The notes below the pieces were generated by a model. It searched no databases, was not told the DNA's origin, and was given only the letters and a program-made list of their open reading frames with translations. The position numbers and the translations under genes were made by a program. Shown here piece by piece: positions 1-64,000 of a stretch of DNA of 64,000 nt. Source of the stretch: Mobula hypostoma (taxonomy: Eukaryota); NCBI RefSeq assembly GCF_963921235.1, contig NC_086097.1:176516001-176580000 (forward strand). The letters are read 5' to 3'. Within the stretch, counting starts at the first letter, position 1, and every line of letters begins with the position of its first letter.

Positions 1-136
1 GAGCCTCCTGAATGGCTACATGGAGCTTAGAAAAATAGAGGGCCATGGGTAAAGCCTAGGTAGTTCTAAGGTAGGGACATGTTATGCACAGCATTGTGGG
101 CCAAAGGTCCTGTGTTGTGCTGTAGGTTTTCTATGT
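1..136 (+). mobile_element. 3' end of CR1 LINE (family A)
   Basis: Matches the 3' ends at 29940-30088 and 25400-25555 (tacatggagcttagaaaaatagaggg...tgtgctgtaggttttctatg). Confidence 0.85.
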
Positions 137-1262
137 CAGATTGAGACCTCAGCATTCTTAAGCGGAAGGGTGAACAGCCATAGTCCATGTAGGTACCAAT
201 GATATGGGTGACAAGGTTATGCATAGGGAGTTCAAGGAGTTAGGTGTTAAGTTAAACAGTAGGACGACCAGGGTTGTGATCTCAGGATTGCTACCTATGC
301 CATGTGCTAATGAGGCTGGAACTAGGAAGATTATACAGTTTAACACTGTACATGGCTAAGGAGTTGGTGCAGAAGGGAGGGCATAGGATAGTTGGATCAT
401 TGGGCTGTCTTCCAGGGAAGTTGGGACCTGTACAGAACGGACGGTTTGCATCTGAACTGGAAGGGGACTAATATCCTAGCGGGAAGTTTGTTAATACTGT
501 GTGGTGAGGTTTAAACTGGAGTTGCATGGCGATGGGAACCAGAGTGCCAGAACAGGTAGTGGAGAGGCTGGGGAGGCAGATGTTGGCAAACCCTCAGACA
601 AAGTTAGGAATCAAAAGGTTGAGCATGGTACAACCAGTGTCCTGAGCTGCCAATATTTCAATGCAAGAAATATCATAGCAAAGGTGGGTGATAGTGCTGA
701 AGATGAAACAGCTGGTTTACAAACAGGGGCAATGTGTAGTGAGGAGAGGCTGTTGAGAGGGCAAAATTGCAGTCAACAGGATAAGTTGCAATGTAAAAGG
801 CAGACAAAATTGAAAAAGGCAAATACAGGACTGAAGGTGTTTAATCTGAATGTGCACAGTATACAGAATAAGGTTGGTGAATTTGCAGCACAGTTGCAGA
901 TCGGCAAGGATGATGTTGTAGGCTTCACTGAATTATGGCTGAAAGAAGATTATAGCTGAAAGCTTAATGTCCAAGGATACACAATGTATCAAAAAAACAG
1001 GCAGAAAGATGGAGGGGGTGGCGTTGCTCTGCTGGTAAAAAATTAAATCAGATCTTTAGAAAGAGGTAACATAGGGTTGGAAAGTGCTGAATCATTGTGG
1101 AAAGAACTAAGTAACTGAAGGGTAAAAATATCCTGATGGGAGCTGTATACAGACTCCCAAACGGTAGTAAGGGTGTGGTCTACAAATTACAAGGAGAATT
1201 AGAAATGAATTTTGAAAAGGCAATGTCACAACAGTCATGGAGGATTTCAATATACAAGTAAT
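137..1262 (+). mobile_element. CR1 LINE fragment (family B): ORF1 SGNH-esterase C-terminal part and ORF2 APE endonuclease start, degenerate
   Basis: VHVGTND and DGLHLN-type esterase motifs; APE motifs (LNVHSIQNK, FTELWL, GGGVALLV); colinear with 60700-61400. Confidence 0.85.
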
Positions 1263-1269
1263 TCAATGG

Positions 1270-1578
1270 CCTTATAGTCTAAATATTGGAGGTCAAGGGC
1301 CTGGAGGTGGCCTACTGGGTTTGGAGACCTGTTAGTGTGTGGGGTGGGTAGGTTGGAGGAATATAGTCATGTTTTGCTGTTTTGTTATTCTATTGGTATT
1401 GTTGTTGCTCATGTTGTGGTGCTAAACACTGAGGACATGCTTTGTTGGCACTGGAATATGTGGTGACATTTGTGGGATGCCCCCAGCACGCCCTTAGGTT
1501 GTGTTGGTTACTAAAACAAATGATGCACTCCACTGTATGTTTCAATGTACATATGAAAAATAAATAAATCTGAATCTG
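1270..1578 (+). repeat. Non-coding interspersed repeat with AATAAA and (TGAATC)-type tail
   Basis: Ends aataaataaatctgaatctg; related tail in reverse at about 58830-58970. Confidence 0.5.
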
Positions 1579-1639
1579 TAGTTCCTTTCCCAATCATTAA
1601 TGCCAAGGTTGTACAACAAAGGGAACCAGGAGTGTAAGT

Positions 1640-1880
1640 ACATGTTTCTGAAAGTAGCATCACAGGTAGGTGGTGAGGAAAGCCATTTTGCACACTGGCC
1701 TTTGCTGAGTATAGAAGTTGGGAAGGTATATTGCAATCATGCAAGATGCTTGTGAGGCCACACTTGGAAGACAGTGTTCAGTTTTGATCACCCTGATCCA
1801 GGAAAGATTCCATTCATTTGGAAAGAGTGCAGAGGAAGTTTGTGAAGATGTCATTAGCGTTCGAGAGTCTGGGTTAGAGA
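1640..1880 (+). mobile_element. Degenerate CR1 RT C-terminal fragment
   Basis: gtgaggccacacttggaa...cagttttg...ggaaagagtgcagaggaagttt (VRPHLE..QFW..ERVQR region). Confidence 0.65.
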
Positions 1881-2264
1881 GAGAAGTTAGGAAGGCTACT
1901 GCTAAGGATGACACTTTTGTTTGAGACATTACACTGGCTCGTCTTGTGAATTTAAAAGATCCCACCATTGAGGTTCATTGCAGGGTGTTACGTGCAAATA
2001 AAGAAGGCAAGCTGCATTTACTCATGGCGCTGGAGACTCACCACACTCTCTTTATCTCCTTTGGCAGTCCCTCCAGATTGAGGAAGGGCTGCTTCCATTC
2101 CAATACCAATGGTTCTGCAGTGGCAACAGAGAACAATATGGGATTTGCAGACCCACACTTGGCAAGGCAGAAATTGCTTAATGAACATGAGGGTGAACAG
2201 TTTAGGATGTTCTGTGCTCTTTCTGTTGTTCACTAGGTGTCTTTGTGATTGCCTACAAAAACAA

Positions 2265-4020
2265 TTGCTCCTCAGGTTCTTACAAAGTATTTCCCCTCTC
2301 AACTTACAACTATGTCCTCTAGCTTTTGATTCCATAACCCTGGAAGAAAGATCACTCACCCTATCTATTTCTCTCATGATTTATGTTCCTCCCTGAGATC
2401 ACCCCCCAGTCTCTTGTGCTCCAAACCACTGCCTAACCACTCTGTATAACTCTGTCCCTTAAGTTTTGGCAATATCTTTGTAAATCCTTCTTTATTCCTT
2501 CTAATTTAGTCTCACTTTCCTATAACAGGGAGACCAAAGTTGAACAGTACTTCAAGTGTGTCTATGCCAATAGCTTGAACAACTGCATTATAATCTCCCA
2601 CCGACTATATTCAATGACCCAACTGATGAAAGCCTTCTTAATATCCACATACTGTACCCAAGAATATTAGCATTACCCTCCTTGATCAGCATAGCATCTT
2701 CCATGAACTCCTCCTTGGTGAATACTGATGCAAAGTACTCATTTAGGACCACACACAAAATGCTGGAGAAACTCAGCAGATTAGGCAGCATCTATTGAAG
2801 ACAATAAGCAGTTGACATTTTGAGCCAAGACCCTACATTGACTGTTGATCAGTATATTGATGCCTCTCCATTGATGCCACCTGACCTGTTGAATCCCTTC
2901 AGCATTTTGTGTGTGATGCATATGATTTCCAGCATCTGTAGAATCTCTTGTATCTTATTTAGGACCTCATCCCCTTCCTCTGGCTCCAGGTATAGATTTC
3001 CCCCTTTGTCCTTAAGTGTATTTGCCTTTTCCTTATCCTTGTACATTTAATATAAATATAAAATTCCTTGTGAACCTTCTTAATCCTATTTGCCAAGATC
3101 ACCTCAAGGTCCCCTTTAGCTCTCCTAATCTCTTGCTTAAATTAATTTCTGCTTGTATACTCCTCAAGGGCCTTATCTGCTTTCAGTTTCCTAAACCTTA
3201 CTTATGCTTTTTCATTTTGACTAAGCTAGAAATAGCTTTTGTCACCCTAAACCTGAACCTTGTCACCTTTATCTTTCATCCTTTTAGGATCACACTGGTC
3301 CTGAATTCTAACCAGATGGCCTTGTAAGGACTTCCACATGTCAGATGTGGACTTACCCACAAACAGACTCTTCCTATTTACTTCCCTCATGTCCTGTCTA
3401 ATACTGTTATAATCAGTCTTCCACCAATGTTACACCTTCACCCTAGGACCAGACTGATTCTTGTCCATAACTATCTTAAAACTTGCAGAGTTCTGATCAC
3501 TTTTCCCATAATGCTCCCTGACTAAAATTCTGATCACATGCCCAAGCTCATTTCCTAGTACAAGGTCTAGTATAGCCCTTGCCTAGTCGTACTAACAACA
3601 TTCTGTTTCAAGAAACTCCCCTGATGTACTTAACAAAAGTACATCATTTAGGTCCCTGGGTCTAAGAAAATGCCAGTCAATAATAAGAAAGTTAAAATCA
3701 CTTGCTAAAATAACCCAGTTGCTGCTTCAATTTTCTATGATCTGCCTTTGTACTTGTGTCCCATTGAGACAGCTGTAGTGCAACTTCATCAGAGTGTTTG
3801 CACCTTTCTTTATTCCTGCGCTCTATCCATATTACTTCATGAGATGAATCCTCCAGTTTGCCCCCTCTAGGTCCAGCTGTTACATTCTCCCTCATTAGTA
3901 ATGTACTGTAACTCCCCCACCTTATTATCATCCCTCTATCACATTTGAAACATCTAAACCCTGAAATATTAAGCTGCCATTCCTGTCTGTCTCTCTCAAG
4001 TTTCTGTATCAATACAGTAA
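2265..4020 (-). mobile_element. Degenerate CR1 ORF2 (APE to RT, internally deleted)
   Basis: Minus-strand translations QEWQLNISGFRCFKCDR and LNEYFASVFTKEE, plus RT C-terminal remnants. Confidence 0.8.
2751..2956. mobile_element. Fold-back mini-element derived from the Penelope 3' end (degenerate hammerhead), with 10-bp TSD
   Basis: atttaggacc at 2741-2750 and 2957-2966; inverted arms acacacaaaatgctg.../...cagcattttgtgtgt; homologous to 11130-11264. Confidence 0.8.
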
Positions 4021-4144
4021 TCCAGGATCTAAACTCATGTGCCTCACTTTTAGTACTCCTTGCACACTGTAGGCCCCACCTTATTCAATAATCTGACACA
4101 TGACCCTATTCCATTAAATGTACCTGATCTAACCTAAGCTAAGT

Positions 4145-4392
4145 GGACTCTTAAGAGGGACTCTAAAATTGACCTGATCTCTCAATCTAACTTGGTTTGA
4201 TGTTGTACCTTGTTATTTACCTGCACTGCCCTCTCTCTGTAAGTTGCTACATTTTATCCCGCATTAGGTTGTTTTTACCTTGTTCTACCTCACTTCACTG
4301 AGTAATGACTTGATCTGTAGGAATAGTATACAAGACAAGCTTTTCTCTGTATCTCAGTACATGTGATGATAATAATAAACCAATCCCAATTT
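4145..4392 (+). repeat. Rex1-type LINE 3' tail / non-autonomous repeat
   Basis: Ends tacatgtgatgataataataaaccaatcccaat; related tail in reverse at about 44100-44340. Confidence 0.5.
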
Positions 4393-4914
4393 GTAATTCA
4401 ACAATCATGCTACTTGCTGATCTACTTCTCTCGTTCCCACCCCTTCTGCTACATGGGTTTAAACCCTCCTGAGTAGAACTTGCAAACCTCCCTACAAGGA
4501 CATTGAAATTGCACACAACAGCCCAAAGAACATGATCTTGAGAATTTAGCTACAGAGGAAAGGAAATACTGTGCTACTGTTTAACTCCAATATTTCTACA
4601 AATCAAGTCAACTATGAACAGTGATAGTGGACAGACAATGCTTTTATCCAGGGTGGTGATATCCTCTTGCCACCCTGTGATAAAGGCTATAGCACTGACA
4701 GTAGTTGTTTTATCTGGACAACCTTGGTCTCCAACCAACCCCAGATATTCCCTTAGATATCTTCACACTTCCCCCTCTGCACTATATAAAACACACACAA
4801 TTTCTCATACTGACAATAAATTCTTGACCTAAAATGTTAACTCTTGTTTTCTCTCAGTACAGATGCTGGCTGACTGACCAACTTACTGAATGGTGGAAAA
4901 TTTAGACAACAATA

Positions 4915-5237
4915 AAGAGTGGTGATACTTTACTGAACAAGGATGACCTCTGACTTGGAGGAGTAACTGTCGGTTGTGTTTTTCCCATGCACCTACTGCC
5001 TTTGTCCTTGTCTTTTGTGTTAGTTGAGGTCGTAGGTTTGGAAGGTGCTATCAGAGTAGCTTGGACAAATAACTGTGCTTTGTAGATGATACAGATTGCA
5101 GCTGAGGTGTGCCACAGGTGGAGGGAACAAATATTAGGGTGGCAAGTAAGAATGCCGTCAAGAAGGATCTTTTGTCCTGAATGGTATTGCACGTCTTTCA
5201 GGTTTTTGAAAGCTGCACTCATTCAGGCAAGTGGAGT
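4915..5237 (-). mobile_element. Old non-LTR retrotransposon RT C-terminal fragment (CR1/L2-group, family unassigned)
   Basis: Minus ORF 4902-5222 (MSAAFKNLKD...SLHLWHTSAAICIIYK) resembles a LINE RT C-terminus; probable related 3' piece at 59820-59945. Confidence 0.5.
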
Positions 5238-5317
5238 CTGAGAAGATTCAATTTGTCCACAAGGATTCGCTCAAATGTCTACAAGTGTGCAATAGAAAGT
5301 ACCTTTACAGATATTTT

Positions 5318-6706
5318 CTAGGATTGGAGGACAGCAGATGTTACGCTGTTCAAAAGAGGCTCTAAATAGAAACTAGGACATTATAGGTTGGTGAGTCTGA
5401 CATCAGTTGTGAGAAAGTTAATTGGAAGGTATTCGAAGAGACCAGGCATATAGTATTTGGATAGTCATGGACTGTTTAAGGATAGTCAGCATGTCTTTGT
5501 GTGTGGTATGTCATGTCTAACCAATCTTATAGAGTTTTTCAAGGAAGTTACTAGGAAAGTGGATGAAGGCAAATCAGTGAGATGTTGTCTACATGGACTT
5601 TAGCAAGGCATTTGACAAGGTTCCACATGGGAGGCTAGTCATGAAGGTTTAATCACTCACTATTCAGGATGAGGTAGTAAATTAGATTAGACGTTGGCTT
5701 TGTGGGAGAAGCCAGGGAATGGTAGTAGAGGGTTAGTTATCTCCCTGACTGGAGGCCTGTGTCTAGTGGAGTGCCACAGGTATCGGTGCTGGGTCCTTTG
5801 TTGTTTGTCATCTATATCATTGATCTGGATGATAATGTGGTAAACTGGATCAACAATTTTGTGGATGACATCAAGATTGGGGTGTAGTGGACAGTGAGGA
5901 AGGTTATCATGGCTTGCATAGGGATCTGCCTCTGGAAAAATGGGCTGAAAATGGCAGACGGAATTTAATACAGAAAAGTGTGAGGTTTTGTACATCAGGA
6001 GGACCAACCAGAGTAGGTCTTACACAGTGAACGGTAGGGCACTGAGGAGTGTGATAGAACAAAAGGATCTGGGAATACAGGTACATAATTCAGTGAGAAT
6101 GACAGGTAGATAGGGTCATAAAGAAAGCTTTTGGCACATTGGCCACAAATCAACATGTTGAGTACAGAAGATGGGATGTTATGTTGAAGTTGTATAAGAT
6201 GTTGGTAAGGCTTATTTTGGAGTATTATGTGCAGTTTTGGTCACATAACTACAGGGAAGATGTAAACAAGGTTGAAAGAGTGCAGAGAAAAATTACAAGG
6301 ATGTTGCCGGGTTTGGAGGACAAGAGTAATAATGAAAGGTTGAATAGGTTTAGGACTGTATTCCTTAGAATATAGAAGACTGAGAGGAGATTTGATAGAG
6401 GTATACAAAATTGAGGGGTATATACAGGGTAAATGCAAGCAGGCTTTTTCCAGGGTGAAGGGTGAGAAGTTTAAGGGGAACATGAGGGGTAACTTCACTC
6501 AGAGGGTTGTGAGCTTCCAGCACAAGTGGTCCATGCGAGCTTGATTTAAACGTTTAAGAGTAGTTTGGGTAGGTACATGGAAAGTAGGGATTTGGTGGGT
6601 TATGGTCCCAGGGCAAGTCGTTGGGAGTAGGCAGATTGTATCGCTTCGGCATGGACTAGATGGCTGAAGGGCCTATTTCTGTGCTATACTTCTCCATGAC
6701 TCTATG
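5318..6706 (+). mobile_element. CR1 LINE, 5'-truncated RT, degenerate
   Basis: MDFSKAFDKVPH, GVPQ, FVDD and ERVQR motifs with frameshifts; 3' tail ccatgactctatga. Confidence 0.9.
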
Positions 6707-7539
6707 ATGGCTTTCATCTGAACCAAGCATGGTAACTGCTCCGTTCTCTTCCATCTGTGCAGTCCACTTGATGGTATGTTACTTCAGGAATGCCAACAAT
6801 ATCAGCAAGGACTCTTCCCACCCTGGCCATTCCCTTTTCGCTCTTCCATCTCTTCTGAGAAAAGATGTACTTGGAAGCACAGATATTCAGACTCAAGAAC
6901 AGCTTTTCCCACACTGCTGTCAGACATCTGAACAAATGACCTCCTCTCAATTATAAGTATACCACTTTGGGTACGGTTGTGGGGGAAGACCTCCCAGGGA
7001 ATTGCCATGGAGACCAGGTTACTGGCACTGAGCATGGGTCCATGGTGCAGGAAGGAAGGAGGGAGAAGAAGGGAGTGGTAGTGATAGGGAACTCAATAGT
7101 CAGGGGAACAGACATGGGATTCTGTGGACATGAATGGGGGACACGAATGGTATGTTGCCTCCCTGCTGCCAGGGTCAGGGACGTCTTGTATCGTGTCTAC
7201 AGCATTTTGAAGAGAGGGGGAGAGCAGCCAGATGTCTTGGTACATATTGGTACCAATGACATAGGAAGGAAAAACATAGAGGTCCTGAAAAGAGAATTTA
7301 GAGAGCTAGGTAAAAAGCTGAGAAGCAGGACCTCCCAGGTAGTAATTTCTAGATTGTTGCCTATGCCACACAACAGTGAGGGTAGAAAGGGATGGTTTGG
7401 CATATTAATGCATGGCTGAGAAGCTGGTACAGGAGGCAGGGCTTCAGGTTTTTGGATCATTGGGATCTCTTGGGGAGGTATGACCTGTTCAAAAGTGATG
7501 GGTTGCACCTAAACACGAGGGGGACCAATATTTTCATGG

Positions 7540-8391
7540 TGTTGCATGCCTCAAGGAGATCTATGATTTTTTTTTGAGAATGATGTAATGGTCTTTTGGA
7601 GGTCACCTGATGTAATTTTCCTGCCGATGTGAGGTCACGTGATGACATGTGCACCATGGGTATATAAGGGAAGACCCCAGATGACAGTTAGTTTTTAGTT
7701 TTTAGATTTCCAGCTAGAACATACTGTGTCTCCATTTCTGTTGCGTATTTGTTTTTATGACGCAGTTTCATTTTTAAAATGGAGTGTTGCATTCTGTTGC
7801 AAGGTACAATATTACTGGACTGGAAATTTTTGCTAGATGTGTTGATGTACCTTATTCTGGCAGTAGTACGGGAGAGTGAAGACTTTATCGAAGTACAGGA
7901 CCGGAAGGATTGAGAGGAGTTGGTTTCGTTCAGCAGTTTATCAAAGGATCGAACTTGTTGAGTCTTAGTTGAAGATAACTCTTGCCAAAAGAGCAGAGTT
8001 CATGCAAGGTTTGCTCTCTAAAAGAAATTAAGGTCAGTTGTTTTAAACTGTTTATTTACTGCATCGTGAATCCTTCAGAAAGAACCAGCAGGAAAGTCGC
8101 GTCTATGAAGAAATCCTTCTCCAGAGGAGTCTCTCCCAATTGAACGTATAAACCTGTTGGACTTTTGAATTTACCATTTTAAGAACTATATCTGACTTTA
8201 CTGTTTTAAGAACTGTTTTTGCATTTAGCGCTTTCAGAACCAGTCCCTAGTGACGATTTGTTGAATGGCTGCATAGCGGTTAACTTCCGGTTAAGGTTTT
8301 CGATTTTTTTTATTGTTTATCCGTGTTTAATAAATTTTTGGTTGTTTTTATATAACCTGTCTCGATTGATATTCATTGTTGGCGGTTAACA
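7540..8391 (+). mobile_element. Solo LTR (852 bp) with 4-bp TSD
   Basis: Termini TGTT...AACA; ATGG at 7536-7539 and 8392-8395; TATATAA at 7661; AATAAA at 8329; empty site visible at about 37795-37820. Confidence 0.88.
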
Positions 8392-9487
8392 ATGGGCAGG
8401 TTTGTTAGAGCTGTTGGGGAGGATTTTAACTAATTTGGTGGGGGGGGTGATGAGAACCAAAGTGAATGTTCTCAGGATAGGATGGATGGTAAAAAAGCAA
8501 AATTAGCATTTAGTCAGGCTGACAGAAAGGACAGGCAGATGATAAGAAAAAATTGCAGCCAGCAGGGTGAATATCAGTGCATTAAGGATGCATAATCAAA
8601 AATGGCAGAAAATACAGTACTTAAAATGTTATATCCCAAAGCACAGAGTATAAGATATAAGGTGGATGAATTTGTTGCACTATTACAGACTGTCAGGAAT
8701 GATGTTTTGGCCATCACCGAATTGTGGCTGAAGGATGGCTGTAGTTGGGAGCTGAATGTCCAAGGTTACATGTTGTATTGGAGGGATAGGAAGGTAGGCA
8801 GAGGGGGTGGCATGGCTCTGCTGGTAAAGAATGGCATCAAATTATTTGGAAGATGTGACATAGGATTGGAAGATGTTGAATACTCGTGGGTTGAGTTAAG
8901 AAACTGCAAGGGTGAAAGAACCCAGATGGCAGTTATATACAGGCCTCCCAACAATAGCTGGGATGTAGACCACAGACTACAATGGGAAATAGAAAAAGCG
9001 TGTCAAAAAGGCCAATGTTATGGCAGTCATGGGAGATTTCAACATGCATGTTGATTGGGAAGATTAGGTTCGTATTGGATCTCAAGAGAGTGAGTTTGTT
9101 AAATGCCTATGAGATTGCTTTTTAGAACAGTTTGTCATTGAGCCTACCGGGGGATCAGCTATATTGGATTGGGTGTTATGTAATAAACTGGAGGTGGTTA
9201 GGGACTTTAAGGTAAAAGAACCCTTAAGAGACAGTGATCACAATATGATTGAATTCAACTTGAAATTTGATAGGGAGAAAATAAAGTCTGACATAACAGT
9301 ATTTCAGTAAAGTAAAGGAAATTACAGTATTTCAGTAAAGTAAAGGAAATTACTCGATTCTGCATACCTCGACACGGTTTTATCACCCCTTGTTCAATCC
9401 CTTCCGACCTATGTTCGTGACACTTCTCACGCTCTTAAACTTTTCGATGATTTTAAGTTCCCTGGCCCCCACCGCTTTATTTTCACC

Positions 9488-10839
9488 ATGGATGTCCAGT
9501 CCTTATATACTTCCATCCCCCATCAGGAAGGTCTCAAAGCTCTACGCTTTTTGGATTCAAGACCTAATCAGTTCCCCTCTACCACCACTCTGCTCCATCT
9601 AGCGAAATTAGTCCTTACTCTTAATAATTTCTCCTTTGGCTCATCCCACTTCCTCCAAACCAAAGGTGTAGCTATGGGCACCCGTATGGGTCCTAGCTAT
9701 GCCTGCCTTTTTGTTGGGTTTGTGGAACAATCTATGTTCCGTGCCTATTCTGGTATCTGTTCCCCACTTTTCCTTCGCTACATCGACGACTGCATTGGCG
9801 CTGCTTCCTGCACGCATGCAGAACTCGTTGACTTTATTAACTTTGCCTCCAACTTTCACCCTGCCCTCAAGTTTACCTGGTCCATCTCTGACACCTGCCT
9901 CCCCTTTCTAGATCTTTCTGTCTCTGGAGACAGCTTATCCACTGATGTCTACTATAAGCCTACTGACTCTCACAGCTATCTGGACTATTCCTCTTCTCAC
10001 CCTGTCTCTTGCAAAAACGCCATCCCCTTCTCGCAATTCCTCCGTCTCTGCTGCATCTGCTCTCAGGATGAGGCTTTTCATTCTAGGATGAGGGAGTTGT
10101 CTTTTTTTAAAGAAAGGGGCTTCCCTTCCTCCACTATCAACTCCGCTCTTAAACGCATCTCCCCCATTTCACGTACATCTGCTCTCACTCCATCCTCCCG
10201 CCACCCCACTAGGAATAGGGTTCCGCTGGTCCTCACCTACCACCCCACCAGCCTCTGGGTCCAACATATTATTCTCCGTAACTTCCGCCACCTCCAACGG
10301 GATCCCACCACCAAGCACATCTTTCCCTCCCCCCCCCCCTCCCTGCATTCTGCAGGGATCGCTCCCTATGCAACTCCTTTGTCCATTCGTCCCCCCCATC
10401 CCTCCCCACTGATCTCCCTCCTGGCACTTATCCGTGTAAGCGGAACAAGTGCTACACATACCCTTACACTTCCTCCCTTACCACCATTCAGGGCCCCAAA
10501 CAGTCCTTCCAGGTGAGGCAACACTTCACCTGTGAGTCGACTGGGGTGATGTACTGCATCCGGTGCTCCCGATGTGGCCTTTTATATATTGGCAAGACCC
10601 GACGCAGACTGGGAGACCACTTTGCTGAACATCTACGCTCTGTCCACCAGAGAAAGCAGGATCTCCCAGTGGCCACACATTTTAATTCCACATCCCATTC
10701 CCATTCTGAAATGTCTATCCACGGCCTCCTCTACTGTAAAGATGAAGCCACACTCAGGTTGGAGGAACAACACCTTGTATTCCGTCTGGGTAGCCTCCAA
10801 CCTGATGGCATGAACATCGACTTCTCTAACTTCTGCTAA
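9488..10839 (+). pseudogene. Penelope RT/GIY-YIG ORF, frameshifted near the poly-C at about 10330
   Basis: ORFs 9488-10516 (RT) and 10513-10839 (GIY-YIG) lie in different frames. Confidence 0.85.
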
Positions 10840-11132
10840 GGCCCCACCTCCCCCTCGTACCCCATCTGTTACTTATTTTTATACACACATTCTTTCTCTC
10901 ACTCTCCTTTTTCTCCCTCTGTCCCTTTGAATATACCTCTTGCCCATCCTCTGGGCCCCCCCCCCCCCGTCTTTCTTCCCGGACCTCCTGTCCCATGATC
11001 CTCTCGTATCCCCTTTTGCCTATCACCTGTCCAGCTCTTGGCTCTATCCCTCCCCCTCCTGTCTTCTCCTATCATTTTGGATCTCCCCCTCCCCCTTCAA
11101 CTTTCAAATCCCTTACTAACTCTTCCTTCAGT

Positions 11133-11170
11133 TAGTCCTGACGAAGGGTCTCGGCCTGAAACGTCGACTG
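11133..11170 (+). ncRNA. Minimal type-I hammerhead ribozyme
   Basis: tagtc-CTGACGA-agg(gtctcgg)cct-GAAA-C-GTC-gactg: complete core boxes, stem I tagtc/gactg, stem II agg/cct, loopless palindromic stem III (ACGT); predicted cleavage after C11165. Confidence 0.85.
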
Positions 11171-14100
11171 CACCTCTTCCTACAGATGCCTGGCCTGCTG
11201 CGTTCACCAGCAACTTTGATGTGTGTTGCTTGAATTTCCAGCATCTGCAGAATTCCTGTTGTTTGAAATTACAGTGGTATGAGAGAGGAGTTGGCTAAAG
11301 TAAATTGGAACGAGGTGGTGTAGGGATGACAGCAGAGCAGCAATGGCATGAGTTTCTGGGAAAAATGAGGAAGGTGCCGGATATTGCAGATATATTCCAA
11401 AAACAAAGAAATACTCAAATGGCAAAATAGTACATACTGGCTGACAACGAATATCAAAGCTAATGTAAAAGCTAAAGAGAGGGCACACAACAAAGCAAAA
11501 ATTAGTGGGAAGGCAGAGGATTAGGAAGGTTTTAAAAATCTATAGAGAGCAACTAAAGGAGTCATTAGGAGGGAAAAGATGAAATATGAAAGCAAGCTAG
11601 CAAACAATATCAAAGTGGATGTTAAAAAGCTTTTTAAGTGTGTGGGGGAAAAAAAAGTAAGAGAGATGAGAGTGGGTATAGGACCACCAGAAAATGAGGC
11701 TGGAGAAATAACAGGGACAAGAAAATGGCAGATGAACTAAATGAGTATGTTGCATCAGTCTTCACTGTGGAAGATACTAGCAGTGTGCCAGATGTTGAAG
11801 GGTGTGAGGAGAGAGAAGTGAGCGCAGTTACTATTACAAGGGAGAATGTGCTCAAAAAAACTAAAAGACCTAAGGGTACATAAGTCACCCAGGTCAGATA
11901 AACTGCACTGTGAGGTTCTGAAAGAGGTAGTGTTAGAGATTGTGGTGGCATTAGAAATGATCTTTCAAAAATCATTGGACTGTGACATGGTACAAATATC
12001 ACTCCACTCTTTAAGAAAGGAGGATGGCAGCAGAAAAGAAGCCATAGACCAGTTAGCCTGACCTCAGTGGTTGGGAAGCTGCTGGAATCAATTGTTAAGG
12101 ATGAGTTTATGGAGTACTTGGTGACTCAGGACAAGATAGGACAAAGTCAGCATGCTTTCCTTAAGGGAAAATCTTGCCTGATGAACTTGTTTTGAATTCT
12201 TTGAGGAGATTACAAGTAGGATATTCAAAGGGGATGCAGTGGATATTGTATATTTGGACTTTCAGAAGGCCTTTGAAAAGTTGCCATACATGAAGCTGCT
12301 TACCAACTTAAGGGACCATGGTATTACAGGAAAGTTACTGGCATGGTTAGAGCATTGGCTGATTGATAGGAGGCAGCGTGAGTGAATAAAAGGATCCTTT
12401 TCTGGTTGGCTGCCAGTGACTAGTGGTGTTCCACAGGGGTTGGTGTTGGGAGTGCTTCTCTTTAGGCTGTATATCAATGACTTAGATGATGGACTAGATG
12501 GCTTTATTACCAAGATTGTAGATGATACAAAGATTGGAGAGGGGCATGAAGTTTTGAGTAAACAGGTTGACTGCAGGAGGACTTAGATGAGGACAATGGG
12601 TAAGAAAGTGGCAAATGAAATACAATGTTGGAAAATGCATGATCATAGACTTCTGTAGAAAGAATAAATGTGTGGACAATTTTCTAAATGTGGAGAAAAT
12701 CCAAAAATCTGAGATGCAAAGGGATTTGGGATTCCTTGTGCAGAACAACCTGAAGGTTAACTCGTTGATAGTCAGTTGTGAGGAAGGCAAATGCAATGAT
12801 GGCATTCATTTCAAACAGGTCAAGAAATCAAGAGCAGGGATATGATGCTGAGGCTTTATAAGGCACTAGTGAGTCCTAACCTTGGGTATAACGAACAGTT
12901 TTGGGCTGCTCATCTAAGAAAAGATGAGCTGGCATTGGAGAGAGTCCAGAGGAGGTTCACAAGGATGATTTCGGGAATGAAAGAGTTATCATATGAGGAA
13001 CATTTGCTAGCTCTGGGTCTGTACTAGCCAGAATTTAGAAGGCTGACCGGTGGTGGGGGGGGGGGGGTAGTATCTCATTGAAACCTTTTGAATGTTGATA
13101 GGGTTGACATGGTAGTTGTGGAAAGGATGGTTCCCATGATGGGGGAGTCTAGGACAAGAGGTCACAGCCTCAGGGTGGAAGGGTGTCCATTTAAAACAAA
13201 GATACAGGGAAATTACTTTAGGCAGAGGGTAGTGAATTTGTGGAATTTATTACCTCTGGCAGCTGTAGAGGGTTAGGTTGTTGGGTGTATTTAAGGCAGA
13301 GCTTGATAGATTCTTGAAGGTTATGGGGAGAGGGCTGGGGATTGGGGCTGAGGAAGGGAAAAGAAAGGATCAGCCATGATTGAATGGTGGAGCAGAGTCA
13401 ATGGGTCAAATGGCCTAATTCTGCACCTATGTCAATGGTCTTGTGGTCTTCACACCCGCTTCATGGAGGCATTGTGCCAGGAAGCGTTTCTGTGGCTGCC
13501 CCAGGTGTGTTTCTGTAAAATGAAGCTCCCCATCCCAGAGCACTGATAGTTGAGGAGCTGGCAGTGGTAAAGCCAAATACAAGGGGGTGAGACATTCTTA
13601 TGGAGGTGAGCTGACCATAATTATATAGTATACTTCCAGAGCAGATAAAAAAAAATTCTGAATAAAAGGTATAAATATTGAGTTCTGGAGAATATTTAAG
13701 TTTTCTATTTGCAAACACTTTGACTTTAATTCTCATTGACACCAGGAACACCTGCTCAATTATTGGCTTCATTCAAGATCTCCTCTTGCCAGTGTGGAAC
13801 CTAAATTAGAAATAAGAGGAAGGAATCCTTCTCTCATAGTCACACTGAATTAAATTAATTTATAATCTTCAGACAGTGTGATCTAATTTAGAACACCTGG
13901 AAATTTGTAGCTCCAAATCATAATTTACAATGTCACAGCAAATAGAACCATTTTGAAATTTCTACTAAGCATACCAAGGCATTCTGTATCTGACATGTCA
14001 GCTGACAATTCATTCTTCTGGATTCCAGGAGAGCTTTCTGTTTGCTGAACTGTGTTCCCTTTCTAACAATTCCCTGCAGCCAGTGTAACCCAGGCAAGGT

Positions 14101-14875
14101 CTACATGAGCTGTCACTATTGTAGGTTTACCTACAGTATGGTCCCCATATTCAAGAAAGTATATCATAGCATTGGGAGCAGTCCAGAAGAAATTTGTGAG
14201 GTTAACTCCTGGGATGAGAGGGTTATCCTGTTACCTAAGACTACAGAAGCTGGAATTTAGAAATCGGGCTGATCTTAGAGAGTCAGAGTATCATACAGCA
14301 CAGAAATAGACCCTTCATCCCAGCTGGTCCATGCTAACCAAGATGACCATTTAATCTAGTCCCATATCCCACTAAACCTGTCTTGGACTTTATTTGCCTC
14401 AACTTGCACTGATGTTATTATCTCTATGTTTGTTTAATTTGTCATGTAAGTTTTGTATAATTTATGTTAATGAGTGTAGGTAATTTATGATTGTCATGTT
14501 TGTAATGAACTGAGTTGCTGCTACTCCTGTAAACCCAGATGTTTATGGTATTTATTACCTGGGTCTGTATGCTACGAGAATAAACCTGCCTTTGATCTTG
14601 ACTTATCTATCCTTTTACCTGTCAAAATGTCTTTTAAGTGTTATTGAACCTGCCTCAACCACGTCCAATCTCTGATCCAGAAACTATAAGATCATAAAGG
14701 AGATTGAGGGCATTGATATCAAAATGCTTTACAAGTCCTGAATGAAGGAACATCATTACTAGAAAATGAGGTAGTGATTTAAAACTGAGGTCAAGGTGAG
14801 AGAGCGAGACTTCCAAGTCCATGGCAAATATTGGCCACTTATTTTTATAAAAATTCTATCTGACCCATCTTAGTC

Positions 14876-15110
14876 TCTCCCACATGCCCATCAGCTCCTC
14901 CTAGATTCTACCAATCATCAATACACTAGTGCAAATTATTAGTGGCCAGTTAGTCTATCACCCTTAGGATAGATGAGGAGAATGGAGTATCAGGAGGAAA
15001 CCCACAAAATCACAGGGAAAGCATGCAAACTCTACGCAGAAAACAACGAGATCAGGATTGCCCCGGGCCTCTGGCACAGTGAAGCAGCAACTCTAGCACT
15101 GTGCCACCCT
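14876..15110 (-). mobile_element. tRNA-derived V-SINE-type element
   Basis: Minus strand: tRNA-like head (gggtggcacagtg...) then V-domain-like gagtttgcatgctttccctgtg...gggtttcctcc. Confidence 0.7.
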
Positions 15111-15324
15111 AAAGAACAGCCAGAGTATGTAATTTCTGTGCTTTTTATAGATCAAGGATCAAAGTAAATTTATTATCAAAGTATGTATATGTTACCATAT
15201 ACTACTTTTGAGATTCATTTGCTTGAAGACACACAGAAAAAAAGGAATATAATAAAACTTTTACGAAGAACCACATAAACTAAGGCTGACAGACAACTGA
15301 TGATGCCAACTCATTTACATTATT

Positions 15325-15553
15325 CCCAGATTCCCATCAACTACTCCAGATTCTGCAACTCACCCATATACTATGGGAATTTACAGCAGCCAATCCACCT
15401 AATGACCCATGTGTCTTTGGGATGTGGCAGGAAACTGGAGCACCTGGGGGACATTCATGCAGTTGCAAGGTGACAAATCCACACATAGAGGCACAGATTG
15501 CAGCCAGATCTCGGGAGCTGCGAGACAGCAGCTCTACCAGCTGCACTACTATT
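15325..15553 (-). mobile_element. tRNA-derived V-SINE-type element
   Basis: Minus strand ggtgctccagtttcctgccacatcccaaagac core; similar to 14876-15110. Confidence 0.7.
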
Positions 15554-15989
15554 CTCCTCAGAGGAAGGAGTGTAGGCATCTTTTCTCATGAAGGGCAATG
15601 CCTCTCCAGGTTGATGTATTGGGATCAGTAGATGGCTCAGGGCCTGTACTCACTGGAGCTTAGAACAATGAGGGAAATCTCATTGAAACCTACTGAACAT
15701 TGAAATGCCTAGCTTTGTATTGTGTTTAGTGATTGCCCAAGTGCAGAGGGAGAGATACACTGGCAGAGTGAGTAACTCACAAAGGTTTCATAAGAATGGT
15801 ACAGAACCAATGGAAAAACAATAAATGCTAGGCCAATGGGGCTGCTGGATATAACGTTTAAACTAAAATCTAATGCCGTCCCTTTGGCTTGGTAGTAGTA
15901 ACTTAATACTGAACTAATACTGCTCCTTTGCAGCGTCGATCTAAATTGTAATCTTCTTTCCTGGAACCTGGAGAAACAGGGAGCATTGC

Positions 15990-16935
15990 TGTAGTGTGTT
16001 CAATATTTCAGTAATATCTGAGTAATTTTGTAAGTATATTGTTTGATTAAGCATCTTTGTTTACATAATTCATTACAGGTTATACGTAAGAAGTACATGA
16101 ATGGCATATGTTATTACACCACCATGTTACATGTGATAATCTCACTGAAAAGAAGAAACAGAGTAGACAATTATCCCAGCTCTTGTGTTTTTCTTTTGAG
16201 TAGCTTTTGGAATTTCAAAACATAACAGTGGCGACAAGGAAGTTTTAAAATGAACCCAAGATGACTGCCTACTTGTTGAAATGCAGTATGTTTTCTTCAG
16301 AAAGACCCAGAGAGAATACAGATATTTAAGTTTAAAAAAAAGCACAGCACATTTTTCTTAAGAAGTGGAGAGAGACATTTGAGTTAAAAAAGCACAGCGC
16401 CATTTTTTTCTGAATGGAAGAGAGATATTCAAGTTCAAAAAGAGGCAGAAAATTGACAAAATTAACAAGCAATGGGTATGGCCACAGGTTCATAAACAGT
16501 GAGTACCGGATAAATTAAAGAAAAGCAGAAAAGGCTGGCTACATCAGAAAGATAGACATATTCAATTGTACAACAGATAACTGGATGATGTACACTGAAC
16601 GAATTGAGCAGTATTTGAAGCAAATGAAATAGCCAATGAAAATCAATTGTCAGTATTGCTGAGCGCAATTGGTGGAAAAACATACATTTCGCTTAGAAGG
16701 TTGACAGCTCCAACCAAACCAGTTGAAATGAGCTTTGCTGATATCATGAACATAATGCAGGAACATTTAGAGCTGAAACCATTTTTGATTGCATAATGTC
16801 CTGGATCTCATAAGAGGAATTAAAAAGAAGGAGTCCATTTCAGCTTATGTGGCTGAATTGAAGACATTGTTTGAGCATTGTTAGTTCAGTGATGGGCTTA
16901 ATGATGCACTGACAGATTATTTAATTTGAGTAATC
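15990..16935 (+). mobile_element. Gypsy LTR retrotransposon 5' remnant: LTR (15990-16227), PBS (16229-16240), degenerate gag (from about 16531)
   Basis: TG...AACA then TGGCGACAAGGA (11/12 match to the complement of the tRNA-Ser(GCU) 3' end); gag-like AGYIRKIDIFNCTTDNWMMYTERIEQY...LAELKTL. Confidence 0.8.
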
Positions 16936-17390
16936 TGCCCAATTATCAGCAGCACATACCTGTTGCACGAAAGGTCCCAACACACCAGATCACTGATACA
17001 CTATGATAAGGAGTGCCCATCATTTCCTCCCGAGACTGCATGGCAAGTCAGATCATTTGGCTGTACTTCTGCCACCTGAATACAGACAGAGCCTAAAAAG
17101 CAAGGCTTCAGAGATCAAGACAACTAAGAGGTGTTCATGGCAGGCAGCGGAACGGTTACAGGATTGCCTTGAATCAGTGGACTAGGCCATGTTCAAAAAC
17201 TCATAGGAGGACCTGAATGACTACACTAAGTTCATTACAGACTTTATTAAAACAGCTGTGGATGAGTGATGTCGCCACAAAATTGTTCAAAATTGTTCAT
17301 TCAGAAGCCCTGGATAAACAATGATATCTGGAATTTGCTGAGAGCCAAATCAGAGGAATTCAAGTCTGGAGATGACGAATGCTACAAGAG

Positions 17391-19384
17391 GGCTACGGTA
17401 GGAGACTTTGTCACATGGTGTGAGCAGAATTATCTGCAGCTTAATGTGAAAAAGACCAAGGAGCTGGTGGTAGACCTGAGGAGAGCTAAGGTACCAGTGA
17501 CCCCTGTTTCCATCCAGGGGGTCAGTGTGGACATGGTGGAGGATTACAAATACCTGGGGATACGAATTGACAATAAACTGGACTGGTCAAAGAACACTGA
17601 GGCTGTCTACAAGAAGGGTCAGGGCCGTCTCTATTTCCTGAGGAGACTGAGGTCCTTTAACATCTGCCGGACAATGCTGAGGATGTTCTACGAGTCTGTG
17701 GTGGCCAGTGCTATCACGTTTGCTGTTGTGTGCTGGGGCAGCACGCTGAGGGTGGCAGACACCAACAGAATCAGCAAGCTCATTCGTAAGGCCAGTGATG
17801 TTGTGGGGATGGAACTGGACTCTCTCACGGTGGTGTCTGAAAAGAGGATGCCGTCTAAGTTGCATGCCATCTTGGTCAATGTCTCCCATCCACTACATAA
17901 TGTACTGGGTGGACACAGGAGTACATTCAGCCAGAGAATCATTCCACCAAGGTGCAGCACAAAGCATCATAGGAAGTCATTCCTGCCTGTGGCCATCAAA
18001 TTTTACAACTCCTCCCTTGGAGGGTCAGACACCCTGAGCCAATAGGCTGGTCATGGATTTATTTCATAATTTACTGGCATAATTTACATATTACTATTTA
18101 ACTATTTATGGTTCATCAATGGACTTCAGTAAGGCCTTTGACAAGGTCCCGCATGGGAGGTTAGTTAGGAAAATTCAGTCGCTAGGTATACATGGAGAGG
18201 TGGTAAATTGGATTAGACATTGGCTCAATGGAAGAAGCCAGAGAGTGGTGGTAGAGAATTGCTTGTCTGAGTGGAGGCCTGTGACTAGTGGTGTGCCACA
18301 GGGATCAGTGCTGGGTCCATTGTTATTTGTCATCTATATCAATGATCTGAATGATAATGTGGTAAATTGGATCAGCAAATTTGCTAATGATACAAAGATT
18401 GGAGGTGTAGTAGACAGTGAGGAAGGTTTTCAGAGCCTGCAGAGGGACTTGGGCCAGATGAAGAAATGGGCTGAAAAATGGCAGATGGAGTTTAATACAG
18501 ACAAGTGTGAGGTATTGCACGTTGGAAGGACAAACCAAGGTAGAACATACAGGGTTAATGGTAAGGCACTCAGGAGTGCAGTAGAACAGAGGGATCTGGG
18601 AATACAGATACAAAATTCCCTAAAAGTGGCGTCACAGGTAGATAGGGTCGTAAAGAGAGCTTTTGGTACATTGGCCTTTATTAATCGAAGTATTGAGTAT
18701 AAGAGCTGGAATGTTATGATGAGGTTGTATAAGGCATTGGTGAGGCCGAATCTGGAGTATTGTGTTCAGTTTTGGTCACCAAATTACAGGAAGGATATAA
18801 ATAAGGTTGAAAGAGTGCAGAGGAGGTTGACAAGGATGTTGCCAGGACTTGAGAAACTCAGTTACAGAGAAAGGTTGAATAGGTTAGGACTTTATTCCCT
18901 GGAGTGTAGAAGAATGAGGGGAGATTTGATAGAGGTATATAAAATTATGATGGGTATAGATAGAGTGAATGCAAGCAGGCTTTTTCCACTGAGGCAAGGG
19001 GAGAAAAAAACCAGAGGACATGGGTTAAGGGTGAGGGGGGAAAAGTTTAAAGGGAACATTAGGGGGGGCTTCTTCACACAGAGAGTGGTGGGAGTGTGGA
19101 ACGAGCTGCCAGACGAGGTGGTAAATGCGGGTTCTTTTTTAACATTTAAGAATAAATTGGACAGATACATGGATGGGAGGTGTATGGAGGGATATGGTCC
19201 GTGTGCAGGTCAGTAGGACTAGGCAGAAAATGGTTCGGCACAGCCAAGAAGGGCCAAAAGGCCTGTTTCTATGCTGTAGTTTTCTGTGGTTCTATGGTTC
19301 TATTACTACTTATTATTTGTGGTGCAACTGTAACAAAAACCAATTTCCCCTGGGATCAATAAAGTATGACTATGACTATGACTA
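17391..19384 (+). mobile_element. Young Rex-Babar LINE, 5'-truncated, (TATGAC)n tail, itself interrupted by a CR1
   Basis: LQLNVKKTKELVVD, YKYLG, RLYFLRRL; near-identical to 57612-58316 on the minus strand. Confidence 0.88.
18115..19292 (+). mobile_element. Young 5'-truncated CR1 with an uninterrupted 365-aa RT C-terminal ORF (18119-19216); catalytic FADD reads FAND
   Basis: Stop-free ORF; TSD tatggttc at 18107-18114 and 19293-19300. Confidence 0.92.
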
Positions 19385-21756
19385 GGTGCAGGTATGATTT
19401 CTGGAAAGCCATCTCATGAGTGAAGTGGTGATTCTGAACTAGACTGGAATCAATGAGGGATGCTGTGGCAGGGTTTGAATGCCATAACCTCCTACAAAGT
19501 TAAATCTTGTGACATAGGGGACAGCAGATCTTCACTTCCAGATGAGCTCAATGCCTTCTATGCTTGTTTTGATCACCAGGACAGGGAGGAACTATTGTGC
19601 ACTCCCACGTTGTCTGATGATCCTTTGGTCTCAGCATCTGAAGAGGACATGCAGGCTGCCTTCAAGAGAGTGACTCCAAGGAAAGCATCCAGTCTGGACA
19701 GAGTACCTGGCCGAGTACTGAAGACCTGTGCAGACCAGCTGGCTGGTGTATTCATGGATATCTTCAACCTCTCGCTCCAGCAGTGTGTGGTACCCATCTG
19801 CTTCAAGCAGGCTTCCAACATACTGGTGCCCAAGGACAGCATGCTAACCTGTCTAAATGACTATCGCCCAGTGGCACTCAGATCCACAGTGATAGAGTGT
19901 TTTGAAAGGCTGGTGTTGAAGAAGATCAGTTCCTATCAGAGTGGTGACTTGGATCTGCTCAAATTTGCCTATCAAACCAACAGGTCCACAGCAGGTGCTA
20001 TCTCATTGACTCTTCACACAACCCTGGAACAACTGAACACACCCTGACTGGACAAGGCCGGGATTTGCACTGGACTGCTGGCTGGAGCTGGCTTGTCAGC
20101 CCTTGAAGGCAGGACTATGTTTGCTGAAGGCTACAGGTTAACCCGGACAGAAGTCTCCCCTGCGCCCCCCCCACCCCCATCGGCCCCTGGTCTCAGGAGA
20201 GTCTGGGGGTCAGAACACCAATCTGAAAACATATCTTCTTACAGTGACCGGTCCATGCAATGATCCTCCCTTCCTTCCAGTTCGTGGAAAGATTATGCGG
20301 ATACAGCCAAGAGTGCCTGAGGGTCAGGGATATCAGAGGAGACTCAGTGATATAGAAACTAATGTCCCCCACATAATCCTCTATCCTCACCCACAAGACC
20401 CATGTCTGCTGCTGGATCTGACTAGAACCAAGCAGACGGCCATTCAGGACAGTGGCGGGCATGGGCTGGCTCAACTCCAGCAGCAGTCTGTTGAGCTGAC
20501 GGGCGGTCCCCAGGTCCAGGAAATTTCCAGCAGCCTCAAAGTCCAATAAAGCATTCACCTCTCACCTCGGTTCATACCGCAGGACATCTCTGCCCTCAGC
20601 ATGGCACCAAAATCCACGAGGTACCATCACTGTCCTCCCAACACCGGGTGGCCTTAAAAGTTCTCCCGACATCCGCAGGTGACCTGCTTCCCTGCAGTAA
20701 CAGCAGCAGCTTCGACACCAACACTGGAACCTCTCATTGGCGGATTTGCATGGGCCTGACAAGATCCTGAGCAGGAGAAGGGCTGGTCATGGTCTGAGAT
20801 CAGGGAGTGGAACAACGATGCATTGAGCCCAGGCTCAGGCTAGCCCTCTTCAACCCCTTGATATAGACCCACTTACACTCTGCTGGACAAATGGATTGGT
20901 TAATCAGAACCTCTAAGTCCTCTGCTGGCCCTCCCAAGGCGAGGGAATCCTGCAGTTCGTCTCAGAGTCTGTGGTGGTATAAAGTGACCAAGGCCTCCCC
21001 GTTCCAGTCACTCCCTTGGGCCAATGTTCAAAACTTAAATAGCATAGTCGACCCTGTCGAATCCTTGAGACGGCCTGAGGCTTGGCTGGCTCCGGCAGGG
21101 TGATGAAACATCTTCCTCATAGCGGCCATGAATTCATCCACATCTTAGCAAACCTCCGATCTTCGTTCACAATGCAGCTTTGTCCAGGCCAGGGCTCTTC
21201 CAGTCAGAAGAGAAATAATGAAGGCCAAAGGGAACCGGAACGGCTAGAGTTTGAACACTAATGAGCATTGGATGAGGAAGCTGTGGCAAGAACCCAGGTC
21301 ACTGTTGCATCTCCGGGGTTGAAAGATGTCGTTCCCCAGAACGACTGACTAGCTCTCCTAAATGACTCTAGCTTCTTTCTTGTAAAAGTTGACAAATGAC
21401 TACCTGGAGGTTTTGTGTCTCCAGGTTCTGTCTGGAAATCTCACTGTGGCTGGTCACAGCAGACAAAAGACTGATATCTTGCTGGGTCTATACTGGCTCA
21501 ATCGTACTGTTTTGAGAGTCCTAGATGAGGATGGTTCGGACCCAAATGCTGGGGACCCAAGGCTAGGATCGAGACATGGAATAAAACTCGACTGAGAACT
21601 GAGCACAAAACAAAACGCTAGGTGATATCGCTGAGGCTGTATTCAGATACTCTTTAAATACTCAATTTTTGACGCCCAAAACATGACTGACAATTAGCAG
21701 GGTGGTCTTGAATCTTAAATAGCTATTCATATTCTGGAGAGTTAGAGCATTTAAAC

Positions 21757-22994
21757 CAGCGGTCCCCAACCACCGGGCTGCGGACTGGTACTGGGCCGCA
21801 AAGCATGTGCTGCCGGGCCGCGAGGAAATGATATGATTTGGCGATAGGAGTCAGCTGCACCTTTCCTCATTCCCTGTCACGCAGTGTTGAGCTTGAACGC
21901 ATGCGCGGTCATTACCCTTGCGTTATCCACGTCAGCGCGGGAAGGAGATCAACTCCTCCAGCTTGCAAATGACAGTGGGCTGAAAAGTATGTTTGACATA
22001 ACATCTCTGCCGGTACTCTGGATCAAAGTCAAGGCTGAATATCCTGAGATAGCCACGAAAGCACTGAAAACATTGCTTCCATTTCCAACATATCTCTGCG
22101 AAGCGGGGTTTTCTGCAATGAATGCAACGAAAACTAAATTGTGGAATAGGCTGGACATAAAGAACCCCCTTCGAGTATCGCTGTCTCCCATCACCCCTCG
22201 ATAGGACCGTCTTGTTGCAGGAAAACAAGTATTCAGCCCAGGTCTCCCACTGATTCAGCGATATTGGTGCATGCGTTGCAATGATTTTATATGTCCATAC
22301 GGGGAAAACATGCGCTGTGTGTTTAATATCCAAACGTTACTTAAAATGTTATGATGCTATTGACTTATAAGTGACTTATATAACCATATAACAATTACAA
22401 CATGGAAACAGGCCATCTCTGCCCTTCTAGTCCATGCCAAGTGCTACTCTCACCTAATCCCACCGACCTGCACCAGCCCATAACCCTCCATTCCTTTCCT
22501 GTCCATATACCTATACAATTTAATTTTAAATAATAATATCGAACCTGCCTTTACCACTTCTACTGGAAGTTCGTTCAACACTTACTTCAAGCTCCCCTGA
22601 CCTCCCCTGATAATTGACTTATCACTATATTCATGCGAGGAAAATATGTGCTGTGTGTTTAATAGTAAATTCACTAGATAAACCCTTTTAGAAACGAAAT
22701 TGAGTATATTAGCCACATATTACCTATATTCCAGCCGTGATCACCCCCCCACCCCGGAACAGAATCGCCAAAAACAATTTGTAGAAAAAAATCGGCACAT
22801 ATACGCATGCGCACTGGCGCCCGTGCAAGGCTTCATGGTCATTGCAGTCTTTCTTGGGGTAAACACAACGCATTTGGCTGCTACTCTTGTCCGTTGGCAA
22901 CCCTATGCACCCCCCCGCCCCAAGGTCGGCCAGTCCGCAAGAATATTGTCAATATTAAACCGGTCCGCCGTACAAAAAATGTTGGGGACCCCTG
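21757..22994 (+). mobile_element. hAT-Charlie/Buster DNA transposon, internally deleted, retaining the transposase C-terminal dimerisation domain (21884-22204)
   Basis: 14-bp TIRs cagcggtccccaac / gttggggacccctg (1 mismatch); 8-bp TSD atttaaac/atctaaac; EYPEIATKALKTLLPFPTYLCEAGFS. Confidence 0.92.
22378..22580 (-). mobile_element. CR1 3' end inside the hAT element
   Basis: Reverse-complement similarity to 19100-19292 (gaacgaacttccagtagaagtggtaaaggcagg...; tail ttatatgg). Confidence 0.7.
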
Positions 22995-23262
22995 ATCTAA
23001 ACCGCGGAAGCAGGCATGGTCGGGTGTGTGTTGTAACAATGGGACTCCCTACTCAGGAAGGTTGGAATGGTTAGATTATTATGTGTATTTAGAAGCGAGG
23101 TAGAAAATGACTGGGGAATTGAGGGCAATGGAGAATTGGCACAGGAGAAGAGTTGAGGCCTGGGGCAGTTCCCCCCATAATTGTCTTGAATAGTGAGGCA
23201 GGCTATTTCTTACTGTTCTGCTTATATAAGAAGTGATTAATTCTAGTCATCTCATTTACACT

Positions 23263-23790
23263 GAACATAGAACATAGATCATCACAGCATAGGAACATGC
23301 CTTTTGGCCTACAATGTTGTGCCACAGTAATTAAACTGGCAATTAAATCCTAGTAAACTGATCCCTTCTGCCTACACAAAGTACATATCCTTCCATTTCT
23401 TGTACATTTGTGTGCCTATATAAGAACATCGTGCATGCCTCTATTGTATCTACATCCACCACCCCCGGCAGTGCGTTCTAGGCACCCACCACTTTCTATG
23501 TACATACCTTGCCAGACACATCTACTTTGGCCATACCTCCTCTCACCTTAAAAGCTATTATACCCTGATATAATGCATTTCAATCCTGGGAAACAAAGAT
23601 GTTGGCTGTCTACTCTATTTATGCCTCTCATAATCTTACAGACTTCTATTAGGTCATCCCTGAGCCTCCCCCGCTCCAGAGAAAACATTCCAAATTTGTG
23701 CAACCTCTCCTTATATCTCATGCCCTCATATCCAGGCAGCATTCAGGTGAATCTCTTCTGCTCCCACCACAAAACCTCCATGACTTCCAC
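23263..23790 (-). mobile_element. CR1 3' fragment
   Basis: MLPGYEGMRYKERLHKFGMFSLE; (TTCTATG)-type tail. Confidence 0.8.
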
Positions 23791-24510
23791 TTTATAATGG
23801 ATTTCCAGCCTGTGTGGCTTTCATTTCATAGCCAATATGTCTTTATCTCTGATACTGTGGTTATAAACAAACACCTATTTCCTGAGTCAAGAATGTGGTA
23901 TTTCAGTTCCAGGATCAGACCTGGAGAATCAGGGGCCGTTCTCCTCGGAGTAGGGTTTTGATGACGTGGATACCATCAGGAGGGGTTCAGACAGGGTGGG
24001 AGAGGGCTTTCTGATTCCATTAATAGTTGATTCATGGATCCATGGAGGAAGTCACAGATTTAACATTTTGCACAGAAAATACAAGAGATGGGAGGAATAT
24101 CCTTTTTGCTGAGAGAATGTGGACAGTCTAAAACTCCCTGTTGCTCGTGGAATTAGAAACACTTTATTGGGTGTTTTGAAGTGGAATTGGATGGGTGTTG
24201 TGCGGAGAGTAGCTTACAGTATTTTGGGGAAAGGGAAAGGCAAAAGGACAGAAGGGGGTGCTCAACTAGCAACCAGCATTGACTGAAAGGGCCAAATAGC
24301 CTGCAGTACTATAGGCATTCTAGGATTCCAGATATAGAAGTGGAACCCTTGCAGAAGATGGTAGCTGGCTGTGATGACTAATGACAGGAAGTCTTGGAGA
24401 CGTAATGTATAGGAACTTCAGCCCAATTTGTCCATGTTGAACAAGATGCTCGTTTAAGCTAATCCTATTTGCCTGCATTTGGCCAATATCCCTCTAAACC
24501 TTTTCTATCC

Positions 24511-25555
24511 TGGTTCCTGGTTTGTATTCTGCAAGGAGGTCGGTGACAGTAGTGTTCCACAGGGATCTGTTCTCGGACCTCTCCTCTTCGTGATTTTTAG
24601 TAATGACCTGGATGAAGAAGTGGAAGGGTGGGTTAGTAAGTTTGCTGATGACATAAAGGTTGGGGGTGTTGTGGATAATCTGGAGGGTTGTCAGAGGTTA
24701 CAGAGGGACATCGATATGGTGCAGAACTGGGCTGAGAAGTGGCAGATGGACTTCAACCCAGATGAGTGTGAAGTAGTTCATTTTGGAAGGTCCAATTTGA
24801 AGACAGAATACAATATAAATGATGAGACTCTTGGCAGTGGGGCGGATCTGAGAGATCTTGGGGTCTGTGTCGATAGGACACTCAAAGCTGCTGTGCAGGT
24901 TGACAGTGTTGCTAAGACATGTGGTGTGTTGGCATTGATCGACCGTGGGATTGTTCAAGAGCCGTGGGGTAATGTTACAGATATATAAGACTTTGGTCAG
25001 ACTTCACTTGGAGTACTGTGCTCAGTTCTGGTCACCTCACTACAGGAAGGGTGTGGATACTACAGAGAGAGTGCAGAGGAAATTTACAAGCGTGTTGCCT
25101 TAATTGAAGGGCATACTTTATGAGAATAGGTTGAGTGCACTTGGCCTTTTCTCCTTGGAGTGACAGAGGATGAGAGGTGACCTGATAGAGGGGCTTTGAT
25201 AAGACGATGAGGGGCATTGATCATGTGGATAGCCAGACGATTTATCCCAGGGCTGAAATGGCTAACATGAGGGGGCATAGTTATAATGTGCTTGGAAATA
25301 GGTTCCGAGGGGATGTCAGAGGTAAGTTTTTCACATAGAGAGTGGTGGATGCATGGAATGCACTGCTGGCAGTGGTGGTGGAAGCAGATACAACGGGGTC
25401 TTTTAAGAGCTGATTAGATAGGTACATGAAGCTTAGAAAAATAGAGGGCTTTGTGCTAGGGAAATTCTGGGCAGTCTCTTGAGTAGGTTACATGATCAGC
25501 ACAACATTGTCGGCTGAAGAGCCTGTAATGTGCCGTAAATTTCTATGTTCTATGT
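24511..25555 (+). mobile_element. CR1 (family A) 5'-truncated RT, inserted into an older minus-strand CR1 tail (about 24410-25700)
   Basis: [16 protein letters not shown]; tail ttctatgttctatg; tatcc repeated at both flanks. Confidence 0.88.
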
Positions 25556-26071
25556 TTTATCCATACACCTGTCCAACTATCTTTTAAATGGTGTTATTGT
25601 ATTTGCCTCAACCCCTTCCTCTGACACATCGACTACCCCTGTGAAAGAAATTGCCCCTCAAATCCCTTTTAAGTCTTTCTCCTCTCCCTTTGGTGTCCAT
25701 GCTTCTGTGATAAGTTGATGGTTGGGCTTATGGGAAGGTGGAAATACGTTTATAATTGAGGTGGAGAAGCTGGGATGGTTATAAGTAGAGAGAAGGATAA
25801 AATCAGAAGGACTAGTTTCCTTTGGAAAAGGAGCACTCCAAGATTCAAAATCTGTTTCTGTGAAAATCTCTGCTGCCTCAAGAAGGTTATTTAAAATGGG
25901 AGCTTCATGAGTGTTTGTCCATTGTTCATGGCCTATCAGCAGTGTCAACAGAGCTTTACCAAGAGGGATTTCTCGCAGGTCAGCAACGGTTATTTAAAAA
26001 GGGAGCTTTGTGATCATTTGTCCATTGTACGTGGCCTATCAGTGGCTATAACCAGACCACCAATTGTAAGG

Positions 26072-29000
26072 TAAATAGCAGGGAAGGTTCAGGCATAAAA
26101 GGGAGACACTGCCTAGCAGAGCGGACATCGACGGAGTGATCTGATGCAGAGTGGTAGGGTCTTGGCTCATTTGGGATTCGGCGATATTGGGTCGAAGTGA
26201 GGTAAGTTACCTGTGAGGAATAGAAATAGGAAGTATGTCTGTGAGGCCAGTGTTCTGTACTGGGTGTCAGATGTGGAATGTCTGGGAGACTCCCAGCCTC
26301 CCAGACATCTATATCTGCACCAGGTGCGTCAAGCTGCAGCTCCTTAGGGACCGGGTTAGGGAAGTGGAGATGCAGCTCGATGACCTTTGTCTGGTTGGAG
26401 AAAGTGAGGAGGTGATAGGGAGGAGCTCTTGGCAATTAGACACACCGGGGCCTTGGGAGACAGATAAATGGGTAAAAGTCAGGAGAGGGAAGGGCAGGAG
26501 TCAGATACTAGAGAGTGCCTCTGTGGCTGTCCCCCTTAACAATAAGTATTCCTGCTTGAGTACTGTTGGGGGGGGAAATGGCCTACCTGGGGGAAGCAAC
26601 AGTGGCTGTGCCTCCAGCACAGAGTCTGGCCCTGTTGCTCAGAAGGGTAGGGAAAGGAAGCAGATGGCAGCTGTGATAGGGGACTCTATATTTTGAGGGT
26701 CAGACGGGCGATTCTGTTGGCGCAGGAAAGAAACACAAATGGTAGTTTGCCTCCAGGCGCCAGGGTCCAGGATGTTTCTGATCATGTCCACGACATCCTG
26801 AAGTGGGAAGGTGAAGAGCCAGAGGTTGTGGTGCATATTGGTACCAATGACATAGGTAGGAGAAGGGAGGAGGTCCTGAAAACAGACTACAGGCTGTTAG
26901 GAAGGAAGTTGAGAAGCAAGACCTCAAACGTAGAAATCTTGGGATTACGGCCTGTGCCACGCAACATTGAGTATAAGAATAGAGTGAGCTTGAGGATAAA
27001 TGCATGGCTGAGGGATTGGAGCAGGGGGCAGGGATTCAGATTTCTGGATCATTGGAACCTCTTTTGGGGCAGGCATGACCTGCGCGGAAAGGACAGGTTG
27101 CAGTTGAATCCGATGGGGACCAATGTCCTGTCAGGGAGGTTTACTAAGGCTATTGGGGAGAGTTTAAACTAGAATTGCTGGGGGGTGGGAACCAAACTGA
27201 AGAGATGGAGGAAGAGGCAGTTGGCTCACAAATAGAGAAAGCTTGGAGACTGTGCAAGAGGGAGGATAGACAGGTGACGAGAAGGGATACGCTCAGACCG
27301 ATGGTTTGAGATGTGTCTAATTTAATGCAAGAAGCATAATGAGCAAAGCGGATGAGCTTAGAGCCTGGATCACTACTTGGAACTATGATGTTGTGGCCAT
27401 TTCAGAGACTTGGATGGCTCCGGGGCAGGAATGGTTACTTCGAGTGCCAGGCTTTAGGTGTTTCAGAAAGGGCAGGGAGGGAGGCAAAAGAGGTGGGAGT
27501 GTGGCACTGTTGATCAGAGATAGTGTCACGGCTGCAGAAAAGGAGGAAGTCATGGACAGATTGTCTAGTGAGTCTCTGTGGACAGAAGTTAGAAACAAGA
27601 AGGGGTCAATAAGTCTACTGGGTGTTTTTATTGACCAATTAATAGTAACAGGGACATCAAGGAGCAGATAGGGAGACAGGGTTGTCGTGGTGGGAGATTT
27701 TAATTTCCCAAATATTAATTGGCATCTCCCTAGAGCAAGTGGTTTAGATGGGGTAGAGTTTGTTAGGCATATTCAGACAGGTTTCCTGACACAATATGTA
27801 GATAAGTCTACGAGAGGAGAGGCTGTACTTGATCTGGTATTGGGAAATGAACCTGGTCAAGTGTCAGATCTCTCAGTGGGAAAGCATTTTGGAGATAGTG
27901 ATCACAATTCTATTTCCTTTACCATAGCATTGGAGAGGGATAGGAACAGACAAGTTAGGAAAGTGTTTAATTGGAAAAATGGGAAATATGATGCTATCAG
28001 GCAGGAACATGGAAGCATAAATTGGGAACAGATGTTCTCAGGGAAATGTGGAAAATGTTCAGGGGATACTTGCGTAGTGTTCTGCATAGGTACATTCCAA
28101 TGAGACAGGGAAAGGATGGTAGGGTACAGGAACTGTGGTGTACAAAGGCTGTTGAAAATCTACTGAAGAAGAAAATAAAAGCTTACAAAGGATTCAAAAA
28201 ACTAGGTAATGATAGAGGTCGAGAAGATTATAAGGCTAGCGGAAAGTATCTTAAGAATGAAATTAGGAGAGCCAGAAGGGGTCAGAAGGATTAAAAAAAA
28301 CCCAAGGCATTCTACAAGTATGTGAAGAGCAAGAAGATAAGACTTCAGAGAATAGGACCAATCAGGTGTAACAGTGGAAAAGTGTGTATGGAACCAGAGG
28401 AGATAGCAAAGATACTTAATGAATACTTCGCTTCAGTATTCACTATGGAAAAGGATCTTGGCGATTGTAGGAATGACTTACAGTGGATAGAAAAGGCTGA
28501 GCATACAGACATTAAGAAAAAGGATGTGCTGGAGCTTTTGGAAAGCATCAAGTTGGATTAATCGATGGGACTGGACGAGATGTACCCCAGGCTACTGTGG
28601 GAAGTGAGGGAGGGGATTGCTGAGCCTCTGGTAATGATCTTTGCATCATCAATAGGGACGGGAGAGGTTCCAGAGGATTGGAGGGTTGCTGATGTTGTTC
28701 TCTTATTCATGAAATGGAGTAGAGATAGCCCAGGAAATTATAGATCAGTGAGTCTTACTTCTGTGGTTGGTAAGTTGATGGAAAAGGTCCTGAGAGGCAG
28801 GATTTATGAATATTTGAATATTAAAATATGATTAGGAATAGTCAGCATGACTTTGTCAAAGGCAGATCGTGCCTTACGAGCCTGATTCAATTGTTTGCGG
28901 ATGTGACTAAACACATTGATGAAGGTAGAACAGTAGATGTAGTGTATATGGATTTCAGCAAGGCATTTGATAAGGCACCCCATGCAAGACTTATTGAGAA

Positions 29001-30088
29001 AGTAAGGCAGCATGGGATCCAAGGGGACATTGCTTTGTGGATCCAGAACTGGCTTGCCCACAGAAGGCAGAGTGGTTGTAGACGGGTCATATTCTGCATG
29101 GCGTCATTGACCAATGTTGTGCCTCAGGGATCTGTTCTGGGACCCCTTCTGTTTGTGATTTTTATAAATAACCTGGATGACAAAGTGGAGGGATGGGTTC
29201 GTAAATTTTCTGATGACACAAAGGTTGGGGGTGTTGTGGATAGTGTGAAGGCTGTTGAAGGTTACAGCAGGACATCGATAAGAAGCAAAAGTGGGCTGAG
29301 AAGTGGTAGATGGAGTTCAACCCAGATAAGTGTGAGGTGGTTCATTTTGGTAAGTCAAATATGATGGCAGAATATAGTATTAATGGTAAGACTCTTGGCA
29401 GTGTGGAGGATCAGAGGGATCTTGGGGTCCGAGTCCACAGGACACTCAAAGCTGCTGCGTAGGTTGACACTGTGGTTAAAAAAGCATGCGGTGCATTGGC
29501 CTTCATCAATCGTGGAATTGAGCTTAAGAGCTGAGAGGTAATGTTACAGTTATATAGGACCCTGGTTAGACCTCACTTGGAGTACTGTGCTCAGTTCTTG
29601 TCGCCTCACTGTAGGAAGAATGTGGAAACCATAGAAAGAGTTCAGAGGAGATTTACAAGGATGTTGCCTGGATTGGGGAGCATACCTTATGAGAATAGGT
29701 TGTGTAAACTCGGCCTTTTCTCCTTGGAATGGCAGAAGATGAGAGGCATTGATAGTGTGGATAGTTAGAGGCTTTGACCCAGGGCTGAAGTGGCTAACGT
29801 GAGAGGGCACAGTTTTAAGGTGCTTGGAAGTAGGTACAGAGGAGTTGTCAGTGGTAAATTTTTTTATGAAGAGATTAATGAGTGCGTGGAATGGGCTGCT
29901 GGCGATGGTGGTGGAGGTGGATACAACAGGGTCTTTTAAGAGACTCCTGGTTAAATACATGGAGCTTAGAAAAATAAAGGGCTATGGGTAACCCTAGGGA
30001 ATTTCTAAAGTAAGTACAATTTCGGCACAGCATTGTGGGCCGAAGGACCTGTATTGTGCTGCAGGTTTTCTACGTTTCTATGTTTCTA
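26072..30088 (+). mobile_element. Near full-length CR1 (family A): ORF1 CX2C..CX2C finger/coiled coil + SGNH esterase (26235-27172); ORF2 APE-RT (about 27300-29990); disabled
   Basis: FCTGC..ICTRC, IGDS, HIGTND, AISETW, GDSDH, FSDD; (TTTCTATG) tail; multiple frameshifts; 5' boundary uncertain. Confidence 0.92.
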
Positions 30089-30478
30089 AGGCAACATCCA
30101 TCATCAAAGAAGCACAATATCTGGTCCATGTTTTCTTCTCACAGCTATCATTGAGCAGGAGGTGTCGAAGCCTGAGGTCTCACATCTCTAGGCTGTAGCA
30201 TAGCTACATCCCTTCAACTATTCAGTTCTTCAACCAACCTGAACAACCCTAATCAGTTGAGTTTAGCAACACTAGAATTATATTGATCACTTTGCATCAA
30301 AATGAGCATCTTTTTGTTTTGATTGTTTTTATCCTTCTAAAAATTGCTTATTTTGTGTTTTTCTTGTGAATAGCAATCACGTGATACTCTGTGCCTGTGA
30401 TGCTACTGCAAGTAAGATTTTCATTCCACCTGTGCAGTCATGTACTTGTGCACATGACAGTAAATTTGATTTTGACTG
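30089..30478 (+). mobile_element. Rex1-type 3' fragment
   Basis: aaggcaacatccatcatcaaaga (KAxSIIK) and tail gacagtaaatttgattttgact. Confidence 0.6.
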
Positions 30479-31365
30479 AATTAGTTCAGAGCAAGATCAT
30501 AGCCCAAAGGGCCTATTCTTGTGCTGTACTGCTCCCTTGCTTCTCTGGAGTGCTGGCAGCTGAGGGAAGATTTTTAAATTATGAAAGGTATAGATAAGGT
30601 GGGTAGTCAGTCTGATTCCATGATGGATATGTCAAATACTAGAGGGTATAATGTCAAGGTGAGAGGAAAAATTTAATAGATATTTGTGAGACCGTTTTTT
30701 TATACAATGATTGGTAGGTGCCTGAAGTGGGCTGCGAGGAGATGGTGTATGCAGATAGAATAGTTTTGTTTACAAGCCATTTTGTTCAAACACATGAACA
30801 GGCAGGGGATGAAGGGATACAAACCATGCTCATACAGAATCCATTGGTAGACTGGCATCATGGTCAATGCAGACATGATGGGCCAAAGTGCCTGTTCTTA
30901 CTCTGTAAGATTCTCCTCCATAAACAGCTATTAGTAAGCAGTAAAAACTAGTCTGGCAAACAACTCTCACATGCTGTAACCCAATAAAATGTACATGGAC
31001 TGTAATCAGGTCTGCATTTGGAAATAATCTCAGATGCTAATAAAAGTACAGATGCTGTAGGGACAAACCTTCGGCCCCTGATGAGGCATAATATTGAAAC
31101 CAATGCCCTATAATTTATTTGAAACAAGTTTCTGATCAAATCAGATGCCAATTTTTCATAAGGCAGCAATAACAGTAACAATGCTTTGTATCTCTAATAC
31201 AGAATATCACATCCATGCCATATGTTCAGCTCATCCCTAAACAATTATACAGAGAGGATTCTAAACAGAGGAAATGAGTAATGGTGATGGTTGCTTAATG
31301 AGCAGAGAGGTTACTGATTGCCTCTTTAAACACTGTACACCAGAGGATTGAAAAACTCAACATTT

Positions 31366-31456
31366 TTAACAAATCACAACAGTGCTCTCCAAGTGCTCTG
31401 TTGCGAAAGACCCAGCCAGACGGATCAAGTTCTTTGTTCGCCTCAACATTCTGAAG
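31366..31456 (-). CDS. Candidate terminal coding exon of an unidentified host gene: (S)FRMLRRTKNLIRLAGSFATEHLESTVVIC*
   Basis: Acceptor ccttcgttctgtaaatcacag; open frame in the phase set by exon 45462-45554; TAA stop; minus-strand AATAAA at 31114-31119; non-repetitive context with CpGs retained. Confidence 0.55.
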
Positions 31457-31556
31457 CTGTGATTTACAGAACGAAGGCCAATGGGTTTCTCATCATTACT
31501 CTGGTCTCTCTCTATTTATTAATTATTACTCTTATTATCTCATGTCTCTTATTACC

Positions 31557-33546
31557 TATTGAGATCTGCAATCTGCTGAGGGCTAGATCAGAGGCATTCA
31601 AGTCTGGTGACCAAGAAAGTTACAAGAGGTCCAGGTGTGATCATTAGAAAGCCATCTCACAGGCAAAGTGGCAATTCTGGTCTAAACTTGAATTGAGGAA
31701 GGATGCTCAACAGGTGTGGCCGGGCTTGATTACTATCACCTCTTATGAACTAGATCAAACAACATAAGAGATAGTAGGAATTTGCTTCCAGATGAGTTCA
31801 AAGCTTTCTATGCTCACTTTTACTGTCAAAACTTCAAAGAACCATCAACTCATCCTGTGATTTCAGTCTCTGGTGCCAATATGCAAGTGGCCTTCAGGAA
31901 GGTGAACCCAATCTGGCCCGGACATGGTACCTGGTTGAGTACTAAATGCCTGTGCTAATCAACTGGCTGAAGTGTTCACTGAGATCTTTAACCTCTCGCT
32001 TCAGCAGTCTGAGGTACCTACCTCCTTCAAGCAGGCTTTGATTATACCCATGCCTAAGAAGAACATGGTAACCTGCCTCAGTGACTATCATCCAGGAGCA
32101 CTTACATCCACTGTGATGAAATGTTTTGAGAGGTTGGTGATGAAGCAAATCAACTCCTGCCTGAGAAGTGACTTGAATCCACTCCAATCTGCCTACCAGC
32201 ACAACAGGTAACATTTTATTGGCTCTTCATTCAACCCTGGAAATTCCAGACAGCAAAGATGCATACATCAGGATGCTCTTTACTGACTACAGCTCAGTAT
32301 TCAATACGATCATTCCGTCAAAGCTTATCAATAAGCTTCAAGGCCTTGACCTCAATACCTCCTTGTGCAATTGGATCTTTGATTTCCACACTTAGAGACC
32401 CCAGCCAATTTGGATTGGCAACAACATCTCCTCCACAATCTCCATCAGTACAGGTGCACCACAAGGCTGTGTGCTTAGCTCTCTGCTCTACTCACTTTAC
32501 ACCTATGACTGTATGGCTAAACACAGCTCCAATACCATATTCAAGTTTTGCTGATGACACCACTGTCATAGGCTGAATCAAAGGTTGTAATGAATCATTA
32601 TATAGAAAAGAGAGTGAAAATCTAGCTGAGTGGTACCATAACAACAACTTCTTACCCAGTGTCAGCAAGACCAAGAAGCTGATTATTTACTTTAGGAGGA
32701 GGAAGCCAGAGGTCCACGAGTCAGTCCTCATCAGACGATCAGAGATGGAGAGGGTCAGCAACTTTAAATCCTAGTTGTTATTACTTCAGAGGACCTGCCC
32801 TGGGCCCAGCGTGTACATGTAATTATGGAGATAGCATGTCAGCGCTTCTACTTCATTAGGAGTTTGTGAAGAGTCAGCATAAGGTCTAAAACTTTGATGA
32901 ACTTCTATAGACGTGTAGTAGAGATTATATTAACTGGCTGCATCACAGCCTGGTATGGAAACACCAATGCCTTTGAATGGAAAATCCTACAAGAAGTAGT
33001 GGATACAGCCCAGTCCATCGCAGGTAAACCACTCCCGTCTATTGAGCGCATCCACATGAAATGCTGTTGCAGGAAAGCAGCATCCATCATCTGGACCCCA
33101 CCACTCAGGAGATGTTCTCCTTTTGCCGCTGCCATCAGGAAGAAGGTACAGGAGCCTTAGGACTCATATCACTAGGTTCAGGAACAGTTACACGTATTGC
33201 CCTCCACCAGCGGGCTCTTGAGCCAAAGGGGATAACTTCACTCAGCTTCACTTGCCCATCATTAAAATGTTTGCACAGCCTGCGGACTCACTCTCAAGGA
33301 CTCTTCAACTTACATTCTTGATATTTACTGTTTATTTATTTATTATTTATTTATTTTTGTATTTGCACAGTTCGTTGTCCTTTCCTCACTGGATGAATGC
33401 ACGTTGGCACAGTCTTTCCTTAATTCTAATATAGTTATTATTCTATTATGGATTTACTGAGTATACCAGCAGGAAAATGAATCTCTGTGTTGTAGTTGGT
33501 GTCATATATGTACATTGGTAATAAATTTACTTTGAACTTTGAACTT
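31557..33546 (+). mobile_element. Rex1 LINE, 5'-truncated, degenerate, (TTTGAAC)n tail
   Basis: EIFNLSL, SDYHPGALTSTVMKCFERLV, FADDTTVIG, ILTGCITAWYGN. Confidence 0.9.
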
Positions 33547-33552
33547 TATGTC

Positions 33553-34140
33553 TCTAACCACTGTTTTTCCATTCCCAATGTCGCTTCTCATTCCTCACTT
33601 CTCTTCACATTCTCCATCTCTTCCATTTCCCATCACTCCCTATTCCTGTGTCTCTCCTCTTTCCCCATGTCTTTTACCATTCCCCATGTCTCACAATTCC
33701 CCATATCTTTCTCAATTCCTGATTTTTCCCCATTCCCCATTTTCCATTTCTCTCCCCTTTCACCATGTCTCTCCAAATTTGTCATCTCCCCATTCCCCAT
33801 TTCTTCCCAATTCCCATCTCTCCTCATTCCTCATGTCTCTTTCCATTTCCTCATGTTCCTCCCAATGTTTTGAGCCTCCATTTCCCTCTGAACCTGTATT
33901 TCCCCTTTTCGATCCTTTTCCATTATGCCCTCCCCATTTACTTACCCTTCAATTGTCTTTTTCTCCTTTGTCTTTTCCTCTTACCTCATGTTCCTCACTA
34001 TCCTATCTCTCCATAGCCTTGAGTCCCTATTCAATACTGCATCTCTCCCCATTAATCTGGGTTTTTCCAATACCCCCTCTCTCCCAACTCCCTTTGTCTT
34101 TCCATCACTCTGAGCTTCTACGTTTGTCTAATCCAAAATT
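33553..34140. repeat. Pyrimidine-rich low-complexity tract (degenerate TTCCCA/CATGTC units)
   Basis: About 600 bp strongly depleted of G on the + strand. Confidence 0.8.
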
Positions 34141-34294
34141 CTCTCAGTGCAGTGAGCAAACACAGTAGTCTGACTGACAAAGGGTTAATGACAGCAAGCT
34201 TAGTACTGCACACAGGATTAGAAAGAGCTAGGGAACAGAGAGCTCCAGAGACCATTATGTTGCTCAGAGAGAAGGGAGATAGAGAGCAGGGGGT

Positions 34295-34920
34295 CCCCAG
34301 GGTTCAAGTTGATAGTATGATTAAAAAGGGATATGATGTGATGGCCTTCATTAGTTGGGGGATTGAATTCAAGAGCAGCAAGGTAAAAACTCCAGCTAGA
34401 CCACACTAGAGATATTGTGCTCAATTCTGGTCACCTCATTATAGGAAGAATGTGGAAGTTTTGGAGAGAATCAGAGACAATTTACCAGAATGCTGCCTGG
34501 ATTAGAGAACGTCTTATGAAGGCAGGTTGAATGAGCCAGGGCATTTCTCTTTGGAAGGCAGGAGGATGAGCGTCAACTTGATAGAGGTATTTAAGATTAT
34601 TAGAGGCATATACAGAGTGGACAGCCATTCTTTTTCTTCCAGGACAGCACTTGCTAATACTAAAAGACATCTGTTTAAGGTTATTGGAGGAAAGTTTAGG
34701 GGGAATGTCAGTGGTTTTTTTACATAGAGTAGTAACTGCCTAGAATGTAGAGCCAGGGTTGGTGGTAGAGGCTGATACATTAGGAACATTTTAGATGGGC
34801 ACATGGATGAAAGGAAATTGGAGAATTATGGTGTCAGGTTGATTGTAGAGTAGGTTAAAAGGTCAGCACAACATCGTAAGCTGAAGGACCAGTACTGTGC
34901 TGTACTGTTCTATGTTCTAC
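34295..34920 (+). mobile_element. CR1 3' fragment
   Basis: ARPHxxYCAQFWSP region and tail gttctatgttctac. Confidence 0.8.
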
Positions 34921-36353
34921 AGTATGTCCCATGTACTCCACCACTGCCGTGTACATATTAATGTCTACAAATAGGATAATGAGGCAAAAACTCACAGTTT
35001 TCAGGTGGCATGGAATGAAGGGATATTAGTAAACTTTCGGGGGATAAAAATGAATAAGGAGAAGAAATATTTGGTTTAAACTTGTGATATTATAATCAAG
35101 CTGTGGGAATGTTTATGCATAAAGCTTTAAAAACAAGAGATTAACAAAGCAGTTAATAAAGGATGTGGGTCCTGGAATTTATAAATAGCAGCACAGAATA
35201 TGAAAAAGTTTGAGAGCCAAAAAGCTATGCTGAGACTTCATTAAGCGGCTGATCAATCCCAGCTGTACCAAAGTCCCAGAGGTTACTACACTTAGTTGGT
35301 GGAACTGAACAGAAGTTGTTGATAACCATTAACCAGTGTTGATGATAGGCCCACCTCTACCTCTATATCAAGCACTGATGTACAGAGACAACTTGGCACA
35401 CAAGTTCATTTCTCGCTGAAAGTGGTAACACAAGCAGATAAGGTGATAAAGAAGGCTTATGGCAGACTTGCCTCCAGCAGTTGTGACATTGAGTATAAAG
35501 ATTGGGAAGATGCTGCTGCACAACATTTTAGCGAGGAGGTTTCTCGCAGATCAGCAGCGCTCGTTTCAAAGAGGAGCTTCTTGGGCATTCGGTGATATTC
35601 CGGTGGCCCAATGAGCGGCGGGAGCAGCACACAGTGAGGAGGTTTCTCGCAGGTCAGCTGGAGCAGCACAGAGAGGAGTAAATAAAAGTACAGAAGGAAC
35701 AGGAGGAGCAGCCATTGTTGGGAGTGGGCCAGTGGTGAGAGTGGGAGTGTCAGGCTTCGCCTTAAAGGAGGCTTTGGCTCAGAAGAGGCGTTGGCTCTGG
35801 GTAAGTTGTCTATTTAAGTTTCTGTTAAGTTTCCTTTTATTCTTACTGTGTCAGAAGTACTTAGCGTAGTTTAAATTGCCCTTGTGTGTTCTTCATGCTG
35901 GATATTGGAGCCCTGTGAGACCCAGAGTCTCTCGGGGAACTATATCTGCATGAAGTGTAACCAGCTGCAGCCCCTTGAAGACAATGTTAGGGACCAGGAG
36001 CAGCACCTGGATGAACTTTGATTGTATGGAAGGGTGAGAGGTCATCGATCGGAGTCACAGGGAAATGGTCACCCCTAACTTGCAGGAGGCTGAGTGACTG
36101 TCAGGAGAAGAAATGGGAAGGTGAACAGGCAATTAGCACAGAGCACCCTGTGGTCATTCCCCTCAATAACAATTATACAGTTGCGGGAGATGACCTTCCA
36201 GGAGAATGTCATGGAGACCAGGTTACTGACATTGAGCATGGATCCGTGGTGCAGAAGGGAAAGAGGGAGAAGAGGGGAGCTGTAATGATAGGGACTAAGT
36301 AGTTAGAGGAACAGTCAGGAGACTCTGTGGACGTGAACGGGACATCTCAGAAT

Positions 36354-37394
36354 CAGAATCAGGTTTATTATCACTGGCATGTGAGGTGAAATTTGTTAAT
36401 TTAGCAGCAGTTCAATGCAATAAGTAATCTAGCAGAGAAAAAACTAATAAATAAAATAAAAATAATAATAATAAATAAACAAGTAAATCCATTACAGGTA
36501 CTATTGAATAGATTTTTAAAAAGCGCAAAAAAAGAGTGAAGTAATGTCCATTTAGGAATCAAATGGTGGGGAATAATAATAAATAAGTATATCAATTACT
36601 GTATACATATATTGAATAAATTAAAAAATCATGCAAAAAACAGAAATAATATATATTTAAAAAATGAGGTAGTGTCCAAGGGTACAATGCCCATTTAGGA
36701 ATTGGATGGCTGAGGGGAAGAAGCTGTTCCTGAATTGCTGAGTGTGTGTCTTCAGGCTTCTGTATCTCCTACCTGATGGTAACAGTGAGAAAAGGGCATG
36801 CCCTGGGTTCTGGAGGTCCTTAATAATGGACGCTGCCTTTCTGAGACACCGCTCCCTGAAGATGTCCTGGGTACTTTGTAGGTTAGTGCCCAAGATGGAG
36901 CTGACTAGATTTACAACCTTCTGCAGCTTCTTTCGCTCCTGTGCAATAGCCCCCCCCATACCAGACAGTGATGCAGCCTGTCAGAATGCTCTCCACAGTA
37001 CAAATATAGAAGTTTTTGAGTGTATTTGTTGACATGCCAAATCTCTTCAAACTCCTAATAAAGTATAGCCGCTGTCTTGCCTTGTTATATCTACATCGAT
37101 ATGTTGGGACCAGGTTCGATCCTCAGAGATCTTGACACCCAGGAACTTGAAGCTGCTCACTCTCTCCACTTCTGATCCCTCTATGAGGATTGGTATACGT
37201 TCCTTCGTCGTATCCTTCCTGAAGTCCACAATCAGCTCTTTCGTCTTACTGACGTCGAGTGCCAGGTTGTTGCTGTGGCACCATTCCATTAGTTGCATTA
37301 TCTCACTCCTGTACGCCCTCTTGTCACCACCTGAGATCCTACCAACAATAGTTATCAGCAAATTTATAGATGGTATTTGAGCTCTGCCTAGCCG
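36354..37394 (-). mobile_element. Rex1 LINE 3' part, (ATTCTG)n tail
   Basis: NNLALDVSKTKELIVDF, SFKFLG, LLPSGRRYRS; TSD cagaat at 36348-36353 and 37395-37400. Confidence 0.88.
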
Positions 37395-39988
37395 CAGAAT
37401 GTTGGTATGTAGTTTCCCAGGTGCCAGGGTCAGGAACATCTTGGATCATGTCCACAGCATTTTACAGAGGTAGGGAATGCAGCTAAATGTCTTGGTACAT
37501 GTTGGTACCAATGACATAGGAAAGAAAAGCAAAGAGGTCCTGAAGAGAGAATTTAGAGAGCTAGGTAGAAAGCTGAGAAGTAGGACGTCCAAGAAAGTAA
37601 TTTCTGGATTTCTACCTGTGCCATGCGCCACTGAGGGTAGAAACAGGATGATTTAGCAGATGAGTGTGAGGCTGAGAAGCTGGCACAGGGGGCAGGGCTT
37701 CAGATCCTTTGATCATTGGGATCTCTTCTGGGAGAGGTATAACCTGTACAAAAAGAATGGGTTGTACATGAACCCGAGGGGAACCAATATTACCAATATT
37801 CTCATGGGCAAGTTTGTTAGAGCTGTTGTGGGGGCGGGGGGGGGGCAGGGATTAAACTAATTTGGCAGGAGGATGGGAACCAGAGTGAGGGGATTTAGGA
37901 TAGGACGGATGGTAAAAAAACAAAGATAGGGTCCAGCCAGATTGTCGGGAAGGGCAGGCAGATAATAGGGCATAATTGCAACCAGCAGGGTAGTATCAGT
38001 GCATTAGGGATTCAGAATCAAAAAGGGGAGCACGTATAGTCCTCTAAGTATTCTTTATCAATGTGCGGAGTGGAAGAAATTTTGTGGATGATTTTGTTGC
38101 ACTTTTACAAATTGTCAAGTGTGATGTTGCGGCCATCACTGAATCGTGGCTGAAGGATGGTTGTAGTTGGGAGCTGAATCTCCAAGGTTACACGTTATAT
38201 CAGAGGGATAGGAAGGTAGGCAGAAGTGGTGATGTGGCTCTGCTGGTAAAGAATGGCATCAAATCATTAGAGAGATGTGACATAGGATCAAAAGATGTCG
38301 AATCCTTGTGGGTTGAATTAAGAAACTGCAAGGATAAAAGGCAGTTATATACAGACCTCCCAACAGTAGTTGAGATGTGGACCACAGATTACAGTAGGAA
38401 ATAGAAAAGGCACGTCAGAGGGGCAATGTCTGAAGTAGCGGTATTTCAGTGGAGTAAAGGAAATTATAGTGGTATGAGAGAGGAGTTGACCAAAGTAATT
38501 TAGAAGGAGGCACTGGCAGGGATGACAGCAGAGCAGCAATGGTGTGATTTTCTGGGTAAAATGAGGAAGGTGCAGGATAGGTGTATTGCAAAAACAAAGA
38601 AATACTCAAATGGCAAACTAGTACAACTGTGGCTGACAAGGGAAGTCAAAGTTAATGTAAAAGCAAAAGAGAGGGCATACAACAAAGCAAAAATTGGCAG
38701 GAAGATAGAGGATTGGGAAGCTTTTAAAAACCTACAGAGAGCAACTAAAGAAATCATTTGGAGGAAGAGATGAAATATGAAAACAAGCTAGTAAGCAATA
38801 TCAAGGTGGATAGAAAAAGCTTTTTCAAGTATATAAAAAATAAAAGAGACGAGAGTGGATATAGGACCGCTAGAAAAATGAGGCTGGAGATATAATAATG
38901 GGGGACAAAGAGATGGCAGATGAACTAAATGAGTTGGAATTCTTTGAGGAAATTATAAGCAGGATAGATAAAGGGGATGCAGTGGATGTTGCATATTTGG
39001 ACTTTCAGAAGGCCTTTGACAAGATGCCGCACATGAGCCTGTTTACCAAGTTAAGAGCCCATAGTATTACAGCAAAGTTACTAGCATGGTTAGAGTAATG
39101 GCCGATTAGTAGGAGGCAGCGAGTGGGAATAAAATGATCCTTTTCTGGTTGGCTGCCAATGATTAGTGGTGTTCCACAGGGTTCGGTGTTGGGACCACTT
39201 CTTTTTATGGTGTATATCAATGATTTGGATGATATAATAGATGGCTTTGTTGCCAAGTTTGCAGATGATATGAAAATTGGTGGAGGGGCAGGGAGTGTTG
39301 AGGAAACAGGAAGGCTGCAGAAAGATGACAAATGAAATACAATGTTCGAAAATGCATGGTCATGCACTTTGGTAGAAGAAATAAATGTGCAGACTATTTT
39401 CTAAACAGGGAAAAACTCCAAACATCTGAAATGCAAATGGACTTGGGAGTCCTTATGCAGAACATCCTAAAGGTTAACTTGCAGGTTGAGTCAATGTGAG
39501 GAAGGCAAATGCAATGGTAGCATTCATTTCGAAAGGTCTAGAATAGAACAGTAGGAATGTGATGCTGAGGCTTTATAAGGCACTGGTGAGGCCTCACCTT
39601 GAGTATTCTGAACAGTTTTGGGCTCCTCATCTAAGAAAAGATGTACTGGTATTGGAGAGGGTTCAGAGGAGGTTCACAAGGATAATTCCAGGAATGAAAG
39701 GGCAATCATATGAGGAACGTTTGATGGCTTTGGGTCTGTACTCGCTGGAATTTAGAAGGATGAGGGGAAATCTCATTGAAACCTTTCGAATGTTGAAAGG
39801 CCTAGACAGAGTAGGTATGGAAAAGATGTTTCCCATGGAGGGAGAGTCTAGGACAAGAGGGTGCAGCCTCAGGATAGAGGGTGTTCATTTGAAACAGAAG
39901 GGCAGAAGGTGGTGAATTTGTGGAATTTGTTACCACAGGCAGCTGTGGAGGCCAGGACATTTGGTGTATTTAAGGCAGATATTGATAG

Positions 39989-42900
39989 TCAAGTCAAGTC
40001 AAGTCAAGTCAAATTTATTTATATAGCACATTTAAAAACAACCCAGATTGACCAAAGTGCTGTACAGATCAGAGCAGAATAGCTAAGATTACAAATATGA
40101 GAAACACAGACATAACCACAAGGGAAACAGCTTATAGGCACAAAAGAAACAACACAAGGGCCTAGGCATAAGCCAAAAGTCAGCCACATCAGGAGGATAC
40201 AAACGCTAGTGAATAGAAGTAAGTTTTGAACCTGGATTTAAGAGTCGATGGAGGAGGCAGATCTGATAGGGAGGGGAATGCTGTTCCACAGTCTGGGGAC
40301 TACAATAGCAAAGGCGTGGTCACCCCTGAGCTTAAGCTTAGATCACAGTACAGCCAGGAGCCCCAAGTCAGCCGACCTGAGGGACCTGGAAGTAGAATAA
40401 GGGATTAGTATGTCTGTGATATAAGGGGGAGCCAGCCCATTTAAGGCTTTGTACACAAACAGGAGAATCTTAAAATCAATTCTAAACCGTACTGGCAGCC
40501 AGTGGAAGGAGGCCAGGATAGGAGTAATATGGTCCCTCTTCCGGGCACCTGTCAGGAGCCTGGTTGCGGTGTTCTGGACCAGTTGCAGATGCGACAGGAA
40601 TGGCTGACTAATCCCAGTATACATGGAATTGGAGTAGTCCAAGTAAGGGATATAAGGGCGTGGATGACTTTCTCGAGATCTTTGAAAGAGAGAAACTGCT
40701 TGATTTTGGCAACAGTACGAAGCTGGAAAAAACTGGCTTTACTACTGCATTAACTTGCTTGTCAAACTTAAAGGTGGAATTAAATATCACACCAAAGGAT
40801 TTAACATGGGGTTTGACAAGGGTGGACAGGTTACCAAGACTGTTGGTAATCACTTTGATGGAGTCAGCGGGGCCAAATAGAACAACTTCAGACTTGCCTT
40901 CATTCAGCTGTAAGAAGTTTTGTGCCATCCAACACTTTATGTCCTCAAGGCAGTTCATGAGGCTGGCTAGTTTTGACTGGTTGTTTTGTTTCGGGGGGAG
41001 ATAAAGATGGAACCTTGTGGGGCCCCGCAGGAGAGACTAGCTGGGGGAGAAGAGAATTTGCCTATGTTGACGGAGAAGCTTCTATTTTTGAGGTAGGATG
41101 TGAACCAGTTCAAGGCAGTGCCATCAACACCAACCCCGTAGTGGAGATGGTCTATTAGAATGGCGTGATCCACAGTATCGAACACTGCGCTGAGGTCAAG
41201 ATGAATGAGAATGGTAGAGTCACCTGAGTCGATAGAGAGGAGCAGGTCATTGTACACTTTCAGCAGGACAGACTCTGTGCTATGATAAGCCTTAAAACCT
41301 TACTGAAATCTTTCCAGGATGTTGTTTTGGTGTAAGTAGGGCAACAACTGACTGAGAATAACCTTTTCGAGAACCTTTGACAGGAATGGAAGATTAGAAA
41401 TAGGTCTGTAGTTACTAGGTAAGGTAGGATATAAGTTGGGTTTTCTCAGGAGGGGCTGGACCACGGCACACTTGAAGCAGGTTGGAACGGTACCGGTGGC
41501 CAGGGGGCTGTTGATAATAGAGAGGGTGCTGAGACCGGCTATGTCAAAGACATCCTTCAGGAGGGCAGTGGGAACAATGTCAAGGAGGCAGGTTGCAGGT
41601 TTCACGGTGGACACAATCTTTGTAAGGAAGGGAATCGTGATGGGTTGGAAGCAGTCCAGTTTAGATGAACAAACCAGTGAGACAGCTAGGTCATGGGTGG
41701 GGGGGGGGAATGTTCATCCTAATGTCCTCAACTTTGCTAATGAAGACTTCTAAAAATTCCTTGCACTTAATAGGGGACACATCTAAGCTGATACTAGGGG
41801 CGGGACAAATGACAGAATTTATGGTACAGAATAAGACTTTGGGATTATGAGAGTTGTTAGAAATTAGGTCAGAGAAGTATTTTGCTCTTGCAGCTTTAAC
41901 TGCTTTCTGATATTTGTGAAGATTGTCTCTCAAAATTTCAAAAGAAATTTGAAGCTTATCACACTTCCACTTTCGTTCAGATATTCTGCACTCCCTCCTC
42001 AGGGCTCTGGTGGTGTCATTAAGCCAAGGTAAACCTTTAGGCTTAGACATTTCCAATTCAAGGGAAGCAACAATATTCAGAATAGAAGAGCAGGTGGTAT
42101 TAAATAAGGAAGAAAGTTCCTCAGTGCTGAGATGGGGAGGAGAAACCTCAATAGTGCGAGAGTTAGGAGCAGCTATGAGAGCCTCAGAAAACTTATTGGC
42201 AGTCAAAGAATTAATATAGCGAGAATAACATACAGGATGATGAGATTTAATAGAGAAAAGAGGCAGAGATACCTCAAACACAACAGCGCTATGATCCGAC
42301 AGACAAGCATCAATTATTACTGCATTGCAGATGGGAAAACCAGAAGACAAGACTCGGCTGAGTGTATGGCCTAGCTTGTGAGTGGGTCCAGTGATAAGCA
42401 GAGCAAGATGAAAAGACTCAACCAGATGCACAAAATCACTTACGAGAGGCTTAGTGGGGCAGCAAGCATGAATATTAAAATCACCAAGAATCAGAACTCG
42501 ATCAAAGTTGGACATAGTGTTTGAGAGGAAGTCCGAAAAATAAGTAATAAAATCTTTATGAATTTTTGGTGGACGATACACAAGAGCAATTAAGAGAGGA
42601 TTGACCAGGCCCACTTTAATTAATTGCATCTCGAAGCTGGAAAAATAATCAGAGTTCAGTAGACGGCAATTAAAATGTTTTTTGAACACAGCAAGTGTTT
42701 TTTGACCCACTCCGCGTCCAGAGGGTCTAGACGTGCTAAAAAAGTTACAGCCATCTGGACAGGGTTCAACAAGTGGAGCAAGCTCTCCAGTGCTTAGCCA
42801 GGTTTCCATCACCAGTAAGAAATCCAATCCCTGGGTGGTGGAAAAGTCACTGAGAATAAAAGTCTTATTGGATAAGGATCTCGCGTTGATCAGAGCCACT

Positions 42901-43483
42901 TTGACTGGGATAGCATCACAATCCAACAATGGCTCCCTCGCCAGAGGGCGGAGGTTCTGGAAGACTACTCCACCGCACTTCACAGATAGCCTGGCGGGGA
43001 GCCCACAGGGCAGTTGTCTGGCGTCCAGGCCCCTGTCTGGGACAATCGATCGGAGAGAGGCCTACCTGGTCTCGAGGGAGCGCCGAGGAATGAAACGACG
43101 TGGCCGACCGGGTCCAACAACGTCAAGCGGCAAAAGGTAGGCCAGTGCCGAGCGAGAGTGAGCAAGATCCCTCAGCTTAACAGAAGCGCCTGCACATTTA
43201 CTCCGTCTCCTAGCTCATTTCCTACGGTGGTAGCTGCAGGGCCAAACCCATATACCTACAGGTAGCTGGGAAAATAAAGAGCAGTGAAGCTTCTTTTTCC
43301 GGAATCCCGAGTATATAAGCCCAAGACAGAGGCTCAAATATTCAGAAGCATTTGACGATCGTAAACAATAGTGGCTGGCACATTATATATACACAGAGAC
43401 CCAAACAGTGCCACGACTAACAGGAACAGGAATGGCAATAGCCGATGACAAGCAGCCAAACACAGCGGTGCGGCCATCTTGGC
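39989..43483 (-). mobile_element. L2-clade LINE with both ends, APE-RT without a separate ORF1, (GACTT)n tail, 7-bp TSD
   Basis: ORF 41691-42983 APE (INARSL, METWL, YRPP, GDFN, SDH); RT NYRPISNLPFLSKVLEK, DLSAVFDTVDH, HWLPVRFRIDFK; TSD ttgatag at 39982-39988 and 43484-43490. Confidence 0.92.
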
Positions 43484-43875
43484 TTGATAGGTTCTTGATA
43501 GATAGGTTATGGGAAGAAGGCCAGGGAGTTATAGTTGAGGAAGTGGGAAGAAAAGGATCAGCTGTGATTGAATGGCGGAGTAGTCTCGATGGGCCAAATG
43601 GCCTAATTCTGATCCTATGTCTTATGGCCTTAAGGACATATAGGGAGTGCCGTGTTCTGTCTATTCACCCAGTTGCAAGAGGAATGTACAGACTTTGCAG
43701 AGAGCAGAAGAGGTTTACCAGCATGATACCTGGATTAAAGATTGTTAGCTATAATGCAAGGTTGGACAAACTTGGGATGTTGTCTTTGCTGGAGTGCTGG
43801 TGGCTGACAGGAGATATATAGGTTTACAATATTATGAAAGGAAGAGATAGGATAATATTAATTATATTTTCTCAA

Positions 43876-44060
43876 CTTGCTGTAGATTTTACCATTCACC
43901 TACACACAAGGGACAATTAACAGAGATTAATTAATGCATTGACCTGCCAAGATGTGGGGGGAATGGGAACAGCCAGGGGAAACCCACGTGGTCAGAGGCC
44001 GAATATGCAAACTGCACACCCGAGGTAAGGGTTGAGGCAGAGGCTTTAAGAGCTGTAACA
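43876..44060 (-). mobile_element. V-SINE-type element, degenerate
   Basis: Minus strand gtgcagtttgcatattc...cgtgggtttccc core. Confidence 0.6.
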
Positions 44061-44084
44061 GTGTGTGTGTGTGTGTGTGTGTGT
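44061..44084. repeat. (GT)12 microsatellite
   Basis: Read directly. Confidence 0.95.
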
Positions 44085-44099
44085 GAGAATACTGGACGT

Positions 44100-44790
44100 G
44101 GAACTGGAATTGGTTTATTTTGTCTCATGCACCAAGGTGCAGTAAAAAGCATGCCATCCATGTAGATAATTTCATTGCAACAGTACATTGAGGCAGTAAC
44201 AAAATGCAGAATACAGTGTAACCATTACAGAGTAGGTGCAGTGCAGGCAGATGCTAAGGTGCAAGGGTCATAGTGAGTAAATTGTAAGGTCAAGAGTTCA
44301 TTTTATTGTTCAATAGTTTTAGAATAGAAGCTGTCCTTGAGTCCAGTGGTATGTAATTTCAAGCTTTTACATCTTCTGTTTGATAGGAGGGGGAAAAGAG
44401 AGATCGTCCAGGCTGGATGGGGTCTTTGATCAGTCCTAATGAAGCATCTCACACTCAGATGTTGACTACTTATTCCTCTCCATTGATGCTGCCCGACCTG
44501 CTGAGTTCCTTCAGCATTTTATGTGTGTTGCTCTTTGACTATGTTGGCTCCTTTACTGAGGGAACAGGAAGCATAGCCAGTGTCTATGGAGTGGAGGCTG
44601 GCTTCCATGATGTGCTGAATTGTGTCCACAACTCGCTGCAGTTTCTTGCGGTCATAGGCAGAACAGTTTCCATAGCAAGCTGTGATGCATCCGGATAGGA
44701 TTCTTTCTGTGAGGTATTGATAAAAAATGGTAAGGGTCAAAGGACTGTCTACAGATCGTTCTGACCTTCTGACGGATAGTTGTAGATCTA
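44100..44790 (-). mobile_element. Rex1 3' fragment
   Basis: ILSGCITACYGNCSAYDRKKLQRVV. Confidence 0.8.
44430..44531 (+). mobile_element. 102-bp hammerhead-derived mini-element with 7-bp TSD
   Basis: tctttga at 44423-44429 and 44532-44538; begins cagtcctaatgaag (degenerate stem I + CTGATGA box); homologous to 11133-11230. Confidence 0.78.
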
Positions 44791-45461
44791 ACTGAAACCA
44801 ATGTACAACTTGCTGCTGATGCCTTGCTGAGCATTTAGCACAAGAGACCAAGAAGGAATTTGTCCCTCAGTTTGTCATAGTGTTCTTGCTTGAGGGGCAC
44901 TGGGGAGGCTTCCTCAGCTCGGCTGCGATGTTAAATCGAAGGAGGCAGACAGAGTCTTGGTTTAATATCTGCCATCTGCTCAGACTGGGAATGCCTGAAG
45001 CCAATGGAGTGGATTCTCCAACAGTGATAAATGTACCTCAGTCTTTTCTAATGGCTCAGGATCAGGGTCTGGAACATGAACTGGTAGGGAGCAAAGAAAT
45101 AGCCAGTGGGCCAAGTAATAAATCGCAGGGGCTTTTATTAAATACATAGCCTTCAAAAATTATTTGACAATCTTGAAAATGATAAATCGGTCCCAATAAC
45201 TAAAGGACTGCCTCCAGTTTCTTCTTAAAAGTAGAAAGGTAATGACAACAAACTGAGATTTAAACCAATCTAATCTCCACATCTTTTATTCTGTCATTTG
45301 CTGCCTTTCGTCAGCCCAGAGTGAATCTTTGATTAGGGATGTGCTTATAAAGGTTTCTTTTTCTGCAAGAACCAAAAAGCTCGCTGCCAAAACTCAATAT
45401 TGATTAGATTACCAGAGGAGGTTTTGGAATTGCTAAGCTAATGTATCATTTTATATTTTAC

Positions 45462-45554
45462 CTTAGCGGATCCTGTATGTACTCGCTGTGCGGACAGCAT
45501 GTAAACATTTCTGGAGGAAAGCCAGTGTGGATGTATGACCCAGACTTAGCAAGG
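45462..45554 (-). CDS. Candidate internal coding exon (93 nt, phase 2-2): LAKSGSYIHTGFPPEMFTCCPHSEYIQDPL
   Basis: Acceptor tgtctgtgacattcccctacag, donor AAG|gtaaaa; only one frame open; CpGs retained; unique flanks. Confidence 0.55.
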
Positions 45555-46520
45555 CTGTAGGGGAATGTCACAGACAATAATGGGAACCTATCAGCCAAAC
45601 TCCTCATTCCAAGAGCAAAGGTACACACACCTTCTCAACACAACAGGGTCACAGAGTTAAAACACACAGAAACAGGCCCTTCGGCCCAACTCATCCATGC
45701 TGGCCAAAGTGTCTTTCTGAGCTGTTTCCATCTGCCTACATTTAGCCCATATCCTTACAAACATCTTCTACTTATATATCTGTCCAAATGTCTTTTAAAC
45801 TTTGTTACTGTACCCAACTCTACTGCTTCTTCTGATGGTTTGTTCTGTGAAAAATAACCCTCAGCTCCATTCAAAATCTTTCCCTTTCACCTGGAATCTG
45901 TGCCCTCTAGTTTTAAACTCACCTCACCTGCATAAAAGACTGGCTGTTTTCTTTATCAACTGTATGTGCCTCATGAGCATATAAACAAAGTTAAATGTAA
46001 ATGTATTATCAAAGTACATATATGTTACCACATACTAACCTGAGATGTATTTTCTTGCAGGCATTCAAAATGAATTAAATGGTTCCATTTATTATCAGAG
46101 AATGTATACAATATATTACCTGAAATTCTTGCTCTTCGCAGACATCCATAAACCGAAGAACCCTAAAGGAAGGAATGACAGAAAAGTTAGAACCACAAAT
46201 CCCCCTCCCCCTCCATGCACAAGCTGCAACAGAGCATCAACCTACCCCCATTTCAGCAAAAAACATCAGTGTCCATCACCCGCCAAGCACCAGCAAAGCC
46301 CCCAAAGACAGACCATGATGGGCAGTCGACAAAAACTGTTGCTTACCCGACAGTTTGACATGCCACATACTCTCTCTCGCACTAACAAGGGACAGAGAGA
46401 TGTCACCCGTTTCACAGCGAAAGGGGAGACGAACAGTCGCTGATACAGTGTTCCAGTCTGCTGTGTCGCTTTTTATTCTGAGATTCTTCAACTCTGGAAT
46501 CTGCACCAAGTCTCCCTACC

Positions 46521-46523
<3 letters not shown>

Positions 46524-46565
<42 letters not shown>
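46524..46565. repeat. (GA)21 microsatellite
   Basis: Read directly. Confidence 0.95.
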
Positions 46566-46568
<3 letters not shown>

Positions 46569-47393
46569 GGCTCAACTACAGAGACCTCCGTCTGTAGTAT
46601 CTGTCGCCGCTAAATCCTGATGTTCCTTCTCCCATGAGGCCTCTGTTGGTGGCACTGGCCTGGAATCTGCCATCTACCGGGCTGTGCAGATGCGCACCCT
46701 GGCATCTTCCATGCCATGCCTGGAGAACGTCAGAAAATGGCCAGTCGGTCACTGAGCTCCAAGAATGGGAACTCGTTGCTGTGAAAAATCCAGTGTTTGA
46801 TTGTCATGGTAGAACAACAAACACAGTAGAACGAGGAAATATAATACAATTAATGAAAAATTAGACACAAAGAGTAAAAAGCAGCCAATGCGCAAAAGAA
46901 AACTTTTACCAGTTCACCCCTCAGCCTTCTACAATCCATCGAAGAAAGTCCCAGCCTATCCAGCCTCTCTTTATAACTCAAGCCTTTTAGTCCTTGTAGC
47001 ATAATTCGTTTTTTGCACGTTTTTCACTCTGACCCAGTTCCTGTTATTTCTGACTTTTCTAAAATCATTCATTCATTATGCCCTGTAATTGCCTCTGATT
47101 ATGGGGTGTGGTGAAACAGAGAGGACAATAGAGCTCTCTCTAACTTCCCACATCATGTAAGAGGGGCACCCTGAGTTCCATTCCCACTGCTCTACCTATG
47201 TAGTAATAAAGAAAGAAATAGACACTTACTGGAAATTAACCTTGGCCTCGGCTTCTCTCTAAAGCATCTTGAGCCAAAGCCTCAGTTCATCAGTTTAACC
47301 CTGTCCACTTTCATTATGCCTGTTTCCACTATGGCCATTCCATTTAAACCTAACTTCTTTTAATTGGCTCTTGCCATTGCCTTGTTACCCAAC

Positions 47394-47445
47394 CTGAAAC
47401 TGAGCAGAAAGTCCCAGCTGGCGCTACTTTTTAAATCTCCTGCTC
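47394..47445 (-). CDS. Weak candidate exon (52 nt, phase 1-2): AGDLKSSASWDFLLSF
   Basis: Acceptor ctacttgtcaccag, donor CAG|gttggg; end phase compatible with exon 45462-45554; weak pyrimidine tract. Confidence 0.25.
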
Positions 47446-47476
47446 CTGGTGACAAGTAGCAGTTCCTGCTATGTGG

Positions 47477-47625
47477 GACTGGAGGAACTAGGCAGCATCT
47501 ATGGAGAGAAATGGACAGTTGATGTTTCAGGCCAGGACCTTTCATCAGGACTGTTTGTCAACTGTTCATTTCCTTCACAGACCCTATCTGACCTGCTGAG
47601 TATCTCCAGTATTTTATGTATGCTT
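47477..47625. mobile_element. Fold-back Penelope-3'-derived mini-element with a near-intact minus-strand hammerhead (47516-47553)
   Basis: Minus: cagtc-CTGATGA-aagg(tcctgg)cct-GAAA-C-ATC-aactg; inverted arms gaaatggacagttga / tcaactgttcatttc. Confidence 0.72.
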
Positions 47626-48749
47626 TCACCCAGAGAATAGTTACAATCCTGACTATAGTGATAGCGGACTCTGACAATATTTTAAAACTACCTGGATGAG
47701 CGCTTGAAGGGCAGCATTGTGGGCTGAAGGACATGTTTTTTGTACTGCATTACTCAATGGCTGTCCACATTAACTGTATATAAGGTGGGAATGTGTGGAC
47801 TGGGCAAGGGATATATGGGCTAACCCATAGATTACAAGCAGAGGCACCAAAATTTGGTTGAGAGGATATCTCTGTGGGAGAAGAATTGTTTTGATCCCAA
47901 CTCACTCTTAGGGTCAAACTTTAAATCTATATGAAGGGTGAAGACTGCCTTCAAAAGAGGAGTACAGAATGCCAAAGAATGGCTTGACAGTGGGTAGTGC
48001 TTTTTTGTTGCTACATGTATTGAGGAACCATGTTTTGCGTACTGTCCATACAGTTGATATCATTACACAGTGCATTGAGGTAGTACAAGGGAAAACAACA
48101 GCAGAACGTTGAATGAAGTGTTAGTTACAGAGAGAGTGCAGTGCAGGCAGACAATAAGCTGCAAGGTCACCATGACTAAACTGAGGTCAAGAGGTCATTT
48201 TATTGCACTAGAGGATTGTTCAAGGTTCTTATAACAGTAGGATAGAAGCTGTCCTTACGCTTGGAGGTATGTGCTTTCAGATTTTTTTTTTTTTTGCCTT
48301 CTGTCTAATGGCTAGATCCCATGAACTACAAAATTTAGTTTAGAGGATGTTTCTGTCAGAGGAGAATCGTTATGCATGAACACACTCTTGGGGACAAACT
48401 TTAACTCTGCAAGACAGAGTGAAGATTATCTTCAAAAGAGGTGCTGGGTATTGACAAGAAAACCAAAGAATGGCTTGTCAGCTGGCAGTGTTTGTCTCCT
48501 GCTAGGGACCACGAGTGAATGATGTACTCTTGTTGTATACCAAACAGAGTCCCTCAGACTTACAGTTCATGTGCTGTGTCTCTTTAATTCCTTCTCAACG
48601 TTTTTCATTGAAAGTAATTCACATAGCACAGAGGGGCTGGTAGCTGAACAAGGGGATTATGGGGAGGTTGGTTTCTGCTTTTGTTAGTAAGTCTCTCTCT
48701 TTGTTACTGAGGTTTGCTTTATGTAGCCATAGCAACCACAATTTGCTTA

Positions 48750-49228
48750 GTACTGTAGGAAAGGCAAATGCAATGTTAGCATTCACTTCCAGAGGACTAG
48801 ATTATAAAAGTAAGGATGTAAAGCTTTATAAGACATTGGTCAGACCATATTTGGAGTATTATGAGTAGTTTCGGGCCCACTATCCAAGGAAGGATCATTT
48901 GGGTACAAAAGGGTCCAAAGGATGTTTACAAATATGATCTAGGGAATGCGAGGTTAATTTATGAGGAGAGTTTTATGGCTCTGGAGTTCAGAGGAAAGAA
49001 GGGGAGCTCATTGAAACCTACTGAATATTGAAGGACCTAGACAGAGCGGACATGGACAGGATGTTTCCATTAGTGGGAGAGGTGGGAGAGTCAGGATCTA
49101 AGGATGTCCCTTTAGTACAATTTGTTTAGCTTGAGGGTGGTGAATCTATGGAATTCATACCACAGGCAGCTGTGGAGGCCAGGTCATTGGGTATTTTTGA
49201 AGCAAAGGTTTCACAGGTTCTTGAATAA
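48750..49228 (+). mobile_element. CR1 3' fragment (probably resumes at about 54562-54705)
   Basis: KANAMLAF..LYKTLVRPYLEY. Confidence 0.75.
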
Positions 49229-49230
49229 CG

Positions 49231-49681
49231 CAGACAAAATGCTGGAGGAGCTCAGAGGGTCAGCTGGCATCTGTAGAAATGAATAAACAGTCAATGTTTC
49301 GAGCCTATACAACACTGGGAAGGAAGGGAGAAGCCAGAATAAGAAAGTTGGGGGGCGGGGGGAAGAGTCAAGATTGAAATGATAGTTGAAGCCTGGTGAA
49401 CTGGGGAGAGGGATGAAGTAAGAAGCTGGGAGGTGATAGGTGGAAAACATAAAGGGTCGGAGAAGGAGTCAGATGAGAGGGGAGTCAACCATGAGAGAAA
49501 GGGAAAAAAGAAGGATGCCAGGGCAAACCGACAGGCAGGCGAAGGTAAGAGAAGAGGAAAGATGGAAGTTTGAGTGAGAATTGAAGAAGAGGGAAGGGGG
49601 ACTGGAGAAATGTTACCTAAAGTTATAGAAATTGATATTCATGCTTTCAAATTGGAGGCTACACAGATGGAACATGAGGTG
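49231..49681 (-). mobile_element. Penelope 3' fragment, degenerate
   Basis: HLMFHLCSLQFESMNINFYNFR matches HLVFRLGSLQPDGMNIDFSNF at about 10770-10839. Confidence 0.82.
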
Positions 49682-49687
49682 TAATTG

Positions 49688-52600
49688 CAAGAAGAGTTTA
49701 AAGGCAAACAGTTTGATTGGGGCACGACTGCGCAAGTGCCTGAATGTCAGCCAGTGAGAATAGCGAGAAGAGTTTAAAAGGAGGCAGCCTTCTAGAGTGA
49801 ACGTACGAGTAGAGGGAGACAGAGTAGGAAGGCTTCGACTCAATAGGGCTTAGGCGTTAACGGGTCGAGGCGAGGTAGGCTGCCTAAGTAGAATACAGAC
49901 AGGAAGTATGTGTGTGAGGCCGGTGTTCTGTGCTCGGTGTCAGATGTCGGAAGTCCGGGAAACTCCCAATCTCCTGGACGGCCACATCTGCGCCAGGTGC
50001 GTCGAGTTGCAACTCCTTAGGGACTGTGTTAGGGAACTGGAGATGCAGCTTGAGGACCTTCGTTTGGTCAGGGAAAGTGAGGAGGTGATAGAAAGAAGCT
50101 TTAGACAGGTAGTCACACCGGGGCCCGGGGAGACAGATAAGTGGGTAACAGTCAGGAGGGGGAAGGGCAGGAGTCAGAGGCTAGAGAGCACCCCTGTGGC
50201 TGTACCCCTTGACAATAAGTACTCCTGCTTGAGTACTGTTGCGGGGGGACAGCCTACCTGGGGGAAACAACAGTGGCCGTTCCTCTGGCACGGAGTCTGG
50301 CCCTGTGGCTCAGAAGGGTAGGGAAAGGAAGAGGCTGGCAGCAGTGTTAGGGGGTCAAACAAGCAATTCTGTGGACACAGGAAAGAAGCACGGATGGTAG
50401 TTTGCCTCCCAGGTGCCAGGGTCCGGGATGTTTCTGATCGTGTGGAAGATATCTTGAAGTGGGAAGGAGAACAGCTAGAGGTTGTGGTACATATTGGTAC
50501 CAACGACATAGGCAGGAAAAGGGAGGAGGTCCTGAAAGCAAACTACAGGGACTTAGGAAGGAAGTTAAGAAGCAGGACCACAAAAGTAGTAATCTCGGGA
50601 TTACTGCCTGTGCCACACGACAGTGAGTACAGGAACAGAGTGAGGTGGAGGATTAATGCGTAGCTGAGAGATTGGAGCAGGGGGCAGGGATTCAGCTTTC
50701 TGGATCATTGGGACCTCTTTTGGGGCAGGAGTGACCTGTACACAAAGGATGGGTTGTACTTGAATCCTAGGGGGACCAATATCCTGGTGGGGAGGTTTGC
50801 TAAGGCTATTGAGGAGAGCTTAAGCTAGAATTGCTGGGGGTTGGGAACCAAACTGAAGAGACGGAGGAAGAGGCGGTTGGCTCACAAATAGAGAAAGCTT
50901 GGAAACAGTGTGAGAGGGAGGATAGAGAAGGGACGCGCTCAGGCCGATGGTTTGAGATCTGTCTATTTTAATGCAAGGAGAATTCTGAACAAAGCGGATG
51001 ATCTTGGAGCATGGATCAGTACTTGGAGCTATGATGTTGTGGCCATTACAGAGACTTGGATGGCTCAGGGGCAGGAATGGTTACTTCGAGTGCCAGGCTT
51101 TAGATGTTTCAGAAAGGACAGGGAGGGAGGCAAAAGGGGTATTTTTGATCAGAAATAGTGTCATGGCTGCAGAAAAGGAGGAAGACATGGAGGGATCTTC
51201 TATGAAGTCTCTGTGAGTGGAAGTTAGGAACAGGACGGGGTCAATAACTCTACTAGGTTTTTTTTATAGACCACCCAATAGTAACAGGGACATCGAGGAG
51301 CAGATAGGGAGACAGCTTCTGGAAAGGTGTAATAATAACAGGGTTGTTGTGGTGAGAGATTTTATTTTCCCAAATATCGATTGGCATTGTCCCTAGATCA
51401 AGGGGTTTCGATGGGGTGGGGTTTGTTAGGTGTATTCAGGAAGGTTTCTTGACACAATATGTAGATAAGTCTACAAGAGGGGAGGCTGTACTTGATCTGG
51501 TACTGGGAAATGAACCTGGTCAGGTGTTAGGTCTCTACAGTGGAAGAGCATTTTGGAGATAGTGATCACAACTCTATCTCCTTTACCATAGCATTGGAGA
51601 GGAATAGGAACATACAAGTTAGGAAAGTGTTTAATTGGAGTAAGGAGAAATATGAGGCTATCAGGTAGGAACTTGGAAACAGATGTTCTCAGGGAAATAT
51701 ATGGAAGAGATGTGGCAAATGTTCAGGGGATATTTGCATGGAGTTCTGCATAGGTATGTTCCAATGAGAGAGGGGAAAGATGATAGGGTACAGAAACCAT
51801 GGTGTACAAAGGCTGTTGTAAATCCAGTCAAGAAGAAAAGAAGAGCTTATGAAAGGTTCAAAAAGCTAGGTACTGATAGAGATCTAGAAGATTATAAGGC
51901 TAGTAGGAAGGAGCTCAAAAATGAAATTAGGAGAGCCAGAAGGGGCCATGAGAAGGCCTTGGTGGACAGAATTAAGGAAAACCCCAAGGCATTCTACAAA
52001 TATTTGAAGAGCAAGAGGATAAGATGTGAGAGAATAAGATCAATCAAGTGTGGCAGTGAAAAAGTGTGTATGGAACTGGAGGAGATAGCAGATGTACTTA
52101 ATGAGTACTTTGCTTCAGTATTCACTATGGAAAAGGGTCATGGCGATTGTTGGGATGACTTACAGCAGACTGAAAAGCTTGAGCATGTAGATATTAAGAA
52201 AGAGGATGTGCAGGAGGTTTTGGAAAGCATCAAGTTGGAAAAGTCACCAGGACCGGCCGAGATGTACCTCAGGCTACTGTGGGAGGCAAAGGAGGATATT
52301 GCCAAGCCTCTAGCGATGATCTTTGCATCATCAATGGGGATGGGAGAGGGTTCTGGAGGATTGGAGGGTTCCGGATGTTGTTCCATTATTCAAGAAAGGG
52401 AGTAGAGATAGCCCAGGAAAATATAGACCAGTGACTCTTACTTCAGTGGTTGGTAAGTTGATGGAGAAGATCCTGAGATGCAGGATTTAAGAACATTTGG
52501 AGAGACATAATATGATTAGGAATAGTCAGCACGGCTTTGTGAAAGGCAGGTCGTGCCTTACGAACCCGATTGAATTTTTTGAGGATGTGACTAAACACAT

Positions 52601-54476
52601 TGATGGTGGTAGAGCAGTAGATGTAGTGTAAATGGATTTCAGCAAGGCATTTGACAACGTACCCCATGCAAGGCTTATTGAGAAAGTAAGGAGGCATGGG
52701 ATCCTGGGGGAAATTGCTTTGTGGATCCAGAACTGGCTTGCCCACAGAAAGCAAAGAGTGGTTGTAGACGGGTCATGCTCTGCATGGAGGTCAGTCACCA
52801 GTGGTGTGCCTCAAGGATCTGTTCTCGGACCCCTACTCTTCGTGATTTTTATAAATGACCTGGATGGAGAAGTGGAGGGATGGGTTAGTAAATTTTCTGA
52901 TAACACAAAAGTTGGAACTGTTGCAGATAGTGTAGAGGACTGTCAAAGGTTACAGTGGGACATTGATAGGATGCAAAAATGGGCTGAGTGTGGCAGATGG
53001 AGTTCAACACAGATAAGTGTGAGGTGGTTCATTTTGGTAGGTCAAATATGATGACAAAATATAGGTATTAATGGTAAAACTCTTGGCAGCATGGAGGATT
53101 AGAGGGATCTTGGGTTCCGAGTCTATAGGACACTCAAGGCTGCTACGCAGGTTGAATGTGTGGTTAAGAAAGCATACAGTGCATTGGCGTTCATCAATCA
53201 TGGGATTGAGTTTAGGAGCCGAGAGGTAATCTTGCAACTATATAGGACCCTGGTCAGACCCCACTTGGAGTACTGTGCTCAGCTCTGGTCCCTCACTACA
53301 GGAAGGATGTGGAAACCATAGAAATGGTGCAGAGGAGATTTACAAGTATGTTGCCTGGATTGGGGAGCATGCCTCATGAGAATAGGTTGAGTGAACTCGG
53401 CCTTTTCTCCTTGGAGAGACGGAGGATGAGAGGTGACCTGATAGAGGTGTATTAGATGATGAGAGGCATTGATTCTGTGGATAGTCAGAGGCTTTTTCCC
53501 AGGGCTGAAATGGCGAGCAAAAGAGGGCACATTTTTAAGGTGCGTGGAAGTATGTACAAAGGAGATATCAGGGGTAAGATTTTTATGCAGAGAGTGGTGA
53601 GTGCATGGAATGGGCTGCCGGTGACGGTGGTGGAGGCGGATATGATAGGGTCTTTTAAGAGACTCCTGGACAGGTATATGGAGCTCAGAAAAATAGAGGG
53701 TTAGATTATGAGAACACTCAGTCCTCTTTTATTGTCATTTAGAAATGCATACATGCATTAAGAAATGATACAATGTTTCTCCAGAGTGTTATCACAGAAA
53801 ACAGAACAAACCAAAGACTAACACTGACAGAACCACATAATTATAACATATAGTTACAGCAGTGCAAAGCAATGCCATAATTTGATGAAGAACAAACCAT
53901 GGGCACGGTAAGTAAAGTCTCAGAAGTCCCTGAGTCGATCGACTACCGAGTCCCTGATAGCAGGAGGCAAAAGGGAGAAACTCCCTGCCATAAACCTCCA
54001 GGCACCATTAACTTGTCGATGCCTTGGAAGCAGCCGACCACAGCCGACACTGAGTCCGTCCATCTGAAAACTTCAAGCTTCCAACCAGCCTCTCCGATAC
54101 AGCCTCCCGAGCGCCATCCTCTGCCGAGCGCCTTCGACCTTGCCCCAGCCGCTGAAACAGGCAAAGCCGAGGATCTCGGGGCCTTCTGCTCTGGAGATTC
54201 CGGTTACCACACAGTAGCAGCGGCAGTGAAGCGGGCATTTCAGAAGTTATCCAGATGTTCCTCCATGTTCTCTAATCTGTCTCCATCAAATCAGAATTGT
54301 GCACAGTCCCCTATTTGATAGATAACAGACATCACCACCGAAGTGGCCGCGCGCACTGCCATCGCACCGCCATCGTCTCCTTATGGGTAATCCAAGGTAC
54401 TTTCTCAGGTAAGGACATGTTCAGCACAGCTTTGTGGGCCGAAGGGCCTGTATTGTACTGCAGGTTTTCTAAGTTC
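49688..54476 (+). mobile_element. Near full-length CR1 (family A), second copy, disabled, with an insertion in its 3' end
   Basis: ORF1 from 49908 (FCARC..ICARC, HIGTND), APE 50940 onward, RT to about 53700; candidate TSD taattg at 49682-49687 and 54477-54482. Confidence 0.92.
53704..54380 (-). mobile_element. Young non-coding, non-autonomous retroposon (GATGGCGG 5' motif, AATAAA + AATCT-type tail)
   Basis: Splits the CR1 sequence aaatagaggg|ttatgggtaa (compare 29970-29995); CpG-rich. Confidence 0.75.
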
Positions 54477-54706
54477 TAATTGAACGCAGTTACCTCGGAT
54501 CCTCGGTGGGTCCAGTCTGAACTCTGCCTGAAAGTGGAGCTGGAATCCATGTGGTGCATATATTGATTACTAAAGGCTTCAAAGATTATGGGGAAAGTCC
54601 AGGAGAATGAGGTTGTGAGGGAAAATATATCTGTCATGATTGAATGGCAGAGCAGACTTGATGGGCCAAATGGCCTAATTCTGCTCCTATATCTCATGGT
54701 CTTATG

Positions 54707-54780
54707 CAGGCAGTCCTCAGGTACGACAGGGTTTTGCTCATAAGATCTGTTGGTGTATCGGAAATGAATAAAACAGTGTG
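54707..54780 (+). mobile_element. Possible Tc1/mariner (Tigger-like) terminal fragment
   Basis: caggcagtcctcaggtacga resembles Tigger TIRs; no partner end seen. Confidence 0.3.
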
Positions 54781-55224
54781 TGAGATAGTCACAGGAGATC
54801 AAGCAGGCAGGGGTAGACCAGCTGCCAGACGGCATCACCGACTTGGTGACTGACTCTACTCAGTCCCCAGTTGTTGTGGCTCAAGTGAATGGATGGGAAA
54901 GGCAAGGGGAAATGCCTCATTTCCTCCCAGCAATAGATACCTGAGGCCCTACAGAAGCAGCTATATCCATCCCCATTCATTCCACTGGTTTCCCAAGTAC
55001 TCACTTGAATCATAGAGGTATAGATTCAGAACACAACAGCAAGAAACAGGCCCTTTGGTCCATCTGACTTGATCTTCCATCTAGTTCTTGGTCTCTACAG
55101 TGACCCTACAAATTTCTGGTAGCAATGCCCTTTGGAAAGCCCCTGCAGAATCTACTTCTTTTTCCCCCTCAGGCACCATGTTCCAAATCAATGTAACTCA
55201 CTGATTTAAAAATCTTCTGCTTCC

Positions 55225-56846
55225 AGGGGAGCGGTCACTGTCTGTAACAGCAGCAGATGTGAGAAGGACTCTGCAGAGCGTCAACCCCCATAAGGCTGAC
55301 AGGCCAGACAGCAGCTCAGGCTGAATACTCAGGGAGTGTGCACACCAGATCATTGACATCTTCATGGGCACTTCAACGCTTCACTCATCCAGGCTGCTGT
55401 GCCCCCTTGTTTCAAATTAGCCACCAGCATCCCTGCACCAAAGAACTCTACACCTTCAGAACTAAGTAACTACCATCCAGTGGCACTGATGCCAGTCATC
55501 ATGAAGTGCTTTGTATGGTTGGTAATGGTACATATCAAAACTCCAATGCTGCCACATTGGACATGCAGAAATATGCTTATTGAAGGAGCCACTCCATGAC
55601 AGATGCCATAGCTTTTGTCATTTACCCGGCCCTGGCACACAAGGACCTTTTGTCAGATTGCCTTTTCTGGATTTCATTTTGGCATTCAGCAGTATTGTTC
55701 CACAGATCCTGGTGAACAAGCATCTACTCCTTGGTCTAAATACACCACTGTGCACTTCCTAACCAATGGACCTCAGGTAGTCGGGATGCACAACTGTTCC
55801 TCCCTCCTCATCATCCTCAACATGGGTGTCCTCCGGGGCTGCGTTCTGAGCCCACTGCTGTAGACTCTGCTCACACATGAGTGCACGGCTGAACACCAGA
55901 GTAATCACATCGTCAAGTTCGCCGATGACATGCCAGTGCTGGGGCTCAGCACCAACAGCAATGAGATGCCCTACAGGGAGGAGGTGGAATAGCTCAAGCA
56001 CTGGTCCCAGGCAAATAACCTTTCCCTCAATGTCATCAAGAGAAAGGAGCTGGTTATCGACTTCGAGAACGTGCACCGTTCACACCCCTCTTTACGTCAG
56101 CAACACAGCAGTGAAAGCTGTGACCAGCTTCAAGCTCCTGGGAGTGCACATCTCACACAACCTCTCATGGTCCCAGACACACCCTGCACAATCAAGAAAG
56201 CTCAGCCAAGCCTCTACTTTCTGAAGAGGCTGAAGAGAGCTGGGCTATGCACATCAATTCTTACAACCTTCTACAGATGTGCAGTAGAGAGCATCCTAAC
56301 ATGCTGCATCACTGCATGGTACGGAAAATGCTCTGTGGTGGATAGGAAGGCTTTACAACTGGTAGTCAATACTGCCCGATGTATCATCAGCACCAGTCTA
56401 CTTGTCATCACAGAAGGATGCTGGATAAAGGCCAGTAAGATCATTAAGAATCCCACCAATCCTGCTCATGGACTGTTCGTCCCACTCCCATCGGGGAGGA
56501 AGCTATGTAGCATTCACGCCAGGACCACCAGATTCCAAAACATTACTTTCCTAAGCAGTAAGGCTGATCAACTCCTCCATCCACTAACTCACCCCACCAC
56601 AGTACTTCATCATTTCCTGTCAGAGTTACCTTATGTACAGACACTCGTGTACCTAGTGTAATTTTATGGACGTAATCAATTTACTGTATACAGCTTTCAT
56701 ATATATTTATATCTATTGTGGTTTTTATTGTGTTCTTCACTTAGTATGTTTTTATATGCTGCATTGGATCTGGAGTAATAATTATTTCATTCTCCTTTAC
56801 ACTTGTGTACTGGAAATGACACTAAACAATCTTGAATCGTGAATCT
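55225..56846 (+). mobile_element. Rex1 LINE RT, degenerate, (CTTGAAT) tail
   Basis: LSNYHPVALMPVIMKCF, GCVLSPLL, KFADD, LYFLKRLKRAGL. Confidence 0.88.
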
Positions 56847-57611
56847 TCCCTTGGGTTTCTTCCCATCTGGTACTGCAAATATTTTCTTCAAATATTCTGT
56901 GTCTGCCACCCTTCAAACTTTCAATTATATTTCTCTGATTTCTCCTGTGTGTCATAAATATATCACTCTTTAATTAGAAAATATATCGAAGGTCCCATAT
57001 GATCTTACACAATGCCTTAAGTGCTGGAAATTCTAGCTGGCAGAGCCCTGATGAGAGTTGTCGAACAGTCTGACCTCGAGGTATAGTTCCCTGAAAGTGG
57101 CAATGCAGGCAGAAAAAGCGGTGAAGAAAGAGTGTGGGGCACACTTGCCTTTGTCAACATTGACTTTAAGAGATGGGAATTGGACGCCACTTTCCAGCCA
57201 TACAAGACTTTCATGAGACTGCGTTCAGAGTATTGTGTGCAGTTCTGGTCAGCATATTAGAGAAAGGATGTGATTGAGCTAAAGAGGGTACACAAAGGAT
57301 TCACAAGGATGGCTTTGTTCTCTTTCCTCGTGAAATAACTAGTATCACTAATATTAACAATTTGTTCACCTGTGTCAATAAATTACCTATTTATGCTGTG
57401 TAGTGATAGTGGCATCTTACTACATGTAAGTTGGCGCCCAGATTTCCTTCATTTCAGGTCTGATTGGAATATATGTTATATCCAGTTTTTAATTTACAAA
57501 TTATCATGATACCATTTTAGTATTCTTATTATTAGCTTGAAAAGTATTTCAAAATGATTTTTGCTGAGGCATTGACAGATTCTGGGGAATCAAAAGCTAG
57601 TAGTATCTAAA

Positions 57612-58739
57612 AGTCATAGTCATAGTCATACTTTATTGATCCCGGGGGAAATTGGTTTTCGTTACAGTTGCACCATAAATAATAAATAGTAATAGAACCA
57701 TAAATAGTTAAATAGTAATATATAAATTATGCCAGTAAATTATGAAGTAAGTCCAGGACCAGCCTATCGGCTCAGGGTGTCTGACCCTCCAAGGGAGGAG
57801 TTGTAAAGTTTGATGGCCACAGGCAGGAATGACTTCCTATGACACTCTGTGTTGCATCTCAGTGGAATGAGTCTCTGGCTGAATGTACTCCTGTGCCCAC
57901 CCAGTACATTATGTAGTGGATGGGAGACATTGACCAAGATGGCATGCAACTTGGACAGCATCCTCTTTTCAGACACCACTGTGAGAGAGTCCAGTTCCAT
58001 CCCCACGACATCACTGGCCTTACGAATGAGTTTGTTGATTCTGTTGGTGTCTGCTACCCTCAGCCTGCTGCCCCAGCACACAACAGCAAACATGATAGCA
58101 CTGGCCACCACAAACTCATAGAACATCCTCAGCATCGTCCAGCAGATGTTAAAGGACCTCAGTCTCCTCAGGAAATAGAGACAGCTCTGACCCTTCTTGT
58201 AGACAGCCTCAGTGTTCTTTGACCAGTCCAGTTTATTGTCAATTCGTATCCCCAGGTATTTGTAATCCTCCACCATGTCCACCCTGACCCCCTGGATGGA
58301 GACAGGGGTCACCGGTATTCGTATCCCCAGGTATTTGTGATCCTCCACCATGTCCACACTGACCCCCTGGATGGAAACAGGGGTCACCAGTATTCGTATC
58401 CCCGGGTATTTGTGATCCTCCACCATGTCCACACTGACCCCCTGGATGGAAACAGGGGTCACCGGTATTCGTATCCCCAGGTATTTGTGATCCTCCACCA
58501 TGTCCACACTGACCCCCTGGATGGAAACAGGGGTCACCAGTATTCGTATCCCCGGGTATTTGTGATCCTCCACCATGTCCACACTGACCCCCTGGATGGA
58601 AACAGGGGTCACCGGTATTCGTATCCCCAGGTATTTGTGATCCTCCACCATGTCCACACTGACCCCCTGGATGGAAACAGGGGTCACCAGTATTCGTATC
58701 CCCGGGTATTTGTGATCCTCCACCATGTCCACACTGACC
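57612..58739 (-). mobile_element. Young Rex-Babar LINE 3' part with a tandem array at its 5' junction
   Basis: Near-identical to 17490-18114 plus 19293-19384; (TATGAC)n tail. Confidence 0.92.
58242..58739. repeat. 75-bp tandem array (6.6 units) with 150-bp higher-order structure
   Basis: Units start at 58242, 58317, 58392, 58467, 58542, 58617, 58692; alternating ccag/ccgg variants. Confidence 0.95.
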
Positions 58740-59228
58740 TGAGGCAACGATTTTACAGAAGGGGTGGATTGCATTTGAAATGAGCTACCAGAGACGGCTA
58801 TAACAGTAGCTTCTTTTAAAAGGCTGGACAGATTCAGATTCAGATTTAGACTTATTTACCACTTTTTTAAGACGAATATCAGAATTGGATTGTACATGCG
58901 TATTTTGACAATAAGATGAACGTTTGAACCTTTGAACATGTACATTAAAACTTATAGTGAAATGCATCCAATCATTTCAAATCCATGTGCAGGTCCATGA
59001 ACTGGAGAAGCTTAGAAGGTTATAGGCCAAATGCTGCAAATGAGATGAGCTATGATAGGGCATTTTGGTCAATATAGACCAGTTGGGCCAAAGGGCTTGT
59101 TTCTGTGCTGCATAACTCTATGACTCTGTGATATCTCCATCCCTCTCTCTATGCTCTCTACCTCTATTTCTATCCCACCCAATCTGATTCAGTCTTTACC
59201 CCCTTCCTCTCTTGCTTTTTGTCTTTAC

Positions 59229-59450
59229 CAATTCTGATGAAGGGTCTCAGACCTGAAGCACCAACTGTTCCACATCCCACAGACACTCACTGATCGACTG
59301 GATTTCTAGAACATTCTGTGTTTCTTTCATATTTCATGCATCTAAATATTTGTAAAAATTTTTATTTTAGCTTTCTCACTTTCCTAAAAGTGATGAAGTC
59401 TTTGACCTGAAATGTTATCCTGGTTTCTCCTTCCAGTTGCTCCTTTCCAG
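59229..59450 (+). repeat. Two tandem degenerate hammerhead-type Penelope 3' units
   Basis: ctgatga-agggtctcagacct-gaag at 59234-59258; gtgatgaagtctttgacctgaaatgtt at about 59390-59416. Confidence 0.6.
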
Positions 59451-60699
59451 CAGTGTTAAGGCAAAAAGCCAATCTTCTCCTTGCTTGTTCATTCAGATCT
59501 ATGTTTTATTCTAACTCTCAAAAGGATTCGGCACTCCTTCAAAGCCTCTGACAGTCTCTGTGAGTTCGTATAACTGCCCATTTACACCACACTGCCTGTT
59601 GCACTGTGTAGTCTCAGAATATTAAACCTTCCCAGTGACTCTGTCCCTCCTGTTATCAGACTCTTGAATGGTAAGATGGAGTCTTGATCTCACAATCTGC
59701 CTCAGTATGAATTTGCACTTTATTGTTTACCTGCACTGCACCCTATGACCTAGCCCCGTCACCCTAATCCTAGTTTTCATTCCCCTTTCCTGTCTGTTTC
59801 CATCTATTTTACTGATCTCCATCAGGGGAGGAATCCTGCCGTCCTTTCCTGGTCTGGCCTATATGTGACTCCGGACCCAGAGCAATGTGGTTGACTCTTA
59901 AATGCCTGCTGAAATGGCCTAGCAAGCCACTCAGATGTATCCAACCACTAAAAAGAAAATAATAGTGAATGAACCAGGACAGACAACCAAGAGTGACTCG
60001 GTAGCACCACCACAGACCGATCTGGTCAGGTCCTACTGGCCATAGCTACTAGCCTGGAACTACAGCAGGTGGTGAGGGAAAAGCACACGTGACCTCCTTC
60101 TCACCAAACTGCCTGCCGCGGAGCATCTGTCCATGACAGCATTGGTAGAAGTGACCACTGCACTGTATTTGTGGAGACTTAATCCTGTCTCCACCATGTT
60201 GTTAATAAGCCTTCAGCACCAGCACTCAACTGGAACCATCACCATAATGTTATTGTCCTTTATCCTATCACAAACATTCCCTTTCTTCTCCCTTTGGTCT
60301 CCTTCCCCTACACTGCAGCTTGAAAGATGCTTGATTTACAACTTTTCTATTTCTGATGCAGTGTTATGGGTCAGAAATGTTAACTCCATTTCTTCTTTCA
60401 CAAATGTTGCTCCATAGGCTGTGTAATTCTTGGATTCTTTGCTTTTATTTCAAATTTCTGCCATCTGGATTTGTTTAGCTTTTCAATATTAATGCAGTGC
60501 TTTTATGGTAAGTTCTGTAGATGACATTAATCAATCAATCATGTCCTCATCACATGATGGACCAATTTTAAGTGCAAATGAGACACCTAATTGAGTTGTG
60601 CCACAGAAACAACCTCTTGCTCAATGTCAGGACAACTAAAGAGCTGATAGTTGACTTCAGGAAAGGGAAACATACAGGTGGTTCTGTGGGCAAGAGTGA

Positions 60700-63600
60700 G
60701 ATTCCTGGATGGTATGTTACCTTCTGGGTGCGGGATATCCCAGATCAAGTTCTCAGCATTCTTCAGTGGGAGGGTGAACAGCCAGAAGTTGTGATCCATG
60801 TAGATACCAATGACATGGGTAAGATGAGTGACGAAGTTCTGCATAGTGAGTTCAGGGAGTTAGGTGCTAAGTTAAAGGGAAGGGCTTCCAGGATTGTGAT
60901 CTCAGGATTGCTACCTGTGCCATGCATTGCTGAGGCCAGAAATAGGAAGATTATATGGCTTAATATATGGCTAAGGAGTTGGTGTAGAAGGGAGAGCATA
61001 AGATTTTTGGATCATTGGGCTCTCTTCCAGGGAAGATGGGACTTACGCAGAAGGGGCGGTTTGCATCTGAACTGAAGGGGGACTATTATCCAGCAGGAAG
61101 TTTTGTTAATGGTGCACAGTGGGGTTTAAACTATAGTTGCAGGGGAGTTGGGAACCAGACTGTCAGAACAGTTAGTGGAGAGGTTGGGGAGGCGGATATT
61201 GGTAAGATCTCAGACAAAGTTAGGAATCAAAAGATTGAACATGGTGCAATTAGTGTCCTTAGCTGCCTATATTTCAGTGCAAGATGTATGGTAGAAAAGG
61301 TGGATAATAGTGCTAAAGATGAGGTAGCTGGTTTACAAATAGAGGCAATATGTAGTGAGGAGAAGCCATTGATAGTTAAAAATTGCAGTCAAGAAGATAG
61401 GTAGATAGATAGTTAGGTAGATAGATACACTTTATTGATCCCAAGGGAAATTGGGTTTCGTTACACCCGCACCACCAAGAATAGAACGTAAATATAGCAA
61501 TACAAAAAACCACAAACAATCAAACAACAAAATGCAAACTATGCCAGATGGAAAATAAGTCCAGGACCAGTCCACTTGCAAAGCAAAAATTAGTAGTAAG
61601 TTACAGAATTGGGAAGCTTTGAAAAATCAGCAGAAGGCAATTAAAAAGTCATTAAGAAGGTAAAGATGGAATACAAAAGTAAGCTGGCCAATAATATTAA
61701 AGAAGATACCAGAAGTTTTTTACATACATGAAGTGTAAAAGGGAGGCAAGAGTGGATATTGGACCACTGGACAATGATGTTGGAAAGGTAGTAATGGGGG
61801 ACAAGGAAATGGTGAGTGAACTGAATAAGTATTTTGCATCAGTATTCACTGTAGAAGATATTAGCTGTATGGTGAAAGTTCCAGGTGTCGGGGTCACGAA
61901 GTGTGTGAAGTACCATAACTAGAGAGAAGGTTCTTAGAAAACTGAAAGGTCTGAAGGTAGATAAGTCACCTGGACCAGATGGTGTACACCCCAGGGTTCT
62001 GAAAGATGTAGCTGAAGAGATTGTGGTGGCATTAGCAATGAACTTTCAAGAATCACTAGATTCTGGAATGGTTCTTGAAGACTGGAAAATTGCAAATGTC
62101 ACTCTACTCTTCAAGAAGTGAGAGAGGCAGAAGAAAGGAAACTTTAGGCCAATTAGCCTAACCTTAGTGGTTGGGAAGATGTTGGAGTCAATTATTAAGT
62201 TGATTATCTCCTCAAAACTAATTAGGAACTCCAAGACCTGGCCTGAATACCTCTTTGTGCAATTGAATCCTGGATCTCCTCACTTGTTGACCCCAGTCAG
62301 TTCAAACTGGCAAAAACATCTCCTCCACAATCTTCATCAGCACAGGAGCACCACAGAGATGTGTACTTAGCCCTCTGCTCTACTCGCTTTACACCTGTGA
62401 CTGTGTGGCTAAGTACAGCTCCAACAGCATATACTAGTTTGCTGATGACACCACAGCTGTGGGCTGTATCAAAGGGGGTGATGAATCAGCATACAGGAGG
62501 GAGATTGAAAACTTGGCTGAGTGGTGTAATAACAACAATCTCTCACTCAACGTCAATAAGACCAAGGAAATGATTGCAGACTTCAAGAGAGGGAATCCAG
62601 AGGTCCATGAGTCAGAAATCATTGGAAGATCAGAGGTGGAGAAAGTCAGTAACTTTAAATTCCTGGGTGTCACTATCTCAGAGGACCTGTCCTGGACCCA
62701 TCATATAAACATAGTTGTGAAGAAAGCACGGCAGCACCTCAATTTCCTCAGGAGTCTGAATAGGTTCAGCATGTGATCAAAAACCCTGGAAAACTTCTAT
62801 AGGTGTGTGGTGGAAAGTGTGCTGACTGGCTGCATCACAGCCTGGCATGGGAACACCAATGCTTTAGAGTGGAAAATCCTACAGAAGGTAGTGGATTCAG
62901 CCTAGTACGTCACGAGTTGGACCCTCCCAACCATTGAGCACATCTATATAACATGTTGCCATAGAAAAACAGCATCAATCATCAAAGATTTTCATCACCC
63001 AGGCCGTGCTCTTTCCTTGCTGCTGCCATCAGGTAGAAGGTTCAAATGCTGCGGGACTCACACTACCAGGTTCAAGAACTGTTACTACACCTCAACCATC
63101 AGGCTCTTGAACAAAAGGGGCGAACTACACTCATTTGAGGACTCATTGAAGGACTCTTATATTGTTATTTCATGCTCATTATTTATTGCTATTTACTTAT
63201 ACTGTATCTGCATTTGCACAGCTTGTTTACAGTTAACAGTTCCTGATGCTTACAGTTCACAGTACTGTTCTATAGATTTGCTAGGTATGCCCTCAGAAAA
63301 AGATTCTCAGAGTTTTATGTGGTGACATGTATGTACGCTGATAATGAATTTTATTTTGAACTTTGAAGTTTGAAAGTATGAAGTCTCAGGGTAGTTGGAA
63401 GCACATGATAAAATAGACTGTATTCAGCATGGTTTCCTCAAGGGAACATCTTGCCTGGCAAATCTGTTGGAATTCTTTAAGGAAATAACAAGCAGGATAG
63501 ACAAAGGAGAGTTGGTTGATGTTGAGTAATTGAATTTTCAGAAGGCATTTGACAAGATGCCACTCATGAGGCTGTTTAATCAGCTATGAGCCTATTGCAT

Positions 63601-64000
63601 TACAGGAAAGATTCTTGCATGGGTAAAGCAGTAGTTGATTGGTACGAGTCAAGGAGTGGGAATAAAGGAAGTCTTTTCTGATTGGCTGCTGGTGATTAGT
63701 AGTGATCTACAGGGGTCTGTGTTAGGACTGCTTCTTTTTACATTGTATGTCAATGATTTGGAGATTCATAAAAATGATTCCAGGATTGAGTGGCTTTTCA
63801 TATGAAGAATGTTTGATGGCTCTGAGCCATTATTCACTGGAATTCAAAAAAATGAGGGGTGACCTCATTGAAACCTATCAAATCGTGAAAGGCCTTGATA
63901 TGGAGAGAATGTGGAGATGTGGAGAGAATGTTTCCTACAGTGATTGGGTCTATTCAGAGGACACAGTCTCAGGATAGAGCGGTGTCCTTTTAGAGTGGAG
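60700..64000 (+). mobile_element. CR1 (family B) ORF1 esterase and fragmented ORF2, interrupted by a Rex-Babar tail (about 61400-61575, minus) and a Rex1 copy
   Basis: VIHVDTND, GGLHLN, LNKYFASVFTVED, RT fragments 63376-64000. Confidence 0.82.
62198..63372 (+). mobile_element. Rex1 LINE 3' part
   Basis: FADDT, NNLSLNVNKTKE, FKFLG, LLPSGRRF; (TTTGAAC) tail; same family as 31557-33546. Confidence 0.88.

Follow-up and report, generated by a model that had tools for sequence, protein, structure and literature searches.

EN+ Penelope-like elements (PLEs), as described in three studies (PMC8557442, PMC3846280, PMC11167929), encode a reverse transcriptase followed by a GIY-YIG endonuclease, form partial tandems with pseudo-LTRs, and carry TSDs, an inverted 5'-truncated copy and an optional tail of 30-40 bp defined by two 3' end sites; for Adineta PLEs, solo pseudo-LTRs and palindromic junctions are also reported there. 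In vitro, a PLE protein nicks each of the two strands and starts synthesis internally at the two sites that delimit the tail, independently of ribozyme cleavage (PMC11167929). Drosophila Penelope has a 75-nt intron 46 nt downstream of its start site (PMC2377424), and the 3' end of this intron falls at helix I (PMC4209133). Metazoan PLEs carry minimal type I hammerheads, with a conserved core, an extra base before stem II, a short stem I and a palindromic minimal helix III, mostly as single dispersed motifs tied to truncated elements (PMC4209133). Non-LTR retrozymes, known from one chondrichthyan as well, are non-coding, derive from PLE pseudo-LTRs and have a type I hammerhead; they form head-to-tail tandems with an RNA unit running from cut site to cut site, and dispersed monomers exist (PMC7229834; bioRxiv 10.64898/2026.07.22.740005).

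We analysed a window of 64,000 nucleotides from Mobula hypostoma (contig NC_086097.1, positions 176,516,001 to 176,580,000), which holds a young PLE with the following layout (window coordinates):

9354-11264, plus strand: young 5'-truncated PLE, subfamily A, with TSD at 9346-9353 / 11265-11272
9344-10516, plus strand: reading frame with reverse transcriptase part (Pfam RVT_1, E 2.8e-6, under the curated cut-off)
10282-10839, plus strand: reading frame with C-terminal GIY-YIG endonuclease (Pfam GIY-YIG, E 0.0011, under the curated cut-off)
10840-11132, plus strand: pyrimidine-rich pseudo-LTR UTR; at its end a branch-point-like word, then polypyrimidine tract and AG
11133-11170, plus strand: minimal type I hammerhead, by sequence and predicted fold
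11133-11137, 11138 and 11166-11170, plus strand: stem I 5' strand, C3 and stem I 3' strand of the hammerhead
11165/11166, plus strand: predicted hammerhead cut
11134-11136, plus strand: 5'-start hotspot of short copies (-4, -3 and -2 from C3), with its peak at 11135
11231-11264, plus strand: optional tail of about 34 nt, between 3' end sites at 11230 and about 11264

RVT_1 precedes GIY-YIG as in EN+ PLEs, both Pfam scores lying below their cut-offs, and the two frames are frameshifted relative to each other in this copy. Sister copies are 93-97% identical to it, and the DNA around the insertion is presumably CR1-like. Full-length copies show the partial tandem and pseudo-LTR arrangement: in locus L081 two units lie at a distance of 3,511 nt, and L144, which retains an open frame of 802 aa, has a 5' unit ahead of its ORF. 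In both, the order is UTR, hammerhead, tail and ORF, and the long frame has its first ATG about 37 nt past the tail, so that the hammerhead-plus-tail segment precedes the ORF; in Anolis Poseidon, by contrast, the ORF starts inside the hammerhead. The elements themselves belong to a known class and are defunct.

The preliminary description had reported that the 3' part of this element recurs across the window without coding sequence. All the units it named were located again, along with one copy it had overlooked. Start positions are counted from C3 (11138), -3 being window position 11135:

2751-2956, no single strand: head-to-head pair, subfamily B, with the stem I palindrome (2840-2844) as junction, a 10-bp TSD at 2741-2750 / 2957-2966 and a tail on one arm
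4810-4890, plus strand: faint old unit (profile E 2.7e-5)
44430-44531, plus strand: solo subfamily-B unit starting at -6/-5, tail-less and with a decayed core, with a 7-bp TSD at 44423-44429 / 44532-44538
47477-47625, no single strand: head-to-head pair, minus arm from -5 (47553) and plus arm near +25 (47557)
49215-49682, minus strand: subfamily-B copy with GIY-YIG end and entire UTR (the overlooked copy)
59229-59455, plus strand: pair of old, degraded units in direct orientation, with a pyrimidine-rich stretch before each
60350-60480, plus strand: faint old unit, preceded by UTR-like sequence (profile E 4.1e-6)

Chance is excluded as the source of these units, since a profile search (E<=0.01) over 1,664,000 bases sampled from the 3.5-Gb genome returned 328 matches and the reversed sequence none. 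The two copies said to have their own TSDs, of 10 and 7 bp, do have them, while none was found when TSDs were sought at the 47477, 59229, 4810, 60350 and 49215 units. The cagtc strand of stem I likewise forms the 5' edge of three copies, namely the 44430 solo and the minus arms at 47553 and 2844, and both faint copies were recovered (E 3e-5 and 4e-6). The 44430 solo matches the subfamily B profile at 84 of 101 positions, and this solo, the 2751 pair and the minus-strand copy at 49215-49682 are all members of one older subfamily. The proposed tandem at 59229 does comprise two direct units. Because the sequence upstream of 59233 and 60352 is pyrimidine-rich as judged by eye, the units at these two positions probably do not start at stem I. 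Upstream of 60350-60480, the sequence resembles that of other old copies.

The hammerhead itself resembles those described in metazoan PLEs (PMC4209133), combining the core boxes, the extra base before a stem II, a short stem I and a palindromic helix III in its predicted fold. An Rfam scan of the window gave no hammerhead match and a single CsrC match, taken as chance, and the bare core pattern occurs there 3 times against 2.2 expected, which is not above chance. None of 10 dispersed window units tested has an intact catalytic core, which in the window only 11138-11165 keeps; among the 328 sampled profile matches, 44 retain it. Genome-wide there are 97,762 exact matches to the core, far more than the 4,000-9,000 motifs, counted by another method, in coelacanth and Xenopus (PMC4209133).

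When 5' breakpoints were mapped against the hammerhead, they formed a sharp peak at stem I rather than a smooth distribution. Among young arms reaching the ribozyme front, 47 of 121 end within 24 nt (+9 to -14) where 7.6 are expected (Poisson P ~1e-21, though arms of one insertion are not independent). Exact start patterns across the genome number 3,536 at -3, 2,644 at -2 and 2,206 at -4; after correction, these correspond to estimated shares of about 9%, 5% and 6% of core-bearing copies, about a fifth for the three bases together, over a flanking start hazard of 0.2-0.3% per base. Hazards use extension-based start calls because a stricter caller misplaced starts at palindromic junctions; the extension-based calls overshoot some junctions to -13, still within the peak window. 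The mapping covered the subfamilies with an upstream model, which excludes the oldest; 30 loci biased to copies containing 11120-11270 were kept out of the breakpoint counts, and arm L226, with a junction identical to that of L195, was removed before counting. At 25 distinct -3 loci, the TSD is flush to the G in 5 and within 1-4 nt in 4, an inverted partner adjoins in 11, and 5 are unresolved. The edge persists in older subfamilies, in which 27 of 39 solos have the G at -3. We considered a cap-derived extra G, given a G at -4 in 57 of the 100 first-listed -3 matches (hand count), and rejected it: in 26 loci these were mostly inverted partner arms, and all five flush solos lack an extra cap-like G between TSD and element.

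At the 3' side, 113 of 144 young arms end at one of two sites (34 at +95/96 and 79 at +127 to +129). Adjacent pairs among the 328 matches are head-to-head in 47 cases and direct in 3, and for 54 of 58 arms with an inverted partner, just one of the two arms carries the tail (some pairs enter the count twice, once per arm). Of 41 clean inverted junction arms, 21 show an overlap of 1-7 nt, and some junctions, as at L165, L242 and window 2840-2844, coincide exactly with the stem I palindrome. TSDs of these copies are mostly 11-15 bp. The two 3' end sites with a 34-nt tail, the head-to-head arms and the TSDs are all as described for EN+ PLEs, whereas we did not find a base-sharp start hotspot in stem I in the available sections of those accounts (PMC8557442, PMC3846280, PMC11167929).

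In light of these data, the units are probably short hammerhead-plus-tail retrocopies of autonomous PLEs. The element's reverse transcriptase would initiate inside the RNA at one of the two tail sites and run off a putative 5' end of that RNA within stem I (window 11134-11135), in which case the hotspot would be a transcription start and the template the 5' leader of the ORF-bearing mRNA. Head-to-head pairs may then reflect two cDNAs primed on opposite strands and subsequently joined, often by microhomology in the ribozyme stems. Thousands of copies share a start within two or three bases at the front of the ribozyme, the likely reason being that the template RNA starts there too, and an RNA 5' end fits the edge better than does the structure of the ribozyme itself. 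One -3 solo (L243/L263), which ends 12 nt into ORF-side sequence, also speaks for this reading. Counting against it, about 60% of arms extend past the edge and the UTR lies ahead of the ORF in L081 and L144, so that longer or circular templates exist as well.

The main rival is a block to the enzyme at a splice site or a hairpin. In the first form, which we regard as unlikely, the template is a longer unspliced RNA on which the enzyme would be halted at the AG, either by factors bound there and at the polypyrimidine tract or by a splicing intermediate. Polypyrimidine tract and AG are conserved ahead of the hammerhead in all four subfamily profiles, the start peaks at -3 and -7 each fall on the G of an AG, and the termination of the Drosophila intron at helix I (PMC4209133) makes the AG here, by analogy, a splice acceptor, counting against a transcription start. 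Starts at -7 and -8 number about 2,000 and 700. We take the end of the UTR to resemble a 3' splice site and also an initiator, and subfamily A has what we take to be a better initiator-like word at -8; that -7 and -8 starts are nevertheless fewer counts against a start at -3. However, the first AG in subfamily A would be the preferred splice acceptor, and yet its peak is about a quarter of that at the second. Moreover, spliced junctions number 0 among 153 core copies, with none by motif scan, no GT-AG joint into the unit occurs among the joints listed, and the branch-point position (-18) holds at most about 2% of starts, a value inflated by single substitutions.

A second form, rather unlikely in our view, has structure set the edge, either because a hairpin of -13 to -4 with +1 to +9 (loop -3 to 0) or stem I stalls the enzyme, or because the cDNA folds back and is trimmed or joined by microhomology. 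Subfamily A is predicted to fold into this hairpin, with -3 as the first base of the loop; the junction overlaps and exact stem I palindrome junctions described above also speak for it. Solos flush to their target at -3, however, require no partner, and the hotspot is kept where the hairpin is weaker (predicted -3.7 to -6.6 kcal/mol in older subfamilies, against -8.2 in subfamily A) or in a different register. The cDNA hairpins reach just -1.9 to -3.4 kcal/mol, 0 of 7 folds exceed shuffles in stability, and a stall would be expected on the 3' side of the stem.

SINEs mobilised by LINEs are short, TSD-flanked and fixed in their ends, and have a 3' end in common with their autonomous partner, features that the units share. 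The preliminary description had interpreted the units as a separate non-autonomous family of SINE or retrozyme type; its dependence on Penelope machinery, its lack of a Pol III signature and its pile-up at the stem I edge hold, but a separate family is not supported. Unlike SINEs, the units have no foreign head and no lineage apart from their partner; no tRNA was found within the window, no Rfam match at the units and no A-box-like match in the one solo locus inspected (L265). In the young subfamily, 47 short and 59 long arms share common haplotypes in similar proportions (nearest-neighbour p=0.62) and do not differ at 11 variable columns (lowest p=0.14); these column and nearest-neighbour tests, used in place of a tree, rest on 86-nt alignments of 106 arms from one subfamily and have limited power. 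Every older short type tested also has long UTR-bearing relatives. The retrozyme hallmarks, tandem arrays and cleavage-site ends, are both absent, and the window contains no head-to-tail array with intact hammerheads; compared with retrozymes (PMC7229834; bioRxiv 10.64898/2026.07.22.740005), the units begin 31 nt ahead of the cut, stop at the tail sites and occur singly or as head-to-head pairs. The data thus do not support a SINE or retrozyme family in its own right: these repeats of 100-135 bases are terminal pieces of a Penelope-type element of very high copy number, not a separate element.

It is similarly unlikely that the unit has its own Pol II start in stem I together with reverse transcriptase priming sites, making solos, which may carry flanking DNA, a cloud of minimal non-autonomous retroelements copied in trans by Penelope protein and equivalent to a SINE that lacks a Pol III promoter. 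Quite doubtful, too, is a cloud of SINE- or retrozyme-like copies fed by many weak sources, in which short RNAs from solo copies serve as templates in trans. Fixed ends and TSDs would suit such copying, as would the composite insertion L226, a stub plus unrelated 5' flank that shares 98.5% identity with locus L195 across 392 nt, and the slightly higher private divergence of -3 copies (1.8% versus 0.7% in long copies, n=22 and 29, p=0.03). An earlier version of this divergence comparison (p=0.002) was biased by anchor selection and was discarded, and CpG decay does not differ between -3 and long copies (p=0.49). We note that the divergence difference counts against run-off at an RNA 5' end, and that the hints of stub copying in trans are two and weak. 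Short arms, however, show no private lineage in the haplotype tests (0 of 11 columns; p=0.62), direct pairs are as few as 3 against 47 head-to-head, and L226 is explicable by a template switch, as its stub and that of L195 carry different bases at a subfamily site. In addition, the PLE protein requires in vitro RNA lying downstream of where it starts (PMC11167929), which stubs lack.

Finally, hammerhead self-cleavage is highly improbable as the origin of the template 5' end and is refuted as its main cause by the peak lying 31 nt upstream of the predicted cut in copies that retain the entire core, in keeping with its dispensability in vitro and the absence of Anolis reads ending at the cut (PMC11167929), though it may account for a minor share, given that +28 is the exact start of 3 among 144 young arms (two via the stem I palindrome) and that such starts make up at most about 1.6%, or up to about 1,340 genome-wide, a few-fold over baseline.

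PLE transposition is poorly understood, and only a handful of species have a mapped RNA start. If PLE RNA begins at the hotspot that we attribute to run-off, its start can be read from the genome itself. Internal priming, so far seen in vitro, would then yield fixed-length leader copies in vivo by the thousands, from a main template not cut by the hammerhead. This would explain the origin of SINE-looking repeats without a SINE, and would offer a candidate route for the birth of retrozymes.

The units in the window are real. Profile and sequence comparison recovered every copy named in the preliminary description, whose two reported TSDs were also correct, together with an unlisted copy at 49215-49682 that still keeps its GIY-YIG end and UTR. 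Subfamily B fits best for the copies at 2751, 44430 and 49215, and the copy at 47477 fits B and D equally well. A minisatellite at 58242-58739 (75-nt period, 6.6 copies, 96% matches) is unrelated to the units by profile matches. In a sample of 1,664,000 bases, comprising the window and 160 ten-kb stretches (20 of them adjoining it), the unit profile gave 328 matches, and 0 in reversed sequence; scaled to the 3.48-Gb genome holding the window, this extrapolates to roughly 700,000 units. The genome contains 40,343 exact matches to a 26-nt word from the young subfamily, and 13,309 to a variant word.

The element class is already known (Penelope-like), and the window holds one young copy:

9354-11264: Penelope-like element truncated at its 5' end, with reading frames for RT and GIY-YIG, both Pfam matches being below cut-offs

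Right at its 5' junction, 28 nt of the target are duplicated in tandem without mismatch (9296-9353). Because full-length sisters at the sampled loci L081 and L144 have the order UTR, hammerhead, tail, ORF, the unit forms the 3' end in all truncated copies and, equally, the leader ahead of the ORF. Four subfamilies (A, young; B, C and D, older), each with its own UTR, were profiled from hand-picked seeds.

Positions were numbered from the hammerhead core base C3 (window 11138 = 0), which puts -3 at 11135 and the predicted cut between +27 and +28. Arms, each being one unit copy in an insertion, were taken both from the 1.66-Mb sample and, on contig C1, from loci in its first 5 Mb. They were selected for a word lying at +70 to +95, blind to upstream sequence.

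Stop rate per base in sampled arms
+70 to +41: 0.0025
+40 to +10: 0.0029
+9 to -14: 0.0162
-15 to -30: 0.0068
-31 to -130: 0.0021
beyond -130: <0.001

Rather than being spread smoothly along the UTR, the outcome that the preliminary description had set against its own claim, 5' breakpoints peak at +9 to -14 (0.0162 per base), where 47 stops were observed against 7.6 expected, with paired arms not independent. The edge is sharp and testable. Genome-wide, start patterns requiring two non-matching bases ahead of the start placed it at -4 to -2.

Genome-wide starts: matches, then number after correction for chance matches (denominator 97,762 core matches; those for +28, ~84,000, and -18, ~63,000, are rough, being extrapolated from 40 and 30 matches in the sample)
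-3: 3,536; ~8,900
-4: 2,206; ~5,900
-2: 2,644; ~4,700
-7/-8: 1,535; ~2,700
-18: 699; at most 1,380
+28 (cut site): 752; at most 1,340

Across all subfamilies, the UTR is missing in 115 of the 264 copies having an intact core start; these UTR-less copies keep G at -3 in 83 cases and A at -4 in 78, conservation falling near background by about -9. Among 25 distinct -3 loci (26 retrieved), a TSD lies flush to the G in 5 and nearly flush in 4, an inverted partner is present in 11, and the other 5 were assigned to none of these groups. L275 and L276, an identical -3 solo with identical flanks 4 kb apart, represent a local duplication. Contigs of two other public runs join many dissimilar flanks at -3 (10 and 20 contigs), these being junctions, not RNA starts. 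At L087 (1149 and 3003), a joint present in contigs of two runs links position 1149 of the RT region to the A at -4 and adds two bases. A jump between templates following the -4/-3 edge would explain it, as would a derivative with an internal deletion. At L144:7505-7509, several contigs rejoin a tail end to the -5 to -1 region, some with intervening extra bases; these joints are short direct tandems beginning at the same edge.

As for how the edge arises, we lean towards a model in which the Penelope-like enzyme would prime at a tail site within the leader, and cDNA synthesis would then run off the RNA 5' end at -4/-3. The word at this position matches an initiator consensus. The same word acting as a 3' splice site also fits, and PMC4209133 and PMC2377424 place a 3' splice site of Drosophila Penelope at helix I, with the start site ~120 nt upstream. 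None of 153 cores belonged to a spliced copy. In the older subfamilies (profiles B-D), a GT resembling a splice donor sits at the stop codon of the ORF, ~300 nt upstream of an acceptor-like AG; subfamily A (10836-10845) lacks a donor-like GT there. A hairpin with its loop at -3 to 0, predicted in subfamily A, might instead set the edge, but in the other subfamilies the hairpin is weaker and the edge persists. Hammerhead cleavage is not its main cause, corrected cut-site starts numbering at most 1,340 versus ~8,900 at -3.

Literature searches outside subscription journals, Dfam and Repbase turned up no report of Penelope-like copies whose 5' starts cluster at the hammerhead, nor any of these repeats in sharks or rays. 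The sharp edge is not described in the available portions of PMC11167929, PMC4209133, PMC2377424, PMC8557442, PMC3846280, PMC7229834 or bioRxiv 10.64898/2026.07.22.740005.

At the other end, young arms (n=144) stop at +95/96 in 34 cases and at +127 to +129 in 79, on a reference that itself stops at +129, a few bases short of some copies. An inverted partner accompanies 58 of the 82 arms starting 40 nt or less upstream of C3 or later, and in 54 of these 58 a tailed arm is paired with a tail-less one. Both features agree with what PMC11167929 describes for Anolis Poseidon, where RT initiates internally at two sites and both strands are nicked. Long inverted pairs (L002, L003, L008, L023 and L026) have arms of similar length, with starts such as 10858/10874 and 11051/11063, as though a pair of cDNAs had been extended side by side until they met. 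At L226 (C1:2960000-2962500, minus strand), one TSD-bounded composite contains an inverted arm, a tailed hammerhead unit, ~350 nt of DNA that is unrelated and LTR-element-like, and a stub. It is 98.5% identical across 392 nt to L195, whose stub has its own TSD, which shows that the 5' flank of a stub was captured, copied from an L195-like locus, by either trans priming or a template switch.

The preliminary description had cast the units as a non-autonomous family mobilised in trans, with ends set by ribozyme structure and not by a Pol III promoter. A Pol III head was indeed not found by Rfam and tRNA searches of the window or by an A-box-like search of the solo locus L265. A separate family was not supported: the main haplotypes are common to 47 short and 59 long young arms, between which no alignment column differs (nearest-neighbour test, p=0.62). 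Neighbouring units within 60 nt are direct in 3 cases versus head-to-head in 47. Counting against the same-family reading, -3 copies are more diverged than long copies at non-polymorphic sites (1.8% vs 0.7%, p=0.03), which greater age, or quicker loss of long copies, would also explain; CpG decay did not differ between them. The edge is not the hallmark of a retroelement family of its own.
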